Below, in pieces: positions 1-64,000 of a DNA stretch of 64,000 nucleotides. The notes beneath the pieces were generated by a model that had not been told where the DNA came from, made no database searches, and saw only the letters and a program-made list of their open reading frames with translations. Both the position numbers and the translations under genes were made by a program. Source of the DNA: an uncultured Gammaproteobacteria bacterium (GTDB taxonomy: Bacteria > Patescibacteriota > Microgenomatia > Daviesbacterales > UBA10151); contig CAYLXC010000002.1 in the NCBI GenBank assembly GCA_964387865.1, positions 18,676 to 82,675 on the forward strand. Reading direction: 5' to 3'. How positions within the stretch are numbered: position 1 is the stretch's first letter; each line of letters starts with the position of its first letter.

Positions 1-7
1 TAATCCA

Positions 8-1555
8 GTGTTTCTTTCTACTTTTTGGGTTCCCGCCACCATATTTGTTCTAAATCAATTATGGCAGACAAGAAAAAATAAAAAAAATATTTTAGAGATA
101 CTTGTAAGTTTTGCAGTTGGATTAATACTTTGGTCGGCAGTTAACTTTTGGTGGTTATATCCAACATTAAATTTAGGAAGTTCCTGGACTGACCAAACTG
201 GACAAACATGGCAATCAGATTTAAGTTCATTGCATGCAGTTAGTAAATATTTTCCTGTTTGGGAAATTTTGCTTCTTCGTCAAAGCTGGTATCTGGGGCA
301 TGAAAACGATTGGTTTGATTTCTACCATAATCCTTTTATTTATCTTATTGGTTTAATGATACTTCTGATAGCTATTTATGGTGTTATTAAAAGTAAAGGT
401 TTTACTTATTGGAAATATTTAATAGTTCTTGCAGTAGTGGGATTATTTATCTCTAAAGGAACTAGCTTTCCTTTCGGATATACATTTTTTGAAATACTTT
501 TTTCAAAATTTTCTCTTACTGTTGCACTGCGAAATTCGTATGAAAAATTTGGAATAGTTTGGTTGCTACCTTATACAGTATTTTTTGCAATCGGATTTAG
601 TGTTCTTCTTCAAAAGTTTAACAAGATAAAAAGATATATAGTTGGAGGAATCATAATCTCTCTATCTTATGGATTACTAGTCTATCCTATGTGGACAGGT
701 GATATTTTTCCACAAAAACATAGACTTAATATTCCTCAATATTATATTGATGCAAATAACTATTTAAAGAAATACTCTGATAATAGAATTTTTCATATTC
801 CGTTTATTTTAGAAATTGAAAGATTGAGCTATTCGTGGGGCTATGTAGGAGAAGATCCATCAGATAACTTATTTGATCCTGAACCTGCTTCAAAACGAGG
901 AGTACCTCCTTATAGTTTGTTTTATAAACAGATGAGTAATCATTTAGAGAATAAGGAATTCTCTAGAATTCTAGGCTTATTAGGTATTGAAAATGTAATT
1001 TTTCATAAAGACAACATCTATCCCAAAATAGATTTAAAGAAAACGCAAGATGTTATCGAGAGTTGGAAAGGGATTAATGAAAAAAAAGAATTCGGTCTTT
1101 TAACTGTCTATTCACTAGATCAAGAATTAATTAGACCTCGAATTTTTACTGCTAATTCCTTTATCCACGTTCAATCAGTTGAAGAAGGAATACTTAAGAT
1201 ATTAAATGGAGCCATTGACTACATAAGTACTGTTTTTATATTGGAACAAAACACTATATTGGCACAAGATCTAATTCCCGATCCCTCATTGTTTTTGAAT
1301 GTCAAGAAAATGAGTAGTCCTAATATAACTTTTGAGAAAAAATCTAATGATTCTTATAAGGTGGTTGTTAAAGACGCCAAAGCACCGGTTATACTTGTTT
1401 TAAACAATACTTTTGATAAGTCATGGCAAGCTAAGATTGGAAAAGAAACAATTGTAAATCACATTTTTGTTAACGGTTTTGCTAACGGATGGATTATTGG
1501 AAATATAGGAGATTATGAGGTGAATATTAATCTTAAGGTTTGGCCGTGGGATTAA
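8..1555 (+). CDS. C-terminal fragment (5'-truncated at window edge; the frame is open from nt 2) of a family-A large polytopic membrane protein, YfhO/AftD-like GT-C glycosyltransferase candidate
   Basis: Shares the family-A motifs seen in 4013, 37850, 41816 and 44468: 'SKGTSFPFGY' (KG..PF), 'LRNSYEKFG' (FRNPFEK-like) and the C-terminal 'NGFANGWIIGNIGDYEV'. TM helices sit in the N-terminal part. Confidence 0.55.
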   Translation: MFLSTFWVPATIFVLNQLWQTRKNKKNILEILVSFAVGLILWSAVNFWWLYPTLNLGSSWTDQTGQTWQSDLSSLHAVSKYFPVWEILLLRQSWYLGHENDWFDFYHNPFIYLIGLMILLIAIYGVIKSKGFTYWKYLIVLAVVGLFISKGTSFPFGYTFFEILFSKFSLTVALRNSYEKFGIVWLLPYTVFFAIGFSVLLQKFNKIKRYIVGGIIISLSYGLLVYPMWTGDIFPQKHRLNIPQYYIDANNYLKKYSDNRIFHIPFILEIERLSYSWGYVGEDPSDNLFDPEPASKRGVPPYSLFYKQMSNHLENKEFSRILGLLGIENVIFHKDNIYPKIDLKKTQDVIESWKGINEKKEFGLLTVYSLDQELIRPRIFTANSFIHVQSVEEGILKILNGAIDYISTVFILEQNTILAQDLIPDPSLFLNVKKMSSPNITFEKKSNDSYKVVVKDAKAPVILVLNNTFDKSWQAKIGKETIVNHIFVNGFANGWIIGNIGDYEVNINLKVWPWD

Positions 1556-1563
1556 ACTTCTTT

Positions 1564-2334
1564 TTATAAATAGTTTAACAATTCTCCTTTTTTAATAAAG
1601 ATAGAATTTTCGTGTGCCATTGGTTCAAAAAGTGGATAAAAGTAGGAATCCTGCATCCTTCCTTTATAAATAAATCCTAATTTAGTTAGACCGGTATAAA
1701 TATCCTCAAAAAAACATGAATTTTTCCAGGTCTCAACAAAACCGGTTTCTACTATTATTAATGAAGCTTGTTTTAATAACTTCTGTCCACCTTTTATAAT
1801 TAAATCTTCTGTACCTTCGGTATCCATCTTAATAAAAATAGGTTTTTTTAATTTCTTATTGCTAAAATATCGATCTAATGTTGTAACCTCGACACTGTAG
1901 TTTTTTGCTACATATTTATTATGTATTTTAGGGTTTGGTTTTAAAAAAGATGATGCTGCTAAGAAATTATATTCATAAAAATTTTTATTGCCTGTATAAT
2001 CAGTTAACGCTAGATTTTCAACAATAAATTTATTAGATTTAATTTTCGATTTAATTAAACTGATCTTCTGTTTAAGCGGCTCGAAAGCATATATATCTGT
2101 TTGTGGAGAAATATAATTAATCACTTTAGAAACATTTCCGTCTAGAGCGCCGATATCTATGAATGTACCAATTTTGAATTTACTGATCCATTCAAACTGG
2201 AGATATTGTGGTAAATATGCACCTTTAAATGGAAGTATTAAAAGATTAGGTCTTGATAAAAGATAAAACGCAAAAAAAATGTAATTTTTGATTACGGCTC
2301 TAAAAAATTTATATATTTTTGATATGTTTTTCAT
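1564..2334 (-). CDS. FkbM-family SAM-dependent methyltransferase
   Basis: 'FIDIGALDGNVS' and 'IKMDTEGTEDLIIKGG' resemble the Methyltransf_21/FkbM signature (DIGAN.G / K.D.EG.E). Confidence 0.65.
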   Translation of the reverse strand: MKNISKIYKFFRAVIKNYIFFAFYLLSRPNLLILPFKGAYLPQYLQFEWISKFKIGTFIDIGALDGNVSKVINYISPQTDIYAFEPLKQKISLIKSKIKSNKFIVENLALTDYTGNKNFYEYNFLAASSFLKPNPKIHNKYVAKNYSVEVTTLDRYFSNKKLKKPIFIKMDTEGTEDLIIKGGQKLLKQASLIIVETGFVETWKNSCFFEDIYTGLTKLGFIYKGRMQDSYFYPLFEPMAHENSIFIKKGELLNYL

Positions 2335-2358
2335 AACCTTAGACTTATTCTGAAATGG

Positions 2359-3048
2359 TTAGTTCTTAAAAAAATAGAAACAAGTATTATTTACAAACGG
2401 TATATTAAACTTCACAGGAAATCCAAAGCTAAAAATTGAATGAAATCTATATAAAAAAGGAATAAAAGCAACCCTAGTAAATGATATTTCTCTATACCCC
2501 AAGCTTTTTCCTACACTTATCCAAAACGGCGGTTCATGAACATTAATATGCATAGGGTCTGCCAAAGTCTGTTTTGTTGGGGTTGGAGTAGAGAAGACTA
2601 ATGTGTCCTCCTTTTTAAGCAGTTTTTTCATATTTTCTAAAGCTTTTTTTGGATTCTTTAAATATTCAACAACTTCAAGAGCAAAAATATAGTCATATTT
2701 CTGTTTAATAGCTACTTCTTTCTCTATATCTAGAACTTCAAACTCTATATCACTTTGTAGTTTGCTTGCTTTTTCAATAATAAATTCTGAAATATCAGAT
2801 GCGACAACTTTAAAGCGGTTCTCTTTTAAGATTTTTGCAAAAGATCCAATAGCACAGCCTATCTCCAAAACATACTTACCTTCTCCATTTTTTATTGGAA
2901 GTAATTTATTTAAAAGATTAACCCAACTCTTAAACCACCTATAATAATACATAAACTCAGAATGGTTGTATTTTTTAAAGAATATGCCAAAATATCTTTT
3001 ATCAAACTCATCTTTACCATGTTGCATAACCTTAAATTTATAAAGCAT
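2359..3048 (-). CDS. Class I SAM-dependent methyltransferase
   Basis: Motif I 'VLEIGCAIGSF', 'VVASDISEFIIEKA', motif 'YDYIFALEVVEYLKNP'. Confidence 0.7.
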   Translation of the reverse strand: MLYKFKVMQHGKDEFDKRYFGIFFKKYNHSEFMYYYRWFKSWVNLLNKLLPIKNGEGKYVLEIGCAIGSFAKILKENRFKVVASDISEFIIEKASKLQSDIEFEVLDIEKEVAIKQKYDYIFALEVVEYLKNPKKALENMKKLLKKEDTLVFSTPTPTKQTLADPMHINVHEPPFWISVGKSLGYREISFTRVAFIPFLYRFHSIFSFGFPVKFNIPFVNNTCFYFFKN

Positions 3049-3056
3049 TTTTATTG

Positions 3057-3920
3057 TTACTCCTTTTTAGTCAATATCATAAGCCCGAGAGGTGATTCTC
3101 CTATTAAGTAAAAAAAGGTTTCCAGTATAAACGCTATAGGTGCCCCCACAATTAAGAGAGTAAGTGTGGGTAAATTTTTAATCACACCCAATCTTAAATC
3201 TAATGTGGGCAATTTTAATATCTGTATAATACCTGCAAGTAGGCAGTATGGAGAATACTGATAAGACATAATGCCTCTTTGAGCAAGTACCTTTAAATTA
3301 TTTTTTTTGGCAATATTTCTTATTCCGGTCTCTGTAAAATGGAATAAGTGTCTGGGAATATCACGCTGAAGCCAATATTTTCCTAAAATCTTTGACTCAA
3401 AGGAATCAAATCGTGGATATTCAACAAAGATGAGTCCGTTTTTTTTGAGCAAGGATGTTGCTTTTTTTAGAAATTTTATAGGGGTAGAAACATGTTCCAA
3501 ACTTTCCAAAAAAACAATTGCATCAAATCTTTTATTTGTTTTCCACCTTAGGAAGTCTACTTTAATTATATTTTTATTTTTAACTTTTGCACCCGGAAAC
3601 TCTAAATTTGTCATATTAAAATCTTGACCAAGCATTTTCCCAAATACGCCTTCACCGGAACCCACATCTAATACCTCTCCATTTGACAAATATTTTTTGA
3701 ACCATCTAACCCTTAGTTTTTGGAGAGAATTATGTAAACCTTGTCTCAAAGTAGAGAATCTACCTTGATTTTGCCAGTAAATTTCTGGGTAATATATTGA
3801 CATATTTTTAGGAACAGGTGAGACAAACCCATTTTGACAATTATCACAGAAATAAAGGTTAAATTTATTTTTATCAAGAAGCCTGATATTTTTACCATTA
3901 CGACAAAGAGAACAACTCAT
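3057..3920 (-). CDS. SAM-dependent methyltransferase with N-terminal Cys4 zinc-ribbon (sugar C/O-methyltransferase-like)
   Basis: N-terminal 'CSLCRNGK...CDNCQNGF' zinc ribbon, then 'VLDVGSGEGVF' motif I and 'FDAIVFLESLEHVSTP'. Same architecture as 32082..33356. Confidence 0.6.
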   Translation of the reverse strand: MSCSLCRNGKNIRLLDKNKFNLYFCDNCQNGFVSPVPKNMSIYYPEIYWQNQGRFSTLRQGLHNSLQKLRVRWFKKYLSNGEVLDVGSGEGVFGKMLGQDFNMTNLEFPGAKVKNKNIIKVDFLRWKTNKRFDAIVFLESLEHVSTPIKFLKKATSLLKKNGLIFVEYPRFDSFESKILGKYWLQRDIPRHLFHFTETGIRNIAKKNNLKVLAQRGIMSYQYSPYCLLAGIIQILKLPTLDLRLGVIKNLPTLTLLIVGAPIAFILETFFYLIGESPLGLMILTKKE

Positions 3921-4012
3921 ATATTCAATCAGACGATTATAGCTTATATTTGGCCAATTCTGAAGTTGTCATTCAAATGAAAGAATAGTACAGTATTACA
4001 AACTTTAGATTA
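3921..4012. promoter_or_regulatory. Divergent intergenic promoter region (MTase on -, family-A gene on +)
   Basis: A 92-nt AT-rich spacer between divergently transcribed genes. Confidence 0.25.
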
Positions 4013-6214
4013 ATGAAAATAGTTATTTCAATTTTTTGTCTGGCCACCATTTTAATTGTGATTTGGTTTAGAGACGGCAATATTATGGGGACAGCCGAAG
4101 ATAGCCTCATATTTTACAATATTTCCCGTTTCCTGCCGGAATCACAGTATGCCTGGATGGAGCACCCGGGACTTGGCAGAGTAACCGTACACTTAACTGC
4201 AGCTAGGCCAACTTATGAAGCGCTTAATTTTTTGCAAGTATTAGGTTTTCCTAATTATTTAATTCAGGCATTAACTTTTTGGTTTATCCTTGTTAGTGCG
4301 GGTTTAGGAGTTTATTTAACCGTTAAAGAATTTTTCCCTCAACTTCAAAATAGATATGTTCTGCTTTCAGTTTTATTCTACTTATTTAATCCCCTGTCTT
4401 TAGTAAATGTCTGGAATAGATTTTTATCGGATTACATCTTTGCTTTTGGCTTGCTGCCAATTGTAACTTTTATATTTATAAAGGGACTCAAGAAAAAGAA
4501 TTATCTTTGGAGTCTTGTTTTAGTTTTGGTACTCCCTCTCTATAGCTTTGCTTTTACTTACCTAGCATTCGACATTCTTTTATGGATATTCTTTTTTACT
4601 CTGACTTTGCTTTTCTTTGTAACCAATAAAGAATTAAATGCTCGAATATTTTATATTAAATATTTTTTTCTTACCCTTTTATTGTTTTCACTTACTAATC
4701 TTTGGTGGATCGGTCAGCTAATGAGTCTTAAGCTGTTTAAAAATATTCACTCATCGGTCCTTAATTTTGATATTTCCGGTAATTTAGACATTCTGGATGC
4801 CCTAAGCAAAAAAATGGGCAATCTATCCGACATCTTTAGACTGACAAATGCATCCTTTCTTAATGAAAATTCGCTTTGGTGGGTAAAAACTTTTCACTCG
4901 CTACCTTTTGTTATAATGCAATACCTGATCACATCTTTGATACTTTACTCAATTATTCGGGGTATTAGAAATAAGTCTGTATTAATTTTGGGTGGGTTAT
5001 TTTTTGTAAGCATATATTTGGCAAAAGGGATAAACCCCCCTTTCGGAGAATTGTATAAGTTAATTTTTACAAGCGTTCCATTTTTACAGGTCTTTCGCAA
5101 TCCTTTTGAAAAAGCATCGTTTATTTTAGCTTTATCGGCTACTCTATTAATAGGTTTTAGCGTATTCAACCTTGTTCGGCAACTTCCTAAAAAATTTGGA
5201 AATTTACTATATTTTGGTCTGTTGTGCTTTATTGTCTTAGTATGGGGTTTTCCGTTTTATACAGGATGGGTATTTACATCGCCGGATCCGCCAACAAATA
5301 ATTATAAGGTGGGATATAAAGTTAAAGTTCCTCATTATTATCATGAAGCTGATGGGTGGCTTAAAGGTAAGGGTGATAACTTCCGGTTTATTGGTTTTCC
5401 ACTGGGTGATGAAGGGATAACTTATAACTGGGAGAAAGGTTACTCAGGCGTAGAGCTTTCAACAGCTCTTTTTGCAACCCCGGGAATCTTACATAATACT
5501 GCAGTTCCATATTATCATGAGCTGGTTCCCCACATACAGAAGACCCTACTTTCTCAAGACAATTTCCTAAAGTTGGCAAACGTTTTAAATGTAAAATTTC
5601 TTTTTATCCGCCATGATATTGATTATAAGTTAAGGAAGATGGAAAATCCCGCTATCATTGATAAAAACTTTGCCGAAAGACAGAAGAATAATCAGATCAA
5701 AAAGGTTGCTAATTTTGGTCAGCTAAGTTTTTGGGAAAACATGCAATGGAAAGACAGGACTTTTTATCCTGGCAGAAGGATTGTGAAAAGTTCAAACGAT
5801 CAGCAAGTGTCGGAATTAACTGCTGTAGATGTGAATGAGGATGAAGTATTAATGGATGCAAAAAATATTCAAGCGTTAAATTCTGAGTCCGAGGTTAGTA
5901 TATCTTATGAAAAAATTAATCCTACCAGATATATTGTTCATGTTAAGAATGCGTCTCCTTTTATTTTAGTTTTTTCCGAGCTTTTCAACAACGCCTGGCA
6001 GGCATTTTATGAGGACAACAAACTTGACAAACATTTTAGAGTTAATTTCTATGCCAACGGATGGTATATTGAAAGAAGGGGAAATTATGATATTTTGATT
6101 GAATTTATCCCACAAAGATTACTTTTGGCAGGAGAAAAAATTTCATCTTTTTCATATGCTTCAGTCCTTTTGATATTATTTATTTATCTATTTAGAAAAA
6201 AATGGAAAGCATGA
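4013..6214 (+). CDS. Family-A large polytopic membrane protein (733 aa), YfhO/AftD-like GT-C glycosyltransferase candidate
   Basis: About 11 N-terminal TM helices. Conserved motifs 'AKGINPPFGE', 'FRNPFEKASF', 'NWEKGYSGVEL' and the C-terminal 'FSELFNNAWQAFY...FYANGWYIERRGNYDILIEFIPQ' followed by a terminal TM anchor. Paralogous to 37850, 41816, 44468 and 8..1555. Confidence 0.6.
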   Translation: MKIVISIFCLATILIVIWFRDGNIMGTAEDSLIFYNISRFLPESQYAWMEHPGLGRVTVHLTAARPTYEALNFLQVLGFPNYLIQALTFWFILVSAGLGVYLTVKEFFPQLQNRYVLLSVLFYLFNPLSLVNVWNRFLSDYIFAFGLLPIVTFIFIKGLKKKNYLWSLVLVLVLPLYSFAFTYLAFDILLWIFFFTLTLLFFVTNKELNARIFYIKYFFLTLLLFSLTNLWWIGQLMSLKLFKNIHSSVLNFDISGNLDILDALSKKMGNLSDIFRLTNASFLNENSLWWVKTFHSLPFVIMQYLITSLILYSIIRGIRNKSVLILGGLFFVSIYLAKGINPPFGELYKLIFTSVPFLQVFRNPFEKASFILALSATLLIGFSVFNLVRQLPKKFGNLLYFGLLCFIVLVWGFPFYTGWVFTSPDPPTNNYKVGYKVKVPHYYHEADGWLKGKGDNFRFIGFPLGDEGITYNWEKGYSGVELSTALFATPGILHNTAVPYYHELVPHIQKTLLSQDNFLKLANVLNVKFLFIRHDIDYKLRKMENPAIIDKNFAERQKNNQIKKVANFGQLSFWENMQWKDRTFYPGRRIVKSSNDQQVSELTAVDVNEDEVLMDAKNIQALNSESEVSISYEKINPTRYIVHVKNASPFILVFSELFNNAWQAFYEDNKLDKHFRVNFYANGWYIERRGNYDILIEFIPQRLLLAGEKISSFSYASVLLILFIYLFRKKWKA

Positions 6215-6420
6215 TTTATTGGTTAGTTTTAGGGATATTAATCGTTGCAGCTGCTTCTTTTAAAAAGAGAGCATCATTCTATCTTTCTTTAGCTTTTTAT
6301 CTTTTTATGGCTGGAGCAATACTTAGAATTATCGGTATAAATGATATAGCAGAGCTAATAATGAGGATAAGCCTTATAGGATGGTTAGTTGGACTAGGTC
6401 TATCTTTTAAGCAGTTGTGA
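6202..6420 (+). CDS. Small polytopic membrane protein (72 aa); partner of the family-A gene
   Basis: ATG overlaps the stop of 4013..6214 (ATGGAAAGCATGA). There are 2-3 TM helices. 'DIAELIMRISLIGWLVG' is similar to 'DIGEFIMRLSFIFLLVG' in the small protein at 41331. Confidence 0.4.
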   Translation: MESMIYWLVLGILIVAAASFKKRASFYLSLAFYLFMAGAILRIIGINDIAELIMRISLIGWLVGLGLSFKQL

Positions 6421-7968
6421 GAGTTTGTCTCTTGTAGTAGCGGTTGTGTCTATTAATTTATCAGTGCCTTCTAGCTGAAAGGTAAGTATATTTGTGAGAG
6501 ATATAGGTTGTTCCGGTAGCCCATGCTTAATTAAAGATTTTCCATCCGTCACGGCAGAAATTGATTCTTCAAAACTGCCTAAAGTTACCACTGATTTATA
6601 ATCAGCTAGGCCGTAAATAAGTTGTATTCTGGATGGAAAACCAAAAGTTAATACATTATGAACAATTTCTCCGTTCTCTCCTGTAAAATAAAATGCCAGT
6701 GGTCCTTTTGAAAAATCATCCTTTGAGAATTTTGGTATTTGTGACCAAATCTTATTACTTAACTGTTGATTTCTAACAGCCAACAGTTTGTTAAGGTAGC
6801 TACTAGTTGAAAAAAGATGAATTAGTGTTATTGTTAAAACAAGCAATAACATTATAAGCTTATTCTTTTTATCATGAACTATACTGATAAGAGCTGCTAG
6901 GAATAAGGAGAAACCCCCGGCAGAGATTATTAAATATCTATGAGTTGTGGGAAACATAAAGTTTGGGTCACGAATCCATGGTATTAAGAGAGGGAAAAGA
7001 GTCCAAAGTAGGGATATTATGAATATATCTGCAAGATAAGATTTTCTTTGTTTGATAACTAGCACTAGCCATACAATAATCAAAATCCCTCCAATTAGTG
7101 CAAATGGGATTTCAAACGTTCCTGAAAGATTTGGAATAAACATTCCCCCTATTTCTGCTAAGGCGTACAGCAAAAATTCGGACTGCCCATTTTGAATCAA
7201 TTTAAGACTTGATTCGACCCCTATTATCACTGTGGTTGCTATTCCTTTTGTTGAGGGTTTTATAGTTTGTTTATCCCAATCTGGGGATGAATATGTGGTA
7301 GTGCCTAGTAACAAAAATAGAAATATTAAAATTAACAATGATAATCTTAGGATTACTCTTTTCAATATTCGGGAATCACGATTATTAAGCAGCCAAAAAA
7401 GTTCTATGGAAATAATTAAAGGAACAAGACTGGTAGTTCTTATAGGTGAGCTAATTATGGTTGTATAAAAGAGGCTAGATGTTAGGATTAGTGATTTTAA
7501 TTTTGTATTTTCCCTCAATTTTATAAAAAAGTAAAGAAAAAAATTGAAAAAAGTTACTGTTAAATAAGAAGTCATATTGAAAACCCAATTTGTAGTTTCT
7601 AATCCGATGGGGGTGATAGAGAAAAAAAGAATGGCAAAAAAAGAAGCCAATTTATTTTTAGTAAGAAGGAGTGTAATGGGATAAAAAGAGAAAGATGCGA
7701 GGAGTCTCATTAAATAGGAGATGATATAATATGGTGCTGATTGGAAATCAAAAATTCTTGATAATAATCCCGTGGTGATATCTTGTGGACCATATAAGGT
7801 TTGAAAATATGTAAGGTGATTCCAAACTCCTTTTGAGAATATTCCTACCATTAATTCGTATCTCCATGCAGTTACCCAAAAATCTCCAAAAACAGCAAGA
7901 TTAAATGAAGGAAAGAAGACATACAGACTGGTAGATACTATTATGAGGATTGCTAAAAAATAATACAT
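6400..7968 (-). CDS. Polytopic membrane protein (522 aa), possible distant family-B/GT-C glycosyltransferase
   Basis: At least 10 predicted TM helices. After TM1 there is an 'AVFGDFWVTAW' motif that resembles the family-B 'GF..DDVW' acidic loop. The start overlaps the upstream methyltransferase's stop (TAATG). Confidence 0.4.
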   Translation of the reverse strand: MYYFLAILIIVSTSLYVFFPSFNLAVFGDFWVTAWRYELMVGIFSKGVWNHLTYFQTLYGPQDITTGLLSRIFDFQSAPYYIISYLMRLLASFSFYPITLLLTKNKLASFFAILFFSITPIGLETTNWVFNMTSYLTVTFFNFFLYFFIKLRENTKLKSLILTSSLFYTTIISSPIRTTSLVPLIISIELFWLLNNRDSRILKRVILRLSLLILIFLFLLLGTTTYSSPDWDKQTIKPSTKGIATTVIIGVESSLKLIQNGQSEFLLYALAEIGGMFIPNLSGTFEIPFALIGGILIIVWLVLVIKQRKSYLADIFIISLLWTLFPLLIPWIRDPNFMFPTTHRYLIISAGGFSLFLAALISIVHDKKNKLIMLLLVLTITLIHLFSTSSYLNKLLAVRNQQLSNKIWSQIPKFSKDDFSKGPLAFYFTGENGEIVHNVLTFGFPSRIQLIYGLADYKSVVTLGSFEESISAVTDGKSLIKHGLPEQPISLTNILTFQLEGTDKLIDTTATTRDKLSQLLKR

Positions 7969-8534
7969 TATATTTTTTTAATGTTTTCCAAGTAAAATGC
8001 AAAATGAGAGAATGGATACCAAAAGGGTTTTGATAGCTGTTTAACTTTAAAATTTATTCCCATTTGCTTAAATATTTTCTGCCAATCTTTAATATCTCTG
8101 AATGACAACGGTATATACAGTTGTCCATAATGTAATTTGTTAAGGATAGTATCTGCAAACTTACCATAAAAGGTAGGCTGAGCTTCAAATACTAGTACTG
8201 TTTTCGCCACCCTCAAAGCTTCCTGCAAAATACTTCTTTGGTCTTGCATCTTAACATGGTGTAGTACATCATTTAGTAAGACAACATCATAACTTTTATT
8301 TGAGAAAGGAAGCCTACTGTTTGATATTTTTACAAATGGTAAATCATAAGTTAAATGATTTTCAATGTCGCAGACTGTAATATTTACTCCTAAGTTAATT
8401 CTTAAAAAGTTTGCAACAGCCCCGTTACCGCATCCCATATCAAGGACCCTATCGCTTTTTTTAATCCAGTTTTTGTAAGCATTCATTATCAATTTACATC
8501 TGTATGGCATAGTTAATGTTGCAATGTTAATCAT
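7968..8534 (-). CDS. Class I SAM-dependent methyltransferase
   Basis: 'VLDMGCGNGAVANFL' motif I, 'YDVVLLNDVLHHV'. The ORF track extends to a TTG at 8591, but the ATG at 8534 (MINIATL...) gives the normal spacing to motif I. Confidence 0.6.
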   Translation of the reverse strand: MINIATLTMPYRCKLIMNAYKNWIKKSDRVLDMGCGNGAVANFLRINLGVNITVCDIENHLTYDLPFVKISNSRLPFSNKSYDVVLLNDVLHHVKMQDQRSILQEALRVAKTVLVFEAQPTFYGKFADTILNKLHYGQLYIPLSFRDIKDWQKIFKQMGINFKVKQLSKPFWYPFSHFAFYLENIKKI

Positions 8535-8584
8535 GGTATTATTTAAATTTAGTAGATCATATAATATTAAGACATTTGTATAAA

Positions 8585-9775
8585 ATGACAAGATTTAACT
8601 TTCATATTTTTGCCAATGCTGCATTAGGTAAAGGATTATCTGGTGGGGATAGGATTTTTATTGAATTTGCAAAAAGATTAAGTATTCACCAGAAGGTGAT
8701 AGTTTATGTATGGCAAGAAGGATATGAGATGTGTAGACGGCAGGGTTTATCTGAGTGTGTAAATTTTAAGATATTAAATGTTAATTTTTGGTGTAAATTT
8801 GGTTTTTTAATATGCTACATTGCCAGAATTTTTAAATCTATCTGGTTTGCTATTATAACCAAGATAGATAATAGTGAGAAAACTATTATCTATTCAGCAT
8901 CGGAATTTTGGATGGATTCACTCCCGGCATTTATTTTGAAGCTTAGATTTCCTCAGGTAAGGTGGGTAGCGGGTTGGTTCCAAACTGCCCCAAATCCTTT
9001 TACAGGTTTTACGGAGGGGGTAAGAGAAAGACAATATAGATTATCAGCATTTTTTTATTGGTTTGTGCAACTTCCTATAAAACCATTAATTAGAAGATGG
9101 GCAGATTTTGTTTTGGTTAATAATGAGCTAGAAAAAAAACAATTTAATAAACTTGATAAATTGGGTAGAGTATTGGTAATTCTTGGAGCTGTGAATATAG
9201 AAGATATTAGCCAATATCTTAGAAAGAACAAGGACTTGCCTAAAATTTATGATGTCGTTTTCCAGGGTAGATTTCACCCTCAAAAGGGTGTGATAGAGCT
9301 TATCGATATTTGGAAGTTTGTGACTAGTAGACTTCCGAATGCTAAACTTGCCATGATTGGAGATGGTCCTCTGATGGATCTAGTTAAGAAAAAGATAGAT
9401 GATCTTAGATTACAAAAGAATATAAAACTTTTCGGTTATGTTTTTGATGGGCCAAAAAAATACGGGATTTTTTCTGAAAGTAAGTTAGTAGTCCATCCAG
9501 CATTTTTTGATTCTGGAGGAATGGCTGCCCAAGAAGCGATGGCTTTTGGTCTGCCTTGTATTGGATTTGATTTAAGTTCCTATAAATCCTACTTTCCCAG
9601 CGGGATAGTTAAGGTTGCAGTTGGAGATTTGCAAGGATTTGCCAATATTATAGCTGAATTATTAGAAAATAAAAATAAAAGGGATAGGATTGGTAGGGAA
9701 GCTCAAAAAATGATTAATGAAAATTGGAGCTGGGATAAAAGAGTTGAACAGCTTACGACTATTTTAAAAACCTAG
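8585..9775 (+). CDS. GT4-family (GT-B) glycosyltransferase
   Basis: C-terminal 'ESKLVVHPAFFDSGGMAAQEAMAFGLPCIGFD' (E-x7-E-type motif) and 'FQGRFHPQKGVIELI'. The ORF track starts at a TTG at 8576; I prefer the ATG at 8585. Confidence 0.7.
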   Translation: MTRFNFHIFANAALGKGLSGGDRIFIEFAKRLSIHQKVIVYVWQEGYEMCRRQGLSECVNFKILNVNFWCKFGFLICYIARIFKSIWFAIITKIDNSEKTIIYSASEFWMDSLPAFILKLRFPQVRWVAGWFQTAPNPFTGFTEGVRERQYRLSAFFYWFVQLPIKPLIRRWADFVLVNNELEKKQFNKLDKLGRVLVILGAVNIEDISQYLRKNKDLPKIYDVVFQGRFHPQKGVIELIDIWKFVTSRLPNAKLAMIGDGPLMDLVKKKIDDLRLQKNIKLFGYVFDGPKKYGIFSESKLVVHPAFFDSGGMAAQEAMAFGLPCIGFDLSSYKSYFPSGIVKVAVGDLQGFANIIAELLENKNKRDRIGREAQKMINENWSWDKRVEQLTTILKT

Positions 9776-10715
9776 GGTTTTCTTTAAGATAAATTACGGT
9801 TTGTCGGATAGCTTCTCTAATTGTCAGTTTGGGTCTCCAGCCTAATCTCTTTAGTTTTTCGATAGATAAAAGTACAAATTCATTATCGCCCTTCCAATTA
9901 CTTTCTTTCCCAAGCCAAGTTTTTTTTACAGAAGTTTTACCCAAAACTTCAAGAATGCTATCAACAATCTGAGAAACTGTAAGTAAATCTTGATGCCCAA
10001 TATTGTATATACTGACTTGCTCTTTCGAGTTCGCAATTATTCTAAATATTGCATCAATCCCATCCAAAACAGCGAGAGAAGATTTCTTAGGTGAACCATC
10101 TGAAAAAAGCTTAATCGATTTTGGATTATGCTGCAATTTTTTTAAGACATCAAAAACTATTCCGTGAGTATAACGCGGACCCAAGAAAGAAACGAATCTA
10201 AAGATATAGGTTTTAATGTTATAGTAAGAAGAATAAGTATAAATGTAACTTTCACAAGCAGCTTTTGTTGCCCCATATAAAGAGGTTGGTTGAAATGGGT
10301 AATCTTCAGGAGTAGGATGGATTCTTGCATCTCCATAAACTGAAGAAGTAGAAGTAAACGCCAAATTTTTGACTCCGTAATTTATCATAGCTTCCAAAAC
10401 ATTACGTGTCATTTCCAAGTTTTGATCATGGTCGATAAAATGGTTTTCAAAGCCAGACTTAACATCAGCATGAGCAGCTAAATGAAAAACAGACTCTATA
10501 CCTTTCATAGATTCTTTGAGTTTTCGGATATTTGAGAGATCAGCTTTTACCAATTCAAAATTTCTATTTTTTAAATGTTGTCGGATAAAAATTTGCCTGC
10601 CGGTTGAAAAATTATCATATACTCTTACTTTATGTCCTTCACTCATTAACCTGTCAACAATATGGGAACCAATAAATCCGGCACCGCCTGTAATAAGATA
10701 TTTCATATCATACAA
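9759..10715 (-). CDS. NAD-dependent nucleotide-sugar epimerase/dehydratase (extended SDR)
   Basis: 'YLITGGAGFIGSHIVDRL' Rossmann motif and the catalytic 'YGATKAACE' (YxxxK). Confidence 0.75.
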   Translation of the reverse strand: MYDMKYLITGGAGFIGSHIVDRLMSEGHKVRVYDNFSTGRQIFIRQHLKNRNFELVKADLSNIRKLKESMKGIESVFHLAAHADVKSGFENHFIDHDQNLEMTRNVLEAMINYGVKNLAFTSTSSVYGDARIHPTPEDYPFQPTSLYGATKAACESYIYTYSSYYNIKTYIFRFVSFLGPRYTHGIVFDVLKKLQHNPKSIKLFSDGSPKKSSLAVLDGIDAIFRIIANSKEQVSIYNIGHQDLLTVSQIVDSILEVLGKTSVKKTWLGKESNWKGDNEFVLLSIEKLKRLGWRPKLTIREAIRQTVIYLKENPRFLK

Positions 10716-11685
10716 AATTTTTGTGGTAAAGTTTTTTAATTACACTCATAACATATAGAGCATCCTTTATACTACTATCGCTATAATCTTTTTGCTTAAT
10801 TCTTTTAAAGAAGAGGTTATTTTCAACTTTCCAGGAATTATCTTCTTCTCCAAATGAAAACTCACTAACATCAGGAGGACCCATTTCGGGTCTCATAGAA
10901 TATAAGACTAACCTTTCCTTACCATAGCTTCTGCCTAGCCCATCAATTTGAATCTTTCCCTTTTGCAACATAATTTCAAAAGAAAATATATTTTTCCATT
11001 CTACACAAGTTACTGAAAGATCAGCGATTTGATTTTTCTTATTTCGGAGTTGAAAAAAAGCAGCATCTTCCAAGTTTGTTTCCCAAAATAAGTTAGTCAC
11101 AAATCCTGTTATTTGAGACATTTGTCCACAAAAAAAGTTCACTAGATCAATTAAATGACAGCCCTGATCGATTAATTCCCCACCGCCTGACACTTTTTTT
11201 TGAAAACGCCATTCTTTTTCATAATTTAACCTACCACCGTGGCCATATCTAGCCCTGATAAATAAAAGGGGTCCCCAATTTTGGGAATCAACAATTTGTT
11301 TAGCCTTTTGTATTGCTGGATGAAATTTATGATTATATCCGTACATTACAACAACGGAGTTTCTCTTGTAGGCTTTATATGTATCTGATATTTGTCTAAA
11401 ATTTACCCCCCCGGGTTTCTCTATAAGAACATGTTTTCCGTTTTCAATTGCTGATATCGCTATTTTTGATAAATTATTATTTGTAACACAAACAAATATT
11501 GCATTGATATCCTTGTCCTTCACTACCTTATGCCAATCTTTTTCAAAGCCGCAGTTAAACTGGTGAGCAAATACTTCTCCTTTTTGCTCATCTATATCAC
11601 AAACAGTTGTTAAATTTACGCCTTTAGGTAAAGATTGTGCTCTTTTTCTTCCAACGTAACCTGCCCCTATTATTGCAATATTCAT
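10708..11685 (-). CDS. Gfo/Idh/MocA-family NAD(P)-dependent oxidoreductase (WbpB-like sugar dehydrogenase candidate)
   Basis: 'MNIAIIGAGYVGRKRAQSL' N-terminal Rossmann, 'EKPGG' motif. Sits with a nucleotide-sugar dehydrogenase and a DegT aminotransferase in the locus. Confidence 0.65.
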   Translation of the reverse strand: MNIAIIGAGYVGRKRAQSLPKGVNLTTVCDIDEQKGEVFAHQFNCGFEKDWHKVVKDKDINAIFVCVTNNNLSKIAISAIENGKHVLIEKPGGVNFRQISDTYKAYKRNSVVVMYGYNHKFHPAIQKAKQIVDSQNWGPLLFIRARYGHGGRLNYEKEWRFQKKVSGGGELIDQGCHLIDLVNFFCGQMSQITGFVTNLFWETNLEDAAFFQLRNKKNQIADLSVTCVEWKNIFSFEIMLQKGKIQIDGLGRSYGKERLVLYSMRPEMGPPDVSEFSFGEEDNSWKVENNLFFKRIKQKDYSDSSIKDALYVMSVIKKLYHKNFV

Positions 11686-12968
11686 TTTCCCTCTCCCATT
11701 CCGAGATAATTAAATCCAAAGTTTTTATATTTCTTTTTATCTAAAAAGTTTTTAGTATCTATAATAACTCTTTGTCTCATCAAATTTGAAACTAATTTGG
11801 GATTAATTTCTTTAAATTGAGGCCACTGTGTCATTAAAATTAATAAGTCTAATTTTTTTAAAAATTCCTCAATGGAACTTTTAATATTTACAAATTTTAG
11901 TCTTCCATTTTTTATAGCCGGATCAAAACCTCTAATTTCAGCTTTCTCTTTGGCTAATAAATTTGCTAATTCAAGAGATTGAGATCTTCTTAAGGTATTT
12001 GTATTAGGTTTGTAGGTTAAGCCTAGTATACCTATTTTTTTCCCATTAAGTTTGGGATAAATTTTTTTGACCTTCCTCATTAAATAATTTAGTCTATCTT
12101 GGTTGACCGCATAAATTGCATTAAGCAATTTAGCTGGATATTTAAATTTAGCGGAGAGTTTAATGAGAGTTTTAATATCACGACCCAAAGTTCCGCCGGC
12201 AAATCCTAATCCAGGATTAATAGGTGCTTTCGGACTTACCCTTGGATCGGACTTTAATCCTAAAACTACATCTTGTATATTTGCACCCAATAGTTCACAA
12301 AGATCAGAGAGTTCAGAGGCAAAACTTATATTTAGAGCTAAGTAAGAATTTAGAGCATGCTTTAACATTTCGGCACTCTCTATAGACATTTTCAAAACTT
12401 TACATTTAAAAATTGGAAAATCTTTTAGAAATTGCTCAATGATATCATTATTATCTGATCCTAGGACGATCCTTGGAGGTTTAAGAAAGTCATAAATTGC
12501 ACTTCCCAGTCTTAAGTTTTCAGGGAAATAAATTACCCTAGTGTTTGATTTTAATCTTTTTAAAAGAGAGCGGGTAGTTCCAATAGGGACTTGACTTGAA
12601 ATAACAATAATTGTTTTTTTTGAGATATATTTAACTACTAAATCAAATAATTTATTTAACAAACTTAAGTCAACTTCATCATAATCATTTATTGGCGTAT
12701 CTAAAGTAATAAAAATATAGTCTTTATTTTTGATTACTTCTTTTGGATTACTACTAAAATGCAAATTTTTGTTTAAATATTTTGTAAAATATCTGGTAAG
12801 ACTAGGTTCAAATATAGGAAGTTCTTTTGATTTTAGTTTGTTAACATTCTTTTTATCTAGGTCGAAGCAGGAAACTTTATATCCTGATTTAGCAAAGCAA
12901 ACACTATATACTAAACCCAGATGCCATAATCCTAAAACTCCGACAGATAACTTAAGACCCTTTTTCAT
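11682..12968 (-). CDS. Nucleotide-sugar dehydrogenase (UDP-glucose/GDP-mannose dehydrogenase family; UDP-GlcNAc/ManNAc dehydrogenase-like)
   Basis: N-terminal 'LSVGVLGLWHLGLVYSVCFAKSGYKVSCFD' NAD-binding region and the central 'GFAGGTLGRD' in the catalytic Cys region position. 428 aa. Confidence 0.65.
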   Translation of the reverse strand: MKKGLKLSVGVLGLWHLGLVYSVCFAKSGYKVSCFDLDKKNVNKLKSKELPIFEPSLTRYFTKYLNKNLHFSSNPKEVIKNKDYIFITLDTPINDYDEVDLSLLNKLFDLVVKYISKKTIIVISSQVPIGTTRSLLKRLKSNTRVIYFPENLRLGSAIYDFLKPPRIVLGSDNNDIIEQFLKDFPIFKCKVLKMSIESAEMLKHALNSYLALNISFASELSDLCELLGANIQDVVLGLKSDPRVSPKAPINPGLGFAGGTLGRDIKTLIKLSAKFKYPAKLLNAIYAVNQDRLNYLMRKVKKIYPKLNGKKIGILGLTYKPNTNTLRRSQSLELANLLAKEKAEIRGFDPAIKNGRLKFVNIKSSIEEFLKKLDLLILMTQWPQFKEINPKLVSNLMRQRVIIDTKNFLDKKKYKNFGFNYLGMGEGK

Positions 12969-13821
12969 AGATAAACTCTTGATCCACTCTTCTTAGTTTG
13001 TATAAATTATTACTAAGTTTATTCGTAGAAGAACTTTGTTCATTCTTTCTTAACTTTGCGGGTGGATTCCATTTGGCGCTTAGTAGCCTTCCAGTAATAT
13101 GGTTTGACTGAGTTGACGATAGATAGACTACTAGTTTTGCAGCAAGTTCAGGAGGCATTCCCCCTAACTTTTTTTGTTTAATGGCATTTTGATAAATTTC
13201 TTTACCGCTTTTTTTAGGTCCTTGTTTAATCAAATAATCGTTTAAATAAGTATTAACAGAACCAGGCGATATAGCGTTTACCTGAATATTTTTTTCTTTA
13301 AGCTCATCCGCTAAAACTTCACTGAATCCTGCAACAGCAAATTTAGAAGTAAAGTATGCGGAAAAGTTAGGCATTGTTTTGCTTCCTCCAACTCCAGCCC
13401 CACATAAATTAATAATTTTTCCCCCGCCCCCTTTTTCCATAAGCGGAATTACTAAATGTGATAAGTAGACAATACCCATGAAATTAATTTCAAAGGCCTT
13501 ATTCCAATTATTTAAACTTAAATTCTGAAAAGGTCCAATAGGACCATATATACCGGCATTGTTTACCAAAATATCTATTTTTTTTAACTTAATTTGTGCA
13601 AATTTTATTAATTTTTTGCAATCAGTAAATTTTGAGACATCACAAGATATTCCGTAAGCTACTACATTTTTCTTATTTAGAGCACTCAGTGCTTTTTGTA
13701 TTTCTGATTTAGTTCGCGAGCAAATTATAACAATTGCACCTTGATTAACCAGTTCTTTAGCAATTGCAAAACCGATCCCTCTAGCTCCGCCCGTGATCAA
13801 AGCAACTTTGTTAGATAACAT
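12952..13821 (-). CDS. Short-chain dehydrogenase/reductase (SDR) family oxidoreductase
   Basis: 'VALITGGARGIGFAIAKEL', 'NNAG' and 'YFTSKFAV' (YxxxK). Confidence 0.7.
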   Translation of the reverse strand: MLSNKVALITGGARGIGFAIAKELVNQGAIVIICSRTKSEIQKALSALNKKNVVAYGISCDVSKFTDCKKLIKFAQIKLKKIDILVNNAGIYGPIGPFQNLSLNNWNKAFEINFMGIVYLSHLVIPLMEKGGGGKIINLCGAGVGGSKTMPNFSAYFTSKFAVAGFSEVLADELKEKNIQVNAISPGSVNTYLNDYLIKQGPKKSGKEIYQNAIKQKKLGGMPPELAAKLVVYLSSTQSNHITGRLLSAKWNPPAKLRKNEQSSSTNKLSNNLYKLRRVDQEFIYEKGS

Positions 13822-13833
13822 AGAGAGATTATA

Positions 13834-14631
13834 TTACTTTTTCTGGAGTTTTTTCCAAGCTTGATCAAATTGTTCAATAGTTTCTATTGTTCGTTGACTA
13901 AAAAGCATAGAGTGTAAGATTTCTGGAGTTGTTGTAACAATATTAGCTCCAGCTGCGAACGCTTCTCCCACCATTGTCGCTGTACGTATACTTCCAACTA
14001 TTATTTTTGGATTTTCGTAGTCACCTTCTTTCAAAAACGATGAAATAGCAACTACTATATTTTTAGGATCATTATTAACGCTCGATTCCAGTCCTACTCT
14101 TTTGAAATCCGCCATATAGTCGAATCTACCCCTATACTTTACTTGATCCTCAAGGGAGCGTCCCCAAAAAAGGGAGATAAATGATGGTCTCTTACAATAT
14201 CTTGTGGCTAAAGCTGCCATAACCATTTGTTCAAAGGTCATCATAGTTGTGACATTTATAGCAATACCTAAATCTGAAAGTGCTTGGATAATTTCTAAAC
14301 TTTTGGTTGTGTCGGGGATTAGTGGCACTTTTACAACAATATTTTTGTCCATGCTATTTAATTTCCTACCTTCCTTAACCATCTCGTTTGTGGTTGCTGT
14401 ACTATCTGTAAGCTCTACTGAAACAGGTTTATCTTTCATCTCCTTGCAGATTTTTTTGATAACTATTTCTACGTCTTGTAAACGCAATCCATCCTGTAAC
14501 ATTATTACTTGATTTGTGGTTACACCGTCAATGATTCCAGTTGAATTCCATCTTTTTATTTCTTCTAAATTAGAGGAATCTATAAATAAGGATCGGTTAA
14601 AGGAGTAGATTTTTGGCATAACTTTAGACAT
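13834..14631 (-). CDS. Transaldolase/fructose-6-phosphate aldolase family protein
   Basis: N-terminal 'LFIDSSNLEEIKRW...GVTTNQVIM' matches the LFLDSA...GVTTNPSL signature. The Schiff-base region 'IVVKVPLIPDTTKSLEIIQALSDLGIAINVTTMMTFEQMVMAALA' is also present. Confidence 0.6.
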   Translation of the reverse strand: MSKVMPKIYSFNRSLFIDSSNLEEIKRWNSTGIIDGVTTNQVIMLQDGLRLQDVEIVIKKICKEMKDKPVSVELTDSTATTNEMVKEGRKLNSMDKNIVVKVPLIPDTTKSLEIIQALSDLGIAINVTTMMTFEQMVMAALATRYCKRPSFISLFWGRSLEDQVKYRGRFDYMADFKRVGLESSVNNDPKNIVVAISSFLKEGDYENPKIIVGSIRTATMVGEAFAAGANIVTTTPEILHSMLFSQRTIETIEQFDQAWKKLQKK

Positions 14632-14683
14632 AATTCTAGTTCATAAAACTGAATATATCAAGTGTAGGTGATATACTAATACA
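14632..14683. promoter_or_regulatory. Divergent promoter region (transaldolase operon on -, heptose genes on +)
   Basis: 52-nt AT-rich spacer containing -10-like 'GATATACT' and 'GAATATAT' between divergent genes. Confidence 0.25.
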
Positions 14684-15280
14684 ATGAAATGTGCAGTTTT
14701 TCTTGATCGGGACGGAGTTATAAATGAGTTAGTTTATGATTCACAACATGGAACAGTTGATAGTCCAATGTTTCCATCTCAAGTGAAATTAATGTATGGA
14801 ATTGATGAACTGATTAAAGACATAAATAAAACGGGATTTATCAGCATCATTTGTTCAAACCAACCAGCTGTGGCATTAGGAAAAACTACACTAAAAAATT
14901 TTAAGGCGGTAACTGAAGAAATTAAAACACAACTAAAGGCAAAGGGGGCAAGTATAGATTATGAATATCATTGTTTGCATCACCCATTTGCAAAGATTAA
15001 AAAATATAAAATTGTGTGCGAATGTAGAAAACCGAAGACAAGTCTTTTTCTGAAAGCCGCGTCTGAACACCATATTGATCTTAAGGATTCATGGATGATA
15101 GGTGATGGAGTAGATGACATAAAAGCTGGTAAAAAGGCAGGGTGTAAGACAATATTACTTGCTAATATTAATGCAACCGAGAATTTACGGATTATAGAAA
15201 ATCAGCTAGGATCTATAAATCCGGACTTTATAGTAAAAAATTTATTAGAAGCTTTAAAGATTATTAAGGAAAATTTATGA
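14684..15280 (+). CDS. gmhB: D-glycero-D-manno-heptose 1,7-bisphosphate phosphatase (HAD-IIIA, GmhB-like)
   Basis: 'FLDRDGVINE' HAD motif I, 'CECRKP' and 'MIGDGVDDIKAGKKAGCKTILL'. About 200 aa. Adjacent to the other heptose-pathway genes. Confidence 0.65.
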   Translation: MKCAVFLDRDGVINELVYDSQHGTVDSPMFPSQVKLMYGIDELIKDINKTGFISIICSNQPAVALGKTTLKNFKAVTEEIKTQLKAKGASIDYEYHCLHHPFAKIKKYKIVCECRKPKTSLFLKAASEHHIDLKDSWMIGDGVDDIKAGKKAGCKTILLANINATENLRIIENQLGSINPDFIVKNLLEALKIIKENL

Positions 15281-16035
15281 TAGCAATTATTGTTGCTGGT
15301 GGAAGAGGCGAAAGACTTGAACTTTTTACTAACAGGATTCCCAAACCTATGATAAAAGTTAGTGGAAAACCAATACTTTTACATGTTGTAGAACTACTTA
15401 AAAAATATGGTGTATCAGAATATATTTTTTCCTTATGTTACTTACCTAATGTAGTTAAAAATTATTTTGGGGATGGTAAAAAATTTGGAATAAAAATATC
15501 TTATACATTTGAAAAACCTAATTTACCGTTGGGTACTGCAGGAGCAATTTCGCTTGCAAGAAAATTAATTAACGATACCTTCATTGTGACTTATGCGGAT
15601 ATTTTAAGGGATTTGGATATAGGAAATATGATAAGTTTTCATAAGAAAAATAAATCATTTGCTACCTTAAATGTTTACAAAAGAGAAAGTAGGGATGCAA
15701 AAAGTAAAATAGTTTTAGACAATAAAAATCGGATCATTAAATTTATAGAAAGACCCAAATCAGATGATCTAAAAGAAGAATACATTTGGGTAAACGGATC
15801 ATTTTATATTTTGGAGCCGCAAATTTTTGATTGGATTCCAGATAATAAAAAATCTGATTTTGGAAAAGATATATTCCCAAAATTATTGAAATCAAAAAAA
15901 CCTCTTTATGCTTATCCTCCAAAAGGATATCTCGTTGATATAGGTAATATGGAAAAATTAGAGTATGCTAGAAAAACTTTCAGTAAGGTTCAATTTCCCG
16001 AAGTTCCGGGGAAAAAACTATTGCATGCCAAATAA
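15277..16035 (+). CDS. hddC: Sugar-1-phosphate nucleotidyltransferase (D-glycero-alpha-D-manno-heptose-1-phosphate guanylyltransferase HddC-like)
   Basis: 'MIAIIVAGGRGERLELFTNRIPKPMIKVSGKPIL' NTP-transferase motif. Start overlaps the gmhB stop (ATGA). Confidence 0.6.
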   Translation: MIAIIVAGGRGERLELFTNRIPKPMIKVSGKPILLHVVELLKKYGVSEYIFSLCYLPNVVKNYFGDGKKFGIKISYTFEKPNLPLGTAGAISLARKLINDTFIVTYADILRDLDIGNMISFHKKNKSFATLNVYKRESRDAKSKIVLDNKNRIIKFIERPKSDDLKEEYIWVNGSFYILEPQIFDWIPDNKKSDFGKDIFPKLLKSKKPLYAYPPKGYLVDIGNMEKLEYARKTFSKVQFPEVPGKKLLHAK

Positions 16036-16579
16036 GAACCTGAAAGCTTTCTGCAAAAGGAGTTATAAACTCATCTTTTACAACAGGCACCATGATACAC
16101 AGGTCAGCAACTTTTTTAGTATATCCCCCATCTCTGCTGACAATTCCAATTATGGAAGCTTTAATCTTTTTGGCATATTTTAATGCTTCCACTATATTAG
16201 GACTAATGTTCTTTTCCAAATTCCCACCACCGACTGATAGAATCATTAGTACATCTTTACTTGTGAGTTTGCTAACCTTTAACCAATTAATAAAAACTGT
16301 CTCCCATCCATCATCATTAGTTCTGGCTGTTAATTCTGATACATTATCAATTGGTGTGTAAGCTTCAATGTTGGCAATTTTTCTGAAATCATTAACAGCA
16401 TGAGAACTGTTAGCAGCACTGCCACCTACCCCTAGTAAAAACAATCTTCCTCTTCTTTGTCTAAGTTTAGTTAACAGGTTAATAGTTCTTTCAATATCCT
16501 TTTTGGAAATATTATTTATGGCAGTGATTGCTCCGTCTAAATAGTTTTGAATATATTCTGAAGTTTTCATATTTTTCAA
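15980..16579 (-). CDS. gmhA: Phosphoheptose (sedoheptulose-7-phosphate) isomerase, SIS domain
   Basis: 'RLFLLGVGGSAANSSHAVNDF' SIS signature. 199 aa. Confidence 0.7.
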   Translation of the reverse strand: MKNMKTSEYIQNYLDGAITAINNISKKDIERTINLLTKLRQRRGRLFLLGVGGSAANSSHAVNDFRKIANIEAYTPIDNVSELTARTNDDGWETVFINWLKVSKLTSKDVLMILSVGGGNLEKNISPNIVEALKYAKKIKASIIGIVSRDGGYTKKVADLCIMVPVVKDEFITPFAESFQVLIWHAIVFSPELREIEPY

Positions 16580-17628
16580 CTTAAATTAATCAATACCTTT
16601 GTTCCTTCCCAATCAAATTTAACTTTGCGTTCCTCAAGACCTATTTTTTGCATTCTATCACGGAAACTATTTTTGTTTTTATTAACATAGAATACGAACC
16701 AACCTCCTCCGCCTGCTCCCATAATTTTTCCGCCCAAGGCACCGGCTCTAAGGGCCTGATTATACCACTCATCAATCTGGGGATTAGATACTAGAGTGGA
16801 TAATTTTTTCTTCATTAGCCAGTGCGTATGCAAAGACGCTCCAAAATCATCGACCTTCCCCTTTAACAAAAATTTTTTAACGTCTTGGCCCAAAGTTTTA
16901 ATCTCATCTAAATTTCTAATTATCTCTTCGGTTTGTTTTGATTTTTTTCCTATTTTCTTTTTTTGATCAGATAAAACAGTTACCGCATCGCGTTGAATTC
17001 TGGTTCTAAAAAATAATAAATTACTTTCTAACTCTGCAATAGTATTAAAGCTTAAGTTTAAAGATTCTACATGAACCCTGCCTCTTGTATCAATTTCAAA
17101 ATAGTTGATTCCACCTAAAGCTGCTATATACTGATCCTGTGGTCCAACTGGCATTTTAAGTTTTCTTATCTCTATCTCTGCAGCCTCTTTGGCTAGATAT
17201 AATTTATCTACTGGTTGATTTCTGTATGTATAAAGGGCATTAAGCAGTCCTACTTCAAGTGCTCCTGAGCCACCTAAACCTGATTTAGCAGATGCATCAG
17301 CTAAAGTTGTGATTTCTATACCTTTGGTAACTTTGGTTAACTTTAAGCACTCTTTAATAATTGGATTTGGAATTTCCCTAAAATCATAGGTCATAGTTGC
17401 CTCAATGCCATGAGAAGCTTTAATGAGATTCCGGTCCTCTGTTTTGTTCAAAAAAATAAACACATATTTACCAATTGCTGCACTAATCCAAGCCCCTCCC
17501 TTTAGTTTGCTATACCATACTACATCTGTCCCTCCGCCACCTAAAGTTATTCTCATTGGTGTTTGAGTAATAATGAGAGCTCTCTCGCGAGATAGACTTT
17601 GATCTTTAGTTTTTAAAATTCTACGCAT
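16576..17628 (-). CDS. hddA: GHMP-family sugar kinase (D-glycero-alpha-D-manno-heptose 7-phosphate kinase HddA-like)
   Basis: GHMP motif 'SAKSGLGGSGALEVGLLNAL'. 350 aa. Start/stop overlap with gmhA (4 nt). Confidence 0.6.
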   Translation of the reverse strand: MRRILKTKDQSLSRERALIITQTPMRITLGGGGTDVVWYSKLKGGAWISAAIGKYVFIFLNKTEDRNLIKASHGIEATMTYDFREIPNPIIKECLKLTKVTKGIEITTLADASAKSGLGGSGALEVGLLNALYTYRNQPVDKLYLAKEAAEIEIRKLKMPVGPQDQYIAALGGINYFEIDTRGRVHVESLNLSFNTIAELESNLLFFRTRIQRDAVTVLSDQKKKIGKKSKQTEEIIRNLDEIKTLGQDVKKFLLKGKVDDFGASLHTHWLMKKKLSTLVSNPQIDEWYNQALRAGALGGKIMGAGGGGWFVFYVNKNKNSFRDRMQKIGLEERKVKFDWEGTKVLINLS

Positions 17629-17721
17629 TATTTACATTTGCTGTTAGTAACAGTTATTATATGTGTCAAGTGCTCAAATGCAAGGATTATATCTTTGATT
17701 TTAAGTAATGCAATAATCATT

Positions 17722-18444
17722 ATGAAAAAATATTACCTCTCGATAATCATCCCAGCGTATAATGAGGAAAAGAAAATAGAGAGAGACATACGAGAAGCTT
17801 TTAATTATTTTAAAAAAAAGAAAATTTCTGGGGAGGTTATAGTTTCAACAGATGGGATAACTGATGATACTAACAAAATAGTCCTCAATCTTGAGAATGA
17901 ATTCCCCGACCTGATTTTGCTGACTAAGAAAAAAAAGATTGGTAAAGGCACTGCAATTAAAAGTGGAGTGTCTAAAGCAAGAGGAAAATATATCATGTTT
18001 GCAGATGCAGGGTATTGTGTACCATTTAGATTAATTGATGCAGGAATTAAAAAGATAGAGGAAGGTTATGATCTGGCATTAGGAAATAGGGCTGATAAAT
18101 CTGCAGTTATAAAGTATGGGCAACCACTTTACAGAAGGATCGGGTCGAAAGTTTTTGGTTTAATTGTTAAATATGTGCTAGGGGTTCCTTCTCATATTAA
18201 AGATACCCAATGTGGATTTAAAATTTATAAGCACGATATGGCAAAAAAATTGTTTAAAGATTTGGAATCATCCACTATGATGTTTGATCTGGAACATATT
18301 TTAAGGGCAAAAAAATATGGATATAAAATAGCTGTTTTTCCTGTTGAATGGAATAATGATCCTGATACTAAATTCAATCCAATAAGTGGTGGAATAAAAT
18401 CCCTTAAAGAAATTTATAACATTAAATTTAGACTTAAACTTTAA
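17722..18444 (+). CDS. GT2 polyprenyl-phosphate glycosyltransferase (DPM1/GtrB/CsbB-like)
   Basis: 'LSIIIPAYNEEKKI', 'VIVSTDGITDDT', 'DTQCGFKIYKHD'. About 240 aa from the ATG at 17722. The ORF track begins upstream at 17638. Confidence 0.7.
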   Translation: MKKYYLSIIIPAYNEEKKIERDIREAFNYFKKKKISGEVIVSTDGITDDTNKIVLNLENEFPDLILLTKKKKIGKGTAIKSGVSKARGKYIMFADAGYCVPFRLIDAGIKKIEEGYDLALGNRADKSAVIKYGQPLYRRIGSKVFGLIVKYVLGVPSHIKDTQCGFKIYKHDMAKKLFKDLESSTMMFDLEHILRAKKYGYKIAVFPVEWNNDPDTKFNPISGGIKSLKEIYNIKFRLKL

Positions 18445-18451
18445 AAATTAA

Positions 18452-19207
18452 ATGGAAACATACTTTTATGATTTAAGGTATCAGGTTGATAAATATGAGT
18501 GGAGAGCCAGAGCCAAAAGAGATTTAGTTTTTCAACTCTTTGGAAAATATCGAAATCAGGATTTAAGAAATGAAACGACTAGGATTTTAGACTTCGGCTG
18601 TGGTACTGGAGTTCTTCTAGAAGAATTTGAAAAAAAATTTAATGTAGAAGGATTCGGAATAGATAACTCCAAAAAAGCAATTGATTACTGTAAGAAAAGA
18701 GGATTTGGCCGAGTTAAGATATCTGATGGGGTAAAAATTCCTTTTAAAGCTGGATATTTTGATTTAGTTACAGCTATAGATGTACTGGAGCATATAGAAA
18801 ACGATTTGGAAGCATTAGGTCAAATTAAAAGAGTTTTAAAAAAGTTAGGCTTGGCAATCTTTTTAGTTCCTGCTCATCCTAAACTTTGGTCAACAAGAGA
18901 CATTAATTTACAACACTTTAGAAGATATAAAATTGGAGAATTGGAAAGTAAATGCAAAAAATTAGGATTTAAGTTATTAGAGAATAAAAATGCTGATTTT
19001 GCGCTCTACTTTTTGTTCGCTCTAATTTGCTTACTGGCTCCTAAAAAAAATGGAATACCAAATCTAAAAATGGATACTGCCACTGCTTCTACTAATAAAT
19101 TTATTAATGAAATAATCTTTATGTACGAACAATTGGAAAATAAATTACAGCAATTTACTACCTTCCCAATAGGATTATCGATTGTAGTGGTTGTACAAAA
19201 AATTTGA
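18452..19207 (+). CDS. Class I SAM-dependent methyltransferase (type 11)
   Basis: 'ILDFGCGTGVLLEEF', 'FDLVTAIDVLEHIEND'. Confidence 0.7.
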   Translation: METYFYDLRYQVDKYEWRARAKRDLVFQLFGKYRNQDLRNETTRILDFGCGTGVLLEEFEKKFNVEGFGIDNSKKAIDYCKKRGFGRVKISDGVKIPFKAGYFDLVTAIDVLEHIENDLEALGQIKRVLKKLGLAIFLVPAHPKLWSTRDINLQHFRRYKIGELESKCKKLGFKLLENKNADFALYFLFALICLLAPKKNGIPNLKMDTATASTNKFINEIIFMYEQLENKLQQFTTFPIGLSIVVVVQKI

Positions 19208-19232
19208 TACTGTTACAATCTTCTTTGAGAAT

Positions 19233-20411
19233 ATGGCAAGTAAGAAAAAATTTATTCCCGGAAAAACAAGAGTTTTGTATGGTGGAGTTGCTTTTGGAAA
19301 AGAAGAACGGAGAGCAATTGATGAAATTTTAGATAAGAATTGGTGGGGATTATCCGAACAGGGAAAACTATTTGAAAAGGAGTTAGCAGAAACACAGGGA
19401 GTAAAAAGAGCAATCCTTGCAAATTCAGGATCTTCTGCATTAGACCTTGGCATTAGAGCGCTACAGCTCCCTAAAGGAAGTGAAGTAATTGTTCCTGCCT
19501 GTACATTCCCGACTCCAATAGCATCTTTAATAAATTATGGTCTTAAACCAGTGGTTGCTGATATAGAAATTGGTAATTATTTCTTTAGCCCAAAATCTTT
19601 AGAAAGGTCAATAAGCAAAAAGACCGCTGCAATTCTACTTGTTTATGTTGCCGGATTAGTGGGTGATTTAGACAAAATATTAAATATTGCAAAGAAAAAT
19701 AAATTAAAAGTAATTGAAGATAATTGTGATGGATTTGGTGGAATATGGAAAGGTAGAATGCTTGGAAGTTTTGGTGAGTTTTCTACAATCTCCACGCATG
19801 CAGCACATATAATCTCAACAGGTGAAGGTGGGGTAGTCTTAACCAATGATGATGAATTGGCAGATAGAGTTATATCTATAAGGGATTGGGGAAGAATTTT
19901 AGATTTTGAGGATAGGAAAAAGGAACTAGGAGATTTTCCTGCAGATTATAGGAGATACATATATTCGGAATTAGGATCAAACCTTAAACCGTTAGAACTA
20001 CAAGCTGCAATGGGTAGAGTACAACTGAGAAGATTACAAGAATTTAAAAAGAAAAGAAAAAGGAATGCTGAAGTTTTAAGAAAAATACTTTCTGAATATA
20101 AAGATAGAGTTATTTTGCCATCCCATCATCCTAATGCAGATGTCTGTTGGTATACTTTCCCGGTTACATTAAGAAGGGGCTCCAGAAAAAAAGTTTTGGA
20201 GGCTTTAGACAAAGCAAACATCGAATGGAGGCCAATTTTGGCAGGAAACATTGCTCGTCAACCAGCTTTTGTTAATCATATAATAGTTCGAGATAAATTA
20301 AATAATTCAGATCAATTATTGAACCAAAGTTTTTGGGTATCTGTGCATCCTACACATTCAATCGAGGTTATGGAATTTGTAGCAAACACAATAAAAAAAG
20401 CTCTTGATTAA
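19233..20411 (+). CDS. DegT/DnrJ/EryC1/StrS-family PLP-dependent sugar aminotransferase
   Basis: 'FGKEERRAIDEILDKNWW...QGKLFEKELAETQGVKRAILANSGSSALDLGIRAL' and 'VFSTISTHAAHIISTGEGG', with a probable PLP-binding Lys nearby. Confidence 0.8.
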   Translation: MASKKKFIPGKTRVLYGGVAFGKEERRAIDEILDKNWWGLSEQGKLFEKELAETQGVKRAILANSGSSALDLGIRALQLPKGSEVIVPACTFPTPIASLINYGLKPVVADIEIGNYFFSPKSLERSISKKTAAILLVYVAGLVGDLDKILNIAKKNKLKVIEDNCDGFGGIWKGRMLGSFGEFSTISTHAAHIISTGEGGVVLTNDDELADRVISIRDWGRILDFEDRKKELGDFPADYRRYIYSELGSNLKPLELQAAMGRVQLRRLQEFKKKRKRNAEVLRKILSEYKDRVILPSHHPNADVCWYTFPVTLRRGSRKKVLEALDKANIEWRPILAGNIARQPAFVNHIIVRDKLNNSDQLLNQSFWVSVHPTHSIEVMEFVANTIKKALD

Positions 20412-20417
20412 ATTAAT

Positions 20418-21344
20418 ATGTCTGCCAAAAACATTCACACACTTCTGATTACCGGTTCAACTGGTTTGGTTGGATCAAGATTTGTTGAACTTTTTAAAAA
20501 CAATTTTTCAATCGTTACTATCGGAAGAAGTAATGTAGATAATCAGATAGATTTAACTTCCAAAGAAGAAGTATTCAGAACTATTCAATCATCTGATGCT
20601 GATGCTGTAATCAATTTTGCAGCTTACACTAATGTAGATGAAGCGGAAAAAGAAAAAGGAGATACAAAAGGAGAGGTATACACCATAAATACACTACTGC
20701 CATTTTGGCTTGCAAAAAGTTGCCAAACTTCCGGAAAGAAACTTTATCATATCTCGACCGATTATGTTTTTGATGGAAAACAAACGAATAGGTCCTACAC
20801 AGAAGAAGATATTCCTAAACCGGTTGACTGTTGGTATTCAATAACAAAATATGAAGGAGAAATTGGCGTTGCTAACGGTTTTAAAAAACAGGAAAATTTT
20901 TCAATTATTCGGATATCCTATCCATACAGCGGTGTTTATAAGAGAAAATTAGATGTTGCCAGAGCTATTATAGAAAGGTTGGTTAGGAAAGAGTCCTATT
21001 TTGGTATAACAGATCAGAAAGTAAAACCAACTAGTGTGGATGATATTGCAAATGCTTTAAATCTGCTGCTAAAAAAGAGGGTCTATGGTATATTTCATAT
21101 TGCAGGTAATTTTTCTCCAAATGAATACATTACTCCTTATGACTTTGCACTCAAAATTGCTGAAACTTTCGAATTGGATTCTTCGTTAATTAAGCCTATA
21201 ACCTTTTTAGAATTTTCAAAAGAAAGGATTACACCAAGGCCTCAACATACATGGCTTGATACTACAAAAATAGAATCGCTTGGTTTTAGTATTACTAATA
21301 CTAATCAAGCTCTAAATAGATTAAGACAACAATTTAACCACTAG
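20418..21344 (+). CDS. RmlD-like NAD(P)-dependent reductase/epimerase (dTDP-4-dehydrorhamnose reductase family SDR)
   Basis: 'LLITGSTGLVGSRFVEL' and 'YSITKYEGE' (YxxxK). About 300 aa. Paralog of 35274..36167. Confidence 0.6.
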   Translation: MSAKNIHTLLITGSTGLVGSRFVELFKNNFSIVTIGRSNVDNQIDLTSKEEVFRTIQSSDADAVINFAAYTNVDEAEKEKGDTKGEVYTINTLLPFWLAKSCQTSGKKLYHISTDYVFDGKQTNRSYTEEDIPKPVDCWYSITKYEGEIGVANGFKKQENFSIIRISYPYSGVYKRKLDVARAIIERLVRKESYFGITDQKVKPTSVDDIANALNLLLKKRVYGIFHIAGNFSPNEYITPYDFALKIAETFELDSSLIKPITFLEFSKERITPRPQHTWLDTTKIESLGFSITNTNQALNRLRQQFNH

Positions 21345-22077
21345 TAATTAAAAAATTTGCCTTTCTGATATTTAGGCGATGAAAGATATACTCTATGAGT
21401 AACCTTATATTTTCAATCCCATGTTTTATGGAACCAATAAGGTTAGGTGAGATAGCTTCTTTAGAGTACCTTTTTGTAACAGGTACCTCGGCAATTTTAA
21501 ATCCAAAGTAAACAGTTTGAATTATCAGCTGAGGATCAAAAAGATAACCATTACCATTTTTCATAAAAGGAATCGTTTTGAGTAGTTTCTTTGTATATCC
21601 TCTATATCCTGAATTAACTTCTATTAAATTTGTACCCAATACAAGATTAAAAAGTAGCGCAATTATCCTAAGTGATAATGATTTATAAACTGGTGTCTGA
21701 TTAATCCCGGTTGTTAAAAAACGCGATCCTAAGATTAGGTCCCCTTTGCCTTGCTTAAGTGCCCTTATAAACTTAGGTATTTCTCCACCATCATATTGTC
21801 CATCCGGATGCAACATTATGATATAATCCGCTTCCCTTTTTAAGCTTTCTGTATAGAGAGTTTTTTGATTGGCTCCATATCCTAAATTTCTTTTGTGAAC
21901 AATAGGTTTTATATCTAGACTTTTTATCACTTCAACAGTTCTATCTTTCGATCCATCATCAACTATAATGATCTCATCGACAAAAGACTTTGGAATTTTT
22001 ATATAAACATCCTTTAATGTCCTTTCCGAATTATAAGCAGGAATTACTACCAAAACTTTACCATCTCCGTCTTTCAT
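21334..22077 (-). CDS. GT2 polyprenyl-phosphate glycosyltransferase (DPM1/GtrB-like)
   Basis: 'VLVVIPAYNSERTL', 'EIIIVDDGSKDRT'. About 247 aa. Confidence 0.7.
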   Translation of the reverse strand: MKDGDGKVLVVIPAYNSERTLKDVYIKIPKSFVDEIIIVDDGSKDRTVEVIKSLDIKPIVHKRNLGYGANQKTLYTESLKREADYIIMLHPDGQYDGGEIPKFIRALKQGKGDLILGSRFLTTGINQTPVYKSLSLRIIALLFNLVLGTNLIEVNSGYRGYTKKLLKTIPFMKNGNGYLFDPQLIIQTVYFGFKIAEVPVTKRYSKEAISPNLIGSIKHGIENIRLLIEYIFHRLNIRKANFLITSG

Positions 22078-22130
22078 ATTTTAAATCACAAATGATAATA
22101 TCATAATAATGTCTGTTAACCAATTGACCC

Positions 22131-24002
22131 ATGAAGATAATTGCAGGTAGTTTCTTGATTGTTAAAATCTTTATTGTGATTTTGCTAGTATGGGCCATAC
22201 AAACCCTTTTTCTTCATGAGCTAGTTAATAACGGTATATCTGGAGACGACCTGGAATGGCTTTTCTATTTTCATGCATATAGAGGCGATCTTATTAGCCA
22301 GTTCCCTTTTATTTGGAATGATAGGACCATTTACATTGTACAAGAAATATATTATATGGGAATGCTGGAGGGTATTTTTGGCTTTTTAAATCTACCCGCT
22401 TTTCAACTGACCCATCTGTTATTTAAATCTCTGGCTACTTTATCATTATATTTCTTAATCTTCAGCTTGCTTAAAAACAGGCTTTTTGCTTTTTTAGCAG
22501 CATTCTTCTTTATTATTTCTTCCTCAACAACCGGGGTATTTGAACTAGTAGTGTATGGTACATGTTTCTTATCTATAAGCTTTATTTGTTTTTTCATTCT
22601 TTTTTATATCCAGTCTTTAAAAGATAGTAAAAAGATTTTACTAGCCTCACTATTTCTCTTTCTGGCACTTGTTCTATGTCCACCGAGAACTTTTCCTATC
22701 ATAGTAGTTCCTTTTGTTGTGGAATTAATTCGTTTGATTAGGAAATTTAGACCCTTTGTTTTTTTACGAAGACTATTAATTTTTTACTTTCTGCCATTTA
22801 CATTATTCGGGGGGGATGCAAGACATGTTACAGGGGGGTCATGGGTTGTTCATCTTTATGATTTTACAGCGGGCAATTATTATTCGATCACATACCCTCT
22901 TCAAGTACTCAGCTCTCTTTTTATTGATAAAAGCTTCCTGGAATATATTTTCGGCCAATGGAAGAATGTAAATTTAAATGTAGTTTTAGCATTACAGCTA
23001 CTCTTGCTTCCTTTCTCGATATTTCTGGGCTTAATCATAAAAACGAAGAAGCTCGGTATTTTCCTTGTTAAGATAACATTGTTAACTTTTCTCCTGCAAG
23101 CTATTCTGTATGTGCTTGGTTCCCTAAGCCATGATTTACCACCAGGGTTTGCTATTATACAAAAAGTAAATTTTAACACCATATCATTTTTACAAGCATC
23201 CCTGGGAGGATACCTCTTAATCTTTGGATTATTCTTAGGGTTTGAGTGCTGGCAGAATCAAAGGAATAATCATCTGATGAGGGTTTTAGTGGCAGCTTGG
23301 CTTTGGACAGTAATATCTTTAATTTTAATATGGTTTAGTGCTGGGGGAGTGCAGATAGCAGATCAAGTTGATCGAAGATATGTATTACTTACATCTTTAG
23401 GAGCTGTTGTTTTCACTGCTGGAATATTTACCTTAGCTATTGAAAGTTTACTGAAAATAAGAAATCGAGCTGCTAAAATATCATCACTTTTTCTAATATG
23501 TGTTGCCCTACTAACAATTACTTTTGGCAATTACAGATTTTTGGATCAATATTTTTATAAGAGAAATCAGGAGTTGGGTTTTGATTCTTCCTGGCAAAAA
23601 CTTATGTATCAACGGTTTCTAAACAAATTCGGAAAAGCTAACTTACATAAAGACGCCTTTATATACATAGATTTTAGTGGGAGTGAGGAGAAAGATAGAA
23701 TATTCTACACAAATTCAGTTGGAATTATTTATAAACTGATATATTATGAAGATGGTCACCTAATAAGGGATAACTGTAAGGCGGTAGTTCATGACCCCAG
23801 AGTTTTAAAGAAGTCTTATACTGTTGTCAATGGGGAAAAAGGTTTTATCTTTGATACCATCTGTGTCAATCCTGTTATAGGACAAGATGGTAAACCTCAT
23901 TACTATTCTTTGGATAATTTTTATGCTTATTCACTGCAAAATAGGGAATTTGTAGACATTAAGGAAAAAACTATAGCCGAGCTTGATCAAGCTGTACCTT
24001 AG
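22131..24002 (+). CDS. Family-B polytopic membrane protein (623 aa), GT-C-type glycosyltransferase candidate
   Basis: About 12-13 TM helices. First loop 'NGISGDDLEW' (acidic GT-C-like motif). C-terminal soluble region ends 'NFYAYSLQNREFVDIKEKTIAEL'. Confidence 0.5.
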   Translation: MKIIAGSFLIVKIFIVILLVWAIQTLFLHELVNNGISGDDLEWLFYFHAYRGDLISQFPFIWNDRTIYIVQEIYYMGMLEGIFGFLNLPAFQLTHLLFKSLATLSLYFLIFSLLKNRLFAFLAAFFFIISSSTTGVFELVVYGTCFLSISFICFFILFYIQSLKDSKKILLASLFLFLALVLCPPRTFPIIVVPFVVELIRLIRKFRPFVFLRRLLIFYFLPFTLFGGDARHVTGGSWVVHLYDFTAGNYYSITYPLQVLSSLFIDKSFLEYIFGQWKNVNLNVVLALQLLLLPFSIFLGLIIKTKKLGIFLVKITLLTFLLQAILYVLGSLSHDLPPGFAIIQKVNFNTISFLQASLGGYLLIFGLFLGFECWQNQRNNHLMRVLVAAWLWTVISLILIWFSAGGVQIADQVDRRYVLLTSLGAVVFTAGIFTLAIESLLKIRNRAAKISSLFLICVALLTITFGNYRFLDQYFYKRNQELGFDSSWQKLMYQRFLNKFGKANLHKDAFIYIDFSGSEEKDRIFYTNSVGIIYKLIYYEDGHLIRDNCKAVVHDPRVLKKSYTVVNGEKGFIFDTICVNPVIGQDGKPHYYSLDNFYAYSLQNREFVDIKEKTIAELDQAVP

Positions 24003-24026
24003 GCTAATTTGTTATTATAAAAGAAA

Positions 24027-25892
24027 ATGGGAAAAAATTTAGTCTTAATTGTGATCCTGATAATAATAGTTTTTGCTTCACAATTTATATTAGCTCGAAA
24101 ACAGCTTGATTATGGATTCTACAATGATGATTGGTATGTTCTAGGGTGGTATAAACAAGTTGTTGGAAATCCTATTTTGGATATGCCGAAAGCCTTCAAG
24201 GAGATTGGTCCTCACAACTTTGTTCATGCTTATTATATGGGGGTAATGTTTGATTTTTTTAAACTGAACTATCCTTACTACCATGTTATAAATACATTAC
24301 TTAAAGCTTTAGCTGTTTTAAGCTTTTTTCCTGTAGTTTATCTTCTGTTTAAGAGTAAATTCTTAGCCTTTTTAGCCACTTTTATTTTTGCAGTCCACTT
24401 CTCTCCATATGGAGTGATATACCATGTGATAGGAGGAGAAGGTTCTCTAGTTGTTATTTTTATGAATTTGTTTTTGGCAGTCTATATTTATTCTTCCCAA
24501 AAACATTTGCTTAACAATGTAAAAATTTTATTTCTACTACTTGCACTTCTTTTAACAACAGCTTCCTTTGAGATTACCAGGGCTTATCCGGTTTTATTAT
24601 TCTTGCCCTTTTTAGAATTTATAAATTTTTTTGTTAACAGAGCATCAACCAATGTTAAAGCAATACTCTTAAGACTTCTATTTCTCTATTCTCCATTCAT
24701 TTTCCTACTGGCTTACCATCCTTCAGCTCTAAACGAAATAAATTTTAACAAATTTATACGTATTATAGATTGGGGTAACTATCAACTAATCCTTACTATT
24801 TTTAGTTCATTTGGAAGTACTTTTGTTCCGGAAGGTCTGATAGATCAGTTAAATTTGTTTGCAAGAATAGGAGAGGGTGTTCTTTACAGGGATTTGGAAA
24901 CCTTTCTTACCTTCCTGATTTTTAGATTTTTGATAATCTCTATTCCGTTACTTATAGTCATAAGCTCATTGGTTGGTCTGAAGCCTAAATGGATTTTGAG
25001 AAGTTTATTTTTAATCATTAGTTTTTCGATCCTAGCCTTTTGGCTTGCTAATCATTGGTTGTATCTTGACCCTAAGCTTCGTGCCCCGGTTGATCCTTCA
25101 ACATATTTCATTCCAGCCTTAATTGGTTTGTTTGTATTTTCTTGCGCAATTTCATTTTTGATTGAGTGGTTTTATAATAGGGGAAATAATCTTCTTTTTT
25201 CGCTTGCCTTAGCCCCCATTTTTTCTCTTCTTTATACTTTTTTAACCTGGATTTTGGTTGATGATAATGCTATTTTTATGGGAGTTCATGCTTACTTGAA
25301 TATTCCTGCCATAGGATCCAGTTTATTTCTTGCGATACTGCTCTATTTGACCTTTCAAAAACTTTTATCTAATCAATCTAAAATAATTGGCAAATTTGTT
25401 GCCTCCTTCACTATCATTTATTTTTTATTTTTCATAACTTTCAGTGCACACCAGATTGATAAATTCTTCTCCTATTGGCTAAAAACTGGTTTTGCCGCTT
25501 CAGAACAGGAGCGTATGCATAATAGTTTTTGGAAGGAAGTTGGACTAGGTAAATCTGAAACTCAAGATCCAGTTCTGATTTACCACGATGGTTCACAAGA
25601 TAACGAAAATGGATACTTTTATGCTAATTCTTTTGTCTGGTCTATTCCAGCAATGTTGACTGTAGAAAAGGGTTTACCTTTTGATCCCGGCGGATATTGC
25701 AAAGCAGCGATGTCTTATAAAGATTTTGAAAACTTAAGAATTGAGGAAGTTAATGGTAAAAAAATGGTTGTTCAAAGTGGTTGTGGTAATGATCTTTATT
25801 ATTCCTTGGAAAACTTTTTTGCTTTTAAGATGATTAATCGGGATCTTGTTCCAATCAGATTGGAGGTTCTCAAACTGTTAGGAATTGAGTAA
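24027..25892 (+). CDS. Family-B polytopic membrane protein (621 aa), GT-C-type glycosyltransferase candidate
   Basis: 'YGFYNDDWYVLGW' first-loop motif, 'AYLNIPAIGSSLF' and C-terminal 'NFFAFKMINRDLVPIRLEVL'. Confidence 0.5.
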   Translation: MGKNLVLIVILIIIVFASQFILARKQLDYGFYNDDWYVLGWYKQVVGNPILDMPKAFKEIGPHNFVHAYYMGVMFDFFKLNYPYYHVINTLLKALAVLSFFPVVYLLFKSKFLAFLATFIFAVHFSPYGVIYHVIGGEGSLVVIFMNLFLAVYIYSSQKHLLNNVKILFLLLALLLTTASFEITRAYPVLLFLPFLEFINFFVNRASTNVKAILLRLLFLYSPFIFLLAYHPSALNEINFNKFIRIIDWGNYQLILTIFSSFGSTFVPEGLIDQLNLFARIGEGVLYRDLETFLTFLIFRFLIISIPLLIVISSLVGLKPKWILRSLFLIISFSILAFWLANHWLYLDPKLRAPVDPSTYFIPALIGLFVFSCAISFLIEWFYNRGNNLLFSLALAPIFSLLYTFLTWILVDDNAIFMGVHAYLNIPAIGSSLFLAILLYLTFQKLLSNQSKIIGKFVASFTIIYFLFFITFSAHQIDKFFSYWLKTGFAASEQERMHNSFWKEVGLGKSETQDPVLIYHDGSQDNENGYFYANSFVWSIPAMLTVEKGLPFDPGGYCKAAMSYKDFENLRIEEVNGKKMVVQSGCGNDLYYSLENFFAFKMINRDLVPIRLEVLKLLGIE

Positions 25893-25896
25893 CCAT

Positions 25897-27744
25897 TTAA
25901 AGTTGGGGTCTAATTTTTTCCATTATTTCTGACTTTATATTAATAATATCCTTATTTTGTAATTTGAATGCATAAAAATCTTTTAGAGGGAAAAACTTAT
26001 CTGCCCCACCAAAATCCTTATAGAAAAAGCCTTCTGTATTATTTGATAAACCATAGCTTGATATAAGTTTTTCTTCATCGTTAACCAAAAGAGCAACTGG
26101 GCAAGGTAATTTAGAATGGAATGGTCCATAAAGGTTGTACCACCTGTCAAATCTGTCAACCATAATAACGTTATGGGAGTATTCATTTTGCTGATCACCT
26201 TTTGTATATAAATAAAAAAATTTATTACAAGACTGCGGTTCTTCAATAAGTTTCCAAAATTGGTTTTTCATGCTGACTTGATCTGAGGCTCTCATCCCGC
26301 CGCTATCAAGAAACCTTTTTAGATATAATTGCATTTGGTCATTACTAAGGAAGAAATATGGTATTAATATTAAAAAAATAGCAGGAGCGAAATTTTTAAG
26401 AATTTTGTTGTTTTTGAATTTTGTATAAACATAAGTCAAAATAGAGGCAATCGCTGCCGAGATACCCATGCTGGGGAGGGTTGAATAACCATTTATTCCG
26501 AGCGGTATATAAACATGATCTTGTAGAATCCAGGTAAACAATATAGAAGTTAGCGCAAAAGACATTCCTAGAAGGTATAGTTTAAGGTATATATTCTGTT
26601 TATCATTTTGCCACTGTTTAAATATAAAGATTGTTAAAACAGTAATATAGATTCCAAATAGAGCAGCAGGAGTATAGGTTGTAGGGTCGTAATACTTTTT
26701 TATATCTGGGGGTAAATTTAAGGCATGGTCAATTATTAAAAAAACAATTAACTGCAGAATAAAATTTATAATGAAAACTAGAAAAAAAAATTTAAGCGGT
26801 TTTTTTGATAGAACTTTTGATAAAAAAAGCGTGAGAGATCCAAGAATTACCAAAGGACCACCAATAAAAAAGGGTATAAAACTTTCTAAATTCCAGGATG
26901 CGGAACTAAGAAACTTCAGCCCATCACCTACTAAGAAAAGACCACCTATTGTTGTAAAAGGAGTAAGGAATACTTGTAAATTTCCTAAGTATGCATTGCG
27001 TATATTTGCTACAAAGTTTCCATAGGGAGTTCCCTGGTTTCCCATGACAATAAGAAAGACAACGAAGGGTAAAAGAAATATTATGAGGGTTTTTGAGATC
27101 CATAAAAGATTAGAAAGCGATTTGTCTTTTAAATATATTATAGCCCCAAGAAAGATAATAAACATTAGGATTGGATACGCCCTTATCGGATTAATAAAAA
27201 AAGAAAAGAATAAGAATACAGAAGTTAGTATGGTCCATAAAATATTTTTGGGTCTTTTTTTATAAAGCAAGTAAAAGAAGATGAAAAAAATGTTCATTGC
27301 AGGCATTAATAAATAATCTTGCGTTCTGGATACCATTTCAAATGATCCAATAGAACCATAATGTATAGAAAATATAAGTGCGGAGATAAAAGCTAGTAAA
27401 CGAGTGTTAAATACAACTTGAATTAAGATATAGAAACTTATAATAGATAAAATTTTAAAAATTAAGCTGGTTATCTGATATGCTTCGTAATTAAAGCCAA
27501 ATAAGCTGAAAAGAATACCACTATAATAAATATGAGGGGCATGATAGGGTCCTGCATCCTGCCATACCTGATTAAATTTTAAAAAGGGGTTTGATCCAAG
27601 ACTCGAAAAATCAGAGAAGAACCAAACATCATCTGGAGAAAAACCAAATTCCAAATGGGGTTTTAGGATTAAGCTTTGGGAAAAACTTATAAGCAGAATA
27701 AATATTAATAAAAAAAGCCATTCCTTCTTAAAATAAGATATCAT
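25897..27744 (-). CDS. Family-B polytopic membrane protein (615 aa), GT-C-type glycosyltransferase candidate (inverted copy)
   Basis: 'FGFSPDDVWFFSDF', C-terminal 'DFYAFKLQNKDIINIKSEIMEK'. Confidence 0.5.
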   Translation of the reverse strand: MISYFKKEWLFLLIFILLISFSQSLILKPHLEFGFSPDDVWFFSDFSSLGSNPFLKFNQVWQDAGPYHAPHIYYSGILFSLFGFNYEAYQITSLIFKILSIISFYILIQVVFNTRLLAFISALIFSIHYGSIGSFEMVSRTQDYLLMPAMNIFFIFFYLLYKKRPKNILWTILTSVFLFFSFFINPIRAYPILMFIIFLGAIIYLKDKSLSNLLWISKTLIIFLLPFVVFLIVMGNQGTPYGNFVANIRNAYLGNLQVFLTPFTTIGGLFLVGDGLKFLSSASWNLESFIPFFIGGPLVILGSLTLFLSKVLSKKPLKFFFLVFIINFILQLIVFLIIDHALNLPPDIKKYYDPTTYTPAALFGIYITVLTIFIFKQWQNDKQNIYLKLYLLGMSFALTSILFTWILQDHVYIPLGINGYSTLPSMGISAAIASILTYVYTKFKNNKILKNFAPAIFLILIPYFFLSNDQMQLYLKRFLDSGGMRASDQVSMKNQFWKLIEEPQSCNKFFYLYTKGDQQNEYSHNVIMVDRFDRWYNLYGPFHSKLPCPVALLVNDEEKLISSYGLSNNTEGFFYKDFGGADKFFPLKDFYAFKLQNKDIINIKSEIMEKIRPQL

Positions 27745-27777
27745 TTTAGTTTGTAACTGATATATAATAAGGCAAAA
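27745..27777. promoter_or_regulatory. Compact divergent promoter between two family-B genes
   Basis: A 33-nt spacer containing 'TGATATATAAT' (extended -10-like TATAAT) about 10 nt upstream of the GTG start at 27778. Confidence 0.3.
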
Positions 27778-29709
27778 GTGAGAGGTTTACTACTAGATAA
27801 AAAAAATTTACTTACACTTCTTTTTTTACTAATCCTCACGGTTACTTTGAATAGTCTAATTTTTTCAAACCAGTTAAATTATGGATTTAGAGATGTAGAT
27901 TGGCAAGTGCTTTATTATTTTAAGCTTTTCGGTAATTTATCTTTAGATCATTTGCTAGAAAATATTAAAGTTTTGGGGGTTTATATTTCTGAATCATACT
28001 ATGTTGGATTACTTGAGAAACTCTTTGGATTAAACTTTATAAAGCTTCATCAGGTCAGCCATTTTTTCAAAGTCGCTGCCGCAATAAGTGTTTATATACT
28101 TATATTAATAGTTTTCAAAAAGAGGCTACTGGCATTTATTACAAGTTTAATATACACAATTTCTTATACTCATGCAGGAGTTCTTTTTCAATTAGCATCC
28201 GGGGTAATTTTTTTAACCACAATACTCATGAATTCATTTTTAATTACATATTATTACAGTTTATTAGGAAAAGACATTATAAAACACTCTATCATTGCTG
28301 GTGTTTTGTTAATTTCTGCACTAATCTTAAAGCCTGAAAGGATGTATCCGTTGATAGCTTTAATCCTACTTGTAGAAATTTTTTTAGTTGTGCGAGGCAA
28401 TTTTTTAAAAAGTTTACAAATTTCATGTTTAAAGCGAACCGTTACCATTTTTTTGCCGCTTATTTTTCTTGTTGTTTTCTATATATTCCTACTTAAAGAT
28501 ATTGCCCCTTCAGGGTTTACTCCCAATCAATTTTTTGAAAGTACAAGTATAAGGATTGATAGTGTTACCGGTGGGAATTGGCAGCTTTTAATATATCCTT
28601 TTGCATCATTTGGAAGTATATTTTTATATGAGGATTACTGGAAGCTTCTGGGCATGTTAAATTTTCAAAATTTCACAGCATATCTTTCTTCCTTAATTTT
28701 TGGTCCAGTTTTTCGGTTGGGAGTAGTCGCATTTATTCTCATTTCAGTAATTTTTAGAAAATCTTTCAAATTAACATTAATTACCATGGTTTCGGTTTTT
28801 ATTTTCGGGCTAATAATCTTTTGGTTAAACACTAATTGGCAGCATATAAATATGTCGGTACGTATCCACTTTGATCCAAATTTAATGGCTCAACCTGCCA
28901 TATTTGGTTTCTATATTTTTATACTGAACCTTATATTTTTTATTAAGTGGATCAGAAGTAATGATCCGATGCTCCTTCCCCTTATTGTTGGTTTTTCCTT
29001 TGCGATTTTATTTACCCTGCTTAGCTGGATTCCCTCTGACATACAGCTAATATTTATGGGGCCTCAAAGATATTTAAGCATACCCTCAATCGGCACAAGT
29101 CTTTTTATCTCTGGACTGCTGGTGATAGTTTTCAATAGATTACAAGAAGTAAAATTTACTAAACAGTTTGCCTGGATAATTTTTTTAATTTTAGCCCCTT
29201 TAATTTTTGTAAATTTCCAGGTTGCCAATAAATTTTTTGATTACGAACTGACGTTTGCCGGATTGATAGGAAGCGATCAAATAAGAATGAAAAACAAGTT
29301 TCGTTATCTTGCAAAAGATCTTAGCCAGGAAGACAAATCACTATTTTATTTTGATGAAACTGCGGATAAAGATAATGGATACTTTGACGAAGGTACCACA
29401 ATGGCAGGATTTGAATTTTGGACTAGGATCAACAGTGACGGCACTTTAAACACTTTTCCGGAGCCAGGAATGTTGAGGACCAATGTTCAATGTATTGAAC
29501 ATACTCATCAAAGTTGTTTAAAAATGTTGCATAAAGGATTAGCAGAAGAAAATGGCGAGAAAGGAATTTGGTATAAAGATGTAATTAGAGCTAAACAAGG
29601 ACTACGTTTTTATAAACTTACTAATTTTTACGCATTTAGATTTATCAATAAAGATATAGTGGATATTAGGAAAGAAGTTTTAGAAGAGCTAACTGCTACA
29701 AATCACTAA
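27778..29709 (+). CDS. Family-B polytopic membrane protein (643 aa), GT-C-type glycosyltransferase candidate
   Basis: GTG start. 'YGFRDVDWQVLYYF', 'RYLSIPSIGTSLF', C-terminal 'NFYAFRFINKDIVDIRKEVLEEL'. Confidence 0.5.
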   Translation: MRGLLLDKKNLLTLLFLLILTVTLNSLIFSNQLNYGFRDVDWQVLYYFKLFGNLSLDHLLENIKVLGVYISESYYVGLLEKLFGLNFIKLHQVSHFFKVAAAISVYILILIVFKKRLLAFITSLIYTISYTHAGVLFQLASGVIFLTTILMNSFLITYYYSLLGKDIIKHSIIAGVLLISALILKPERMYPLIALILLVEIFLVVRGNFLKSLQISCLKRTVTIFLPLIFLVVFYIFLLKDIAPSGFTPNQFFESTSIRIDSVTGGNWQLLIYPFASFGSIFLYEDYWKLLGMLNFQNFTAYLSSLIFGPVFRLGVVAFILISVIFRKSFKLTLITMVSVFIFGLIIFWLNTNWQHINMSVRIHFDPNLMAQPAIFGFYIFILNLIFFIKWIRSNDPMLLPLIVGFSFAILFTLLSWIPSDIQLIFMGPQRYLSIPSIGTSLFISGLLVIVFNRLQEVKFTKQFAWIIFLILAPLIFVNFQVANKFFDYELTFAGLIGSDQIRMKNKFRYLAKDLSQEDKSLFYFDETADKDNGYFDEGTTMAGFEFWTRINSDGTLNTFPEPGMLRTNVQCIEHTHQSCLKMLHKGLAEENGEKGIWYKDVIRAKQGLRFYKLTNFYAFRFINKDIVDIRKEVLEELTATNH

Positions 29710-29726
29710 ATATTTGTGGTATCATC

Positions 29727-31088
29727 ATGGAGTTTAAAAGAGAAATGCCAAAGAAAACTTTAAATGCTTTTTATGATTTGGTTATAGTAGGAGGCCTTGG
29801 TCATGTAGGTCTTCCATTAGGTATTGCATTTGCAGAAAAAGGACTTAAAGTTTGCCTTTATGATATTGATAAGAGTAAAGGTGAAATGGTCAAAAAAGGT
29901 AGTATACCTTTTATAGAATATGGTGCACAAGAAATTTTGGAAAAAGTATTAAAGGCAGGAACCCTTACAGTTTCCTATGATATTAAAGATATATCAAAGG
30001 CTAAATATGTAATTGTAACTATTGGTACTCCAGTGGATGAACACCTTACTCCAAAAACAAGAGCTTTTTTGGAATTTTTTGAAAATATTCGAGATTATTT
30101 AAACCCTAATCAAATAATAATTATTCGAAGTACAGTTTATCCTAATACCTGTCAACAGCTGCTAAGGATGCTAGGAAATGGTAAGCAGTGGCATATAGCA
30201 TATTGTCCAGAACGGATTACCGAGGGATATGCTATTAAAGAGTTAAAAGAACTGCCACAAATTGTAGCAGGTTTGAGTGAGCATGCAATAAATAATGCTG
30301 CAGCATTATTTAGTACAATTTCCACAAAAATTATAAAAACTGCAATGGGAGAGGCGGAATTGGTTAAATTATTTTCAAATGCTTGGAGATATATTCATTT
30401 CGCCTTGGCAAATCAATTTTATATGATCTCTTATAGATTTGGAGTTGATTATGAAAGAGTTCGTTGGGCGATGAAAGAAGGTTATGAAAGAGCAGCCACC
30501 TTGCCAGTTGCAGGTTTCGCCGCAGGACCATGCCTTTTAAAAGACACCATGCAGCTTGTGGCATTTGATAGCAATAATTTTCTTTTGGGACATGCGGCAA
30601 TGATGATTAATGAAGGCTTACCAAATTTTATTGTTGAGGATCTTCGCAAAAGATATGATTTACAGAAAACTAAAGTGGGAATTTTAGGCATGGCTTTTAA
30701 AGCGGATGTAGATGATATAAGAGACTCCTTATCATATAAGTTAGGAAAAATTCTTAGATTTCACGGTGCCCAGGTTTATTACTGTGATGAATATGTCAAA
30801 AATCCTACATTTTCATCTAAAGAAAAACTAATCAAAGAATGCGATGTGATAATTATAGGAGTTCCACACTCTGCCTATAAAAGACTTGTTATGCCAGAAA
30901 AAGTAGAAGTTGTAGATTTATGGGGTGTTACTGCTGGAGGTAGGCGTACAATCCCAAAGGGCTATATAACTTCTGAATATAGAGCTATTGATTCTTTTGG
31001 TCAAACTAGTGCTAATCAATATGCGGAAGGTTCTACTTTTCAACTCGCAGTCAGAATGAAAAGGTCAACTAAATCAACAAGTAAGTGA
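29727..31088 (+). CDS. Nucleotide-sugar dehydrogenase (UDP-glucose/GDP-mannose 6-dehydrogenase family)
   Basis: 'FYDLVIVGGLGHVGLPLGIAFAEKGLKVCLYDID' NAD-binding region and the catalytic-region 'FAAGPCLLKD' (GGSCFPKD-like). Confidence 0.75.
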   Translation: MEFKREMPKKTLNAFYDLVIVGGLGHVGLPLGIAFAEKGLKVCLYDIDKSKGEMVKKGSIPFIEYGAQEILEKVLKAGTLTVSYDIKDISKAKYVIVTIGTPVDEHLTPKTRAFLEFFENIRDYLNPNQIIIIRSTVYPNTCQQLLRMLGNGKQWHIAYCPERITEGYAIKELKELPQIVAGLSEHAINNAAALFSTISTKIIKTAMGEAELVKLFSNAWRYIHFALANQFYMISYRFGVDYERVRWAMKEGYERAATLPVAGFAAGPCLLKDTMQLVAFDSNNFLLGHAAMMINEGLPNFIVEDLRKRYDLQKTKVGILGMAFKADVDDIRDSLSYKLGKILRFHGAQVYYCDEYVKNPTFSSKEKLIKECDVIIIGVPHSAYKRLVMPEKVEVVDLWGVTAGGRRTIPKGYITSEYRAIDSFGQTSANQYAEGSTFQLAVRMKRSTKSTSK

Positions 31089-32089
31089 AAATACCTCAGG
31101 TAATGAAAAAAAGATTTCTGGTTACAGGTGGGGCGGGATTTATTGGCAGTGCCTTAGTAAGGGTTTTGGTGAATGATGGCAAAAGCGTTAGAGTATTGGA
31201 TAATGAGTTCCGTGGAGAAGTAGATAGATTGAAGGATATTAGGGATAAATTTGAAATGATAAATGGAGATATCAGAGATCCTAAATTAGTTGTGAAGGTT
31301 TGTCGAGGTATAGATAGTGTTATTCATCTTGCCTATATTAACGGTACCCAGTTTTTCTATACAAAACCTGAGTTGGTACTTGAGGTTGGAGTTAAAGGGA
31401 TAGTTAATATTTTGGACGGGTGTATAAAAAATAATGTAGGTGAGTTATTTCTAGCTTCAACTTCAGAAGTTTATCAAACCCCAAAGATTATTCCTACTCC
31501 TGAAACAGTTCCCATGGTTATTCCGGATCCACTAAATCCCAGATATTCTTATGGTGGGGGGAAAATAATTAGTGAGCTGATGGCTATAAATTATGGACGA
31601 AAATATTTTAAACGTGCTGTAATTTTTAGACCGCATAATGTTTATGGTCCTGATATGGGTTGGGAACATGTTGTACCTCAACTTATCTTAAGTATTAAAA
31701 ATTTAATAGAAAGGAATAAAAAAAGTAATACTATCCATTTACCAATTCAAGGATCAGGAGATGAGACAAGAGCCTTTATTTATATAGATGATTTTCTTGA
31801 GGGACTTAAACTTGTAATAGATAAGGGTGAACATTTGGGAATTTATCATATTGGTACCATGGATGAAGTATCAATTAAAGAACTTGCAAAACAAATAGGT
31901 TACCATTTTGGTAGAAAGATTATAGTATTGCCAGGAGAATTGACAAAAGGAAGTACCAAACGTCGTTGTCCGGATATTAGTAAACTAAAAAAGTTAGGGT
32001 TTAAACCGAAAGTTTCACTTAAAGAGGGTTTACAGGGGACAGTGAAATGGTATAATGCTTTCGCCCATTTACAACCTAAATATGAGTAA
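31085..32089 (+). CDS. NAD-dependent epimerase/dehydratase (UDP-glucuronate decarboxylase/4-epimerase-like extended SDR)
   Basis: 'FLVTGGAGFIGSALVRVL' and 'YSYGGGKIISE' (YxxxK). The GTG at 31085 overlaps the upstream stop (GTGA); an alternative ATG lies at 31103. Confidence 0.75.
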   Translation: MKIPQVMKKRFLVTGGAGFIGSALVRVLVNDGKSVRVLDNEFRGEVDRLKDIRDKFEMINGDIRDPKLVVKVCRGIDSVIHLAYINGTQFFYTKPELVLEVGVKGIVNILDGCIKNNVGELFLASTSEVYQTPKIIPTPETVPMVIPDPLNPRYSYGGGKIISELMAINYGRKYFKRAVIFRPHNVYGPDMGWEHVVPQLILSIKNLIERNKKSNTIHLPIQGSGDETRAFIYIDDFLEGLKLVIDKGEHLGIYHIGTMDEVSIKELAKQIGYHFGRKIIVLPGELTKGSTKRRCPDISKLKKLGFKPKVSLKEGLQGTVKWYNAFAHLQPKYE

Positions 32090-33356
32090 AGGTAAGAAAA
32101 AACTGGCTTTTGGAACCGGGAAAAGTATAGTGGTAGAAAATTGCCAAGTCTGTAACAACCCTAATTTAGAATCGATACTATTTTTAGGTTACTTACCTTC
32201 GGTAAATCAGATGTATCCAATAGGATCGAGACCCAAAGAGCAACCGAGTTACCCTGCCGAACTTCTTCATTGTACAAAGTGTCATTTGGTTCAACTGGGC
32301 TTAATAGTTGATCCAAAAATTATTTTTCCGAAAGAATATCCATATACCTCTGGAACAACCAAAATTCTAAGAGATAATTTTGCCGAACTTTCTTTAGAAG
32401 CTAAAAAGATTTTAGATTTAAAGTCAGATGATTTGGTGATTGATATAGGGTCAAATGACGGTACACTTTTAAATAACTTCAAAGATGATGTTAGAGTACT
32501 GGGAATAACCCCTGAAGAAATTGGTCAACTTGCCATTGAAAAGGGAATACCAACAATTTTGGACTATTTTACATCCCGTACAGTGAAGAAAGTCAAGAAG
32601 AAATATGGCAAGGCCAAGCTTGTAACAGCTGCTAATGTATTTGCTCATATAGAAGATGTAAGTGTGGTTTTGGAAAATATTTTAAATCTCCTAAAACCAG
32701 ATGGGGTGTTTATTTCGGAATCGCATTATCTTTATTCACTAATTAAATTTGTTCAATATGATACTATCTACCATGAACATTTAAGATATTACTCACTGGC
32801 TTCCCTTAAATATATTTTAAATATGCATGGACTGGAAGTTTTTCATGCAAAACAAATTCCTACTCATGGAGGATCAATCAGAGTTTATGCCGCAAGAAAG
32901 GGTCTATATCCTGTTAAGGATTCTGTAAACAAGCTACTTCAAAAAGAAAAGCCATATGTAACAAACAAAAAAAGTTTATTAAAATTTAAGGAGAATGTTG
33001 TCTTATCAAAACTTGAACTTCACTCCTTACTTTGGGATCTGAAGAGAAAGGGGAAAAAGATATATGGCATTTCTGCCCCGTCCAGAGCCAGCACTTTAAT
33101 AAATTATGTTGGGTTGGACGATGACATAATAGATTGCATTTTAGAAATTAAAGGATCATATAAAATAGGAAATTACATACCTGGAACTCTTATTCCTATT
33201 GTGGAAGAGAGCAGCTTATTTGAGCAGCAACCTGACTATGCTTTGCTTTTATCTTGGCATATTGCTAAAGAATTGATGCCAAAACTTAAACAAAAAGGAT
33301 TTAAAGGAGACTTCATAGTTCCTCTCCCCAGGCCTTTGATTATAAAAGGCTTTTGA
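32082..33356 (+). CDS. Zn-ribbon-containing SAM-dependent (C-)methyltransferase, NDP-sugar C-methyltransferase-like
   Basis: 'CQVCNNPNLESILFLGYLPSVNQ...CTKCHLVQL' N-terminal zinc-binding domain, 'VIDIGSNDGTLLNNF' motif I and a roughly 150-aa C-terminal extension. The ATG at 32082 overlaps the upstream stop (ATGAGTAA); the ORF track start is 32055. Confidence 0.55.
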   Translation: MSKGKKKLAFGTGKSIVVENCQVCNNPNLESILFLGYLPSVNQMYPIGSRPKEQPSYPAELLHCTKCHLVQLGLIVDPKIIFPKEYPYTSGTTKILRDNFAELSLEAKKILDLKSDDLVIDIGSNDGTLLNNFKDDVRVLGITPEEIGQLAIEKGIPTILDYFTSRTVKKVKKKYGKAKLVTAANVFAHIEDVSVVLENILNLLKPDGVFISESHYLYSLIKFVQYDTIYHEHLRYYSLASLKYILNMHGLEVFHAKQIPTHGGSIRVYAARKGLYPVKDSVNKLLQKEKPYVTNKKSLLKFKENVVLSKLELHSLLWDLKRKGKKIYGISAPSRASTLINYVGLDDDIIDCILEIKGSYKIGNYIPGTLIPIVEESSLFEQQPDYALLLSWHIAKELMPKLKQKGFKGDFIVPLPRPLIIKGF

Positions 33357-35247
33357 GTCCTAGAGTTTGCATAATCTCATCTCTTATATCATATAGATCT
33401 CTATTTTTAAACCTAAATGCGTAAAAGTTTTCTGGTTTATAGAAAACACCACTAAAGAGAAATCCTTTGATACCATCCTTTTCCACTATTGCCTCCTTTA
33501 GCTTTTCTGGACAGACTTTCTCATTTCCGCCGCAAAGAAAATAAGTTCTTAAAAGTAGAGGAGTAAGTTCTGGCTTTAAGACTCTATCTTCCTGAAACAT
33601 CATCCAGAAATTGAAACCTGCCATAATTATTGTCTCATTAAAATAGCTATTATTATGGTCTTGTGATTCATCAAAATAAAAAACTGAGGGTTCAGTCAAA
33701 CTAAAATTTTTAAGGTATGACTTTAGTTTTCCCTTCATTCTAATATGTTCAGATGCCTTGGTTCCTGCCACGTTTAATTCATAGTCAAAGTAATTAGCTA
33801 TAGACTTACTATAAATTACAAACATAAGAAGAGGTAGTAAAAAAACAGCTAATGCAAAAGGCCTAGTGAAATTTTTTGGATATAACTTTTCATAAATTAA
33901 GACAAAAGCAGTTGCAATAAGAAGACTTACCCCTATAGCTGGTATAGTAAGGTAGCGGTGTATACCTACAAATACTAAAGCTATATCAGCGGGTAACCAT
34001 GTAATAAATATGAAAAGGAATGCCATTGCAGGACCCATAAATAAACAAAGGGTAAGATTATCCTTCATTTTTCTATCAATCCATTCAAGGAAAAAAGCGC
34101 ATGCTAAAGAAAGAACAAACATCCCGACTAAAGCATTGGGCATTACAAAACTTGGGTCAAAATATATCCTTGAAGAAGGATCAATACCTAACCGACGGGT
34201 AGCAATATAGAAGGAAGCTAGAAAAAGAGTTATGAGTATGGTCAATGTTACGAGTATAAACTTACGAGGGTTTTTAGATAAAAGATAACCTGAAATTAAA
34301 ATAATATTGCCAAAAATAAATAAAGGCCCCCCTAACAAGAATTTTAAATAACCAGTTAAATTATCTAAATTAATTACGCCTAGAGGTAAAGGATATTCTT
34401 TTGGTAGAAACATACTTCCTAAAGAAGCAAATGGTGTGAAAAGTAGGTGTGAATTTCCTTCAAATATTTTTTGGAAAAGCCCCATGCTGTTTCCTATAAA
34501 AAAAGGAATCATGTCGCTTTGAATATTTGGCCTAATAAATATTAGAAGAATTACTGGGGTAAAAAGTAGTAATAATCTTTTTGCCCCTAAAACAATAGAG
34601 GATTTGGAGAATTTTTGACTGCAAATATAGAGAAACTCACCTATAATTACAAGCGGCATTAGGGGATACATTCTCTCTGTTGCCAGAAAAAAGGCGAGAT
34701 AAAAGGTGAGTATGACAGAAATTAGCAATCTCCAATCTGTTCTTTTTTTTTGGGCAAGATACCAATATATCCAAAGAAATATATTCATAAATGTAATTCC
34801 GAGATAATTTATGGTAGTCATTACCGTATAGAGAGCTGCCACAGTTGTAAAAGAATAAGCATAGATTAATGTTCCAAGTGTGGCGATTAATTTTCGTTTG
34901 GTGATTATGTAAAATAAAGGAAAGGCAGTAATAGTTGAAAGAAACTTTAAAATATAAGCTACTATATTATATTGGTAGAAGTCTAAACCAAAAAAATATT
35001 CCTGAATACCTAAATAATAATATTGTGTTGCATAGACTCCGCTTCTATTCCACATGTTTAAAAAACTTTCAAGTGAAAAGGGATTTTTTAGATGTTTAAA
35101 TTGCAATAACCCCCCCCAATCTATATCAGCAAAAGCGTAGCTTAGGTGAGGCTTGAGCATAAAATATTGTATCAGGGCAATTATCAAAGCTGTAAATAAA
35201 AACAACCAAATACTTGAATGGGTTTTAAGACTATTTAACATACGCAA
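33340..35247 (-). CDS. Family-B polytopic membrane protein (635 aa), GT-C-type glycosyltransferase candidate
   Basis: 'YAFADIDWGGLLQF', 'RYLTIPAIGVSLL', C-terminal 'NFYAFRFKNRDLYDIRDEIMQTL'. Confidence 0.5.
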   Translation of the reverse strand: MRMLNSLKTHSSIWLFLFTALIIALIQYFMLKPHLSYAFADIDWGGLLQFKHLKNPFSLESFLNMWNRSGVYATQYYYLGIQEYFFGLDFYQYNIVAYILKFLSTITAFPLFYIITKRKLIATLGTLIYAYSFTTVAALYTVMTTINYLGITFMNIFLWIYWYLAQKKRTDWRLLISVILTFYLAFFLATERMYPLMPLVIIGEFLYICSQKFSKSSIVLGAKRLLLLFTPVILLIFIRPNIQSDMIPFFIGNSMGLFQKIFEGNSHLLFTPFASLGSMFLPKEYPLPLGVINLDNLTGYLKFLLGGPLFIFGNIILISGYLLSKNPRKFILVTLTILITLFLASFYIATRRLGIDPSSRIYFDPSFVMPNALVGMFVLSLACAFFLEWIDRKMKDNLTLCLFMGPAMAFLFIFITWLPADIALVFVGIHRYLTIPAIGVSLLIATAFVLIYEKLYPKNFTRPFALAVFLLPLLMFVIYSKSIANYFDYELNVAGTKASEHIRMKGKLKSYLKNFSLTEPSVFYFDESQDHNNSYFNETIIMAGFNFWMMFQEDRVLKPELTPLLLRTYFLCGGNEKVCPEKLKEAIVEKDGIKGFLFSGVFYKPENFYAFRFKNRDLYDIRDEIMQTLGLKSLL

Positions 35248-35273
35248 AATATATTATAGTACACTAATTCGGT
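35248..35273. promoter_or_regulatory. Compact divergent promoter (family-B gene on -, RmlD-like gene on +)
   Basis: A 26-nt spacer containing 'TATATTATAGT' -10-like elements. Confidence 0.25.
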
Positions 35274-36167
35274 ATGATTAGAAAAGATAAAGATAAAAGG
35301 ATTTTACTTTTTGGAGGGAGTGGCTTAGTTGGCTCAAGGATTATAAAGCTCCTTAATAATCGTTTCCAAATAATTGCCCCCCCACATATGAAAGTGGATG
35401 TTACCCAAAGAGCCCAAGTAGATAAAATCATTGAACAGGTTTTGCCAGATCATATAATTTATGCTGTGGGTTTAACAAGTGTGGATAAAGCGGAAGAGAA
35501 TTCTAAATTGGCTTATTTATTAAACACAAAGGCACCCACTATGGTGGCCGAAAAGGCTAGTCAACTTCACATTCCAATACTTTATTTCTCAACAGATGCT
35601 GTTTTTGATGGAACAAAAAGCATCAGTCCTTATGAGGAAAGCGATAAGACTAACCCTATCTCAATGTATGGTAAATCAAAGCTTTTGGGTGAGCAAATGG
35701 TTCTGGCCCTTTCTGACAAAAATTGTGTAGTAAGAATTATTACGGTTTACTCACACGTCACAACTGAGAAAAGAGGCTTTGTTCAAGCTGTACTTGAGGC
35801 TTTATCAAAAGGAGAAAAATTTCAAGGAATTACAGATCAAATAATCAATCCGATCTATGTTGATGATATAGTAAAGGCCATATATCTTTTGATTAATAGT
35901 AAAAGCTTTGGCATATATCATTTAGGTGCAACAGATTATATTACAAACTATAATTTTATTAGGAAACTAGCCAAACACCTTAGTTTGGATGAGAAGCTGA
36001 TAGAAGGGATAACCTTTAAGGAATTTTTTAAAAATAAATTGGCAAAGAGAACCAAATATTGTTGGCTAGATACTTCTCTTTTCAGAAAAGAATTTGGTGA
36101 AAACGTCCTTCATACTGTGGATGAAAGCATCATGCTTTTTAAGAAAAATTTAAAGAGGCCATCTTGA
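35274..36167 (+). CDS. RmlD-like NAD(P)-dependent reductase/epimerase (paralog of 20418..21344)
   Basis: 'ILLFGGSGLVGSRIIKLL' and 'YGKSKLLGE' (YxxxK). 297 aa. Confidence 0.6.
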   Translation: MIRKDKDKRILLFGGSGLVGSRIIKLLNNRFQIIAPPHMKVDVTQRAQVDKIIEQVLPDHIIYAVGLTSVDKAEENSKLAYLLNTKAPTMVAEKASQLHIPILYFSTDAVFDGTKSISPYEESDKTNPISMYGKSKLLGEQMVLALSDKNCVVRIITVYSHVTTEKRGFVQAVLEALSKGEKFQGITDQIINPIYVDDIVKAIYLLINSKSFGIYHLGATDYITNYNFIRKLAKHLSLDEKLIEGITFKEFFKNKLAKRTKYCWLDTSLFRKEFGENVLHTVDESIMLFKKNLKRPS

Positions 36168-36885
36168 AGTGTTTAAATCTTTTAACTATCCCCCAAAGGT
36201 ACCAATAAATATATCTTGGTAACCATTTAAATAGTTTGAATTTAGATTTGCCAAAATGTCTTTCTTTCCAAATAGATGGGGTTTCTGTGATTTTATATCC
36301 CAAAAGATAAGCTTTGATTAAAATTTCCATGGCAAATTCCCAGCCCCCAAGGGATTGAATTTTTATTCTTTTTAAAACTTGCCTTCGATACATCTTATAT
36401 CCATTAGTTAAATCAGAAGTTGGAATACCAAGAAGGATGGGGGTAGTAAGTCCTGCAATTTTTGAGAGAATAGTTTTTATAAATCTTCCGCCTACTTGTT
36501 TCCCACCTTTTGAATAACGGGTAGCACAGACAATGTCAAAATCCCTCTTTGCCAGTTGATACATTTTATTGATAGTTTCTGGGTCATCAGCCAAATCTGC
36601 TGGCATAACCACAATAAATTCTCCCAAGCTTTCCATAAAACCAGTTTTAACAGCATTGATCAAACCACCACCCCAAGCATTCTTTACAAGCTTCACATTT
36701 GGAATTTTATTCTTAAGTTTTTTTATAACTGTTATTGTGTCGTCATTATCGAAATCATATACAATAATTACCTCATGTTCACTCTTTACAGCAGATTCCA
36801 AAGAATAAAGGAAGGCAGATATATTTGGACCCTCATTCAAAACAGGTACAATAATGCTGATTGGAAATTTTTGTTTAGTAAGCAT
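36139..36885 (-). CDS. GT2 polyprenyl-phosphate glycosyltransferase (DPM1/GtrB-like)
   Basis: 'ISIIVPVLNEGPNI', 'EVIIVYDFDNDDT', 'TNGYKMYRRQVL'. 248 aa. Confidence 0.7.
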   Translation of the reverse strand: MLTKQKFPISIIVPVLNEGPNISAFLYSLESAVKSEHEVIIVYDFDNDDTITVIKKLKNKIPNVKLVKNAWGGGLINAVKTGFMESLGEFIVVMPADLADDPETINKMYQLAKRDFDIVCATRYSKGGKQVGGRFIKTILSKIAGLTTPILLGIPTSDLTNGYKMYRRQVLKRIKIQSLGGWEFAMEILIKAYLLGYKITETPSIWKERHFGKSKFKLFKWLPRYIYWYLWGIVKRFKHFKMASLNFS

Positions 36886-36975
36886 AATCCCTATTAGTCT
36901 AGAATTATTTTATTTTTTAAACAAGAACCAATACAAAAAATTGCCAAAACAACATTGATATGATAGAAAAGGATT

Positions 36976-37842
36976 GTGAAAAAAGTTTCAGTTATTATAC
37001 CTACTTATAATAGTTGGAAGACGCTTAAAAGTTGTATTATATCTATTCAAAATCAAACTATTAAACCTAAGGAGATTATAGTTGTGGATAATGGATCAAC
37101 TGATGGGACTGCTCAAAAAGTAAAAAAACTTTTCACAAAGATCAAATTGATTACCCTAGATAAAAATACAGGGGTTACCGGTGGTAGAAATACTGGTATA
37201 AAAAGAGCTAACTCTATGTCAGATTATTTATTTTTTTTTGATCATGATATGGTGGCTGAAAAAGATATGCTTAAAGAATTAATAAAAGTGACAGATACGG
37301 ATACTAACATTGGGATTGTTACCCCAAAGATTTATTATTATGGGAAGAAAAAAAGAATTTGGTCAGCAGGAACGGGGATTAATCTTTGGACAGGACAAGT
37401 TTTATTCAGAGGGGGAGATGACCGTGCTCAATACGAGAGAGTGGAAGAAGTACAGGTTGCCCCAGCTGCAATTTTGGTGAGAAAAGAGGTTATTAAGAAA
37501 ATAGGCGGATTCGATAACAGATACTTTGCCACTTATGAAGATACAGATTTTTGTTTCCGTGCTAGGAAGATAGGTTTTAAGACATTTTATGTCCCAAAAG
37601 CAAGAGCTTATCATAAGTTATCTTGGGATCCAAAAGATGATGCTGCAAGAGTCTTGTCAAGATCTTACTGGGTTGGAAGAAATCGTGTAATTTTTATGAA
37701 GGATTTTGGTAAAAATTTTTTCATATTCCTTATGTTTTTGCCAATCTACTTTGTTTATTATTTATATGTAGCATTAAAAAATAAAAATATTGGAGGATGG
37801 TTTAAATTTATACAAGGCACAATTTACGGTTTTTTTACTTGA
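36976..37842 (+). CDS. GT2-family glycosyltransferase (GT-A, DXD)
   Basis: 'VSVIIPTYNSWKTLKSCIISIQNQT...EIIVVDNGSTDGT' and 'FFDHDM' (DXD). GTG start. Confidence 0.7.
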   Translation: MKKVSVIIPTYNSWKTLKSCIISIQNQTIKPKEIIVVDNGSTDGTAQKVKKLFTKIKLITLDKNTGVTGGRNTGIKRANSMSDYLFFFDHDMVAEKDMLKELIKVTDTDTNIGIVTPKIYYYGKKKRIWSAGTGINLWTGQVLFRGGDDRAQYERVEEVQVAPAAILVRKEVIKKIGGFDNRYFATYEDTDFCFRARKIGFKTFYVPKARAYHKLSWDPKDDAARVLSRSYWVGRNRVIFMKDFGKNFFIFLMFLPIYFVYYLYVALKNKNIGGWFKFIQGTIYGFFT

Positions 37843-37849
37843 AAAATAG

Positions 37850-40800
37850 ATGAGCTTAAGGATAAATATAACATTGCTGATACTCCTGCTCATTCCCACC
37901 TTGCTAGTCTTAATTTGGTTTAGACATGGTAATATTATGGCTACGGGGGAATCAGGAATTCCCTTCTATGATTTTAATATACAATTAAAAATTAACAAGG
38001 ATGCTTGGGCAGATTATACTCTAGGACATCCTACTAATATTGGTGTTGCTGCCACTCCTACGTACTGGTTCTTTGCAAGTTTGCAAAGCTTTGGAATTCC
38101 AGACTTCTTACTTCAAGCTTTTTTCTTTTGGTTGGTTTTAGTAATTTCCGGTATCAGTATTTTTTTATTATCCAAAGAACTTTTTAATAAATTAGATAGT
38201 AAATTTTTAATACTTGCTGTATTTTTTTATTGGTTTAACCCATTTGCCTTAGTTAACATTTGGAATAGATTTTTAAATAATTATTTTGTTTTTTATGCAT
38301 TTGTACCACTTGCGCTGCTTCTTTTCATAAAAGGGATCAGATTGCAAAGATATATTTATTCTATCTTGATAGGTCTTTTGTCTGCAATATTCTCTTATTC
38401 TCAAACATCTATGGCATTAAATGTAATATTTTGGTTAGTCCTATTTTATACCGCTATATTTTATATATTTGTAGAAAACAGCTGGATAAATAGATTCTTT
38501 ATAATTAAGTTTTTTATATTGACATTTATTTTTTGGTTTGTAGTTAATAGTTGGTGGATTAATCAAGTTTTTAATTATATATCATCAGGCAGTTTTGATG
38601 CTGTTTCTACAGGTTCCTTCACAGCAATTGGAAATTATCAAACATTCGCTAACTTAAGCGCAATACTTGGAAATATATCAGACCTAATTAGATTACGTCA
38701 TGACTATTTTTTTAACAATCCAGATATATCTTGGATAAAAATTTATAATTCCCCAATATTTACTTTATTTAATTTTTTTATGGCTATGCTAATTTCTATT
38801 CCCATCATTTTTATAAAAAATCGAGCAGTACTTTTTACTGGAGGATTATTTTTAATAGGTATTTTTTTAACTAAAGGTAATAATCCTCCTTTTGGTGAGA
38901 TCAATGACAGTGTGTTTTTGTTCTCCCCATTAATGCAGCTATTCAGAAATCCATTCGAGAAGTTTGGATTTATACTTGCTTTATCATCAACGCTTTTATT
39001 TATACAAGGCTCAAAATCTATATGCGATTTATTAAAAAATAAAGCCAGGGAACTATTTTATTTCTCTGTCGTTATAATAATTACTTTAGTTTGGGGAATA
39101 TCTTTTTGGACAGGTTCTGTATTCATAGGCGCAGAAAGACCAATCAATGATTCTAAGATAGGTTATCAGGTTAAGGTACCAGAGCATTACAAACAAGCAT
39201 CTGAATGGTTGAGATCCCAAAATGATGACTTTAGATTAATCGTTTTGCCAATAGGGGGGGAAGGGATAACTTATAAATGGGAAAAAGGTTATTCTGGGGT
39301 TGAATTAACTAATCAGTTGTTACCTAAAACTGCCATATCTTTTAGTACTAATATTCCGTTTTATGATGATGTTTCAAAAAATATTGAGAGATTATTTCTT
39401 ACAACAAACTTATTGCCATCCCTATCCAATGCACTAAACACAAAATATATATTATATAGACCAGATATAGACTGGGAGGTAAGGAAAATGAGAGATCCCA
39501 AAGTAGTACTCTCTAAATTGGAGGAAAAACAACAAAAAGGGGAATTAACAAAAGTTGCTCAATTTGGTGATTTGATTTTCTTTCAGATTACATCCAAGGA
39601 CAAAGAGGAGATTTATACAGCTAACACTACATTCTTAAGTTATTCAAAACCGAATATTTCTGATTTAGAATTCTCTCAAAGTAATTTGGTAATTAGTACG
39701 GGGAATAAAATAGATAAGATACCGAAAAATAAAATCGAGGGGGAAGTTATACACCCTAAGGCGCAATTTTTTTTAGATTATAAAAAAGAGCCTGTTTTTG
39801 AGATTAGACAAGATATTTTTCCGCATGTGGCAATTTTACCGAAACAAATAAGTTATCCTTTTGTTGTAATTAAAGATAGACTTAAGGAGGAAACCATTAA
39901 AGACAGAGAAGAATTATTGGAATATAGACTTGTTATTTTAGGAAAGAGATTGGTTGAGGCTAAGTTTTCAGCGGATTTAAATGATGAAGGCGGGATACGT
40001 ATAGCAATAGTTCATTACCATACACTTTTGGATAGGACAATTAGATTGCTTGAACAGCTTTATATGATTGATCAGGGAAATAAACAAGCTTCACTCCAAG
40101 GTAAGCTATACTTAATATTTTCAAGGCATGTTAAAGTTTTAGAAGATTTGCAAAATAGGTTTGGGCAAACTAGCAAAACAGGAGTAGAGGTAGAAAGTAC
40201 TTTAAAATTGCTAAAGACAAGTCTGATCCGAGCCCATATTTATCCCGCTTACGGTTTTTTGGAAGATTTAGAATTCCCGCTAAAAAGGAGAATGATATAT
40301 CATTTTGAAGTTAAAAAGAGCGGGGAATATGAGTTACTTTGGGATGAGAAGATATTGAATGGCTATTACAAAATATCTTCAGGCGATCAAATAGTGCTAC
40401 AAGTTGACGATGAACTTTCTAAAATGAATTTAAAAACTGATGGTAAAGGTCATGTCAGCTTAGGTAAAGTTTATTTTGAAGAAGGTAGTCACGAAATTGG
40501 ATTAAACTTGCCAGAGGAAATAAATCTTATAGAGGTTCCTTTAAGCATGAATTTTAAGGTTGATCATGGAAGTAAAGTTGATTACTTTCCGATCAAAAAT
40601 TACGATTCTTATTCAAGCTACAACATTAATTTTGATTATTGGATAAAAAAAGGCAATGGTGTTCAAATTTTAGTATACGATAAAAAGCCTGAAGATATAA
40701 TATCTACAACGAAGCCTCGTAAGGAGTCCGTAGTAGGACCGGATTTATATGATTATACACCTAAAAATTATTTTGGGTTGTTTAAACTATCTGAAGGTGC

Positions 40801-41338
40801 TGAAGAGGCAACTATTGCATTAGAAGTAATTCCTTGGAATGACTGCGAAACAATATTCTACTCTAACAGAAGGGAACGGTGCAAAACTGAGGATTTTAGG
40901 AGACCATACGATAAGACCACAGATGTTGATATCAGTAAACTGAGTGTAACGCGTAGCTTTTCTGATTTGCCAGTTTTAGTAAAAAAAGATCTAGTTGATA
41001 AATCTTTATCTCCCCAACACAAATTTAAGAAATTAGATACAACAACTTATCAGATAGAAATAAAGGAGGTCAAAAAACCCTTCTTTCTTGTTTTTTCCGA
41101 ATTGTTTGATCCGGGTTGGAGATTGATGGATACTGATGGAAAGATTTTAAATTATCAACACTTCTTGGCAAATGGTTATGCCAATGGTTGGTATATTGAT
41201 AGGATGGGTAATTTTCAAATAATCCTAAAATTTACTCCTCAAGATTTATTAAAATTGGGTGAAAAAATATCTTTCGTAGGAGTTTCTTTTGGATTAATAT
41301 TTGTAGCCTATGAAATTTGGTGGAGAAAAAATGCTTAA
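37850..41338 (+). CDS. Family-A large polytopic membrane protein (1162 aa), YfhO/AftD-like GT-C glycosyltransferase candidate with an expanded extracytoplasmic domain
   Basis: N-terminal 'IWFRHGNIMATGESG' (compare 4013 'IWFRDGNIMGTAEDS'). Motifs 'TKGNNPPFGE', 'FRNPFEKFGF', 'KWEKGYSGVEL' and C-terminal 'FSELFDPGWRL...LANGYANGWYIDRMGNFQIILKFTPQ' followed by a terminal TM. The roughly 430-aa excess over 4013 lies in the soluble region. Confidence 0.6.
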   Translation: MSLRINITLLILLLIPTLLVLIWFRHGNIMATGESGIPFYDFNIQLKINKDAWADYTLGHPTNIGVAATPTYWFFASLQSFGIPDFLLQAFFFWLVLVISGISIFLLSKELFNKLDSKFLILAVFFYWFNPFALVNIWNRFLNNYFVFYAFVPLALLLFIKGIRLQRYIYSILIGLLSAIFSYSQTSMALNVIFWLVLFYTAIFYIFVENSWINRFFIIKFFILTFIFWFVVNSWWINQVFNYISSGSFDAVSTGSFTAIGNYQTFANLSAILGNISDLIRLRHDYFFNNPDISWIKIYNSPIFTLFNFFMAMLISIPIIFIKNRAVLFTGGLFLIGIFLTKGNNPPFGEINDSVFLFSPLMQLFRNPFEKFGFILALSSTLLFIQGSKSICDLLKNKARELFYFSVVIIITLVWGISFWTGSVFIGAERPINDSKIGYQVKVPEHYKQASEWLRSQNDDFRLIVLPIGGEGITYKWEKGYSGVELTNQLLPKTAISFSTNIPFYDDVSKNIERLFLTTNLLPSLSNALNTKYILYRPDIDWEVRKMRDPKVVLSKLEEKQQKGELTKVAQFGDLIFFQITSKDKEEIYTANTTFLSYSKPNISDLEFSQSNLVISTGNKIDKIPKNKIEGEVIHPKAQFFLDYKKEPVFEIRQDIFPHVAILPKQISYPFVVIKDRLKEETIKDREELLEYRLVILGKRLVEAKFSADLNDEGGIRIAIVHYHTLLDRTIRLLEQLYMIDQGNKQASLQGKLYLIFSRHVKVLEDLQNRFGQTSKTGVEVESTLKLLKTSLIRAHIYPAYGFLEDLEFPLKRRMIYHFEVKKSGEYELLWDEKILNGYYKISSGDQIVLQVDDELSKMNLKTDGKGHVSLGKVYFEEGSHEIGLNLPEEINLIEVPLSMNFKVDHGSKVDYFPIKNYDSYSSYNINFDYWIKKGNGVQILVYDKKPEDIISTTKPRKESVVGPDLYDYTPKNYFGLFKLSEGAEEATIALEVIPWNDCETIFYSNRRERCKTEDFRRPYDKTTDVDISKLSVTRSFSDLPVLVKKDLVDKSLSPQHKFKKLDTTTYQIEIKEVKKPFFLVFSELFDPGWRLMDTDGKILNYQHFLANGYANGWYIDRMGNFQIILKFTPQDLLKLGEKISFVGVSFGLIFVAYEIWWRKNA

Positions 41339-41648
41339 GATAATTAAAATTAGTTTACCTTTGATTTGGTTTTCAGGGATTGTTTATCTTCTTATTAGCT
41401 CTTTAATTGAGAATCGTTTCCTTGAGGAATATATTTATTGGTTAGTTTTGATAGGCTTAATTTTTTTTATATGGTTATGGAAGAGAAACAGCAAATTTTC
41501 ATTGTATTCTTCTTTTACTCTATTTTTAATTTCTGCACTAATTGTGACCTTTGGTTTTAAAGATATCGGGGAATTTATAATGAGGTTAAGTTTTATTTTT
41601 TTGTTGGTAGGTTACATTCAATCATTGGTAGAGTATAAAAGGGAGTAG
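41331..41648 (+). CDS. Small 4-TM membrane protein (105 aa); partner of the family-A gene
   Basis: ATG overlaps the stop of 37850..41338 (ATGCTTAA). Four predicted TM helices. 'FKDIGEFIMRLSFIFLLVGY' is conserved with the ORF at 6202. Confidence 0.4.
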   Translation: MLKIIKISLPLIWFSGIVYLLISSLIENRFLEEYIYWLVLIGLIFFIWLWKRNSKFSLYSSFTLFLISALIVTFGFKDIGEFIMRLSFIFLLVGYIQSLVEYKRE

Positions 41649-41655
41649 TGTTTCG

Positions 41656-41826
41656 ATGAAAAGTAAATACTTATTTTCGGTATTTCTATTAGGTCTTCTC
41701 ATAAGTTTTGTCTCGCTAATTTTAGATCATCCAGGTTTTGCTTTGCGGATTGTTATTTACAATTACTTCATATTGAGTTTAGCGGTAGTAGTGTATATAT
41801 GGGAGATAAAGAAAAATGAAAAATAA
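41656..41826 (+). CDS. Very small membrane protein (56 aa, 2 TM), below the ORF-track length cutoff
   Basis: ATG at 41656 reads MKSKYLFSVFLLGLLISFVSLILDHPGFALRIVIYNYFILSLAVVVYIWEIKKNEK and stops at 41824..41826. It overlaps the start of 41816..44455 by 11 nt. Confidence 0.3.
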   Translation: MKSKYLFSVFLLGLLISFVSLILDHPGFALRIVIYNYFILSLAVVVYIWEIKKNEK

Positions 41827-44455
41827 TAAAATATTCCCAATTTTAATTTTGGCCATTTTCTTAATCTTTATTTACTGGAAGTGGTGGTTGCCCGGACCAA
41901 GGGTGGCTAATGATTTTTCGTTTACCTCCAATTCTTTACTTAAATCTTTAGCGGACTTTCCTTATGTATGGATGGAAAAAGCATCAGAGGGTTTAGGTGA
42001 ATATACTATTTTTACTCTTTGGTCTTATCCTTTAAATTTCATTTCCGGTGTTTTGGCAAATCTTGGTCTTGGTTTTGTTATACAAGAAAGGATTCTTTTT
42101 CTAATACCAATTTTACTATTTGGAGCATGGGGTATTTGGAGGCTTTTTGGAAAAGTAAATGTATCAAGTTATGCAAAACTTGTTGCTACTTTATTTTATT
42201 TAGCCAACACCTATATTCTGCTTTTAATTGATGGAGGACAATTTAATGTTGCTTTGGCGTACTCCTTTTTTCCAATAAGCTTTGTAGCTGTGGAGCAATC
42301 GGTCAAGGGAGGTTTGAGGAGTAAAATTTTGGCAGGTTTGATAGTATTCGTATTAGGATTTTTTGATATTAGATTTATTTATATCTTGTTTTTTTTAAGT
42401 TTCTTGCGGTTCTTATACCAGCCAACGAATATCCTGAGTTGGATAAAAAGCGGGTTTTCTATTACCGTAATTTTGATGGGACTAAATGCTTATTGGCTTC
42501 TGCCTTACCTTAAGGTACCACTTTCTGAGACTACTTATGCTTTCTTAACAGAAACCTCTTCCATAAGTTTCACTAATTTGGGGCATGGAATTCTTCTTCT
42601 TGCGCCACATTGGCATAAGAATGTTTTTGGCCAAATTACCCCTTTAAGATGGGAGTTTATGTTTATACCAATCTTAGTTTTTCTTGCTCCAATCTTAGGG
42701 AAAAGAAGTAATAAGATCGGTTTTTGGCTTTTGGTGGCCTTAATTTCTACTTTTTTAGTTAAGGGTACCTCTGAACCTTTTACTCAAGTTTATCTGTGGC
42801 TTTTTCACAACCTGCCAGGTTTTTCATTATTTCGAGACCCTAGCAAATTTTTCTTTTTAGTAACTCTGTCGTATAGCGTCTTAATGGCTATATCTTTGGA
42901 TGTGATTATAAAAAAATTGGCTCATTGGTCAAAAATTAAATTTTTATTCATATCATCAGTAATTTTTTATCTAATTTTTCTTGTTAGGCCAGTGTGGCTA
43001 GGGCAGATGACTGGAACATTTTCTCAGCCTCTTTTTGAGAAAGAATATTCTCAACTAGATCAAATTTTGGCACAAGATCAGAAATTTAGTCGCGTATTTT
43101 GGATGCCTACTATTGCACCTTTAACCCGGCAAATTTTAGAACATCCTTCTTTAGAAGCTGCCCGTTTAGTCGGCAAAAGGCCTTTTGCCGTTGGAACTGT
43201 CGGTACATATGAAACATTTAATTTTTTAAGAGAAGCTCCCTTTATGGGAGAAATTTTTGATGTGGCTGGTATAGGTTATATAGCATATCCCTATCTCGAT
43301 AAAAGAAGAGATAATTTACACTCAGATAATATTAGATATTATTATACTTTCTCAGATCAATTATCTAAACTTTCTTGGTTAGCAAAAGTAGATAATGTAC
43401 CAATGCCTTTATGGAAAGTCAGCCAGCATCAAGGTAAGTTTTTTATTACCCCCAATGTATGGTGGATTATAGGATCAGACAGTATTTACAATGAGGCAAC
43501 TAAAAGTGCTCAACTTAAACTTTTCAAGAACGCTTTAATATTTACTGAAGAACGTGCAGGATTAGGAAAGAGATTAGATGAATTACCACAGGCAAAAGTT
43601 GTCCTCAACCGTAAGACTTTGATTGATTTTGCCGCCAGCTTTATTGACCCATCAAGAATAATCTTTCCAGCAAGGAATCTTGGAGTTAGTCCTGATCAAT
43701 CAGGGTGGTGGAAGAGGGAAGCTAAAGATTTGATAAGCTGGAGAGATTTCCTGCAAGCCGAATATGGCATAGATAATTTGGATTTTGATTTAGGTGGAGG
43801 TTGGGCTGTAGGAGAGGGAAATTTAAAATTAAAAGTTAAAAGTGAAAAATTAAAGCAAAAACAGGTTTTATTGGTTCGAACCCTTGAAAGTACTCGGAGC
43901 GGACAATTAAGTTTTTATCAAGATGATAAATTAATTGGACAAATAAATACCAGAAAAGAAGGAAATAATGTTAGGTGGTTTGAGGTAGGCCAGCTGATCG
44001 AAGATGGCGAACTGATAATGAAATCAGAAGGTGATATTAATGTGGTTAATGCATTAGCTGTGTTAGATAAAAAGGAGTGGATTGTAATTCAAAATAAAGC
44101 AAAGGAAAAACAAAATAGAATTGCTAATTTTGATGAGAAGAATACTCAACAAGCTCTCCCAAGTGTGACATATCAGCAAATAAATTCTACTAAATATAGA
44201 GTCTCCATCAATAACTTGACTCAACCAAGTTTTATTGTTTTTTCTCAAAGTTATGACAATGGCTGGAAAATGGATGGTGAAAAATCACTACCGGCTTATA
44301 GTCTGCTTAATGGATTTAGAATAGAGAAAGATGGTACTTATGAGGTAAGGTTTGTACCTCAGAGCTGGGTTTATCCAGGTCTAATAATATCAGGGATCTC
44401 CTTTTTTGTTCTAATAGTTGTTTTAACTATGTCCAAAGTTAGAAGTAGGAGCTGA
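41816..44455 (+). CDS. Family-A large polytopic membrane protein (879 aa), divergent YfhO/AftD-like GT-C candidate
   Basis: 'VKGTSEPFTQ', 'FRDPSKFFF' and C-terminal 'FSQSYDNGWKMDGEK...LLNGFRIEKDGTYEVRFVPQ' followed by a terminal TM. The most diverged member of family A. Confidence 0.55.
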   Translation: MKNNKIFPILILAIFLIFIYWKWWLPGPRVANDFSFTSNSLLKSLADFPYVWMEKASEGLGEYTIFTLWSYPLNFISGVLANLGLGFVIQERILFLIPILLFGAWGIWRLFGKVNVSSYAKLVATLFYLANTYILLLIDGGQFNVALAYSFFPISFVAVEQSVKGGLRSKILAGLIVFVLGFFDIRFIYILFFLSFLRFLYQPTNILSWIKSGFSITVILMGLNAYWLLPYLKVPLSETTYAFLTETSSISFTNLGHGILLLAPHWHKNVFGQITPLRWEFMFIPILVFLAPILGKRSNKIGFWLLVALISTFLVKGTSEPFTQVYLWLFHNLPGFSLFRDPSKFFFLVTLSYSVLMAISLDVIIKKLAHWSKIKFLFISSVIFYLIFLVRPVWLGQMTGTFSQPLFEKEYSQLDQILAQDQKFSRVFWMPTIAPLTRQILEHPSLEAARLVGKRPFAVGTVGTYETFNFLREAPFMGEIFDVAGIGYIAYPYLDKRRDNLHSDNIRYYYTFSDQLSKLSWLAKVDNVPMPLWKVSQHQGKFFITPNVWWIIGSDSIYNEATKSAQLKLFKNALIFTEERAGLGKRLDELPQAKVVLNRKTLIDFAASFIDPSRIIFPARNLGVSPDQSGWWKREAKDLISWRDFLQAEYGIDNLDFDLGGGWAVGEGNLKLKVKSEKLKQKQVLLVRTLESTRSGQLSFYQDDKLIGQINTRKEGNNVRWFEVGQLIEDGELIMKSEGDINVVNALAVLDKKEWIVIQNKAKEKQNRIANFDEKNTQQALPSVTYQQINSTKYRVSINNLTQPSFIVFSQSYDNGWKMDGEKSLPAYSLLNGFRIEKDGTYEVRFVPQSWVYPGLIISGISFFVLIVVLTMSKVRSRS

Positions 44456-44467
44456 TATAATGAAATC

Positions 44468-47400
44468 ATGCTTAAATCTGGTGTTCTATTTTTACTTATT
44501 GCCTTAGTTTTAGTCACAATTTGGTTTAGACAGGGATTAATCTTTGGTGGAGCAGAGGTAGGCATACTTACCTATAATCCTAAAAGGTTTTTGGAGATAC
44601 AACAGTACATTTGGTGGGGTGCTGTAGCCCCTGGGATGCTTGTTCCTCACTTTACTACTGGTGTTCCCCTTTACCTTGTATTGTCTCTAATACAAGGTAT
44701 ATTTTCTCTGGTGATTTTACAAGCTGGAATTTTTTTCTGCTTACTCTTTCTGATGGGTTACGGAATGTATCTTTTCTCTCTTGCCATATTTGGTACAGAT
44801 AAGAAACTTTATGCCCTACTGGCTGGAATTTTTTACATGTTTAATTCCTATACAGTAGTTGAGATCTGGCACCGCTTTTTATATACCGGTTTTTTCCTTG
44901 CTGCCTTTCTGCCTTTCTTTGCTCTTTTTTGGAAGAAGTGGATAAATAAGGGTCAATTCTTATTTTTAGTTCTTTTTCTGCTGACTAGTTTAATCTCTTC
45001 TTACATGTTTGGAAATTTAGCGTCTATCTTGACTGTGTGGTTACTGATACTGCTTATTACTATTTCTGATGCAATTTTTCCTTTAAGAAAAAATGAACTA
45101 ATTAAAATAGGTTTGAGATTCTTTTTAGGAGTTTTTTTCTGGTTGGTTACTAATGTTTGGTGGTTAATTCCTGTTTTAGGAGTTTCAACAGGTTTACTAC
45201 CTGAGCAACATTCCAGCGAAGACAACATCAATACTTTAATAAATATAGGCAAACAAACAATACTTCCCTTTACGCTTCAGTTTGCTAACCCTTTCTATCT
45301 TTTTTACACTGCTGAGCTGGGACAAATTTACAACAGTTTATTTTTTAAAATTCTTCCTTGGATTCCAACTATAATTATTTTTAGTGGTCTTTTAGCTGCC
45401 TTTAAACAAAAAAATTTGGCCAAATTTTCACTGATTTATCTTTTAGTAATAATATTTTCCAAGGGGCCCACTTCACCTTTTGGTTACCCTTATATATGGA
45501 GTTTTATGAACATTTATGCCTTAGGAGTGATAAGGAATCCCTTTGAGAAATTAGGAATTTTGTTACCCTTTTTTGGCAGTATTCTTTTTGTAGTAGGAGT
45601 GACTTTGGTTTACTCTTGGGGTATTAAAAAAATTGGATTATTAGGTTCCAGATTTTTAATTGCTGTAAGTTTATTATCCATATTAGTTTATGCTTGGCCT
45701 ATGTTTACAGGTAAGGTGATTAGTAAACCCTTGGAGCCGTTACAAGTTAGTATCCCGTCTTATTACAAACAAGCAGATGATTTTCTTAAAAATCAGATAG
45801 AAAAAGAAGGCAATATCTTGCACTTACCTTTTTCAGGAAGAGATGTAGTTACCTACAATTGGCAAAATGGTTACCATGGAGTTGATATAAATCAAATTTT
45901 ATTTAGCTCTTCGCCTTCCATATCCAGAAACATGGGGCTTAAAAGAGTAGATGATACTTTAAAAAGCCTGACTTTAGTATTTAGTAACCCCCTTTCAAAA
46001 AAAGAGGATTTAGTCATAAGACTTTTACAAGATCTGAATGTTAAATTTATAGTACTCCATAAAGAGGTAAAATGGACAGATATATCTACTTATGGCAAAG
46101 ATATTAGGTTGATTAATCCTCAAGAAATCGAAGCGACTTTAAACGGTTATGACTTTTTAGAGAGACAAATAAGTTTTGGAGATTTAATTATTTATAAGCT
46201 GAAAGATAATTCTTTTAAAGGCAAAATTGCCTTCTCTGAGACTGCCAGCTTAGTTTATCCGGGAGAAAGTAGTTATCTGCAAATAAATACATTTACTGAT
46301 AAAGACAATATAATTACAACTCAAAGTAATAATCTTTCTGAACAAACTTTATCAAAAATTAAAGATATTTTTCTCTTTCCAGAAAGTAGCCTAAATTATT
46401 CGGTAGCTTCTGAGAGCGCCATAATAGATTTGATAAACAATCATGATTCCTTGATAAATCAGTTAACCTTTATGAAAAATTATTTTTCCCAAACAGGGCT
46501 ATTGATGAGTGAGGAGTTAACAGAAAAGATTTTAAAAGCAACCGAAAAATTACTTAAAATTTCTAACTCAGGATTGATATCATTTGAGACTTATGAGAAT
46601 TCACTGAATGATATATTTAAAAATAATTTTAAAGATATAAGTCTATTAAAACTATTTAAGTCCCAAATAATTAATACTTTTTATCTGCATTCGTATATTC
46701 TAGAAAAATCGAGTAAAGGGCATTCTGCGAGGAAAATTTTAATGGAGGGTTTAAAGGAGAATGATTTGTTACCCCTTTACTTACAATCCAATATTATATC
46801 TGAGGAGGAAATAAATAAGAGAATAGCTCGATTTAAAGTTCCGTTCAAATCAAAGTATGAAATTTTAATAGTTCCTCCTAGGATTGCAGATTTATACGCT
46901 GATTTTTTACCTAAATTAGATGTTCGAGTAAATGATAACACTTTAGAAACTAAAGGTAAACTGGATAAAAATATTATTTCATTTGGAGAGTTTGATTTTG
47001 ATGAAAATACATATGAAATAAGTTACAATTCACTCCTTTCATTTAATTTATTACCTTCCATTGATAAAATCTTAAAGATGGGAAATGTAGAGCTTAAGGA
47101 AGGTAGTGTACATCTAATCTCTGGCGAGCAAGAGATAGCTTATTTAGAAGCTCCTTTGAGGGGAGTTAGTGGCAATGATGTCTACAATATTACCTTTGAT
47201 GTGTTATTTGAGATGGGAAATGAGTTTTATATAGAAATAATGCAAGAGAGTGAAGACTTCGATAACCAAAAGGAATATCAAACAATTCAATCAAATGAAT
47301 GTTTTGTGCATACTTGTTATCCCATAAAATTAGATCCTAGTAAAAGTGGTTGGCAAAAATATTCTCTTTTGACATCGCCTCTAAATCCTATCAGTCAAAG

Positions 47401-47893
47401 AGCAAATTTTAGAATTATAGTATTTTCCAAATTTGAAAATTCTCAAAAAATCCATGGAGATATTTTCATTAAAAACTTACAAGTAAACAAAGTCTTTGAT
47501 GGAGAAGTCGTTTTAAGAAAGAAAGTATCGAAAAGCTTAGGAAATTCCTCAGGCGAGCTAATTACCATAAATCATCAAACACCAATATCTTATTTTGGGA
47601 AAATTAAATTAAATCAACCTTCATTTCTTCTGTTTAAAGAGACCTTTCACCCTGGATGGAGTTTAACACTTACCCAAGGTGATAACCTTTATAAGATAGA
47701 TAAACACTTTATGGGCAATCTATATGCTAACTCTTATTTTATAGAAAAAGTAGGAGAGTATGATTTTAAACTTGAATTTGAACCGCAAAAGGGGGTAGTG
47801 AGGGGACTTTTGATAACACTGTTAGGATGGGTTATCGTACTTATGATTTTTATTTGGTCACAATTCAGAGGGAGAAAGTATGAAAGAGACTAA
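44468..47893 (+). CDS. Family-A large polytopic membrane protein (1141 aa), YfhO/AftD-like GT-C glycosyltransferase candidate
   Basis: 'IWFRQGLIFGGAEVG', 'SKGPTSPFGYPY', 'IRNPFEKLGI', 'NWQNGYHGVDI' and C-terminal 'FKETFHPGWSL...LYANSYFIEKVGEYDFKLEFEPQ' followed by a terminal TM. Confidence 0.6.
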   Translation: MLKSGVLFLLIALVLVTIWFRQGLIFGGAEVGILTYNPKRFLEIQQYIWWGAVAPGMLVPHFTTGVPLYLVLSLIQGIFSLVILQAGIFFCLLFLMGYGMYLFSLAIFGTDKKLYALLAGIFYMFNSYTVVEIWHRFLYTGFFLAAFLPFFALFWKKWINKGQFLFLVLFLLTSLISSYMFGNLASILTVWLLILLITISDAIFPLRKNELIKIGLRFFLGVFFWLVTNVWWLIPVLGVSTGLLPEQHSSEDNINTLINIGKQTILPFTLQFANPFYLFYTAELGQIYNSLFFKILPWIPTIIIFSGLLAAFKQKNLAKFSLIYLLVIIFSKGPTSPFGYPYIWSFMNIYALGVIRNPFEKLGILLPFFGSILFVVGVTLVYSWGIKKIGLLGSRFLIAVSLLSILVYAWPMFTGKVISKPLEPLQVSIPSYYKQADDFLKNQIEKEGNILHLPFSGRDVVTYNWQNGYHGVDINQILFSSSPSISRNMGLKRVDDTLKSLTLVFSNPLSKKEDLVIRLLQDLNVKFIVLHKEVKWTDISTYGKDIRLINPQEIEATLNGYDFLERQISFGDLIIYKLKDNSFKGKIAFSETASLVYPGESSYLQINTFTDKDNIITTQSNNLSEQTLSKIKDIFLFPESSLNYSVASESAIIDLINNHDSLINQLTFMKNYFSQTGLLMSEELTEKILKATEKLLKISNSGLISFETYENSLNDIFKNNFKDISLLKLFKSQIINTFYLHSYILEKSSKGHSARKILMEGLKENDLLPLYLQSNIISEEEINKRIARFKVPFKSKYEILIVPPRIADLYADFLPKLDVRVNDNTLETKGKLDKNIISFGEFDFDENTYEISYNSLLSFNLLPSIDKILKMGNVELKEGSVHLISGEQEIAYLEAPLRGVSGNDVYNITFDVLFEMGNEFYIEIMQESEDFDNQKEYQTIQSNECFVHTCYPIKLDPSKSGWQKYSLLTSPLNPISQRANFRIIVFSKFENSQKIHGDIFIKNLQVNKVFDGEVVLRKKVSKSLGNSSGELITINHQTPISYFGKIKLNQPSFLLFKETFHPGWSLTLTQGDNLYKIDKHFMGNLYANSYFIEKVGEYDFKLEFEPQKGVVRGLLITLLGWVIVLMIFIWSQFRGRKYERD

Positions 47894-48221
47894 AAAGATT
47901 TTTATTGCTCTAGTTTTGGTAATAATACTTACCATTATATTTACTATTTTAGACTCTGGGCTACGTATCAAGCAATTGAACTTACTAATTCAACCATTAA
48001 TTTTTGCCCTCGTAGCTACAATTAGCTTTCTTTTTGGATCATACAGAAAATTGCTTTTATTTTTTTCCGCCAATTTACTATCTTTAATGATTATTACTTA
48101 CCTATTTAACCTACTTGATGCTGCTAATTGGGTAGGAAGTTTGGGTTTTGGCATACTAATTATTGTTTTTTGTTCCTACATTCCAGTATTAATTAAAAGG
48201 GATCATATTGAAAAATTTTAA
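47880..48221 (+). CDS. Small 4-TM membrane protein (113 aa); partner of the family-A gene
   Basis: Start overlaps the last 14 nt of 44468..47893. Four predicted TM helices. Confidence 0.4.
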   Translation: MKETKKIFIALVLVIILTIIFTILDSGLRIKQLNLLIQPLIFALVATISFLFGSYRKLLLFFSANLLSLMIITYLFNLLDAANWVGSLGFGILIIVFCSYIPVLIKRDHIEKF

Positions 48222-49485
48222 ATTTATGTTTAATTCTATTTTTAAGACTGCAACCTTTCGACAATCTCAGATTACCATTTTTGGAACACTTATAAATGGC
48301 ACTTTAGGAGCACTTTTTTATATCCTGTTGGCACGCTTCTTAGGTCCTTCGGATTTTGGACTTATTACAATTGCCCTTACAACAATGGTTTTAATTGCGG
48401 ATATTGCGGATATTGGAACTAATACCGGTTTGGTCCGCTTTGTATCTTCAAATTTGGAAAGAAATAAAGAAAAAGCCTACAGGTTTTTAAAATTAAGTTT
48501 GGAAATTAAACTCATTGCTTGGGCAATATCTTTTTTGACCTTTTTTTTATTAGTGCCTTTTTTGGCAACGAACATCTTTCATAAGGAGCAGTTAATTTTT
48601 CCCTTAAGACTGGTTACTTTTGGAGTAGGAGGAGCGCTTCTTTTTACATTTGCAACATCCTCCCTGCAAGCTTATCAAAGATATTTTACCTGGAGCTTAA
48701 TAAATATCCTAACCAATTGCTTAAGACTCCTGTTAATATTAGCTTTAGGTTATTACACGATTCTTAATGTAGAAAACAGCCTATTTGTTTATATAGTTTT
48801 GCCCTTTTTCGGTTTTTTTGTGACGCTTTTTATTCTTCCTTCAGGAAAAATACTGCAGAGTAAAAATGAATTCAGTTTAGCTAAAGAACTTTTTAAATAT
48901 AATATCCCAGTTGCTATATTTACAATGATCGCTGCTTTTTCTGCAAGGTTGGATACTTATTTAATTGCCACTTTACTTTCTATCAGAGAGGTTGGAATAT
49001 ATGGAGCTGCAAATCAACTAGTACAGTTTATGCCACAACTTGTTTCTGCATTGGGTTTGGTTTCCTCACCAAAATTTGCATCTTTTGCAAATAACCGGCA
49101 AATGTTAATTTACTTTAGGAAATTCCAGTTTCTTGTTTCAGGACTTTGTGTACTAGGAATATTAACAATTCCTATCTCAGTTTATCTTATTCCGATACTT
49201 TTTGGCCCACAATATCAGGAGGCAGTTGTACCGTTTATCTTTTTATTTCTTGGGATGCTTATTTTCCTTTTCTCCATACCGGTACATCACAGTGTGATTT
49301 TTTATTTTGGCAGGCCTGATGTTTTTATATGGGTGTCCATAGGTCACTTATTAATAATCGGAGGATTAGGATATTTTATGATTTCCAGTTTTGGACTAGT
49401 TGGTGCATCAACAACAGTTTTAGTTGGAACAGTTTTTAACTTCCTAATTCCTTTTGGCTGGTTATTATATAAGTTAAGGAAATAA
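48208..49485 (+). CDS. Wzx-like lipid-linked oligosaccharide flippase (MOP superfamily, polysaccharide biosynthesis protein)
   Basis: 425 aa with about 12 TM helices. N-terminal 'ITIFGTLINGTLGALFYILLARFLGPSDFGLITIALTTMVLIADIADIGTNTGLVRFVS' is typical of Polysacc_synt/Wzx. TTG start at 48208, alternative ATG at 48226. Confidence 0.6.
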   Translation: MKNFKFMFNSIFKTATFRQSQITIFGTLINGTLGALFYILLARFLGPSDFGLITIALTTMVLIADIADIGTNTGLVRFVSSNLERNKEKAYRFLKLSLEIKLIAWAISFLTFFLLVPFLATNIFHKEQLIFPLRLVTFGVGGALLFTFATSSLQAYQRYFTWSLINILTNCLRLLLILALGYYTILNVENSLFVYIVLPFFGFFVTLFILPSGKILQSKNEFSLAKELFKYNIPVAIFTMIAAFSARLDTYLIATLLSIREVGIYGAANQLVQFMPQLVSALGLVSSPKFASFANNRQMLIYFRKFQFLVSGLCVLGILTIPISVYLIPILFGPQYQEAVVPFIFLFLGMLIFLFSIPVHHSVIFYFGRPDVFIWVSIGHLLIIGGLGYFMISSFGLVGASTTVLVGTVFNFLIPFGWLLYKLRK

Positions 49486-49493
49486 TATTTTCC

Positions 49494-50297
49494 ATGAAAA
49501 AAACAATCTGGGTAAATACTATAGTTAATAATGAAGAAAATTTTATCTATTTTGCAATTATGAGTATTGTGAATCATGTAGATAAAGTTTTAGTTTGGGA
49601 CAGCGGATCTGAAGACAAAACTGTAGAAGTAATAAAAGAGATTGAAAAAATTAAGGGTGAGAAAATTTTATTTAAAGAGGTGGGGAAAGTAAATGAGATT
49701 GAATTTACAAAGATGAGACAGAAAATGCTTAACGAATCCGATAGTGACTGGATTTTAATTTTGGATGGTGATGAAATCTGGTGGGAGGAATCAATAAAAA
49801 GGTTGAGAAAGACCATAGATAATAAGGGTGATCGGATTGACGGTATTTATGTGCCTATGATTTTGCCGGTAGGGGATATATATCATATCCAAGAAGAAAA
49901 AGCAGGTAAGTATCAAATTCATGGAAAGATTGGAAACATAAGTTTAAAAGCAATAAATAAGAAAATTCCTGGATTACATGTTGAATCACCATATGGAAAG
50001 GAGGGGTATATTGATGAAAATAATATTCCAGTTCAAGAAAGAGAAAATCTACTTTTTTTGGATGCACCCCTTTTACATATGACTCATTTAAAAAGATCAA
50101 GTGTAAGAAGACGGTTTGAAAAATTTAAGATTGAGTTAGGAAAGGAAGTACCCAAAAATTTTGCATTTCCTGAAGTTTTTTACAGAAAATATCCTTCCAT
50201 AATCCCCTCCCCTTGGAAGAGATTACAGGGTGTTGAACTATTTAAAGCAAAACTATTAACACCAATAAGAAAGCTTAAAAGGAGTTTATATGGGTAA
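49494..50297 (+). CDS. GT2-like (DXD) glycosyltransferase-family protein
   Basis: 'VLVWDSGSEDKTVEVIK' and 'WILILDGDEIWWEE' (DGD). Paralog of 54052..54804 ('VILDLGSTDNS', 'WILVLDPDEEI'). Confidence 0.45.
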   Translation: MKKTIWVNTIVNNEENFIYFAIMSIVNHVDKVLVWDSGSEDKTVEVIKEIEKIKGEKILFKEVGKVNEIEFTKMRQKMLNESDSDWILILDGDEIWWEESIKRLRKTIDNKGDRIDGIYVPMILPVGDIYHIQEEKAGKYQIHGKIGNISLKAINKKIPGLHVESPYGKEGYIDENNIPVQERENLLFLDAPLLHMTHLKRSSVRRRFEKFKIELGKEVPKNFAFPEVFYRKYPSIIPSPWKRLQGVELFKAKLLTPIRKLKRSLYG

Positions 50298-50985
50298 ATT
50301 TTCAGGATTTGAAACTTTGGAATCTATGAGTCAAGCAGTCTGGTATAACAAGTGGACTGTTAAAAAATTTGCACCATTTTTAAATGGAGATATTCTTGAA
50401 GTAGGTTGTGGTATCGGCAATTTCACAAATGCTCTCACAAAATTCGGAAATGTTTGGGCTATAGATGTAAAGAAGAATTATATTAAACAAACAAAAAAAA
50501 TAATTCTAGATAGTACAGAGGTAGGATTTGGAGATATTGAGAATGGTAAATACTTTTTTGATAAAAGAGCTTTCGATTGTATAGTTTGCTTAAATGTTTT
50601 AGAGCACATAAATTATGATACCAAAGCTTTAGTCAATATGTACAAGCTTTTAGCCACTAGTGGTGTTCTTATTATACTTGTTCCTTCTCATAACTTTTTA
50701 TTTGGTGAGATTGATAAATCAATTGGACACATCAGGCGTTATGAAAAAGATAGCCTTTTGAAAATACTTGAAAGCATTGGTTTTAAGATAAAATTTGTTC
50801 GAATTCTAAATTTTTTGGGTGCAATTGGCTGGTATGTTTGGGGTAAAATACTAAAGGATAAAAAAATAGATTTAGTTAGTATAAATTTATTTAACTTAGT
50901 AGCACCATTCATACTAAGTATGGAAAACTTAATTGAACCTCCAGTTGGCACATCTATTTTAATTATTGCAGAAAAAATTAAATGA
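50290..50985 (+). CDS. Class I SAM-dependent methyltransferase
   Basis: 'ILEVGCGIGNFTNAL', 'FDCIVCLNVLEHINYD'. An AAGGAG Shine-Dalgarno sits 5 nt upstream of the ATG. Confidence 0.7.
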   Translation: MGKFSGFETLESMSQAVWYNKWTVKKFAPFLNGDILEVGCGIGNFTNALTKFGNVWAIDVKKNYIKQTKKIILDSTEVGFGDIENGKYFFDKRAFDCIVCLNVLEHINYDTKALVNMYKLLATSGVLIILVPSHNFLFGEIDKSIGHIRRYEKDSLLKILESIGFKIKFVRILNFLGAIGWYVWGKILKDKKIDLVSINLFNLVAPFILSMENLIEPPVGTSILIIAEKIK

Positions 50986-51692
50986 AATTATCAATAATTA
51001 TCCCTCTTTACAATGAGGAAAAAACGATCAATAAGCTTTTATCAAAAGTTGTCCTTGCAAAGGTCCCGAAATCAATTAAAAAAGAGATTATTGTTATAAA
51101 TGATGGGTCAATTGATAATTCAAAGTTAAAAATTAAAAGTTTAAAGTTAAGAGGAGCAAAAAAAATTTATCATGAAAATAATTTGGGGAAAGGTGCTGCA
51201 ATAAGAAGTGGACTTAGGATTGCAAAGGGTGATTATGTAATTATTCAGGATGCTGATCTGGAATATGATCCAAACGATTATTCAAAATTATTATGGCCCA
51301 TCATACATAATAAGGCACTTGTTGTATACGGAACAAGACTCATCAATTATCCATTGAGGTTTTGGGGCAAGGACAAAACCGTATTGCCCTCACATCTTTT
51401 GGCAAATAAATTCTTGACTTTTTTGACTAATTTATTATATGGATCAGAATTAACAGATATGGAAACAGGTTACAAATTAATTGATGCAAATATTTTAAAA
51501 AAAATTAAATTTAAATCAAATAGATTTGATTTTGAGCCGGAAATTACTGCAAAGATTTTAAAATTAAAAATCCCAATTGTTGAGGTACCAATTGATGTTA
51601 AACCAAGGACTTATAAAGAGGGTAAAAAAATTAGTTGGAAAGATGGACTAATTGCAATTTGGACACTTATAAAATATAGAATTGTTGATTAA
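50982..51692 (+). CDS. GT2 polyprenyl-phosphate glycosyltransferase (DPM1/GtrB-like)
   Basis: 'LSIIIPLYNEEKTI', 'EIIVINDGSIDNS', 'IIQDADLEYDP' and 'ETGYKLIDANILKK'. Confidence 0.7.
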   Translation: MKLSIIIPLYNEEKTINKLLSKVVLAKVPKSIKKEIIVINDGSIDNSKLKIKSLKLRGAKKIYHENNLGKGAAIRSGLRIAKGDYVIIQDADLEYDPNDYSKLLWPIIHNKALVVYGTRLINYPLRFWGKDKTVLPSHLLANKFLTFLTNLLYGSELTDMETGYKLIDANILKKIKFKSNRFDFEPEITAKILKLKIPIVEVPIDVKPRTYKEGKKISWKDGLIAIWTLIKYRIVD

Positions 51693-51731
51693 ATTTAAAT
51701 TATTAGAATAATCGAAGTAAAATACGATAAG

Positions 51732-52679
51732 ATGAAGCTGTTATTTTTAAGTAGGTACCAAAATAATGTAGGAAGAGGAGCTGAAAATTTTGTTGAAGAG
51801 TTATCTAAAAGATTATCATACCATCATTCAATTGACATTTTTAGTGGGGAAGATGCAGATTATTTTAAAAAAGTAATATATGGAAATTATGATATTGTTA
51901 TTCCAATAAATGGAAGATCGCAAAGTTTAAAGGCATCTTTAGGAAGGATAATAGGAAGATATAAAATATTAATAACTGGACACAGTGGTATAGGATGGGA
52001 TGATATTCTAAATGTTTTGGTAAGACCGGATGTATTTGTTGCCCTTACTGATGGGCAAAAAAAATGGGCTAAGAATTGGGCATGGGGTAGTAAGATTATA
52101 AAAATCCCAAACGGTATAGATTTAGATAAATTTTCACCACATGGAAAAAAAATAAATATTGATTTACCAAGACCCATTATTTTATCTGTTGGTGCACTAG
52201 CTTGGTATAAATATCATGATAGGGTAATTGAGGCAATATCCAAACTAGGAAGAGGATCTGTATTAATTGTAGGGGACGGTCCTTTGAAAGAAAAACTCAT
52301 TAGAGCGGGTAAAAGCTTATTAGGAAGTAGGTTTAAAATAGCCTCATTTCAGTATGAAGATATGCCGAATATCTATCGCTGCGCTGATTTATTTACACTA
52401 CCTTCTTGGGATAGGGAGGCGTTTGGGATTGTGTATCTTGAGGCTATGGCTTCAGGATTACCAGTAGTTGCTCCTGATGATTTATCAAGAAGGGAAATTA
52501 TTAATGGAGCTGGAATATTAACAGATGTTTCAAAATCACAAGAGTATGCAAAGGCTTTAAATGATTGCTTGGAAAAAGATTGGAAAGATATTCCAAGAAA
52601 ACAAGCTGAAAAATTTTCCTGGGAGAAAGTATCTCAAATGTATGAAGAGGCAATGTTAAATATGTTAAAAGTAAAATAA
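51732..52679 (+). CDS. GT4-family (GT-B) glycosyltransferase
   Basis: 'REAFGIVYLEAMASGLPVVAPD' C-terminal GT-B motif. Confidence 0.65.
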   Translation: MKLLFLSRYQNNVGRGAENFVEELSKRLSYHHSIDIFSGEDADYFKKVIYGNYDIVIPINGRSQSLKASLGRIIGRYKILITGHSGIGWDDILNVLVRPDVFVALTDGQKKWAKNWAWGSKIIKIPNGIDLDKFSPHGKKINIDLPRPIILSVGALAWYKYHDRVIEAISKLGRGSVLIVGDGPLKEKLIRAGKSLLGSRFKIASFQYEDMPNIYRCADLFTLPSWDREAFGIVYLEAMASGLPVVAPDDLSRREIINGAGILTDVSKSQEYAKALNDCLEKDWKDIPRKQAEKFSWEKVSQMYEEAMLNMLKVK

Positions 52680-54055
52680 TGATTCAAAAATTACTAATAT
52701 CCCTCGTCTTATTTATTTTATCTATAATATTAATTGGTCAAAATCTCAGTAAACCTTTTTGGGGTGAACATGATTGGAATGGGGTAAGATATGGAAATAT
52801 TGCAAGAAATTATTTAAGGTATGGAATTTTAGATTTGCAATTTGCTCAAATTGAAAATTCAGGAACTTTAAATAACAAAAAGGAATACTTTACCCATTAC
52901 CCTCCCCTGTTGCCAATTATAATCTCACTTTCATATAAAATGTTTGGAATATCTGAGTGGTCTACAAGAATTGTTCCACTTTTTGCAACCTCTGGAAGCA
53001 TTGTTCTTATTTTTTTAATTGGTAATAAATTGTGGAATATAAAAACAGGAATTCTTGCAAGTCTACTTGCCTTATGTTTACCTATAATTCTTTATTTTGG
53101 AAAAAATCCTGTTCATGAACCAATTGTTTTATTTTTTATACTTTTGTCATTTCTTGCCTACCTGTACTTAAAATCATCGAATAACAAGATCTTTAAAATA
53201 TGGTTTATACTAGCCTTGATTGCTGCTCATTTTACAACATGGGCTGGGTATTTTTTATTGCCGGCTATAGCGCTTATAACACTAATTAGGAGAGATAAGA
53301 TTTTATTTAAAAGACTTATTTCATACTGGTTAATTCCGGTAATTATGTTTCCCCTATATTTAATATTTTTATACTTCCAAACAGGAAGCTTGTTGGGAGG
53401 AGATTTGTTAGGTGTATTTTTACAACGAAGCAGCATTTCTAAGGAGTTACAGCCAATGGATTTTAATTTAATTAACTATTTAGGAAAACTTAGACTCTGG
53501 TTTTTTAGTTTGTTTTCAGGCACGTTAGCTTTTATTGTATTTTTTTGGTTTATATATCACATAATAAAGAGATTTGGTAAGGCAGATTTACAATTACTAA
53601 CTTTACTCTTTTTTGGGATACCATATTTTGTATTTTTTCCAAACGCTGCTTTCATACATAATTATTTAGTATTTTATTTTGTGCCTTTTTTTGTTTTGGC
53701 AGTATCTCAAGCGATATGGAATCTAGCAGAAATTAAACCTCTAAAAAGATTAAGTTTTTTAGTTCCAATAATATTTCTTGTCCCTATCTTTTTTGAAAGA
53801 AAACCATTTCTTGACGTTTTATACAAAAGTCAAGGTGATAAATTTGAAGTGGAGGTAGGATGGGCTATCAATCAACAGACTAATTTGGATGATGTTATTT
53901 TGATATCTCCTTTTAAATTCTCATATTCGGCTGATAAGTTCTTAAGATTCTATTCAGATAGAAAGTTAATATATTCTGATTATGATGATATGGAACATAA
54001 TGTTAGAGTTTTAGTTGATACAGATAATCAAAAATTTGAGATAATTAAAAAATGA
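52679..54055 (+). CDS. GT-C membrane glycosyltransferase (ArnT/PMT-like, GT39/GT83-type)
   Basis: About 11 TM helices. 'KPFWGEHDWNGVRYGNIARNYLRYG' acidic first-loop motif typical of lipid-phosphate-sugar-dependent GT-C enzymes. Confidence 0.5.
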   Translation: MIQKLLISLVLFILSIILIGQNLSKPFWGEHDWNGVRYGNIARNYLRYGILDLQFAQIENSGTLNNKKEYFTHYPPLLPIIISLSYKMFGISEWSTRIVPLFATSGSIVLIFLIGNKLWNIKTGILASLLALCLPIILYFGKNPVHEPIVLFFILLSFLAYLYLKSSNNKIFKIWFILALIAAHFTTWAGYFLLPAIALITLIRRDKILFKRLISYWLIPVIMFPLYLIFLYFQTGSLLGGDLLGVFLQRSSISKELQPMDFNLINYLGKLRLWFFSLFSGTLAFIVFFWFIYHIIKRFGKADLQLLTLLFFGIPYFVFFPNAAFIHNYLVFYFVPFFVLAVSQAIWNLAEIKPLKRLSFLVPIIFLVPIFFERKPFLDVLYKSQGDKFEVEVGWAINQQTNLDDVILISPFKFSYSADKFLRFYSDRKLIYSDYDDMEHNVRVLVDTDNQKFEIIKK

Positions 54056-54804
54056 TTTCTACAGTTTATATTTCCTATAATGATGCACAAAAAATTAAAA
54101 ATAGTTTGGAAAGTGTAAAAAACTTTGCAGACGAAATTGTTATTTTGGACCTTGGATCCACTGATAATTCAAAGGAAATTGGTGAAAACTTCAAGGCAAA
54201 AATTTTTTATCATGATTATGTTTCTTATGTCGAATTAGTAAGAAACTATGCAAATGATTTGGCAAAGGGAGATTGGATTTTAGTTTTGGATCCTGATGAA
54301 GAAATATCTGAGAAATTGAAAAACAAATTAAAGGAAATTAGGAAGCAAAATAAATATGACGCGGTAAATATTCCAAGAAAAAATATTTTTTTTAATAAGT
54401 GGATTTCTCATACAAACTGGTGGCCGGATAGACATGTAAGGTTTTTTAAAAAAGAAAAAGTAAAATGGTCTGATAAAATCCATAAATACCCGAAGGTTAT
54501 TGGGAAAATTCTAAATTTGAATGCAAATGAGGAGTTGGCAATAATTCACCATGGTTATAAATCCATAGGTGAGTTTTTAGACAGGCAAAATAGATACGCA
54601 TCATCAAAGGCGGATAATTTATATGAGGAAGGGGCAAGATTTTCATATGGTCTGCTTATTTGGAATCCCGTAAGGGAGTTTTTGATACGGTTTATTAAAC
54701 ATAAAGGATTTCTGGACGGAATTTATGGATTCAGTCTTACACTTTTAATGATGATCTATCAGATGGAAGTTATGATTAAACTTTGGGAGAAGGAGAAAAA
54801 GTGA
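54052..54804 (+). CDS. GT2-like (DXD) glycosyltransferase-family protein (paralog of 49494..50297)
   Basis: 'ISYNDAQKIKNSLESV', 'VILDLGSTDNS', 'DWILVLDPDEEI'. Confidence 0.45.
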   Translation: MISTVYISYNDAQKIKNSLESVKNFADEIVILDLGSTDNSKEIGENFKAKIFYHDYVSYVELVRNYANDLAKGDWILVLDPDEEISEKLKNKLKEIRKQNKYDAVNIPRKNIFFNKWISHTNWWPDRHVRFFKKEKVKWSDKIHKYPKVIGKILNLNANEELAIIHHGYKSIGEFLDRQNRYASSKADNLYEEGARFSYGLLIWNPVREFLIRFIKHKGFLDGIYGFSLTLLMMIYQMEVMIKLWEKEKK

Positions 54805-56222
54805 TGATATGGATAATTTTGGTCTTGTCATTAACTTTGAGACTAATCAGTCTAAATCAGAGTCTTTGGCTTGATGAAGCAATTAATGTATTGGCTACCC
54901 AAAATTTTTCTCTTTTAGGAATGGTTACTGAGTATGCAAAAGCTGATTTTCATCCACCCCTCTATTTTATAATACTTTGGATTTGGACAAAAATGTTTGG
55001 AATCAGTGAATTTGCAGTGAGAATTCCCTCAGTAATTTTTGGCGTACTAACAATTTATTTAGTTTTTTTAATAGGCCAAAAATTACATTCTAAAACTTTA
55101 GGATTATTTTCCGCATTTCTCTTGGCAATAAATCCACTGCATATTTATTATTCTCAAGAAGCCAGAATGTATTCTTTGGCTGCGTTTGCAGTGTCCACTA
55201 ATGTCTTCTATCTAACAAAACTTATTCAGGGTGAAAAGCCAAGGTTTATTTTATTAATAATAAGCAATTTTTTAGTACTGACTTCAGATTACCTTGCATA
55301 TTTTATTTTTCCTGCCCAGCTAATTTTTTTGTTTATCCAAAGGAATAGAGAAACTATTAAAAAATGGCTTCTTGCATTAGGAGTTTCTGTGTTATTTAGT
55401 ATTTGGTGGTTGCCAATGTTATTAGCACAGCTAGATGTTGGAGCAGTTGCTGCAGAAAGACTTCCAGCATGGAAATTTATTGTGGGTGGTTTTGATTTAA
55501 GGGGAATTCCTCTAACTTTTGTAAAATTTATTATTGGGAGAATAAGTTATCCTGATAAGATAGTTTATGCAGTAACTTTATTACCTGTTTGCTTTTTATT
55601 TCTATACCTTATCTTTAGGGGGATAAGATTTATCGGAAGTATTGGAAAAAAATTACTCCTCTTATGGTTTGGAGTTCCCATTATTTTAGGAACTTTCATT
55701 TCACTTTTTATTCCCATTTACAGTTACTTTAGAATGCTTTTTACTCTTCCGAGTTTTATATTTTTAATTGCATTAGGTATTATTTCTTTTAAATCCCAAT
55801 TAAGATACGCTTTTTTACTTGCGGTCCTGTTAGTTGAGCTTTTTTCCACTTCCATATATTTATCAAATTCATCCTATCAAAGGGATGATTGGAGGGGACT
55901 TGTGAATCACTTGAAAATGACAGATAATAATTCATTAATTTTGTTTGAAAGCTCAGGAACACTACCTCCATTTGATTATTATGCCAAAGGAAGTTTAAAC
56001 GCAATAGGTGCTTTGAAGGATTTTCCAGCAATTAATAACAGTGATTTGGTTGATTTGGAAAGCATTTCAAAAAAACAAAAAGATATATATCTGATTGAGT
56101 TTTTGGTAGATATATCGGATCCAAATAGATTAGTTAATAAAAAGCTAGTTAGTTTGGGGTATAAACAAATTGAGATATTAAATTTTGTGGGTGTAGGATT
56201 TGTTTATCATTATGTTAAGTAA
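54804..56222 (+). CDS. GT-C membrane glycosyltransferase (ArnT/PMT_2-like, GT39/GT83 family)
   Basis: 'LWLDEAINVLATQNF...ADFHPPLYFIILWIWTKMFGISEFAVRIPSVIFGVLTIY' is a classic DE motif plus HPPLY. 11-13 TM helices. ATG at 54804 overlaps the upstream stop by 1 nt; the ORF track starts at a TTG at 54783. Confidence 0.65.
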   Translation: MIWIILVLSLTLRLISLNQSLWLDEAINVLATQNFSLLGMVTEYAKADFHPPLYFIILWIWTKMFGISEFAVRIPSVIFGVLTIYLVFLIGQKLHSKTLGLFSAFLLAINPLHIYYSQEARMYSLAAFAVSTNVFYLTKLIQGEKPRFILLIISNFLVLTSDYLAYFIFPAQLIFLFIQRNRETIKKWLLALGVSVLFSIWWLPMLLAQLDVGAVAAERLPAWKFIVGGFDLRGIPLTFVKFIIGRISYPDKIVYAVTLLPVCFLFLYLIFRGIRFIGSIGKKLLLLWFGVPIILGTFISLFIPIYSYFRMLFTLPSFIFLIALGIISFKSQLRYAFLLAVLLVELFSTSIYLSNSSYQRDDWRGLVNHLKMTDNNSLILFESSGTLPPFDYYAKGSLNAIGALKDFPAINNSDLVDLESISKKQKDIYLIEFLVDISDPNRLVNKKLVSLGYKQIEILNFVGVGFVYHYVK

Positions 56223-57567
56223 ACTAACAATTATTTTACTTGGGATAATCATTTTTGCTCATAGTCTAATTTTAACTAAACTATTTTTTTTTCCGTATCC
56301 GGAACTTTTTGTTTATCCTTATTTAACAAACCATGGATTAAAACCATATTATGAGATTTTAGATCAGCATTTTCCAGGACTGATGTTTTTTCCAATTAAT
56401 TTGGACAATCTGGGGATGAATACAGCAGAAGATGCGAGAATTTTGTTAATTGCATTAGTAATACTTACCCATGTTCTGCTTTTCTTAATAGGCAAAAAAG
56501 TTTTCAAAAGCGAAGGGAAGGCATTGCTCGTAAATTTTTTATATCTCGTTTGGCAACCGTTTTTTGAAGGATGGGTTTTTTGGATAGATAATTTTCTGCC
56601 GTTACTATTGCTCCCAGCATTCTATACCCTTTTAAAAAGAAAGATTTTTTTAGCAGGAATACTCATGGGTTGTGCAATTGTTTTTAAACAGGTATTGATA
56701 CCTCTTGCTTTGATAATTTCCATCTACTTATGGTGGGAAAGTAAAAAAATTAAGGTTATTATTAATTATATTTCAGGTTTATTTATTCCAATTTTACTGA
56801 TGGTTATTTATTTAATAAGTATTGGAGTTTTTAATGATTTTATATATTGGGCAATTATTTTTAACCTTACAATTTATGCGAAGTTTGGAAGAGGTATGGT
56901 GCCTGATTTAGCCCATCTTTCGAGAGTTGTGTTAGTCTTTGGTACTGCTTTCATAATTTTAAGAAAAATAAAAGAAAGAATAACTCAGTTGCTAATAATT
57001 TTCTTAATAGGAAGCTTAATTGGACTTTCCACAAGGTTTGATTTTGTGCACTTTCAACCAGCCTTACCTTTTGCTATCTTTGCAACAGTATTTGGATTGG
57101 GGAAATTGGAGAAATGGGGGAGATTGGGGAAAATCTTAATAGCAAGCTATGTACTTATTGCAGTATGGTGGGTGAACATTTTTTATAGGGGGCACATAGG
57201 GGATAAAGTTTTCTTTTTTGATTCTCAAACTATAGAGATTGCAAATAAAATCAAAGAGTACACAAATATGGGTGATAAGATTTTTGTTCTTGGAGCTCCG
57301 CCAATTTTGTATCAGATGACTAAGACAATCCCTGCAGGAAATATTTTTGTTTTTCAATTCCCTTGGTTTTTAAAAGTGGTTGAAGATAGAATTTTGGAGG
57401 GAATTATTATGGATAAACCAGATATAGTGGTTTCAGATAGGACCGTGAAAATTGAGGATCAACCCATCACAGAATTTGCAAAAGAAATTGATAAATATAT
57501 TCAGGAAAATTATGAAGTTATAGATCGGGTCGGAATAACAACTATTTTACGCCGCAAAACTCATTAA
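56200..57567 (+). CDS. Polytopic membrane protein (455 aa), possible GT-C-type glycosyltransferase (DUF2029/GT87-like)
   Basis: About 10 TM helices with a roughly 110-aa C-terminal soluble tail. No recognisable soluble catalytic motif. Translationally coupled in the GT-C/GT4 gene array. Confidence 0.3.
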   Translation: MFIIMLSKLTIILLGIIIFAHSLILTKLFFFPYPELFVYPYLTNHGLKPYYEILDQHFPGLMFFPINLDNLGMNTAEDARILLIALVILTHVLLFLIGKKVFKSEGKALLVNFLYLVWQPFFEGWVFWIDNFLPLLLLPAFYTLLKRKIFLAGILMGCAIVFKQVLIPLALIISIYLWWESKKIKVIINYISGLFIPILLMVIYLISIGVFNDFIYWAIIFNLTIYAKFGRGMVPDLAHLSRVVLVFGTAFIILRKIKERITQLLIIFLIGSLIGLSTRFDFVHFQPALPFAIFATVFGLGKLEKWGRLGKILIASYVLIAVWWVNIFYRGHIGDKVFFFDSQTIEIANKIKEYTNMGDKIFVLGAPPILYQMTKTIPAGNIFVFQFPWFLKVVEDRILEGIIMDKPDIVVSDRTVKIEDQPITEFAKEIDKYIQENYEVIDRVGITTILRRKTH

Positions 57568-57584
57568 TCTGCTACAATTGATTC

Positions 57585-58601
57585 ATGCTACGAGTTGGGA
57601 TGGATATTTCGCAGATTGCTCACGGGGGTGGAGTGGCAACATATACCCGGAATTTATCTGAGAAGCTTTCCAAATTTAAAGATTTGGAAATGGTTTACTT
57701 TTATTCCTCTCTAAGAAAAGCTTATCATGGGCCTTTAAAAAATGTTAAAAAATACCGTCTTCCTCCAACTCTTTTTGAAATGCTATTTAACAGGTGGAGG
57801 AATGTTGGAATTGAAAAATTCCTAGGTCCTTTGGATGTTTTTCATTCTTCTGATTGGACTCAACCTCCTACAAAGGCAAAAAAAATTACAACCTATCATG
57901 ACGTTATTCCTCTAAAATACCCGCAGTGGTCTCATCCTAAAATAGTTTCTGTACACAGAAGACGATTAGCTATTGTTGAAAAAGAAGTTGACTTAATTAT
58001 TGCTGTTTCAGAATCTACAAAAAAGGATCTTATTGAAGTTTCAAACATTCCTGAAGGGAAAATTACGGTAATTTATGAGGGGCCAACAGGAGATTTTAAA
58101 CCTCAACCTAAAGAGAAATTGGATAAATTTAGGAAAAAATATAAATTACCCAAAAATTATGTGTTAGCAATAGGCGGAATAGGGGAGAGGAGGAATCTAA
58201 AAAGGATAAAAGAAGCTTCTAAAGATTATCATTTGGTGATTGCCGGACAAACAATCCCATGGCTTGAAATTGATGAATTAGAGCTACTTTTTAGTTCGGC
58301 TACTGTTTTACTTTACGCATCCCTCTATGAAGGATTTGGTTTACCAATTTTGGATTGTTTCGCATGCGGAGTACCGGTTATTACATCAAATATCTCATCT
58401 ATACCGGAGGTTGGTGGAGACGCTGCAATTTATGTTGACCCATTAAATGCAGAGGATATAAAAAGGAAACTAAAGCTTATAATGGAAAATAAAGAGATTA
58501 GAGAAGATTTAATTAAAAAAGGATTTGAGCAAGTTAAGAAATTTTCCTGGGAAAAGTGTGCTAGGGAGACAGCTGAAGTGTACCGGGAGGTAATAAGATG
58601 A
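57585..58601 (+). CDS. GT4-family (GT-B) glycosyltransferase
   Basis: 'EGFGLPILDCFACGVPVITSNISSIPEVGGDAAIYVDP'. Confidence 0.7.
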   Translation: MLRVGMDISQIAHGGGVATYTRNLSEKLSKFKDLEMVYFYSSLRKAYHGPLKNVKKYRLPPTLFEMLFNRWRNVGIEKFLGPLDVFHSSDWTQPPTKAKKITTYHDVIPLKYPQWSHPKIVSVHRRRLAIVEKEVDLIIAVSESTKKDLIEVSNIPEGKITVIYEGPTGDFKPQPKEKLDKFRKKYKLPKNYVLAIGGIGERRNLKRIKEASKDYHLVIAGQTIPWLEIDELELLFSSATVLLYASLYEGFGLPILDCFACGVPVITSNISSIPEVGGDAAIYVDPLNAEDIKRKLKLIMENKEIREDLIKKGFEQVKKFSWEKCARETAEVYREVIR

Positions 58602-59752
58602 GGATTGCAGTAGATGGATATGAAGCAAATGTACCACAAAGGCTTGGATCATCACTCGTGGGATTTGAGTTAATTAGAAATTTTGAGAGGATTGATAAAA
58701 AGAATGAGTTCACAATTTTGTTACCAAGTAAGCCCCTGGATGATTTTCCTAAAGAAAGAAGTGGGTGGGAATATAAAATATTAAAGCCAAAAAGGTTTTG
58801 GACAAGGATTGCCTTGCCATTTTCTCTCTATACAATTAAAAGGAAACCAGATTTAATTTTCTCTCCTACTCACTATATTCCCAGATTTTCTCCAGTCAAT
58901 AGAGTTGTAACTATCTTCGATTTATCTTTTTTGCACTTTCCTGAAATGTTTAATGCTAAAGATTTATGGCAGCTAAGAAATTGGACGAAGTTTTCTGCCG
59001 AAAATGCGGATCACATTATTACAATTTCTAAATTTTCAAAACAGGATATTATCGAGCAATATAGTGTGGATAAAAAAAATATAACAGTTGCTTATCCAGG
59101 ATATGATGAGGAAAAATTCAAAGTTCAAAATGTTTCAGAAGAAACTGCCTTCGGCAGGACAAAATTCAAAATTGAAGAAACAAAAAGGAAGTACAAAATA
59201 GGTGATAACTATATCATATATGTAGGAACCATACAGCCTAGGAAAAATCTAATAAGGTTGATTGAGGCAGTTTCCAGAATTGAAAATATAAGACTAATTA
59301 TTGTAGGGAAGACTAAAGGGGAAGGTAAAGAGGGATGGATGTTTCAAGAAACACTGGATGCACCTAAGAGATTGGGTATTGAGGATAGGGTAATCTTTAC
59401 AGGCTACGTTCCATCAGAAGATTTACCTTATCTTTTACAAGCGGCTCAAGCTTTCATCTTACCTTCTCTTTGGGAGGGATTTGGTATTCCGGTTTTGGAG
59501 GCAATGGCTTGCGGAGTACCGGTTTTAGCTTCCAATGTTTCATCACTTCCTGAAGTTTGTGGAAACGCAGGATTAACTTTTGATCCGTATTCAGTTGATC
59601 AAATTGAGCAGGCAATAAGAACAATAATTTCTGATAAAAAATTGGCGAATAAATTGTCCAAACAAGGATTAAAGCAAGCCAAAAAATTTTCCTGGGAAAA
59701 AATGGCTAAAACGGTTTTAAAAGTATTTGAGAAAGTGGTTTCAAAGTCATAA
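58598..59752 (+). CDS. GT4-family (GT-B) glycosyltransferase
   Basis: '[38 protein letters not shown]'. A GGAGG Shine-Dalgarno lies upstream. Start overlaps the previous stop (ATGA). Confidence 0.7.
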
Positions 59753-59773
59753 ACTCGTTATAATAAGCTTAAT

Positions 59774-60376
59774 ATGGCTATTTTTCATGACAAAATGGGC
59801 AGGGAATTGACTACCCGAGAGGCTTTTAGAAAAATTACAAACAGGATTTATAATGTTGTTTTAGATTTAGAAGTTATGATGCTTAGATGGGTCGGGCATA
59901 TCCCGTTTCATTCTATAAGAAATCTAATTTACAAACTGGACGGAGTAAAAATTGGTAAGGGATCAACTATTCACATGTGGGCAAATTTTTTTTATACACT
60001 AAATATTCAGATTGGAGAGGATTCAATAATTGGTGATCATGTTTTTTTAGATGGAAGAGACAAATTAAAAATTGGTGATCATGTTGATGTTGCATCTGAT
60101 GTAATGATTTATAACAGTGAGCATGATATTAATTCTGAGGATTTTCATGCTACTTTGGCTCCTGTTGAAATAGGAGATTATGTTTTTATTGGGCCCAGGG
60201 CAATCATTTTGCCTGGAGTAAAAATTGGAAAAGGGGCGGTAGTTGGAGCCGGAGCTGTTGTTACAAAAGATGTGCCTGAGTTTGCAATAGTCGGTGGAGT
60301 CCCAGCACAAGTGATAGGTGAGAGGAAGTTGAAAAATCCACATTATAAGTTGGGTAGAGCCAGACTCTTTCAATAA
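59774..60376 (+). CDS. Hexapeptide-repeat (LbH) sugar O-/N-acetyltransferase (WcaF/WbpD-like)
   Basis: Hexapeptide repeats 'IGDHVFLDG', 'IGDHVDVASDVMI', 'IGDYVFIGPRAIILPGVKIGKGAVVGAGAVV' and 'VGGVPAQVIG'. Confidence 0.75.
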   Translation: MAIFHDKMGRELTTREAFRKITNRIYNVVLDLEVMMLRWVGHIPFHSIRNLIYKLDGVKIGKGSTIHMWANFFYTLNIQIGEDSIIGDHVFLDGRDKLKIGDHVDVASDVMIYNSEHDINSEDFHATLAPVEIGDYVFIGPRAIILPGVKIGKGAVVGAGAVVTKDVPEFAIVGGVPAQVIGERKLKNPHYKLGRARLFQ

Positions 60377-60389
60377 AAATTAAAATTGT

Positions 60390-60965
60390 TTGGAATTTGT
60401 TATTTGGAATTTTATGAAAATAGTTTATGTATTTTTTTCATTATTATTGCTAATTTACATGCTTTGGCCCGGACCTAACCATATTTCACAGTTTCCTCCT
60501 TTGCCATCTTCAGAAAAATCGACACTTGAGGGGGATACAATACAAATTCCAAATGTTGCAGCATACTTTTCTGATAATTTTAGAGAATTTGTTTTGTCCT
60601 TTTATTCTACTTCTTATAAAAATTTAACTAAATTACCCTTTCCTCCGCTAAAGCTAAACCATCCTCCGGAATATTCCTGGATAGCAATTAAAAGACACAC
60701 AGATTCAACTTATATAGAAGAGCTGATATATCCTTTAAGAGATTCTTTGTATGTGAACGGATTTGAGCCTCTTTACTCTGACGGTATGCCCAAATGGTGG
60801 GGGGCTTCAAAGTTTGAAGTTGGTGGGCAACAATACTTTACAAAAACAACCCTGAGATTTTATCCATCACCTATTTGGGCAAGATTCGTTGTTTGGTTAG
60901 GCATTATTTTATCAACTTTTTTGCTTTTTAAATTAGGTAAGGAAATTCTTGGAGTAAATAAATGA
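60390..60965 (+). CDS. Bitopic membrane protein (191 aa), function unknown; candidate accessory of the ligase/polymerase
   Basis: N-terminal TM 'IVYVFFSLLLLIYMLW' and C-terminal TM 'FVVWLGIILSTFLLF' flank a roughly 130-aa soluble domain. Stop overlaps the start of 60962. Confidence 0.3.
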   Translation: MEFVIWNFMKIVYVFFSLLLLIYMLWPGPNHISQFPPLPSSEKSTLEGDTIQIPNVAAYFSDNFREFVLSFYSTSYKNLTKLPFPPLKLNHPPEYSWIAIKRHTDSTYIEELIYPLRDSLYVNGFEPLYSDGMPKWWGASKFEVGGQQYFTKTTLRFYPSPIWARFVVWLGIILSTFLLFKLGKEILGVNK

Positions 60966-62383
60966 AAAGTTTTATTAATATTTTTGAGAAAGCCTTATTT
61001 TTTTCAACCCTTTTTATTTTTGCTTTTATTCCTTTATACCCAAAATTTCCCCTACTAAACATAACTGGCACATTTGTTGCAATAAGGCTAGAAGATGTTT
61101 TAATTGCAACAGTTATAGGTACTTGGGGAATATATTTATCTCTTACGGGCCAACTAAAAGTTTTTTTTAAGGACAGACTTAATCAATCTCTCGTACTATT
61201 TTTTTTGATAGGCCTTTTGTCAATTTTTTCAGCAAATTTTGTTACTCATTCAGCTTCAGCAAATTTAAGTTTACTTCATTGGGCAAGAAGGGTTGAGTTT
61301 ATGTTGCTGCTTCCTGTAGTTGCGTCTGTAGTTAGAAATAGAAGACAGCTAATGACTGTTTTAATAAGTCTAGCTTTGGTTTTATTAGTTGTAAATATTT
61401 ATGCTTTAGGTCAACAGTACTTAAAGTGGCCTGTTATTTCAACTACTAATTCTGAGTTCTCAAAGGGGTTAATTTTATATCTTACGCCGGGGGCTAGAGT
61501 TAACTCCACTTTTGCAGGGCACTATGATTTGGCGGTATTTTTGGCAATGGCGGTTGTACTGTTGTCATCAATCTTTTTTGCGTTCAGAAATATTTTTATA
61601 AAGACGTTGGTTGGTTTCTTATCCATTATTTCATTTTGGGTTTTAATAATGACAGCTGCAAGACTTTCATTTGTGGCAGCGGTTTTTGGGATTTTAGCAA
61701 CGTTAATTTTACTGGGTAAGAAAAAATTTATTTTAATCTTTTTTCTCATTATTGTGTTAGTACTTTCGTATCCTTCTCAGTTGAGGGACAGATTGATCTC
61801 AACAGTAACAGTAAATATTTTAAATATGGGTCAAAGATATGAAGGACAAACAGAGGATCAAAAAATAAGAAACAAACTCAATATTCCAACTGTTGCGATA
61901 AAAACTTCATCAAAGTCAGCTGATGCTGCTTTCTTTGCAGCGGCTTCTTCTGGGTCTGCATCAGATATTGCACCAGGTGAGCCTCTTGATACAACTCAGT
62001 TAGGAGTCTATAGATCTTTTGAAATAAGGTTAAATGTTGAGTGGCCCCGTGCAATTAATGCTTTTTTGAAGAATCCGCTTCTGGGAACTGGTTATTCCTC
62101 AATAGATATAGCAACAGATAATGATTTCTTAAGGTCGTTTGGGGAAATTGGATTACTCGGAACCTGTGCTTTTGGTTTAGTGTTAATTGAGTCTATGAAA
62201 AGAATTTATATTACATTTAAAAAAAGTGATAAGTTCATTAAAGCTTTTTCTGCTGGAATTTTTGCAATGATCTTGGCGTTTTTATTAAATGGATTTTTTA
62301 TTGATGTGTTTGAGGCATCCAAGGTTGCGTCACTTTTTTGGATGATGTTAGGACTTGGTTTGGCAACAAGTAAGTTTAGATAA
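60962..62383 (+). CDS. O-antigen ligase/polymerase-like membrane protein (Wzy_C/WaaL family)
   Basis: About 11 TM helices. A large extracytoplasmic loop near the C-terminus carries 'RSFEIRLNVEWPRAINAFLKNPLLGTGYSS', which resembles the Wzy_C 'R..W......PLFGVGLGNF' signature. Confidence 0.5.
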   Translation: MKSFINIFEKALFFSTLFIFAFIPLYPKFPLLNITGTFVAIRLEDVLIATVIGTWGIYLSLTGQLKVFFKDRLNQSLVLFFLIGLLSIFSANFVTHSASANLSLLHWARRVEFMLLLPVVASVVRNRRQLMTVLISLALVLLVVNIYALGQQYLKWPVISTTNSEFSKGLILYLTPGARVNSTFAGHYDLAVFLAMAVVLLSSIFFAFRNIFIKTLVGFLSIISFWVLIMTAARLSFVAAVFGILATLILLGKKKFILIFFLIIVLVLSYPSQLRDRLISTVTVNILNMGQRYEGQTEDQKIRNKLNIPTVAIKTSSKSADAAFFAAASSGSASDIAPGEPLDTTQLGVYRSFEIRLNVEWPRAINAFLKNPLLGTGYSSIDIATDNDFLRSFGEIGLLGTCAFGLVLIESMKRIYITFKKSDKFIKAFSAGIFAMILAFLLNGFFIDVFEASKVASLFWMMLGLGLATSKFR

Positions 62384-62385
62384 AA

Positions 62386-63849
62386 ATGCTTAAGATTTTA
62401 TTTAATCAATATTTTTGGTTGGGTGTAATTTTACTTATGGCCTTTTTGGTAAGGCTATATAAAATTGATGCACCAATAGCGGATTGGCATTCCTGGAGGC
62501 AAGCTGATACTGCAGCTGTAACAAGGAATTTTATTAAGACGGGATTTAATCCTTTTTTACCAAAATTTGATGATATGTCCGGAATTGCGGAAAACCCTTT
62601 AATAAACCTTAACCATTTAAGATTTGTAGAATTTCCAACTTATAACATAGCAGTCTATCCATTTTATCTATTAATTGGAGTTAATGAAGTTTATCATAGG
62701 TTGGTTTCGTTACTTTTTTCATTAGGTAGTATTATTTTTGTTTTCTTGATTGCGAAAAGATATTTAGGTGTAGTTACTACCTTACTCTCTGCATTAATAT
62801 TTGCATTACTTCCATTCAATGTATTTTTCTCAAGAACTACCTTACCAGAACCCACGTTTATCTTTTTTGCTTTAGGGATGGTTTATTTTGTTGATAGATG
62901 GATATGGGAGGGCAGGAGAATTTGGGGAATATGGGGATTTGTATTTACAACTGCTTCTTTTTTAGTAAAACCCTGGGCAATATTTTTTGTTCCACCGCTT
63001 GTTTACTCTGCCATAAAAAAAGAAGGGATAGGAGAAAGTTTGAAGTATTTATTTTTTTTTATCGCTGCACTTTTGCCTTTTATTTTTTGGAGGCTTTGGA
63101 TCCTGCAACAACCAGAAGGGATACCTGCCTCAAACTGGCTACTTAATGGCGATGGGATAAGGTTTCGACCTGCATTTTTCTGGTGGATTATTTCAGAAAG
63201 ACTAGGAAGAGAAATACTTGGTACAACAGGTTTAGTATTAGCTTTTATAGGGATTATTGCTAAATTGGAGAGTCGAAGTCTTTTTTTTCACATATGGTTG
63301 TTGTCAATGGGTGCATATTTAATTATTCTTGCAACTGGAAATGTTACGCATAATTATTATCAACTAATGATTATTCCAATACTTTCTATATTTTTAGCAA
63401 GGGGATTTGTATACTTATTTAAAGGAAATAAAGATTTTATTCCAAGAATTTGGACTGTCCCTTTGGCGATATTTTTGCTATTGTCGAGTTTTTATTTTAC
63501 TTACAAAATTGATAAAGAATTTTATAAAATAAATAATCCTCAAATTGTGGAGGCAGGCAAAATGGCAGATCGGATCTTGCCAAAAGATGCTGTGGTTTTG
63601 GCCCCATACAATGGGGATACGGCCTTTTTGTATCAATTGAACCGTCCAGGATTTCCTAATGCTCCACTTCCTCTTAAACAATTGGTTTCAGATTATAGTG
63701 TGACACATTATGTTTCAGTAAATTTCGATGAAAAAACTAACTGGGTTAAGCGACATTTTGAGATAATATTTGAAAATGAAAAATTTGTGATTGCGGATTT
63801 AACAAAAATTAAAAGTCCTCTTGATGATATTTTAGATGCCGAGCCTTAA
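62386..63849 (+). CDS. GT-C membrane glycosyltransferase (ArnT/PMT-like)
   Basis: 'DAPIADWHSWRQADTAAVTRNF' acidic first-loop motif after TM1. About 12 TM helices and a roughly 120-aa C-terminal soluble domain. Confidence 0.5.
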   Translation: MLKILFNQYFWLGVILLMAFLVRLYKIDAPIADWHSWRQADTAAVTRNFIKTGFNPFLPKFDDMSGIAENPLINLNHLRFVEFPTYNIAVYPFYLLIGVNEVYHRLVSLLFSLGSIIFVFLIAKRYLGVVTTLLSALIFALLPFNVFFSRTTLPEPTFIFFALGMVYFVDRWIWEGRRIWGIWGFVFTTASFLVKPWAIFFVPPLVYSAIKKEGIGESLKYLFFFIAALLPFIFWRLWILQQPEGIPASNWLLNGDGIRFRPAFFWWIISERLGREILGTTGLVLAFIGIIAKLESRSLFFHIWLLSMGAYLIILATGNVTHNYYQLMIIPILSIFLARGFVYLFKGNKDFIPRIWTVPLAIFLLLSSFYFTYKIDKEFYKINNPQIVEAGKMADRILPKDAVVLAPYNGDTAFLYQLNRPGFPNAPLPLKQLVSDYSVTHYVSVNFDEKTNWVKRHFEIIFENEKFVIADLTKIKSPLDDILDAEP

Positions 63850-63854
63850 ATACA

Positions 63855-64000
63855 ATGAGAGTACTGATGTTAACACCTTATCTGCCATACCCACTCTTAA
63901 CTGGTGGACAAACTAGGTCTTATAATCTTATTAAAAGGTTATCTCAACTGGGTCATAAGATTACATTATTCTGTTTAGTTAAAGATGGAAATGAAAAAAA
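63855..64000 (+). CDS. GT4-family glycosyltransferase, N-terminal fragment (3'-truncated at window edge)
   Basis: 'MRVLMLTPYLPYPLLTGGQTRSYNLIKRLSQLGHKITL' is the typical GT4 N-terminal motif. Confidence 0.5.
   Translation, partial: MRVLMLTPYLPYPLLTGGQTRSYNLIKRLSQLGHKITLFCLVKDGNEK

Follow-up and report, generated by a model that had tools for sequence, protein, structure and literature searches.

Genes of the locus

The window (the whole 64-kb stretch of DNA analysed) is an island with several sugar pathways. Within it, the five open reading frames reported in the preliminary description, from a transaldolase-family gene (TAL) to a GHMP kinase gene, were found again at the same coordinates and in the same superfamilies by ORF and profile matches (Table 1). 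None of the five reached its equivalog model, and the scores fell short by a wide margin (bits against cut-off, given below). The divergent TAL and phosphatase genes are separated by 52 bp, and the nucleotidyltransferase gene shares its first 4 bp with the end of the phosphatase gene. Most TAL homologs start at Met5 of the window's protein, and 14619 may therefore be the true TAL start. The five genes are real, but a unit starting at 13834 is too short, because TAL opens a minus-strand run, TAL-SDR-UGDH-like-GFO-EPI (9759-14631), whose co-conservation had been overlooked. Neighbouring genes in this run overlap by 4-17 bp or are spaced by a 12-bp gap.

Table 1. Genes of the module, read from the sequence; coordinates are positions within the 64-kb window
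Gene	Family	Position	Strand	Length	Evidence
TAL	transaldolase-family	13834..14631	-	265 aa	PF00923 TAL_FSA, E 8.5e-31, 108 bits
GmhB-type phosphatase	HAD-IIIA	14684..15280	+	198 aa	TIGR00213 119 bits
Nucleotidyltransferase	NTP_transferase	15277..16035	+	252 aa	PF00483 122 bits
Sugar-phosphate isomerase (SIS)	SIS_2	15980..16579	-	199 aa	GmhA HMM 54 bits
GHMP kinase	HddA/WcbL subfamily	16576..17628	-	350 aa	profile and PDB matches
SDR	classical short-chain dehydrogenase/reductase	12952..13821	-		adh_short 193 bits
UGDH-like	UDP-glucose/GDP-mannose-dehydrogenase family, without catalytic Cys	11682..12968	-		three UGDH domains
GFO	Gfo/Idh/MocA NAD(P) oxidoreductase	10708..11685	-		profile matches
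EPI	extended-SDR NDP-sugar epimerase/dehydratase	9759..10715	-		Epimerase 162 bits
GT2 (associated, not core)	polyprenyl-phosphate glycosyltransferase-like	17638..18444	+		Glycos_transf_2

Conservation of the module

Genes for TAL and for SIS, GHMP, HAD and NTP-transferase proteins occur together in ~60 related loci, usually accompanied by SDR, a Cys-less UGDH-like protein, a Gfo/Idh/MocA oxidoreductase and an epimerase. Since the same gene set recurs in ~60 independent loci, the co-localisation is far beyond chance, and the earlier remark that TAL beside heptose-type genes is notable was justified. In the 21 relatives whose upstream sequence covered 3.5 kb or more, SIS was present in 21, GHMP and NTP in 20 each and HAD in 17, and in the 17 loci with enough downstream sequence EPI was present in all, SDR adjoined TAL in 15 and GFO was found in 13. 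This linkage was kept at TAL identities of 46%, 43%, 42%, 37% and 32% with the gene order shuffled, and no loss of TAL from the module was seen among the ~60 loci. These observations show the gene content, synteny and co-occurrence of the module, to which the catalytic motifs described below are added.

The module extends beyond CPR to a Lawsonia plasmid, Rhizobium jaguaris and Polynucleobacter, and SDR was found in all three of these modules. In 72,556 plasmids, the module SIS subfamily and the module TAL occurred in the same five records and in no others. The proteobacterial TAL is a different subtype that passes the transaldolase equivalog (340 versus 282 bits) and shares at least 87% identity among the best 120 matches, Alpha- and Betaproteobacteria included. 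In R. jaguaris and Polynucleobacter the pentose-phosphate pathway is presumably complete and a separate GmhA present, and we assume that Rhizobium and Polynucleobacter already produce sedoheptulose-7-P. Such identity in hosts already provided with this compound indicates that TAL is kept under strong constraint.

TAL is an obligatory, deeply conserved member of the module in candidate-phyla bacteria and Proteobacteria, and no chance neighbour. The clusters of R. ruizarguesonis, hygromycin B and Streptomyces NBC_00868, which are of heptose type, contained neither TAL nor the UGDH-like and GFO genes, and the special SIS subfamily was absent from the hygromycin B and R. ruizarguesonis clusters. 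The proposal that TAL provides sedoheptulose-7-P, above all where the genome is reduced, is not borne out by these distributions: the TAL module is also present in the non-reduced R. jaguaris and Polynucleobacter, and no module locus has lost TAL, yet it is absent from characterised and heptose-type clusters.

Features of the transaldolase

TAL scored 111 bits against the FSA/TalC equivalog (cut-off 246), and its closest solved structures are 1vpx and TacTal. The aligned residues D18, N40, E73, K101, T128, F155, R158, S214 and R216 are all kept, with K101 at the Schiff base position and F155 being TAL-type and not the Tyr of FSA. The AF2 model (pLDDT 82.5) matched small transaldolases in Foldseek with TM ~0.8. 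The small (TalC/'Staph-type') housekeeping transaldolases (T. maritima 1vpx, T. acidophilum TacTal) have the same fold, catalytic and phosphate-binding residues and TAL-type Phe. However, the CPR TAL lies far under the equivalog cut-offs, has a Trp in its 'SLFWGR' motif followed, after the phosphate-binding Arg, by a conserved insertion of ~40 residues (long subtype), and occurs only within the module and not in pentose-phosphate operons. The family is compact: of the 50%-identity representatives, no more than 14 reached E ≤ 1e-30. The proteobacterial TAL has no such insertion, which is thus not a universal specificity determinant. No sequence feature of TAL proves a preference for ribose-5-P.

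Isomerase, kinase, phosphatase and nucleotidyltransferase

SIS scored 54 bits against the GmhA equivalog (cut-off 209), and its top PDB match was GmhA 1tk9 (48 bits). Compared with 1tk9, it has a 6-residue insertion, the Ser/Thr are gone from the 'STSG' phosphate loop ('SVGGGNLEKNISPN'), and an Asp is aligned with the catalytic Glu. The module SIS proteins of Lawsonia, Rhizobium and Polynucleobacter were 53-61% identical to that of the window, those of TAL-less clusters 27-30%; the GmhA model gave 43-60 bits for module SIS versus 95-109 bits for that of TAL-less relatives. Judged by sequence, SIS is a distinct, highly conserved subfamily, remote from GmhA and weakly GmhA-like. This and the remodelled phosphate loop suggest that its substrate differs from that of GmhA, without indicating which substrate it is.

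The kinase scored 174 bits against the HddA equivalog (cut-off 600), is 38-42% identical to the proteobacterial module kinases, and matched 3k85 (148 bits), 4usk WcbL (143 bits) and 4n3o (135 bits) in the PDB. These matches place it clearly in the heptose-kinase (HddA/WcbL) subfamily. Galactokinase and mevalonate kinase scored at most 40 bits, which removes the objection, foreseen in the preliminary description, that the enzyme might be closer to them. The phosphatase reached 119 bits with GmhB TIGR00213 (cut-off 150), passed the histidinol-phosphatase-domain and HAD-IIIA models, and carries 'FLDRDGVIN' and the GmhB-typical zinc loop 'C-L-H-H...C-E-C-R-K-P'. The nucleotidyltransferase scored 98 bits against the HddC equivalog (cut-off 300) and 134 bits with its top NCBIfam match, mannose-1-P guanylyltransferase; in the PDB, 8x7s UGPase gave 138 bits, GMPP ~109 and solved HddC 66. 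By these scores it resembles ManC-type enzymes more closely than HddC, and because GMPP and UGPase exceed HddC, 'GDP' is not established.

The GDP-D-glycero-alpha-D-manno-heptose pathway of GmhA/HddA/GmhB/HddC (Aneurinibacillus thermoaerophilus, Campylobacter jejuni, Yersinia, Burkholderia WcbL), to which these genes had been assigned, uses the same four families in the same reaction order. A route from ketose-P through aldose-P and 1-phosphate to an NDP-sugar is indeed encoded, and the kinase and phosphatase clearly fall within heptose-pathway subfamilies. However, the equivalog cut-offs are missed, and GDP-D-glycero-alpha-D-manno-heptose itself is doubtful because the SIS subfamily is distinct and the nucleotidyltransferase is not nearest to HddC. 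The hygromycin B cluster (Streptomyces sp. SAT1 plasmid), an example of the NDP-heptose cassettes in secondary metabolism, likewise groups SIS, HAD, GHMP-type kinase and nucleotidyltransferase, but it has no TAL, a more GmhA-like SIS (108 bits), a GalT-type nucleotidyltransferase and a kinase 31% identical to that of the window.

It is conceivable, but rather unlikely, that the four genes make GDP- or NDP-D-glycero-D-manno-heptose and that TAL, carried as a self-contained supply gene of a mobile glycan cassette, only raises or secures the level of sedoheptulose-7-P. Among characterised proteins, the kinase, phosphatase and isomerase match heptose enzymes best, every canonical transaldolase residue is kept, the proteobacterial TAL passes the transaldolase equivalog, and supply genes are often duplicated in glycan clusters. 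In addition, distant TAL relatives adjoin an AroB-like DHQ-synthase-family enzyme; AroB-like sugar-phosphate cyclases use sedoheptulose-7-P, the product of ordinary transaldolases, so this would be a precedent for TAL beside a consumer of that compound. However, TAL is kept in all ~60 module loci, Rhizobium and Polynucleobacter included, and is missing from the three heptose-type clusters; we know of no published GDP-heptose (GmhA/HddA/GmhB/HddC) cluster with a transaldolase or with the Cys-less UGDH/GFO pair. The presence of the separate SIS subfamily tracks TAL, and the four-enzyme redox/epimerase set exceeds the needs of known heptose tailoring. Another TAL is absent from some Microgenomates, but transketolase already gives sedoheptulose-7-P even in such a TAL-less genome (PMC7143001).

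Redox, epimerase and glycosyltransferase genes

In the UGDH-like protein, 'GFAGGTLGRD' aligns with 'GYGGSCFPKD' of 4a7p, and this Cys-to-Thr change is common to all module copies, Lawsonia and Rhizobium included, whereas the window's other UGDH-family gene retains the Cys. Lack of the uronic-acid-forming Cys is in keeping with an enzyme that oxidises a secondary alcohol of the exocyclic chain; such alcohols occur only in sugars of at least seven carbons. GFO is 40-41% identical to the proteobacterial module copies. EPI shares 45-46% identity with the copies in Rhizobium and Polynucleobacter and matched 8rdg (275 bits) and 3ehe (262 bits). The top NCBIfam matches of GT2 were dolichyl-P hexose transferase, ArnC and AglJ, and its ortholog (272-399 bits) adjoins the kinase in 8 related loci; it is a candidate loader of the sugar onto a lipid carrier.

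UGDH and Gfo/Idh/MocA proteins, with or without DegT, are a common set for UDP-2,3-diacetamido-uronic acids, and in an island of several sugar pathways UGDH-like, GFO and SDR might form a WbpA/WbpB-like UDP-sugar pathway merely adjoining a heptose cassette. We regard this as highly improbable, since the Cys is missing in every UGDH-like copy, the three genes have been conserved together with TAL in different phyla and are lacking in clusters without TAL, and no WbpD-type acetyltransferase is linked. Moreover, the linked DegT-family protein belongs to the ColD/E1-type dehydrases rather than to the LmbS-like aminotransferases, and it is not conserved across related loci.

Proposed pathway

The lincomycin/celesticetin (lmb/ccb) pathway is the only characterised one with a transaldolase, isomerase, kinase, phosphatase, nucleotidyltransferase, dehydrogenase, NAD(P) oxidoreductase and epimerase. 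LmbR forms octulose 8-P from ribose-5-P, and the route of LmbR/N/P/K/O (with L/M/Z) leads to GDP-octose for lincomycin (PMC4351081 Table 2; PMC5854111; PMC12945683 Table 1). The enzymes are LmbR transaldolase, LmbN isomerase, LmbP kinase, LmbK phosphatase and LmbO guanylyltransferase, followed by LmbL dehydrogenase, LmbZ/CcbZ NAD(P) oxidoreductase and LmbM epimerase (PMC4351081 Table 2; PMC12945683 Table 1). These eight functional classes, matched by described function, are common to both systems and co-encoded, with the transaldolase integral to the cluster and the redox/epimerase set alongside. The Lmb enzymes probably also have heptose-pathway enzymes as their best characterised relatives. 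In contrast to this actinomycete antibiotic cluster, the module lies in surface-glycan islands of CPR and Proteobacteria, lacks a conserved aminotransferase of the LmbS type, and includes an extra classical SDR.

By this analogy, the region may be the core of a conserved 8-9-gene module for a nucleotide-activated higher-carbon sugar of surface glycans, most likely an NDP-octose; this is our favoured reading, whose chances we judge to be about even. We know of no report of an aldo-octose in bacterial surface glycans. Points that count against an octose are the heptose-pathway enzymes as best characterised matches of kinase, phosphatase and isomerase, the more GmhA-like SIS (88 bits) of one TAL-linked variant, L054, and the dehydrase-type, not LmbS-like, DegT.

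The following steps are inferred, from the acceptor and the number of carbons to the nucleotide and every tailoring reaction. TAL would catalyze the committed first step, building a ketose phosphate by transfer of the dihydroxyacetone unit of fructose-6-P or sedoheptulose-7-P to ribose-5-P to give octulose 8-phosphate. The special SIS, proposed as a ketose-P to aldose-P isomerase (LmbN-like role), would convert this to the aldose 8-phosphate. The kinase, a candidate GHMP anomeric sugar kinase (LmbP-like), would phosphorylate C1, and the phosphatase, a candidate GmhB-type sugar bisphosphate phosphatase (LmbK-like), would take off the distal phosphate. The candidate sugar-1-phosphate nucleotidyltransferase (LmbO/HddC-like) would then give the NDP-sugar, whose exocyclic chain or ring would be remodelled by C6 oxidation, possibly 6,8-dehydration and reduction, and epimerisation. 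For this tailoring we propose the UGDH-like protein as an LmbL-like 2-electron dehydrogenase that oxidises the secondary alcohol of the exocyclic chain and SDR as a ketoreductase, with GFO and EPI as candidates for LmbZ/CcbZ-like and LmbM-like roles.

TAL might instead make another committed ketose phosphate, different from both sedoheptulose-7-P and the Lmb octulose, to be activated by the module; examples are nonulose 9-P from hexose-6-P, octulose from arabinose-5-P and a stereoisomeric heptulose. The same co-occurrence evidence would apply, transaldolases accept several aldose phosphates (PMC5854111), and the distinct SIS subfamily with its remodelled loop only says that the substrate is not that of GmhA. 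We consider this improbable because such a pathway is without precedent, ribose-5-P is the sole acceptor for which a homologous route has been characterised (PMC5854111, PMC4351081), and ribose-phosphate metabolism is central in CPR genomes (PMC5113843).

In the octose reading, the adjoining GT2 and the many polytopic transferases of the island would bring the sugar into a surface glycan, and the earlier view that the NDP-sugar route serves the surrounding glycan island holds. If this reading is true, the TAL module would build an unusual 8-carbon sugar and not merely feed an ordinary heptose pathway.

Relation of the five core genes to heptose enzymes

All five core open reading frames, which the preliminary description had read as a GDP-heptose pathway beside a transaldolase, were found with exactly the boundaries proposed there (table). 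When the products were compared with NCBIfam, heptose-pathway models ranked first for the kinase, the phosphatase and the isomerase, and the equivalog cut-offs of the heptose pathway were all missed by a wide margin. The kinase scored 174 bits against the HddA equivalog NF049969 (cut-off 600). Among solved structures, it gave 135-148 bits with 3k85, WcbL (4usk) and the C. jejuni enzyme (4n3o), versus 40 bits or less with galacto- and mevalonate kinases. By these structural matches, the protein is clearly of the heptose type among GHMP kinases, and a closer kinship with galacto- or mevalonate kinases, which the preliminary description had named as evidence against its reading, did not emerge; in view of the equivalog score, it is a candidate HddA. 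The phosphatase contains the DxDG and Cys/His zinc loop motifs and passed the HAD-IIIA and histidinol-phosphatase-domain models; its scores with the GmhB models were 119 bits for TIGR00213 (cut-off 150) and 84 bits for NF050049 (cut-off 250).

Two of the assignments were not borne out. The SIS-domain isomerase (SIS), taken for GmhA, scored 54 bits against TIGR00441 (cut-off 209) and matched solved GmhA weakly, at 48 bits and with a six-residue insertion. Its phosphate loop reads SVGGGNLEKNIS in place of the 'STSG' of GmhA, so that the Ser/Thr residues are lost, and an Asp aligns with the catalytic Glu of GmhA, while the His is kept; the missed score, the replaced loop and the Asp argue against GmhA. 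The nucleotidyltransferase, taken for HddC, gave 98 bits with NF049965 (cut-off 300), less than with mannose-1-phosphate guanylyltransferase (134 bits) or glucose-1-phosphate cytidylyltransferase in NCBIfam, and among solved proteins GMPP and UGPase (109-138 bits) were nearer than HddC (66 bits). GDP is a plausible nucleotide on this evidence. The nucleotidyltransferase and SIS genes are convergent, with 56 bp shared at the 3′ ends (window 15980-16035) versus approximately 11 bp in relatives, indicating a short C-terminal extension of the nucleotidyltransferase in the window.

Features of the window discussed in the text, with positions and assignments
Feature	Position	Strand	Assignment or remark
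Transaldolase	13834-14631	-	Pfam TAL_FSA
Phosphatase	14684-15280	+	Pfam HAD/Hydrolase_like
Nucleotidyltransferase	15277-16035	+	Pfam NTP_transferase
Isomerase	15980-16579	-	Pfam SIS_2
Kinase	16576-17628	-	Pfam GHMP kinase N+C
DegT-family protein	19191-20411	+	E1/ColD-type PMP-dependent 3-dehydrase
RmlD-like reductase	20418-21344	+	Follows the DegT-family gene
Second UGDH-family protein	29727-31088	+	Catalytic Cys kept
Epimerase/dehydratase	31085-32089		3′ of the second UGDH-family gene
Sugar C-methyltransferase	32055-33356		Methyltransf_14/13; after that epimerase/dehydratase
Large ORFs, first five	4013-6214, 6400-7968, 22131-24002, 24027-25892, 25897-27744
Large ORFs, other five	27778-29709, 33340-35247, 37850-41338, 41816-44455, 44468-47893

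The transaldolase and its linkage to the module

All the small-transaldolase residues of the transaldolase (TAL) align with the enzymes of T. maritima (1vpx) and T. acidophilum (TacTal). These include the catalytic Schiff-base Lys101, Asp18, Glu73 and Thr128, the phosphate ligands Arg158, Ser214 and Arg216, and Phe155 (TAL-type, not the Tyr of FSA) at the TAL/FSA switch, and they are invariant or nearly so among 26 homologs. The fold was confirmed by an AlphaFold model (pLDDT 82.5), which superposes on the small decameric transaldolases. Unlike those, TAL of candidate-phyla (CPR) bacteria carries a conserved insertion of approximately 40 residues after 'SLFWGR', in which Y166, R167, R169 and D171 are well conserved and the confidence of the AF2 model is low. 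The insertion was rejected as a universal specificity determinant because the TAL of the proteobacterial modules lacks it and because of that low confidence.

The family is compact, with 14 of 1.84 billion 50%-identity cluster representatives at E ≤ 1e-30, and has thousands of members (5,258 homologs), the named ones being MAGs of Gottesmanbacteria, Woesebacteria, Roizmanbacteria and 'Patescibacteria group'. A search of genome contigs with the single protein matched solely an unrelated 218-aa Spirochaetia TAL. The most distant TALs with 'SLFWGR' (39-41% identity; loci L048, 10001-15310, L049 and L050) have a short insertion and lie outside the module, beside an unknown 365-aa protein, an asparagine-synthase-like amidotransferase, a shikimate-dehydrogenase-like protein and an AroB-like enzyme of the DHQ-synthase family (230 bits, below the cut-off of 305). 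These genes form an undescribed cluster, which may cyclise a ketose phosphate made by TAL.

For 43 related loci, ORFs in all six frames were searched with the proteins of the window. Where at least 3.5 kb was available upstream of TAL (n = 21), SIS was found in all 21, the GHMP kinase and the nucleotidyltransferase (NTP) in 20 each and the HAD phosphatase in 17. With at least 4.5 kb downstream (n = 17), an epimerase (EPI) was always present, accompanied by a classical short-chain dehydrogenase/reductase (SDR) in 15, a Gfo/Idh/MocA oxidoreductase (GFO) in 13 and a UDP-glucose-dehydrogenase-family (UGDH) protein in 11. Altogether, TAL is co-encoded with isomerase, kinase, phosphatase and nucleotidyltransferase in approximately 60 loci of CPR and Proteobacteria, and the linkage persists at TAL identities of 46%, 43%, 42%, 37% and 32% with rearranged gene order, for example HAD-NTP-SIS-GHMP-SDR-UGDH-GFO-EPI-TAL in locus L051 and SIS-TAL-HAD-GHMP-NTP in locus L054. 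In the window, TAL heads a dense series of minus-strand genes, TAL-SDR-UGDH-like-GFO-EPI (from 14631 to 9759), in which neighbours overlap by 4-17 bp or are separated by a 12-bp gap. A promoter and terminator scan gave 44 versus 38.7 ± 6.3 in the shuffled background, and thus nothing above it in this AT-rich DNA.

At 12929-14500 of L054, the most divergent TAL-linked variant (32% identity), a gene for a B12-binding radical-SAM enzyme lies directly 3′ of the nucleotidyltransferase gene, pointing to C-methylation, or radical modification of another kind, of the sugar made by that lineage.

Clusters without transaldolase

Controls were three clusters with a related kinase and no TAL, those of R. 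ruizarguesonis pRL10, of hygromycin B (beside APH(7'')-Ia) and of Streptomyces NBC_00868; none of them has the UGDH-like or the GFO gene. Their SIS proteins scored 95-109 bits on TIGR00441, versus 43-60 bits for those of TAL-linked modules, and are 27-30% identical to SIS of the window. No other protein of the module is as conserved as SIS, for which the window and the proteobacterial modules share 53-61% identity. In a set of 72,556 plasmids, five records contained the special SIS subfamily, and the same five, and no others, contained the module TAL. Matches on Streptomyces plasmids were the hygromycin B cluster, a second TAL-less cluster and an unrelated TAL locus. That this subfamily always accompanies TAL proved mostly true and was rejected as a strict rule, the SIS of L054 being more GmhA-like (88 bits).

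The module outside CPR

A tblastn search of plasmids with the kinase led to a Lawsonia intracellularis plasmid and a Rhizobium jaguaris replicon. The former encodes SIS, HAD-IIIA, transaldolase, nucleotide-sugar dehydrogenase, SDR, Gfo/Idh/MocA, GHMP kinase and nucleotidyltransferase. The order is EPI-UGDH-like-SDR-GFO-GHMP-NTP-SIS-HAD-TAL in R. jaguaris (L056) and EPI-SDR-GFO-GHMP-NTP-SIS-HAD-TAL on the Polynucleobacter paneuropaeus chromosome (L057). Proteobacterial module TAL (238 aa in R. jaguaris) is a distinct short subtype without the insertion, 26-28% identical to the CPR protein, and it passed the NCBI transaldolase equivalog (340 bits, cut-off 282). Its best 120 of more than 8,000 matches are at least 87% identical and include named members from Rhizobium, Aurantimonas and Polynucleobacter; such identity across Alpha- and Betaproteobacteria indicates recent horizontal spread of the module. 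Although the subtype thus differs between CPR and proteobacterial modules, both keep a TAL. In Rhizobium and in Polynucleobacter, the pentose-phosphate pathway is complete and a separate GmhA serves LPS heptose; R. jaguaris CCGE525 and Polynucleobacter also keep a housekeeping TAL.

The Polynucleobacter module adjoins a UbiA-family prenyltransferase and a DUF212 protein. A flippase-like 'lysylphosphatidylglycerol synthase transmembrane domain' protein is encoded beside the TAL module of Lawsonia and likewise beside the R. ruizarguesonis cluster without TAL (loci L045 and L055), the latter with an adjacent GT2 as well. This companion hints at delivery of the sugar on a lipid carrier, or to lipid.

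The module dehydrogenase

The UGDH-like protein of the module has Thr for the catalytic Cys and Arg for Lys, reading 'GGTL[GA]RD' ('GGTLGRD' in the window) versus 'GGSCFPKD', and both replacements occur in all the copies examined, including those of Lawsonia and Rhizobium. As the Cys of the GGxCxxKD motif is the nucleophile for the four-electron oxidation to uronic acid, its loss excludes uronic acid formation, and the protein would most simply be a two-electron dehydrogenase. A second UGDH-family gene of the window keeps the Cys ('GPCLLKD'); with the epimerase/dehydratase and C-methyltransferase genes that follow, it suggests a separate pathway to a branched or methylated sugar.

Comparison with the lincosamide octose route

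In lincosamide biosynthesis, octulose 8-phosphate arises through LmbR from ribose-5-phosphate and a C3 donor. Four further enzymes, LmbN, P, K and O, carry it on to GDP-octose, which is tailored by LmbM, LmbL and CcbZ (with CcbS) (PMC4351081 Table 2; PMC5854111; PMC12945683). The set thus comprises a transaldolase, GmhA-like isomerase, HddA-like kinase, GmhB-like phosphatase, nucleotidyltransferase, dehydrogenase, NAD(P) oxidoreductase and epimerase (PMC4351081; PMC5854111; PMC12945683). In the literature searched, this is the sole characterised pathway that combines the enzymes of the module, and searches there found neither the gene combination outside lincosamide producers nor any account of CPR heptose clusters; the NDP-octose reading is therefore favored. 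The likeness is one of enzyme classes and genomic logic. In the module, proteins of the dehydrogenase, NAD(P) oxidoreductase and epimerase classes are conserved together and would act on its sugar. For this comparison, LmbL and LmbZ are taken to be of the UGDH and Gfo/Idh/MocA families, and the 6,8-dehydration chemistry is reportedly that of Wang et al. 2020. No Lmb-named chains were found among PDB structures of these families. Seemingly high-GC members of the TAL family were considered as a source of Lmb and rejected, being module fragments from metagenomes.

By analogy, an NDP-octose, or else a related sugar of higher carbon number, may well be what the module makes for the glycan island around it, a reading to which we give about even weight; its substrate, the carbon number, the nucleotide and all of the tailoring steps are what we infer. 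The preliminary description was right that TAL beside heptose-type genes is notable, as the linkage in approximately 60 loci confirms, and had proposed that TAL could supply sedoheptulose-7-phosphate to a GDP-heptose pathway. We consider this supply unlikely. It leaves unexplained that TAL is never lost, that even Proteobacteria whose pentose-phosphate pathway is complete have kept it and that the isomerase subfamily tracks it, and it gives no reason why transketolase would not suffice (PMC7143001). Another committed ketose phosphate, C9 or an isomeric C7/C8 compound, appears more improbable still.

Extending the octose reading, we tentatively propose, with somewhat less than even confidence, a widespread and horizontally mobile primary-metabolism pathway, spread over thousands of Microgenomates/CPR genomes and also present in Proteobacteria, among them Rhizobium jaguaris, Polynucleobacter and Lawsonia. 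A dedicated TAL would form octulose 8-phosphate, from which a nucleotide-activated, tailored aldo-octose would be made for surface glycans. It would be the first C8 aldose pathway outside the lincosamide antibiotics, whose sugar genes would probably have evolved from it.

The surrounding glycan island

Over its full 64 kb, the window is a glycan island, which has numerous transferases of the GT2, GT4 and GT-C-like kinds and also encodes a flippase, methyltransferases and other enzymes of sugar modification. Ten large ORFs (522-1162 aa) have no Pfam match or a weak AftD-like GT-C match and contain 8-13 hydrophobic 19-residue segments each, an unusual density of uncharacterised polytopic membrane proteins; presumably, they are GT-C-type transferases or polymerases. 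The sole DegT-family protein near the module, which is not conserved with it, was considered as the counterpart of the C6 aminotransferase LmbS/CcbS and rejected as a His-type dehydrase matching E1 and ColD. His stands at the position of the PLP Lys (STHAAHIISTGEGG), E1 (3bcx, 239 bits) is the best match among PDB entries, and the Cys-rich Fe-S insertion of E1 is absent. A 3-deoxy or 3,6-dideoxy sugar is probably a further product of the island.

The GC content of the window is approximately 32%, and, given the MAGs that contain the named TAL homologs, the window almost certainly derives from a CPR bacterium of the Microgenomates group. Cumulative GC skew climbs almost monotonically over 1-64000, and the plus strand holds most genes after 22 kb, a pattern similar to the strong strand asymmetry of a complete Microgenomates genome (PMC7143001).

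Implications

The module occurs in culturable or workable organisms, namely Rhizobium jaguaris CCGE525, Polynucleobacter paneuropaeus and the pig pathogen Lawsonia intracellularis, and the question is therefore open to experiment without CPR culture. It defines two unstudied subfamilies with clear signature motifs, the Cys-less UGDH-like dehydrogenase with 'GGTLxRD' and the non-GmhA SIS isomerase with 'GVGGSAxNxSHAVNDFRK' and 'SVGGGNxEKNIS'. Thousands of CPR 'transaldolase' genes appear to be glycan-cassette genes and not pentose-phosphate enzymes, which bears on metabolic reconstructions in which the completeness of the pentose-phosphate pathway is scored; TAL is altogether absent from at least one complete Microgenomates genome (PMC7143001). 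Should the product be an octose or a different higher-carbon aldose, bacterial surface glycans would gain a new monosaccharide class, and the lincosamide sugar logic would have been borrowed from a common envelope pathway.

Follow-up and report, generated by a model that had tools for sequence, protein, structure and literature searches.

The Arn pathway (PmrHFIJKLM; Ugd, ArnA, ArnB, ArnC, ArnD and ArnT) places L-Ara4N on lipid A: a 6-dehydrogenase and a decarboxylase generate a UDP-4-keto-pentose, the 4-keto sugar is tailored, a GT2 glycosyltransferase loads the product onto undecaprenyl phosphate, and a GT-C enzyme transfers it outside. The DprE1/DprE2 system converts decaprenyl-P-ribose to decaprenyl-P-arabinose for Emb/Aft, and DprE2 is a classical SDR, unlike RmlD-type enzymes. 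Three-component Gtr-type systems (GtrA/GtrB/GtrV, CsbB/GtcA/YfhO, GacI/GacL, and the pentofuranose systems in Kelly et al. 2024, PMC11127046) combine a lipid-phosphate sugar synthase with a GT-C transferase and use further, auxiliary enzymes to vary the sugar. Colitose synthesis (Gmd, ColD, ColC) and that of the GDP-3,6-dideoxyheptoses of C. jejuni (PMC10440746) proceed by PLP/PMP-dependent C3-dehydration and then C4-reduction of an NDP-4-keto sugar, and the branched-chain deoxysugar pathways of antibiotic producers (TylC3, TcaB9, KijD1, MtmC) pair a 3-C-methyltransferase with a 4-ketoreductase.

Here we describe a glycan locus from an uncultured CPR bacterium (Daviesbacteria-like), contained in a 64-kb window (the whole stretch of DNA that was analysed). 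We consider it likely that soluble 4-ketoreductases encoded there finish rare NDP-sugars, that the cognate GT2 loads each sugar onto polyprenyl phosphate, and that GT-C enzymes carry out its transfer on the outer side of the membrane.

Results

The locus carries two copies of a module, and an open reading frame check of the window confirmed the coordinates of all module genes. In copy 1, the RmlD-family NAD(P)H-dependent reductase RmlD1 (20418..21344, + strand) converges on GT2a (21334..22077, − strand) with an 11-bp overlap of their 3' ends; in copy 2, the RmlD-family reductase RmlD2 (35274..36167, +) converges on GT2b (36139..36885, −) with an overlap of 29 bp. The first-pass annotation had described RmlD-like reductases, DPM1/GtrB-like GT2s and GT-C enzymes in the same arrangement twice. 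Pfam, NCBIfam and PDB matches bear out the reductase and GT2 calls, and the fold bears out the GT-C call; the arrangement holds for the convergent overlapping pair, the only part laid out identically, but not for the family-B GT-C gene, whose place differs: past the GT2 in copy 1, upstream of the reductase in copy 2. Sequence comparison gives identities of 33%, 27% and 21% between the copies, and the sole DNA-level repeat is a 63-nt segment, 75% complementary, between the 3' ends of the family-B genes B4 and B5. Judged by these comparisons, the two copies are old, diverged paralogues.

Family B consists of five paralogues of ~620 amino acids with ~12 predicted hydrophobic segments each, all located between 22131 and 35247, where the annotation had implied two. 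B1 (22131..24002, +) aligns over its full length with B2–B5 at 21–24% identity, B4 (27778..29709, +) and B5 (33340..35247, −) are 35% identical, and B2 (24027..25892, +) and B3 (25897..27744, −) were recognized in the same paralogy comparison; a distant sixth member lies at 6400..7968 (−). We assigned the GT-C fold to the family with B5 as the modelled paralogue, and an aspartate in the first loop is invariant in the family alignment. No Pfam entry matched B1–B4 at E ≤ 10. Family B is a GT-C family outside the existing classification. AftD-like GT-C genes are also present in the window.

Both reductases carry the RmlD substrate-binding domain (PF04321, RmlD_sub_bind; E 3e-53 for RmlD1 and 8e-60 for RmlD2), a point that the annotation had put forward for checking. 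The motifs GxxGxxG, STD and YxxxK are present in RmlD1, in which no transmembrane segment was predicted. GT2a, of the DPM1/ArnC type, and GT2b, of the DPM1/GtrB/ArnC type, both match PF00535. GT2a matches PpgS and AglJ best in NCBIfam, and DPMS (5mlz) and ArnC best in the PDB; for GT2b the top matches are ArnC and PgfS in NCBIfam and, in the PDB, P. furiosus DPMS (5mlz, 93 bits, residues 5–243), followed by GtrB and ArnC. From these matches we propose that GT2a and GT2b are polyprenyl-phosphate sugar synthases.

Each module adjoins genes for rare-sugar synthesis. Only 7 bp upstream of the RmlD1 start ends a gene for a DegT-family, PMP-dependent sugar 3-dehydratase of the ColD/E1 type (19191..20411, +; PF01041), for which gene callers place the start at 19233, giving 392 aa. 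Its best NCBIfam match is RfbH (321 bits, under the RfbH cutoff) and its best PDB matches are E1 (3bcx, 239 bits) and ColD. In the alignment to E1, His206 falls on E1 His220, at the catalytic-lysine position, and the Fe-S cysteine loop of E1 is absent. A DegT gene lies immediately upstream of the RmlD1 orthologues in four related loci (L017, L019, L020 and L101), and the histidine at the catalytic position was confirmed in L017, L019 and L020. Of 4,6-dehydratases with a D-E motif that could feed the 3-dehydratase, none was found in the window, and the nearest SDR (9759–10715) is epimerase-like in appearance; in L019 only, the reductase/GT2 pair stands beside a probable 4,6-dehydratase, assigned by a sequence motif. 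Heptose-activation-like genes (GmhB, HddA, SIS, nucleotidyltransferase and transaldolase) are found just upstream of the 3-dehydratase. We propose that RmlD1 is an NDP-4-keto-3-deoxy-sugar 4-ketoreductase.

Module 2 is accompanied by an NDP-sugar 6-dehydrogenase of the Ugd/WecC type (29727..31088, +; PF03721, PF00984, PF03720; 282 bits against TIGR03026, above the cutoff), the proposed first step of its sugar pathway, by an extended SDR resembling UXS and ArnA (31085..32089, +), and by an NDP-4-keto-sugar 3-C-methyltransferase of the TylC3/TcaB9/MtmC family (32055..33356, +; PF08421, PF13489, PF08484), with best PDB matches of 190–230 bits to MtmC (4rv9, 230 bits), TcaB9 and KijD1. The top named PDB matches of the SDR are a GDP-sugar 4-epimerase (8rdg, 129 bits), human UXS1 (121 bits) and RmlB (108 bits). 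The SDR and UXS1 have the ASTSEVY motif and loop length in common, whereas 8rdg has SSSTVYG plus a gap; SDRs linked to the C-methyltransferase carry S[ST]SEVY, and RmlB-like controls carry STDE[VI]YG. Based on this one motif and the adjoining dehydrogenase, we propose that the SDR is an NDP-hexuronate decarboxylase releasing a 4-keto-pentose, although the GDP-sugar 4-epimerase outscores UXS1 by 8 bits. Enzymes of the UXS type normally reduce their own 4-keto intermediate, and the module-2 SDR would let it go. RmlD2 is the proposed 4-ketoreductase for the C-methylated 4-keto sugar.

The convergent overlapping reductase/GT2 pair was found again in six loci (L006, L012, L017, L020, L101 and L103) of other Microgenomates, including Daviesbacteria and Curtissbacteria, and the module is therefore conserved in related genomes, where the annotation had suggested looking. 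In L017, L019 and L101 the RmlD1 orthologue comes with a GT2a orthologue (58–71% identity), and in L006, L012 and L103 the gene converging on the RmlD2 orthologue is a GT2b orthologue (63–70%). The two reductase clades thus each have a GT2 clade of their own, with co-variation holding down to 47% reductase identity. Because the pair recurs and its GT2 partner is clade-specific, we conclude that the pairing is not a chance product of a crowded glycan locus. RmlD2-clade genes (44–58% identity) occur with the SDR and the 3-C-methyltransferase in five of the six other loci examined (L006, L012, L014, L016 and L103), all with methyltransferase orthologues of 66–74% identity adjoining the reductase, and four of the five also have an NDP-sugar dehydrogenase. 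The 6-dehydrogenase is kept beside the SDR or the C-methyltransferase in L003, L006, L014, L016 and L103. The close relative L003 has the dehydrogenase, SDR and C-methyltransferase at 71–80% identity but no RmlD-like gene; in the reductase's place stand a formyltransferase and a Lys-type aminotransferase, next to the GT2, in an Arn-like layout. Both branches, reductase and aminotransferase, are present in L016.

Alternatively, the GT2s could be ordinary Leloir enzymes of the cytoplasm that assemble a lipid-PP-linked repeat unit, adjacent to the reductases and GT-C genes only through the density of the locus. The window does hold ~10 GT2 and 5 GT4 genes among many sugar-modifying enzymes, all GT2 matches to named families, including DPMS, ArnC and PpgS, fall far under the curated NCBIfam equivalog cutoffs, and no transmembrane helices were predicted in GT2a or GT2b. 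We nevertheless think this unlikely: polyprenyl-phosphate glycosyltransferases are consistently the best matches and reach through the DPMS interface-helix region, the clade-specific pairing persists across distant reductases, the GT2 near the RmlD2 orthologue in L102 forms one protein with a GtrA_DPMS_TM domain and has PMT_2 GT-C genes after it, and at least 13 GT-C genes at the locus need lipid-phosphate sugar donors.

RmlD1 and RmlD2 could also be dTDP-4-dehydrorhamnose or 6-deoxy-talose-type reductases supplied by rmlABC genes elsewhere in the genome, with the GT2s making polyprenyl-P-rhamnose. PF04321 and TIGR01214 are their best family matches, in the PDB RmlD2 matches RmlD structures best (~109 bits), and the window is part of a 163-kb contig. 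This reading appears improbable, as both TIGR01214 scores (173 bits for RmlD1, 210 for RmlD2) are below the cutoff of 224 and both reductases fall in separate clades (94% and 100% bootstrap, respectively), apart, at 86% bootstrap, from a canonical reference set of 14 RmlDs flanked by RmlA and RmlB. The window and the related loci lack both an RmlC cupin and an RmlB of the STDE type, genes of the rmlB or rmlC type went undetected, the one NTP_transferase being ambiguous, and the conserved partners are a 3-dehydratase or C-methyltransferase instead. As a control, 80 generic RmlD loci had RmlB- and RmlA-like neighbors, with 0 C-methyltransferase and 0 family-B genes. Thus the separation from canonical dTDP-rhamnose RmlD, on which the annotation had staked its proposal, stands in the tree and in gene content, but the reductases still sit among enzymes of soluble sugars.

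Least probable is the annotation's first option, that the sugar loaded by the GT2 is a 4-keto or other precursor and that the RmlD-like enzyme reduces it on the carrier as DprE2 does: although the reductases are outside canonical RmlD and, in both clades, always paired with a convergent, overlapping lipid-phosphate GT2, and an SDR epimerase alters a lipid-linked pentofuranose in a published three-component system (PMC11127046), such reduction is disfavored because the partners make or need just the nucleotide-linked 4-keto sugar that a soluble 4-ketoreductase uses, and it is further opposed by the binding of NDP-sugars in solved members of the 3-dehydratase, 3-C-methyltransferase and decarboxylase families, by the swap in L003 to an aminotransferase and formyltransferase, enzymes whose substrates in the Arn pathway are UDP-sugars, by the absence of both a UbiA-type phosphoribosyltransferase and an FAD oxidase from the window in domain searches, and by sequence predictions giving the reductases no membrane-binding segment.

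Discussion

The partners fit the annotation's second option, a reduced NDP-sugar made for loading onto the carrier. We infer the substrates, step order, lipid carrier, flippase and acceptor as follows. Each module would be the supply line for one rare sugar destined for glycosylation outside the cytoplasmic membrane, with the RmlD-like proteins, as soluble NAD(P)H-dependent 4-ketoreductases of the cytoplasm, catalysing the last step of a nucleotide-sugar pathway. In module 1, the ColD-like 3-dehydratase would yield an NDP-4-keto-3-deoxy sugar that RmlD1 then reduces at C4. In module 2, the NDP-sugar 6-dehydrogenase and UXS/ArnA-like decarboxylase would generate an NDP-4-keto-pentose, followed by TcaB9/MtmC-like C-methylation and C4 reduction by RmlD2. 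The cognate GT2 of the DPM1/ArnC type, whose gene meets the reductase gene tail to tail, would load polyprenyl phosphate with the finished sugar. Once the sugar has been flipped, family-B GT-C enzymes may pass it to a surface glycan or protein.

The system is most likely a variant of three-component/Arn-type glycosylation whose chemistry is not new, and the annotation overstated the coupling as unusual: the arn operon already follows this logic, combining dedicated sugar-nucleotide tailoring genes with a GT2 for lipid-phosphate loading and a GT-C enzyme. What is novel is the GT-C family outside the classification, together with possible 3-C-methyl and 3-deoxy sugars. Classical Gtr-type systems use common UDP-Glc or UDP-GlcNAc with no dedicated pathway, whereas each of the two GT2s described here goes with a rare-sugar pathway; GT2a and GT2b are without the C-terminal transmembrane helices of GtrB, and sequence searches recognized no GtrA- or MATE-type flippase. 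DprE1/DprE2 likewise joins a reductase to a lipid-phosphate donor for GT-C enzymes but differs in that the partners here are NDP-sugar enzymes. The 3-dehydratase shares with ColD the histidine substitution and the missing Fe-S loop; unlike in 3,6-dideoxy sugar pathways, the reductase is RmlD-type, neither a 4,6-dehydratase nor an epimerase was identified nearby, and the product apparently goes to a lipid-phosphate GT2 rather than to Leloir glycosyltransferases. The antibiotic pathways, with a 3-C-methyltransferase of the same family, use a dTDP-4-keto-2,6-dideoxyhexose, in contrast to the uronic-acid-derived 4-keto-pentose and the cell-surface glycosylation proposed here. Closest in overall logic is Arn, of which L003 has the full set minus ArnD: dehydrogenase, formyltransferase, Lys-type aminotransferase, GT2 and decarboxylase-like SDR.

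Two ancient reductase/glycosyltransferase modules

Two modules in the window combine an RmlD-like reductase, a family-2 glycosyltransferase (GT2) and a gene of family B, a set of paralogous membrane proteins: RmlD1 (20418-21344, +) with GT2a (21334-22077, -), and RmlD2 (35274-36167, +) with GT2b (36139-36885, -). The first-pass annotation was good at the level of genes, and all of its ORF coordinates match ours. What repeats between the modules is the convergent reductase(+)/GT2(-) pair, with 3' overlaps of 11 and 29 bp; the family-B gene, which had been read as part of the same repeated arrangement, flanks the pair on the GT2 side in module 1 and on the reductase side in module 2. Family B comprises five full-length paralogues, B1 to B5, starting at 22131, 24027, 25897 (-), 27778 and 33340 (-), and a distant sixth at 6400-7968 (-). 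The module copies are ancient, with identities of 33%, 27% and 21% between paralogous proteins. We rejected a recent module duplication because a DNA-repeat search of 20000-37000 showed none, the sole repeat being a short stretch in which the 3' ends of B4 and B5 match.

The window's sequence matches a metagenome contig of 163 kb (ENA ERZ27284378), with Candidatus Daviesbacteria and further Microgenomates/Patescibacteria as relatives. Three related assemblies, CAZFYQ01, CAZGFG01 and CAYNFQ01 (loci L005, L007, L010 and L018), are labelled 'uncultured Gammaproteobacteria' yet carry Daviesbacteria-type loci, and these labels are probably wrong because the gene content is Patescibacteria-like.

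RmlD-family reductases distinct from canonical RmlD

The RmlD-like assignment held for both reductases, which carry PF04321 (E of 3e-53 for RmlD1 and 8e-60 for RmlD2; 181 and 203 bits against a gathering cutoff of 27). Their best family match is TIGR01214 (rmlD), at 172.9 bits for RmlD1 and 209.6 bits for RmlD2, both under the equivalog cutoff of 224.05. The GxxGxxG, S-T-D and YxxxK motifs are all kept (GSTGLVGS, STDYVFDG and YSITK in RmlD1; GGSGLVGS, STDAVFDG and YGKSK in RmlD2), with cofactor and catalytic motif positions invariant within the RmlD1 clade, and no membrane segment is predicted in either protein. The closest solved relatives are RmlD structures for RmlD2, and MAT2B followed by RmlD for RmlD1.

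Grouping with canonical RmlD, which the first-pass annotation had named as evidence against its reading, was not seen. In a neighbor-joining tree of a small sample, which included 14 RmlDs validated by RmlA and RmlB neighbours, the RmlD1 and RmlD2 clades were recovered with 94% and 100% bootstrap support and grouped together at 86%, separate from the validated RmlDs, to which they are 27-29% identical. Comparing the RmlD1-clade alignment with metagenomes returned only distant generic RmlDs (26-39% identity), which were therefore used as a control set and not as clade contexts. These 80 generic loci have RmlB- and RmlA-like neighbours, a DegT-family gene anywhere in the locus in only two cases, and no C-methyltransferase or family-B gene. 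No rmlC (PF00908 cupin) or STDE-type 4,6-dehydratase was found in the window or the clade loci. We rejected canonical dTDP-rhamnose synthesis, an unlikely role given the sub-cutoff scores, the separate clade and the lack of rmlB- and rmlC-type neighbours. Judged by sequence, RmlD1 and RmlD2 are RmlD-family proteins but not RmlD equivalogs.

Gene context of module 2

Directly 5' of B5 and RmlD2 lie three genes, encoding an NDP-sugar 6-dehydrogenase (29727-31088; TIGR03026 above cutoff), an extended SDR (31085-32089) and a sugar 3-C-methyltransferase (32055-33356) that matches MtmC (230 bits), TcaB9 and KijD1 in the PDB. The best PDB score of the SDR is to a GDP-sugar 4-epimerase (8rdg, 129 bits), with human UDP-glucuronate decarboxylase UXS1 close behind (121 bits). 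In its ASTSEVY motif and loop length the SDR agrees with UXS1, whereas the epimerase has SSSTVYG and a gap, and RmlB-like control proteins read STDE[VI]YG at this motif. The S-E versus D-E difference presumably tells decarboxylases from 4,6-dehydratases. Although the 4-epimerase scores best, motif and loop favour a UXS/ArnA-like decarboxylase over either a 4-epimerase or an RmlB-type 4,6-dehydratase, and with moderate confidence we regard the SDR as a putative decarboxylase of this kind. TylC3/TcaB9-family 3-C-methyltransferases need a 4-keto sugar, and a 4-ketoreductase comes next in known pathways.

Besides the sugar C-methyltransferase, six SAM-dependent methyltransferase genes, one of them FkbM-type, are present in the window (1564-3920, 7968-8591, 18452-19207, 50290-50985), which suggests that its glycans are heavily methylated.

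Gene context of module 1

A DegT-family gene (19191/19233-20411) precedes the reductase/GT2 pair of module 1, with RmlD1 7 bp downstream. The closest solved relatives of the DegT protein are the CDP-4-keto-6-deoxyglucose 3-dehydrase E1 (239 bits) and ColD. True aminotransferases have their catalytic Lys at the position of E1 His220. His206 of the window protein aligns with this residue, which is mutated from His to Lys in PDB 3bb8, and the Cys-rich Fe-S loop of E1 is missing, as it is from ColD. From NDP-4-keto-6-deoxy sugars such 3-dehydratases make NDP-4-keto-3,6-dideoxy sugars for a C4-reductase to complete, as in the example of C. jejuni GDP-3,6-dideoxyheptose (PMC10440746).

We recognised no 4,6-dehydratase within the window to feed module 1. 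Upstream lies a heptose-activation-like cluster (13834-17628) encoding a transaldolase/FSA-like protein, a GmhB-like phosphatase, a nucleotidyltransferase, a SIS isomerase and an HddA-like GHMP kinase, every score being under the equivalog cutoff. Because of these upstream genes, a heptose is a possible substrate of module 1, and the cluster may feed it.

Conservation in related loci

We examined five loci of the RmlD1 clade: L017 (71% identity), L101 (58%), L018 (57%), L019 (53%) and L020 (48%). Four have a DegT gene immediately upstream, its His verified in L017, L019 and L020. A GT2 lies at most two genes away in all five, four of these GT2s (40-71% identity) fall in the GT2a clade, and three loci have a family-B HMM match. 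In L018 (194-6585) the module is co-directional and contains two reductases, in the single-strand order family B, RmlD1-like, family B, GT2 and a second RmlD-like gene.

Among six RmlD2-clade loci (L006, L103, L012, L014, L016 and L102; 44-58% identity), five contain the SDR and C-methyltransferase pair and four the dehydrogenase. In three, a GT2 of the GT2b clade (63-70% identity) is convergent on the reductase, and the rest have another GT2 at most three genes away; the GT2 of L102 carries a fused GtrA_DPMS_TM domain, and PMT_2 GT-C genes come after it. Family B stands beside the pair only in the Daviesbacteria-like loci. Membrane proteins of 440-570 aa that adjoin the pair in L012, L014 and L016 were ruled out as family B by HMM and are unassigned or weakly PMT_2-like; the family-B link is therefore lineage-restricted and the reductase/GT2 pair wider. 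The distant relative L010 has the dehydrogenase, SDR, a DUF5667 gene, the C-methyltransferase, co-directional and overlapping GT2 and RmlD-like genes, and family B. Mere co-location in a locus this dense in glycan genes is an improbable explanation for the pair, which recurs in relatives, bearing out the conservation on which the first reading depended, with the GT2 clade co-varying with the reductase clade.

The close relative L003 has a dehydrogenase, SDR and C-methyltransferase 71-80% identical to the window's and no RmlD-like gene. Its order (11941-18634) is dehydrogenase, formyltransferase, Lys-type DegT aminotransferase, GT2 (39% identity to GT2b), NUDIX, decarboxylase-like SDR and C-methyltransferase, a set that suggests synthesis of a C-methylated 4-formamido-pentose donor. 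Based on this Arn-like layout, the aminotransferase would stand at the step of RmlD2, that is, on a nucleotide-linked 4-keto sugar. L016 contains both branches, reductase and aminotransferase, each with its own GT2.

Candidate lipid-phosphate glycosyltransferases

GT2a and GT2b match PF00535, and in both databases their nearest relatives are characterised polyprenyl-phosphate glycosyltransferases: the top NCBIfam matches are PpgS, AglJ, ArnC and PgfS, and the best PDB matches are P. furiosus DPMS, GtrB and ArnC. All scores fall far under the equivalog cutoffs. Both proteins lack the C-terminal TM helices of GtrB, ArnC and archaeal DPMS: hydrophobic segments of TM length are missing from GT2b, the single one in GT2a is internal to the GT-A domain, and the alignment to DPMS reaches residue 262, ahead of the DPMS TM domain. 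No membrane partner of the human DPM1 type was identified for either. Two more GT2s (17638-18444 and 50982-51692) have dolichyl- or undecaprenyl-phosphate glycosyltransferases as best matches (AglJ, ArnC and a Haloferax hexose transferase), so the window holds four candidate lipid-phosphate sugar synthases.

An unclassified GT-C family

Family-B proteins are 21-35% identical to each other. They are predicted to contain about 12 hydrophobic segments and end in a soluble domain of about 150 aa. None of the six paralogues has a Pfam match at E<=10, neither B1 nor B5 (the two scanned) has an NCBIfam match, and none of 71 homologues has a precomputed Pfam domain. Because Pfam and NCBIfam gave nothing, we took the fold from structure prediction. 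B5 was modelled with AlphaFold2 from 41 sequences at high confidence (pLDDT 91.4, pTM 0.91), and the model's top Foldseek matches in the PDB are all GT-C enzymes (DPY19, STT3, ArnT and PglB), so the multi-helix membrane domain is predicted to have a GT-C fold. D43 is invariant and D41 at least 90% conserved in the 41 sequences, both in the first extracytoplasmic loop directly after TM1 (helix 10-36). Catalytic acids in GT-C enzymes occupy the position just after TM1. Family B is thus an unclassified GT-C family, outside existing sequence families such as PMT_2, GT-C_AftD, YfhO and STT3; we found no paper on GT-C glycosyltransferases of Patescibacteria.

Small DUF5667 proteins of 160-185 aa are encoded in related loci (L004 9376-9915, L005 9370-9927, L010 2160-2654 and L103 5583-6065), immediately upstream of family-B genes in three and between SDR and C-methyltransferase in L010. 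A second expanded family in the window consists of five very large AftD-like membrane proteins of up to 1162 aa, mutually 25-38% identical (8-1555, 4013-6214, 37850-41338, 41816-44455 and 44468-47893), three with weak PF11847 matches. With three PMT_2 genes (52679-54055, 54783-56222 and 62386-63849) and the six family-B genes, the window has at least 13 putative GT-C genes. Two small proteins (41310-41648, 112 aa, and 47880-48221, 113 aa), for each of which four hydrophobic segments are predicted, start inside the last bases of a large AftD-like gene. We dropped their reading as GtrA-like flippases, as they have no significant Pfam match; they may be flippase- or anchor-like partners.

Discussion

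Based on the domain identities, the GT-C fold, the clade-specific partnerships and the reductase/aminotransferase swap observed here, a route from soluble NDP-sugar 4-ketoreductases through GT2 lipid loading to GT-C transfer is the probable role of these modules. RmlD1 and RmlD2 would be soluble 4-ketoreductases that finish rare NDP-sugars, one a 3-deoxy sugar and one a 3-C-methyl sugar that may be a pentose. Loading of the finished sugars onto polyprenyl phosphate would fall to GT2a and GT2b, a putative flippase would carry the loaded carrier across the membrane, and family-B enzymes would pass the sugar to a surface acceptor. That CPR bacteria deliver previously undescribed 3-C-methyl-pentose and 3-deoxy sugars via lipid-phosphate donors and a new GT-C family is a more tentative proposal, for which we stop short of even odds.

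The headline mechanism of the first-pass annotation was modification of the sugar while on the lipid carrier. On such a reading, the paired GT2 would first load a 4-keto sugar onto polyprenyl phosphate and the RmlD-like enzyme would reduce it only then, a DprE2-like on-carrier maturation of hexose or pentose donors for GT-C enzymes. This would explain the retention of the two genes as an overlapping convergent pair and has a published parallel in a Citrobacter SDR epimerase that alters a lipid-linked pentofuranose (PMC11127046), but it is very unlikely here. The reductases keep company with NDP-sugar enzymes, and Pfam scans of the listed non-nested window ORFs of at least 90 aa revealed neither of the partners of DprE1/DprE2, a UbiA-type polyprenyl-phosphate phosphoribosyltransferase and an FAD-dependent oxidase.

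If reduction instead takes place on soluble NDP-sugars, as we favour, two RmlD subfamilies with roles unrelated to rhamnose and one unclassified GT-C family are defined by the locus, which also points to an Arn-like way of making a branched (C-methyl) pentose. Genomes of Patescibacteria (CPR) are tiny, yet at least 64 kb of this one is given over to surface glycosylation. The results are useful starting points for work on cell-surface chemistry in uncultured episymbionts and for the annotation of 'dTDP-4-dehydrorhamnose reductase' look-alikes.

As in the Arn pathway, the window has a sugar 6-dehydrogenase, a putative 4-keto-forming decarboxylase, a GT2 lipid loader and a GT-C enzyme. The ArnB aminotransferase, ArnA formyltransferase and ArnD deformylase are missing from module 2; the aminotransferase and formyltransferase are present in L003, laid out as Ugd, ArnA as two proteins, ArnB and ArnC, and no ArnD-type deformylase was seen in the window or related loci. 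The proposed sugars are undescribed for a lipid-phosphate route, and the locus reveals no new biochemical principle. Calling the arrangement unusual overstated the case: in its working it resembles the Arn pathway and three-component Gtr-type glycosylation, although by sequence it is a member of neither.

Follow-up and report, generated by a model that had tools for sequence, protein, structure and literature searches.

Glycosylation on the extracytoplasmic side of the membrane is carried out by three-component systems, such as GtrA/GtrB/Gtr* and CsbB/GtcA/YfhO, and polyprenyl-monophosphate sugars also serve as donors for the GT-C enzymes ArnT (GT83) and PMT/PMT_2 (GT39-like). In the recently described GT136 system, Citrobacter youngae ORF12 combines 11 TM helices with an Ig-like, beta-rich CBM and depends on the key residues R349 and Y350 in a late outside loop and on an Asp near TM1; the synthase of this system is a PRPP-dependent PPPRS, beside which an SDR enzyme, ORF13, is encoded (Kelly et al., 2024; PMC11127046).

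The window analyzed here, that is, the whole 64 kb stretch of DNA, comes from a CPR bacterium and is devoted to glycan synthesis, with at least 14 GT-C-type enzymes that include five AftD-like proteins, three PMT_2 proteins and six members (B1 to B6) of a family denoted B, which sit within a large surface-sugar gene cluster. As in the three-component systems, a cytoplasmic polyprenyl-phosphate-sugar synthase (in this case, a candidate) is combined with a GT-C protein that carries an extra C-terminal outside domain, but the locus contains five to six GT-C paralogs instead of one, and no YfhO match was detected in Pfam scans. The GT136 system is resembled in the presence of an SDR enzyme beside the synthase (cf. 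ORF13) and of an Asp near TM1 together with R431/Y432, which recall the Asp and R349/Y350 of GT136. However, when the two are compared by description, the B family differs in having 13 TM helices and an alpha/beta domain without a CBM match, and the synthase candidate is of the GT2 type rather than a PRPP-dependent PPPRS. B1 to B6 are probably integral-membrane glycosyltransferases of the GT-C fold, belong to an unannotated family and function by the mechanism proposed below.

Six diverged paralogs

All five family B ORFs of the initial annotation, 615-643 aa in length, were recovered with the same coordinates and strands, but the count of five has to be raised to six given that a shorter member of the family was overlooked:

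22131..24002, plus strand: B1, family member of 623 aa, the most divergent copy
24027..25892, plus strand: B2, family member of 621 aa
25897..27744, minus strand: B3, family member of 615 aa, inverted
27778..29709, plus strand: B4, family member of 643 aa, the copy used for the AF2 model
33340..35247, minus strand: B5, family member of 635 aa counted from a TTG start, inverted
6400..7968, minus strand: B6, the sixth, shorter member, 522 aa (family HMM E-value 4.3e-85)

The first four copies indeed adjoin one another, with the third inverted and with intergenic gaps of 24, 4 and 33 bp. The start of B5 is uncertain: the TTG-started sequence is absent from the protein collection, and translation may instead begin at an ATG two codons downstream. 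The match of B6 to the family HMM consists of two segments (HMM positions 7-275 and 361-621), so that this protein is short of the equivalent of roughly two TM helices (about 85 profile positions).

The homology of the paralogs is far above chance, with full-length pairwise blastp E-values ranging from 1e-5 (B1/B5) to 1e-111 (B4/B5). Orthologues of individual copies are found at related loci: those of B2 (57-58% identity) are located at the corresponding point of the array in both L005 and L006, where the orthologues of B3 (56% identity) are likewise inverted; L006 additionally contains an inverted B5 orthologue (64% identity) after the same UGDH-epimerase-C-methyltransferase block, and L005 an orthologue of B6 (50% identity). 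The representative P0139 from another genome shows 60% identity to B1. The six copies are old, deeply diverged paralogs of one unannotated family, whereas a recent duplication had been envisaged initially; that interpretation is partly supported, with the GT-C fold agreeing with the structural comparison described below.

Fold, topology and conserved residues

The AF2 model of B4 has 13 TM helices, in agreement with the earlier estimate of 12-13. The TM region (approximately residues 8-493) is followed by an outside alpha/beta domain of about 150 aa (residues 494-643); the topology is N-in, C-out, with 16 K/R in the short inside loops versus 4 in the short outside loops, and the first outside loop (residues 35-86) contains two juxtamembrane helices. 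In the Foldseek search that had been proposed along with the annotation, solved GT-C enzymes rank above any other fold; sequence identity to the solved ArnT/PMT-type structures is 8-9%. The proteins could alternatively be viewed as transporters or flippases (MFS, MATE or a lipid-linked-sugar flippase) and not as enzymes, considering the 12-13 TM helices and the MFS and MATE chains that Foldseek lists at E-values of 0.06-1; this possibility is effectively refuted and appears extremely improbable.

The acidic motifs GISGDDLEW, YNDDWYV, FSPDDVWF, FRDVDWQV and FADIDWGG are all located immediately after the first hydrophobic helix, as originally observed, and in the family as a whole the motif G-[FL]-x-x-[DE]-D-W directly after TM1 is nearly invariant. 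Within it, D41 (B4 numbering here and below) is found in 121 of 129 members, including all five paralogs B1-B5, and position 40 is D or E in most. The nearly invariant set, which is placed on or towards the outer side, further includes K/R98 in TM2 (126/129), R/K188 at the outer start of TM6 and Y/W432 in the loop before TM12 (each in all 129 members), and GN..P in the loop after TM7. An NFYAF-type motif is present near the C-terminus of all five ORFs (NFYAY, NFFAF, DFYAF, NFYAF and NFYAF), in accord with the initial description. By contrast, the mid-protein motif RYL[ST]IP[AS]IG.SL holds strictly in ORF4 and ORF5 only, with looser versions in ORF2 (HAYLNIPAIGSSL), ORF3 (NGYSTLPSMGISA) and ORF1 (RRYVLLTSLGAVV), and the Tyr alone is universal across the five ORFs.

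Some copies deviate from the consensus. B1, the most divergent copy, keeps D40/D41, E200 and R220 along with K98, R188 and Y432; B3 lacks the E200/R220 pair (G/T in these positions); and in B6, GDFW replaces GDDW. Some copies, for example B6 and perhaps B3, could be GT-C-fold proteins that lack catalytic activity and form hetero-oligomers with active copies, for which the Pmt1-Pmt2 heterodimer and non-catalytic subunits such as PIG-U provide precedents. However, D41, K98, R188 and Y432 are retained in every copy from B1 to B5, and B6 retains the first Asp, R188 and Y432, which makes such a role unlikely.

Relationships with known GT-C families

Scans of B1-B5 against Pfam and NCBIfam at E <= 1 yielded no match, and no sequence in the PDB was matched at E <= 10 by profiles built from 5 and 41 sequences. 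For 41 + 9 aligned relatives, Pfam and NCBIfam produced only scattered noise at E <= 10, with the exception of PMT_2, which is weakly matched by two of the nine distant members (23.7 bits in TM2-TM6 for the better of the two, P0220, where the cut-off is 26.1). The PMT, PMT_2 and ArnT models (PF02366, PF13231) matched neither B1-B5 nor the 41 relatives at E-values up to 10. An hhalign comparison of the 129-sequence family profile with the profile of the PMT_2 proteins of the window (E = 0.003, probability 10%) aligned residues 31-178 with residues 22-165, placing the DD motif one residue off the PMT_2 'LDE'. This alignment and the P0220 score hint at a weak link in sequence to GT-C enzymes of the ArnT/PMT kind; with the single PMT_2 ORF at 54783, the family profile showed no relation. 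The B family also differs from PMT in the lack of MIR domains, and from both ArnT and PMT in the unrelated C-terminal alpha/beta domain with the FYAF motif. With regard to ArnT, the source organism is, to our knowledge, not known to make lipid A.

No sequence relation to the mycobacterial arabinofuranosyltransferases (AftA, AftB, AftD, EmbA-C) was detected: hhalign of the family profile with the AftD-like ORFs of the window at 37850 and 41816 gave probabilities below 1%, and the PF11847/Emb profiles had no Pfam match in the paralogs. Unlike in AftD and Emb, the C-terminal domain of the B family is alpha/beta, not a beta-sandwich, and lacks a CBM; compared with Emb and AftD, the members are also much smaller, and the phylum and the envelope differ as well.

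Two further classes of enzymes that act on polyprenyl-PP-linked glycans have to be considered. The B family proteins could be oligosaccharyltransferases or O-oligosaccharyltransferases that, like PglB/AglB/STT3, detach a completed glycan as a whole from polyprenyl-PP and transfer it to proteins, for example S-layer proteins or pilins. This reading is improbable and was rejected because the WWDxG motif (regular expression W[WYF]DxG) is found in 0 of the 129 family members, the STT3 sequence profile does not match, and the C-terminal fold is unrelated to those of STT3, PglB and AglB; moreover, in contrast to these GT66 enzymes, TM12 is preceded by a short loop. A function like that of Wzy, WaaL or the ECA polymerase, in which glycan repeat units linked to polyprenyl-PP are polymerized or ligated, would be in keeping with polytopic proteins that are encoded in a surface-glycan locus with Wzx and, like many Wzy proteins, unannotated, but there is neither a Wzy_C profile match nor a WaaL/Wzy-like fold, and this candidate, also rejected, is highly unlikely.

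The B family includes approximately 1,640 representatives at 50% identity clustering, for which the source names seen all read 'hypothetical protein', and no description of it was found in the literature on Patescibacteria/CPR and GT-C enzymes. The named members so far all belong to Patescibacteria of the Microgenomates/Daviesbacteria type, a range judged mainly from source names; a genome scan with closer sequences gave five loci.

Gene neighborhoods and the GT2 fusion

The genes that surround the paralogs include the following:

17638..18444, plus strand: small GT2, 268 aa, the closest relative in the window of the GT2 half of P0171
19191..21344, plus strand: RfbH-like DegT enzyme and RmlD-like reductase, upstream of the GT2/B1 pair
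21334..22077, minus strand: small GT2, 247 aa, in divergent orientation to B1 (PF00535, E = 6e-20)
29727..33356, plus strand: UDP-sugar dehydrogenase-like, epimerase/dehydratase and C-methyltransferase genes, between B4 and B5
35274..36167, plus strand: second RmlD-like SDR (RmlD2), paired with the GT2 at 36139..36885
36139..36885, minus strand: small GT2 (GT2c), 248 aa, near B5 (PF00535, E = 1e-27)

Judging from their sequences, the GT2s at 21334..22077 and 36139..36885, which flank the array, are candidate polyprenyl-phosphate-sugar synthases. In NCBIfam, the former comes closest to PpgS, AglJ and a Dol-P-hexose transferase, and the latter to ArnC (PRK10714) and PgfS, all under the cut-offs; the neighboring small GT2s score far under the NCBIfam equivalog thresholds (e.g., 77 vs 370 bits). 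The RfbH-like DegT enzyme and the RmlD-like reductase presumably make or modify a sugar upstream of GT2/B1.

Several of these associations are conserved. The DegT/RmlD pair is syntenic in L001 (83% and 71% identity), which keeps the block DegT-RmlD-GT2(minus strand)-family member, and in L006 the RmlD2-GT2c pair moves as one unit, with the GT2c orthologue (70% identity) adjoining B4. The block consisting of B4, UGDH, epimerase and C-methyltransferase is kept in L006, and L005 contains these genes again, with two others inserted after UGDH. A family member adjoining a small GT2 and an RmlD-like SDR is encountered again in L001, L006, L007 and L008. Furthermore, in P0171, a GT2 (PF00535, residues 12-172) is fused to a B family domain (residues 243-855), an arrangement that is shared by two independent contigs, each from a different sample, and topologically fits an N-in TM1; residues 1-245 of this protein are similar to the GT2 at 17638..18444 (blastp E = 9e-11). 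The fusion supports a functional link between the GT2 and the B family GT-C proteins.

No GtrA- or SMR-type protein that could serve as a small dedicated flippase, and no MATE flippase, was detected by Pfam among the window ORFs scanned. The window also encodes two unassigned membrane ORFs of 112-113 aa and a Wzx-like MOP protein at 48208; an Rfam scan of it detected no RNA elements.

Proposed mechanism

Most likely, the B family acts outside the membrane, where it would attach sugars delivered on a lipid carrier to a glycan or protein of the cell surface. The adjacent GT2s, the P0171 fusion and the conserved outer-side K/R/Y residues suggest that the donor may be a lipid-phosphate-linked sugar on the extracytoplasmic face. 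Under the proposed scheme, the products of the neighboring dehydrogenase, epimerase, RfbH-like, RmlD-like and C-methyltransferase genes would make or tailor the donor sugar, which the small cytoplasmic GT2 encoded next door would transfer from the nucleotide sugar to polyprenyl phosphate. The lipid-linked monosaccharide would then be flipped across the membrane, where K98, R188 and Y432 of the GT-C enzyme could bind the donor phosphate and the loop residue D41 could activate the acceptor hydroxyl on the surface glycan or protein. By analogy with the Aft/Emb enzymes of mycobacterial arabinan synthesis, the diverged paralogs are most likely distinguished by the sugar they transfer, the linkage they form or the position on the acceptor. 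The product is predicted to include heptose, dideoxyhexose and sugars with C- or O-methyl groups.

A more speculative scenario, which taken as a whole is possible but rather doubtful, is that the B family, the five AftD-like and the three PMT_2 proteins form an extracytoplasmic line that builds a complex heteroglycan of the Microgenomates envelope sugar by sugar from polyprenyl-phosphate donors, as the CPR counterpart of mycobacterial arabinan synthesis. In this scenario, the B family would constitute a GT-C clade specific to CPR that merits its own CAZy family, and the novel C-terminal FYAF domain would read the acceptor.

Implications for CPR envelopes

Orphan GT-C families are expected to exist, and new ones are still being founded, as exemplified by GT136 in 2024, so for glycobiologists the B family is interesting rather than startling. 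As a new branch, it is about as distant from the STT3, PMT, ArnT and ALG enzymes as these are from one another. CPR bacteria possess genomes of about 1 Mb and a hardly characterized envelope biochemistry, and their cell surface mediates attachment to host cells. A family that is unrecognized by any annotation library gains a name as GT-C glycosyltransferases, and with this assignment a candidate active site consisting of D41, K98, R188 and Y432 becomes available for a substantial part of the CPR 'dark matter'. The assignment also suggests that extracytoplasmic glycan building driven by lipid monophosphates is one of the major activities of these bacteria.

A six-member family of divergent paralogs

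Between positions 22131 and 35247, the window encompasses five intact ORFs of 615-643 aa (B1 to B5), with exactly the coordinates and strands of the initial annotation. A sixth member, B6, extends the originally proposed count of five, all five of which are real.

22131, +, B1
24027, +, B2
25897-27744, -, B3
27778-29709, +, B4 (643 aa)
33340, -, B5
6400-7968, -, B6 (522 aa)

Pairwise, B1-B5 align over their full length with 21-35% identity and blastp E-values of 1e-5 to 1e-111, and their homology is therefore real. All the first-loop strings quoted for these ORFs are present, as is the NFYAF-type C-terminal motif; the mid-protein motif is strict in B4 and B5 only, and not in the other three. 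B6 was detected with an HMM built from 105 family members (E 4e-85). About 85 profile positions are missing from it, equivalent to some two transmembrane (TM) helices, and its GDFW has lost the second Asp that almost all other members keep. Its orthologue in a Patescibacteria MAG (locus L005, 3311-4933, minus strand; 50% identical) reads GDSW. B6 may differ in its catalysis, or it may serve as a non-catalytic partner.

The G+C content of the window is 30-35% throughout, and the genes are extremely tightly packed on alternating strands at 21334-22131, 25892-25897 and 27744-27778: 53 bp lie between B1 and the family 2 glycosyltransferase (GT2) gene at 21334 (-), the convergent pair B2 and B3 is separated by 4 bp, and B3 and B4 start 33 bp from each other in opposite directions.

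Scans of B1-B5 against Pfam and NCBIfam (E <= 1) yielded no matches, nor did searches of PDB sequences with 5- or 41-sequence profiles, and the homologues, where named at source, are all 'hypothetical protein'. The sole sequence-level link, below threshold, is to PMT_2 (ArnT/PMT-like). PF13231 is matched by two of the nine members of a distant 'LFGDDWL' branch, the best being P0220 (23.7 bits vs the cut-off of 26.1, spanning TM2-TM6), and hhalign comparison of the family profile with that of the PMT_2 proteins of the window itself (E 0.003, probability 10%) gives an alignment over TM1-TM5 in which the DD motif lies one residue from the PMT_2 'LDE'. At the sequence level, this link is a lead rather than membership.

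Predicted structure and conserved residues

The AlphaFold2 model of B4 (41 sequences) is confident (pLDDT 91.1, pTM 0.90) and consists of 13 TM helices and, at the C-terminus, some 150 residues folded as an alpha/beta domain, with an N-in/C-out topology that is consistent with charge counts. The first outside loop comprises two helices, the outside loop after TM7 is long, and the loop before TM12 is short.

Conservation among 129 members (B4 numbering) involves D41 (121 members), part of a G-[FL]-x-x-[DE]-D-W motif that immediately follows TM1; K/R98 in TM2 (126); R188 at the outer start of TM6 (all, one as Lys); G266-N267...P274 in the outside loop after TM7; and Y432 in the loop before TM12 (all, one as Trp). 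By the model topology, D41, R188, the GN..P motif and Y432 are predicted to face the outside, with K98 placed in the outer half of TM2, and these residues would cluster in space. The pattern reported for ArnT and GT136 is an Asp after TM1 along with basic residues and Tyr that serve the lipid phosphate; in the recently founded GT136 family, D31, H106, R349 and Y350 matter by mutagenesis (PMC11127046).

E200 (TM6) and R220 (TM7) occur together in 113 of the 129 members. Among the eight members with a residue other than Glu at 200, the four with G, S, Q or I have no R/K at 220 either, and the remaining two Leu and two Asp variants retain Arg220; in B3 (G/T) and the closely related P0094, both are missing. 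This covariation points to a likely ion pair, buried close to the cytoplasmic face.

Genomic neighborhood and a natural fusion

The array is part of a glycan locus of very large size, in which the family genes are interspersed with small GT2 genes and with genes for an RfbH-like DegT enzyme, two RmlD-like SDRs, a UDP-sugar dehydrogenase (UGDH), an epimerase/dehydratase and a C-methyltransferase.

17638, small GT2
19191-20411, +, DegT-family protein
21334, -, small GT2
36139, -, small GT2
50982, small GT2, more distant from the array

Against NCBIfam, the small GT2s score best with polyprenyl-phosphate-sugar synthases (PpgS, AglJ, Dol-P-hexose transferase, ArnC, PgfS), in every case far short of the equivalog cut-off. 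The DegT-family protein best matches RfbH, CDP-4-keto-6-deoxyglucose 3-dehydrase (E 9e-96, 321 bits vs the cut-off of 423), which hints at a 3,6-dideoxyhexose; its gene is syntenic in comparison locus L001 (83% identical).

A small GT2 and an RmlD-like SDR adjoin a family member in L001, L006, L007 and L008, a neighborhood that mirrors the synthase-epimerase-GT-C logic of three-component systems. Furthermore, in P0171 (864 aa), a GT2 domain (PF00535, residues 12-172) is fused to the family domain (residues 243-855). The fusion is found on two independent metagenomic contigs from different samples (L010, 6001-8595; L011, 2855-5449), in both cases next to more polytopic genes of about 590-610 aa without a Pfam match, and a cytoplasmic GT2 ahead of an N-in TM1 is topologically sensible. 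Under the mechanism that we infer, the GT2 would put a tailored sugar on polyprenyl phosphate, the lipid-linked sugar would be flipped to the other membrane face, and the GT-C enzyme would pass the sugar to an extracytoplasmic acceptor.

Among the window ORFs scanned, none is recognisable as a flippase of the GtrA or SMR type; the sole candidates are the Wzx-like MOP protein encoded at 48208 and a pair of unassigned hydrophobic ORFs (112-113 aa) without a Pfam match, each directly after a large AftD-like gene (41310-41648 and 47880-48221, both +). These two could be the missing small lipid-linked-sugar flippases or membrane partners.

Other components of the glycan locus

8-1555, 4013-6214, 37850-41338, 41816-44455, 44468-47893, all +, AftD-like paralogs
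13834-17628, transaldolase, HAD phosphatase, nucleotidyltransferase, SIS isomerase and GHMP kinase (Pfam domains)
48208-49485, +, Wzx-like flippase (Polysacc_synt)
52679-54055, 54783-56222, 62386-63849, all +, PMT_2 (PF13231) GT-C proteins
56200-57567, +, polytopic ORF, 455 aa, no Pfam match
60962-62383, +, Wzy_C/O-antigen-ligase-like protein

The AftD-like proteins form a second paralog family; they are large (up to 1162 aa) and polytopic, match PF11847 (AftD GT-C) weakly and each other with blastp E-values of 1e-5 to 1e-130. In the three that are large and full-length (37850, 41816 and 44468), about 10 N-terminal TM helices are accompanied by a big soluble region, and the C-terminus carries a TM anchor. 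Close homologues of the 54783 product in Daviesbacteria are annotated 'glycosyltransferase family 39 protein'. Together with the PMT_2 and family B genes, the window encodes at least 14 GT-C-type proteins, as well as eight methyltransferase-domain ORFs. Judging by domain content, 13834-17628 looks like a complete NDP-heptose pathway (GDP-D-glycero-D-manno-heptose type), which suggests that the glycan contains heptose. Given the flippase at 48208 and the ligase-like protein at 60962, the locus probably also runs a Wzx/Wzy-type pathway, the product of which could be decorated by the GT-C enzymes. An Rfam scan of the window (1-64000) detected no family at the gathering score, and the window seems to consist almost wholly of protein genes for glycan biosynthesis.

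Age of the array and range of the family

The initial annotation regarded the array as consistent with recent duplication and rearrangement. This reading is not supported, and recent duplication is refuted, given closer counterparts elsewhere and the conservation of gene order and strands in other genomes. B1-B5 share 60%, 49%, 53%, 63% and 65% identity with P0139, P0092, P0094, P0003 and P0081, respectively, well above the 21-35% among the co-resident copies. In L005, orthologues of B2(+), B3(-) and B4(+) retain order and strands (57%, 56% and 63% identity), with B6(-) upstream and the UGDH, epimerase and C-methyltransferase genes after B4, two other genes being inserted behind UGDH. L006, from a Daviesbacteria MAG, runs B2, two copies resembling B1, B3(-), RmlD-GT2(-), B4, UGDH-epimerase-C-methyltransferase and B5(-). 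It follows that the inversions are ancestral. L005 lacks B1 and B5, and L006 has B1 doubled and the RmlD-GT2 module relocated; the variation between genomes is thus one of module presence, absence and copy number. Such modular variation is typical of loci that diversify surface glycans.

Applied to 1.84 billion representatives, a profile search retrieved 1,640 proteins at E <= 1e-3, of which 355 reached E <= 1e-10 and 176 reached E <= 1e-30. By protein identity, the closest relatives of the window are MAGs that carry the labels Patescibacteria group, Candidatus Daviesbacteria and Microgenomates group. For the family, every taxon name seen is one of Patescibacteria, Microgenomates or Daviesbacteria, except for two MAG records titled 'uncultured Gammaproteobacteria' (CAZFYQ010000005.1 and CAZGFG010000001.1; L007, L008 and L009). 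These carry a CPR-type locus of family B, GT2, RmlD-like and AftD-like genes (40-64% identity to the window); because this gene content is the same as in CPR loci, the label is doubtful and probably wrong.

Implications

Fold, topology, motif conservation, context and the natural fusion all support both the GT-C interpretation and the suggestion of an undescribed clade. Family B very likely has the GT-C fold and belongs to the glycosyltransferase enzyme class; that its donors are polyprenyl-monophosphate sugars is reasonably probable. The acceptor may be a glycan or a protein, and any function beyond that of a GT-C-fold glycosyltransferase acting outside the membrane is inferred. Family B is a new sequence family inside a well-known superfamily, not a new kind of system, and it is of interest both to the biology of the CPR envelope and to the classification of GT-C enzymes.
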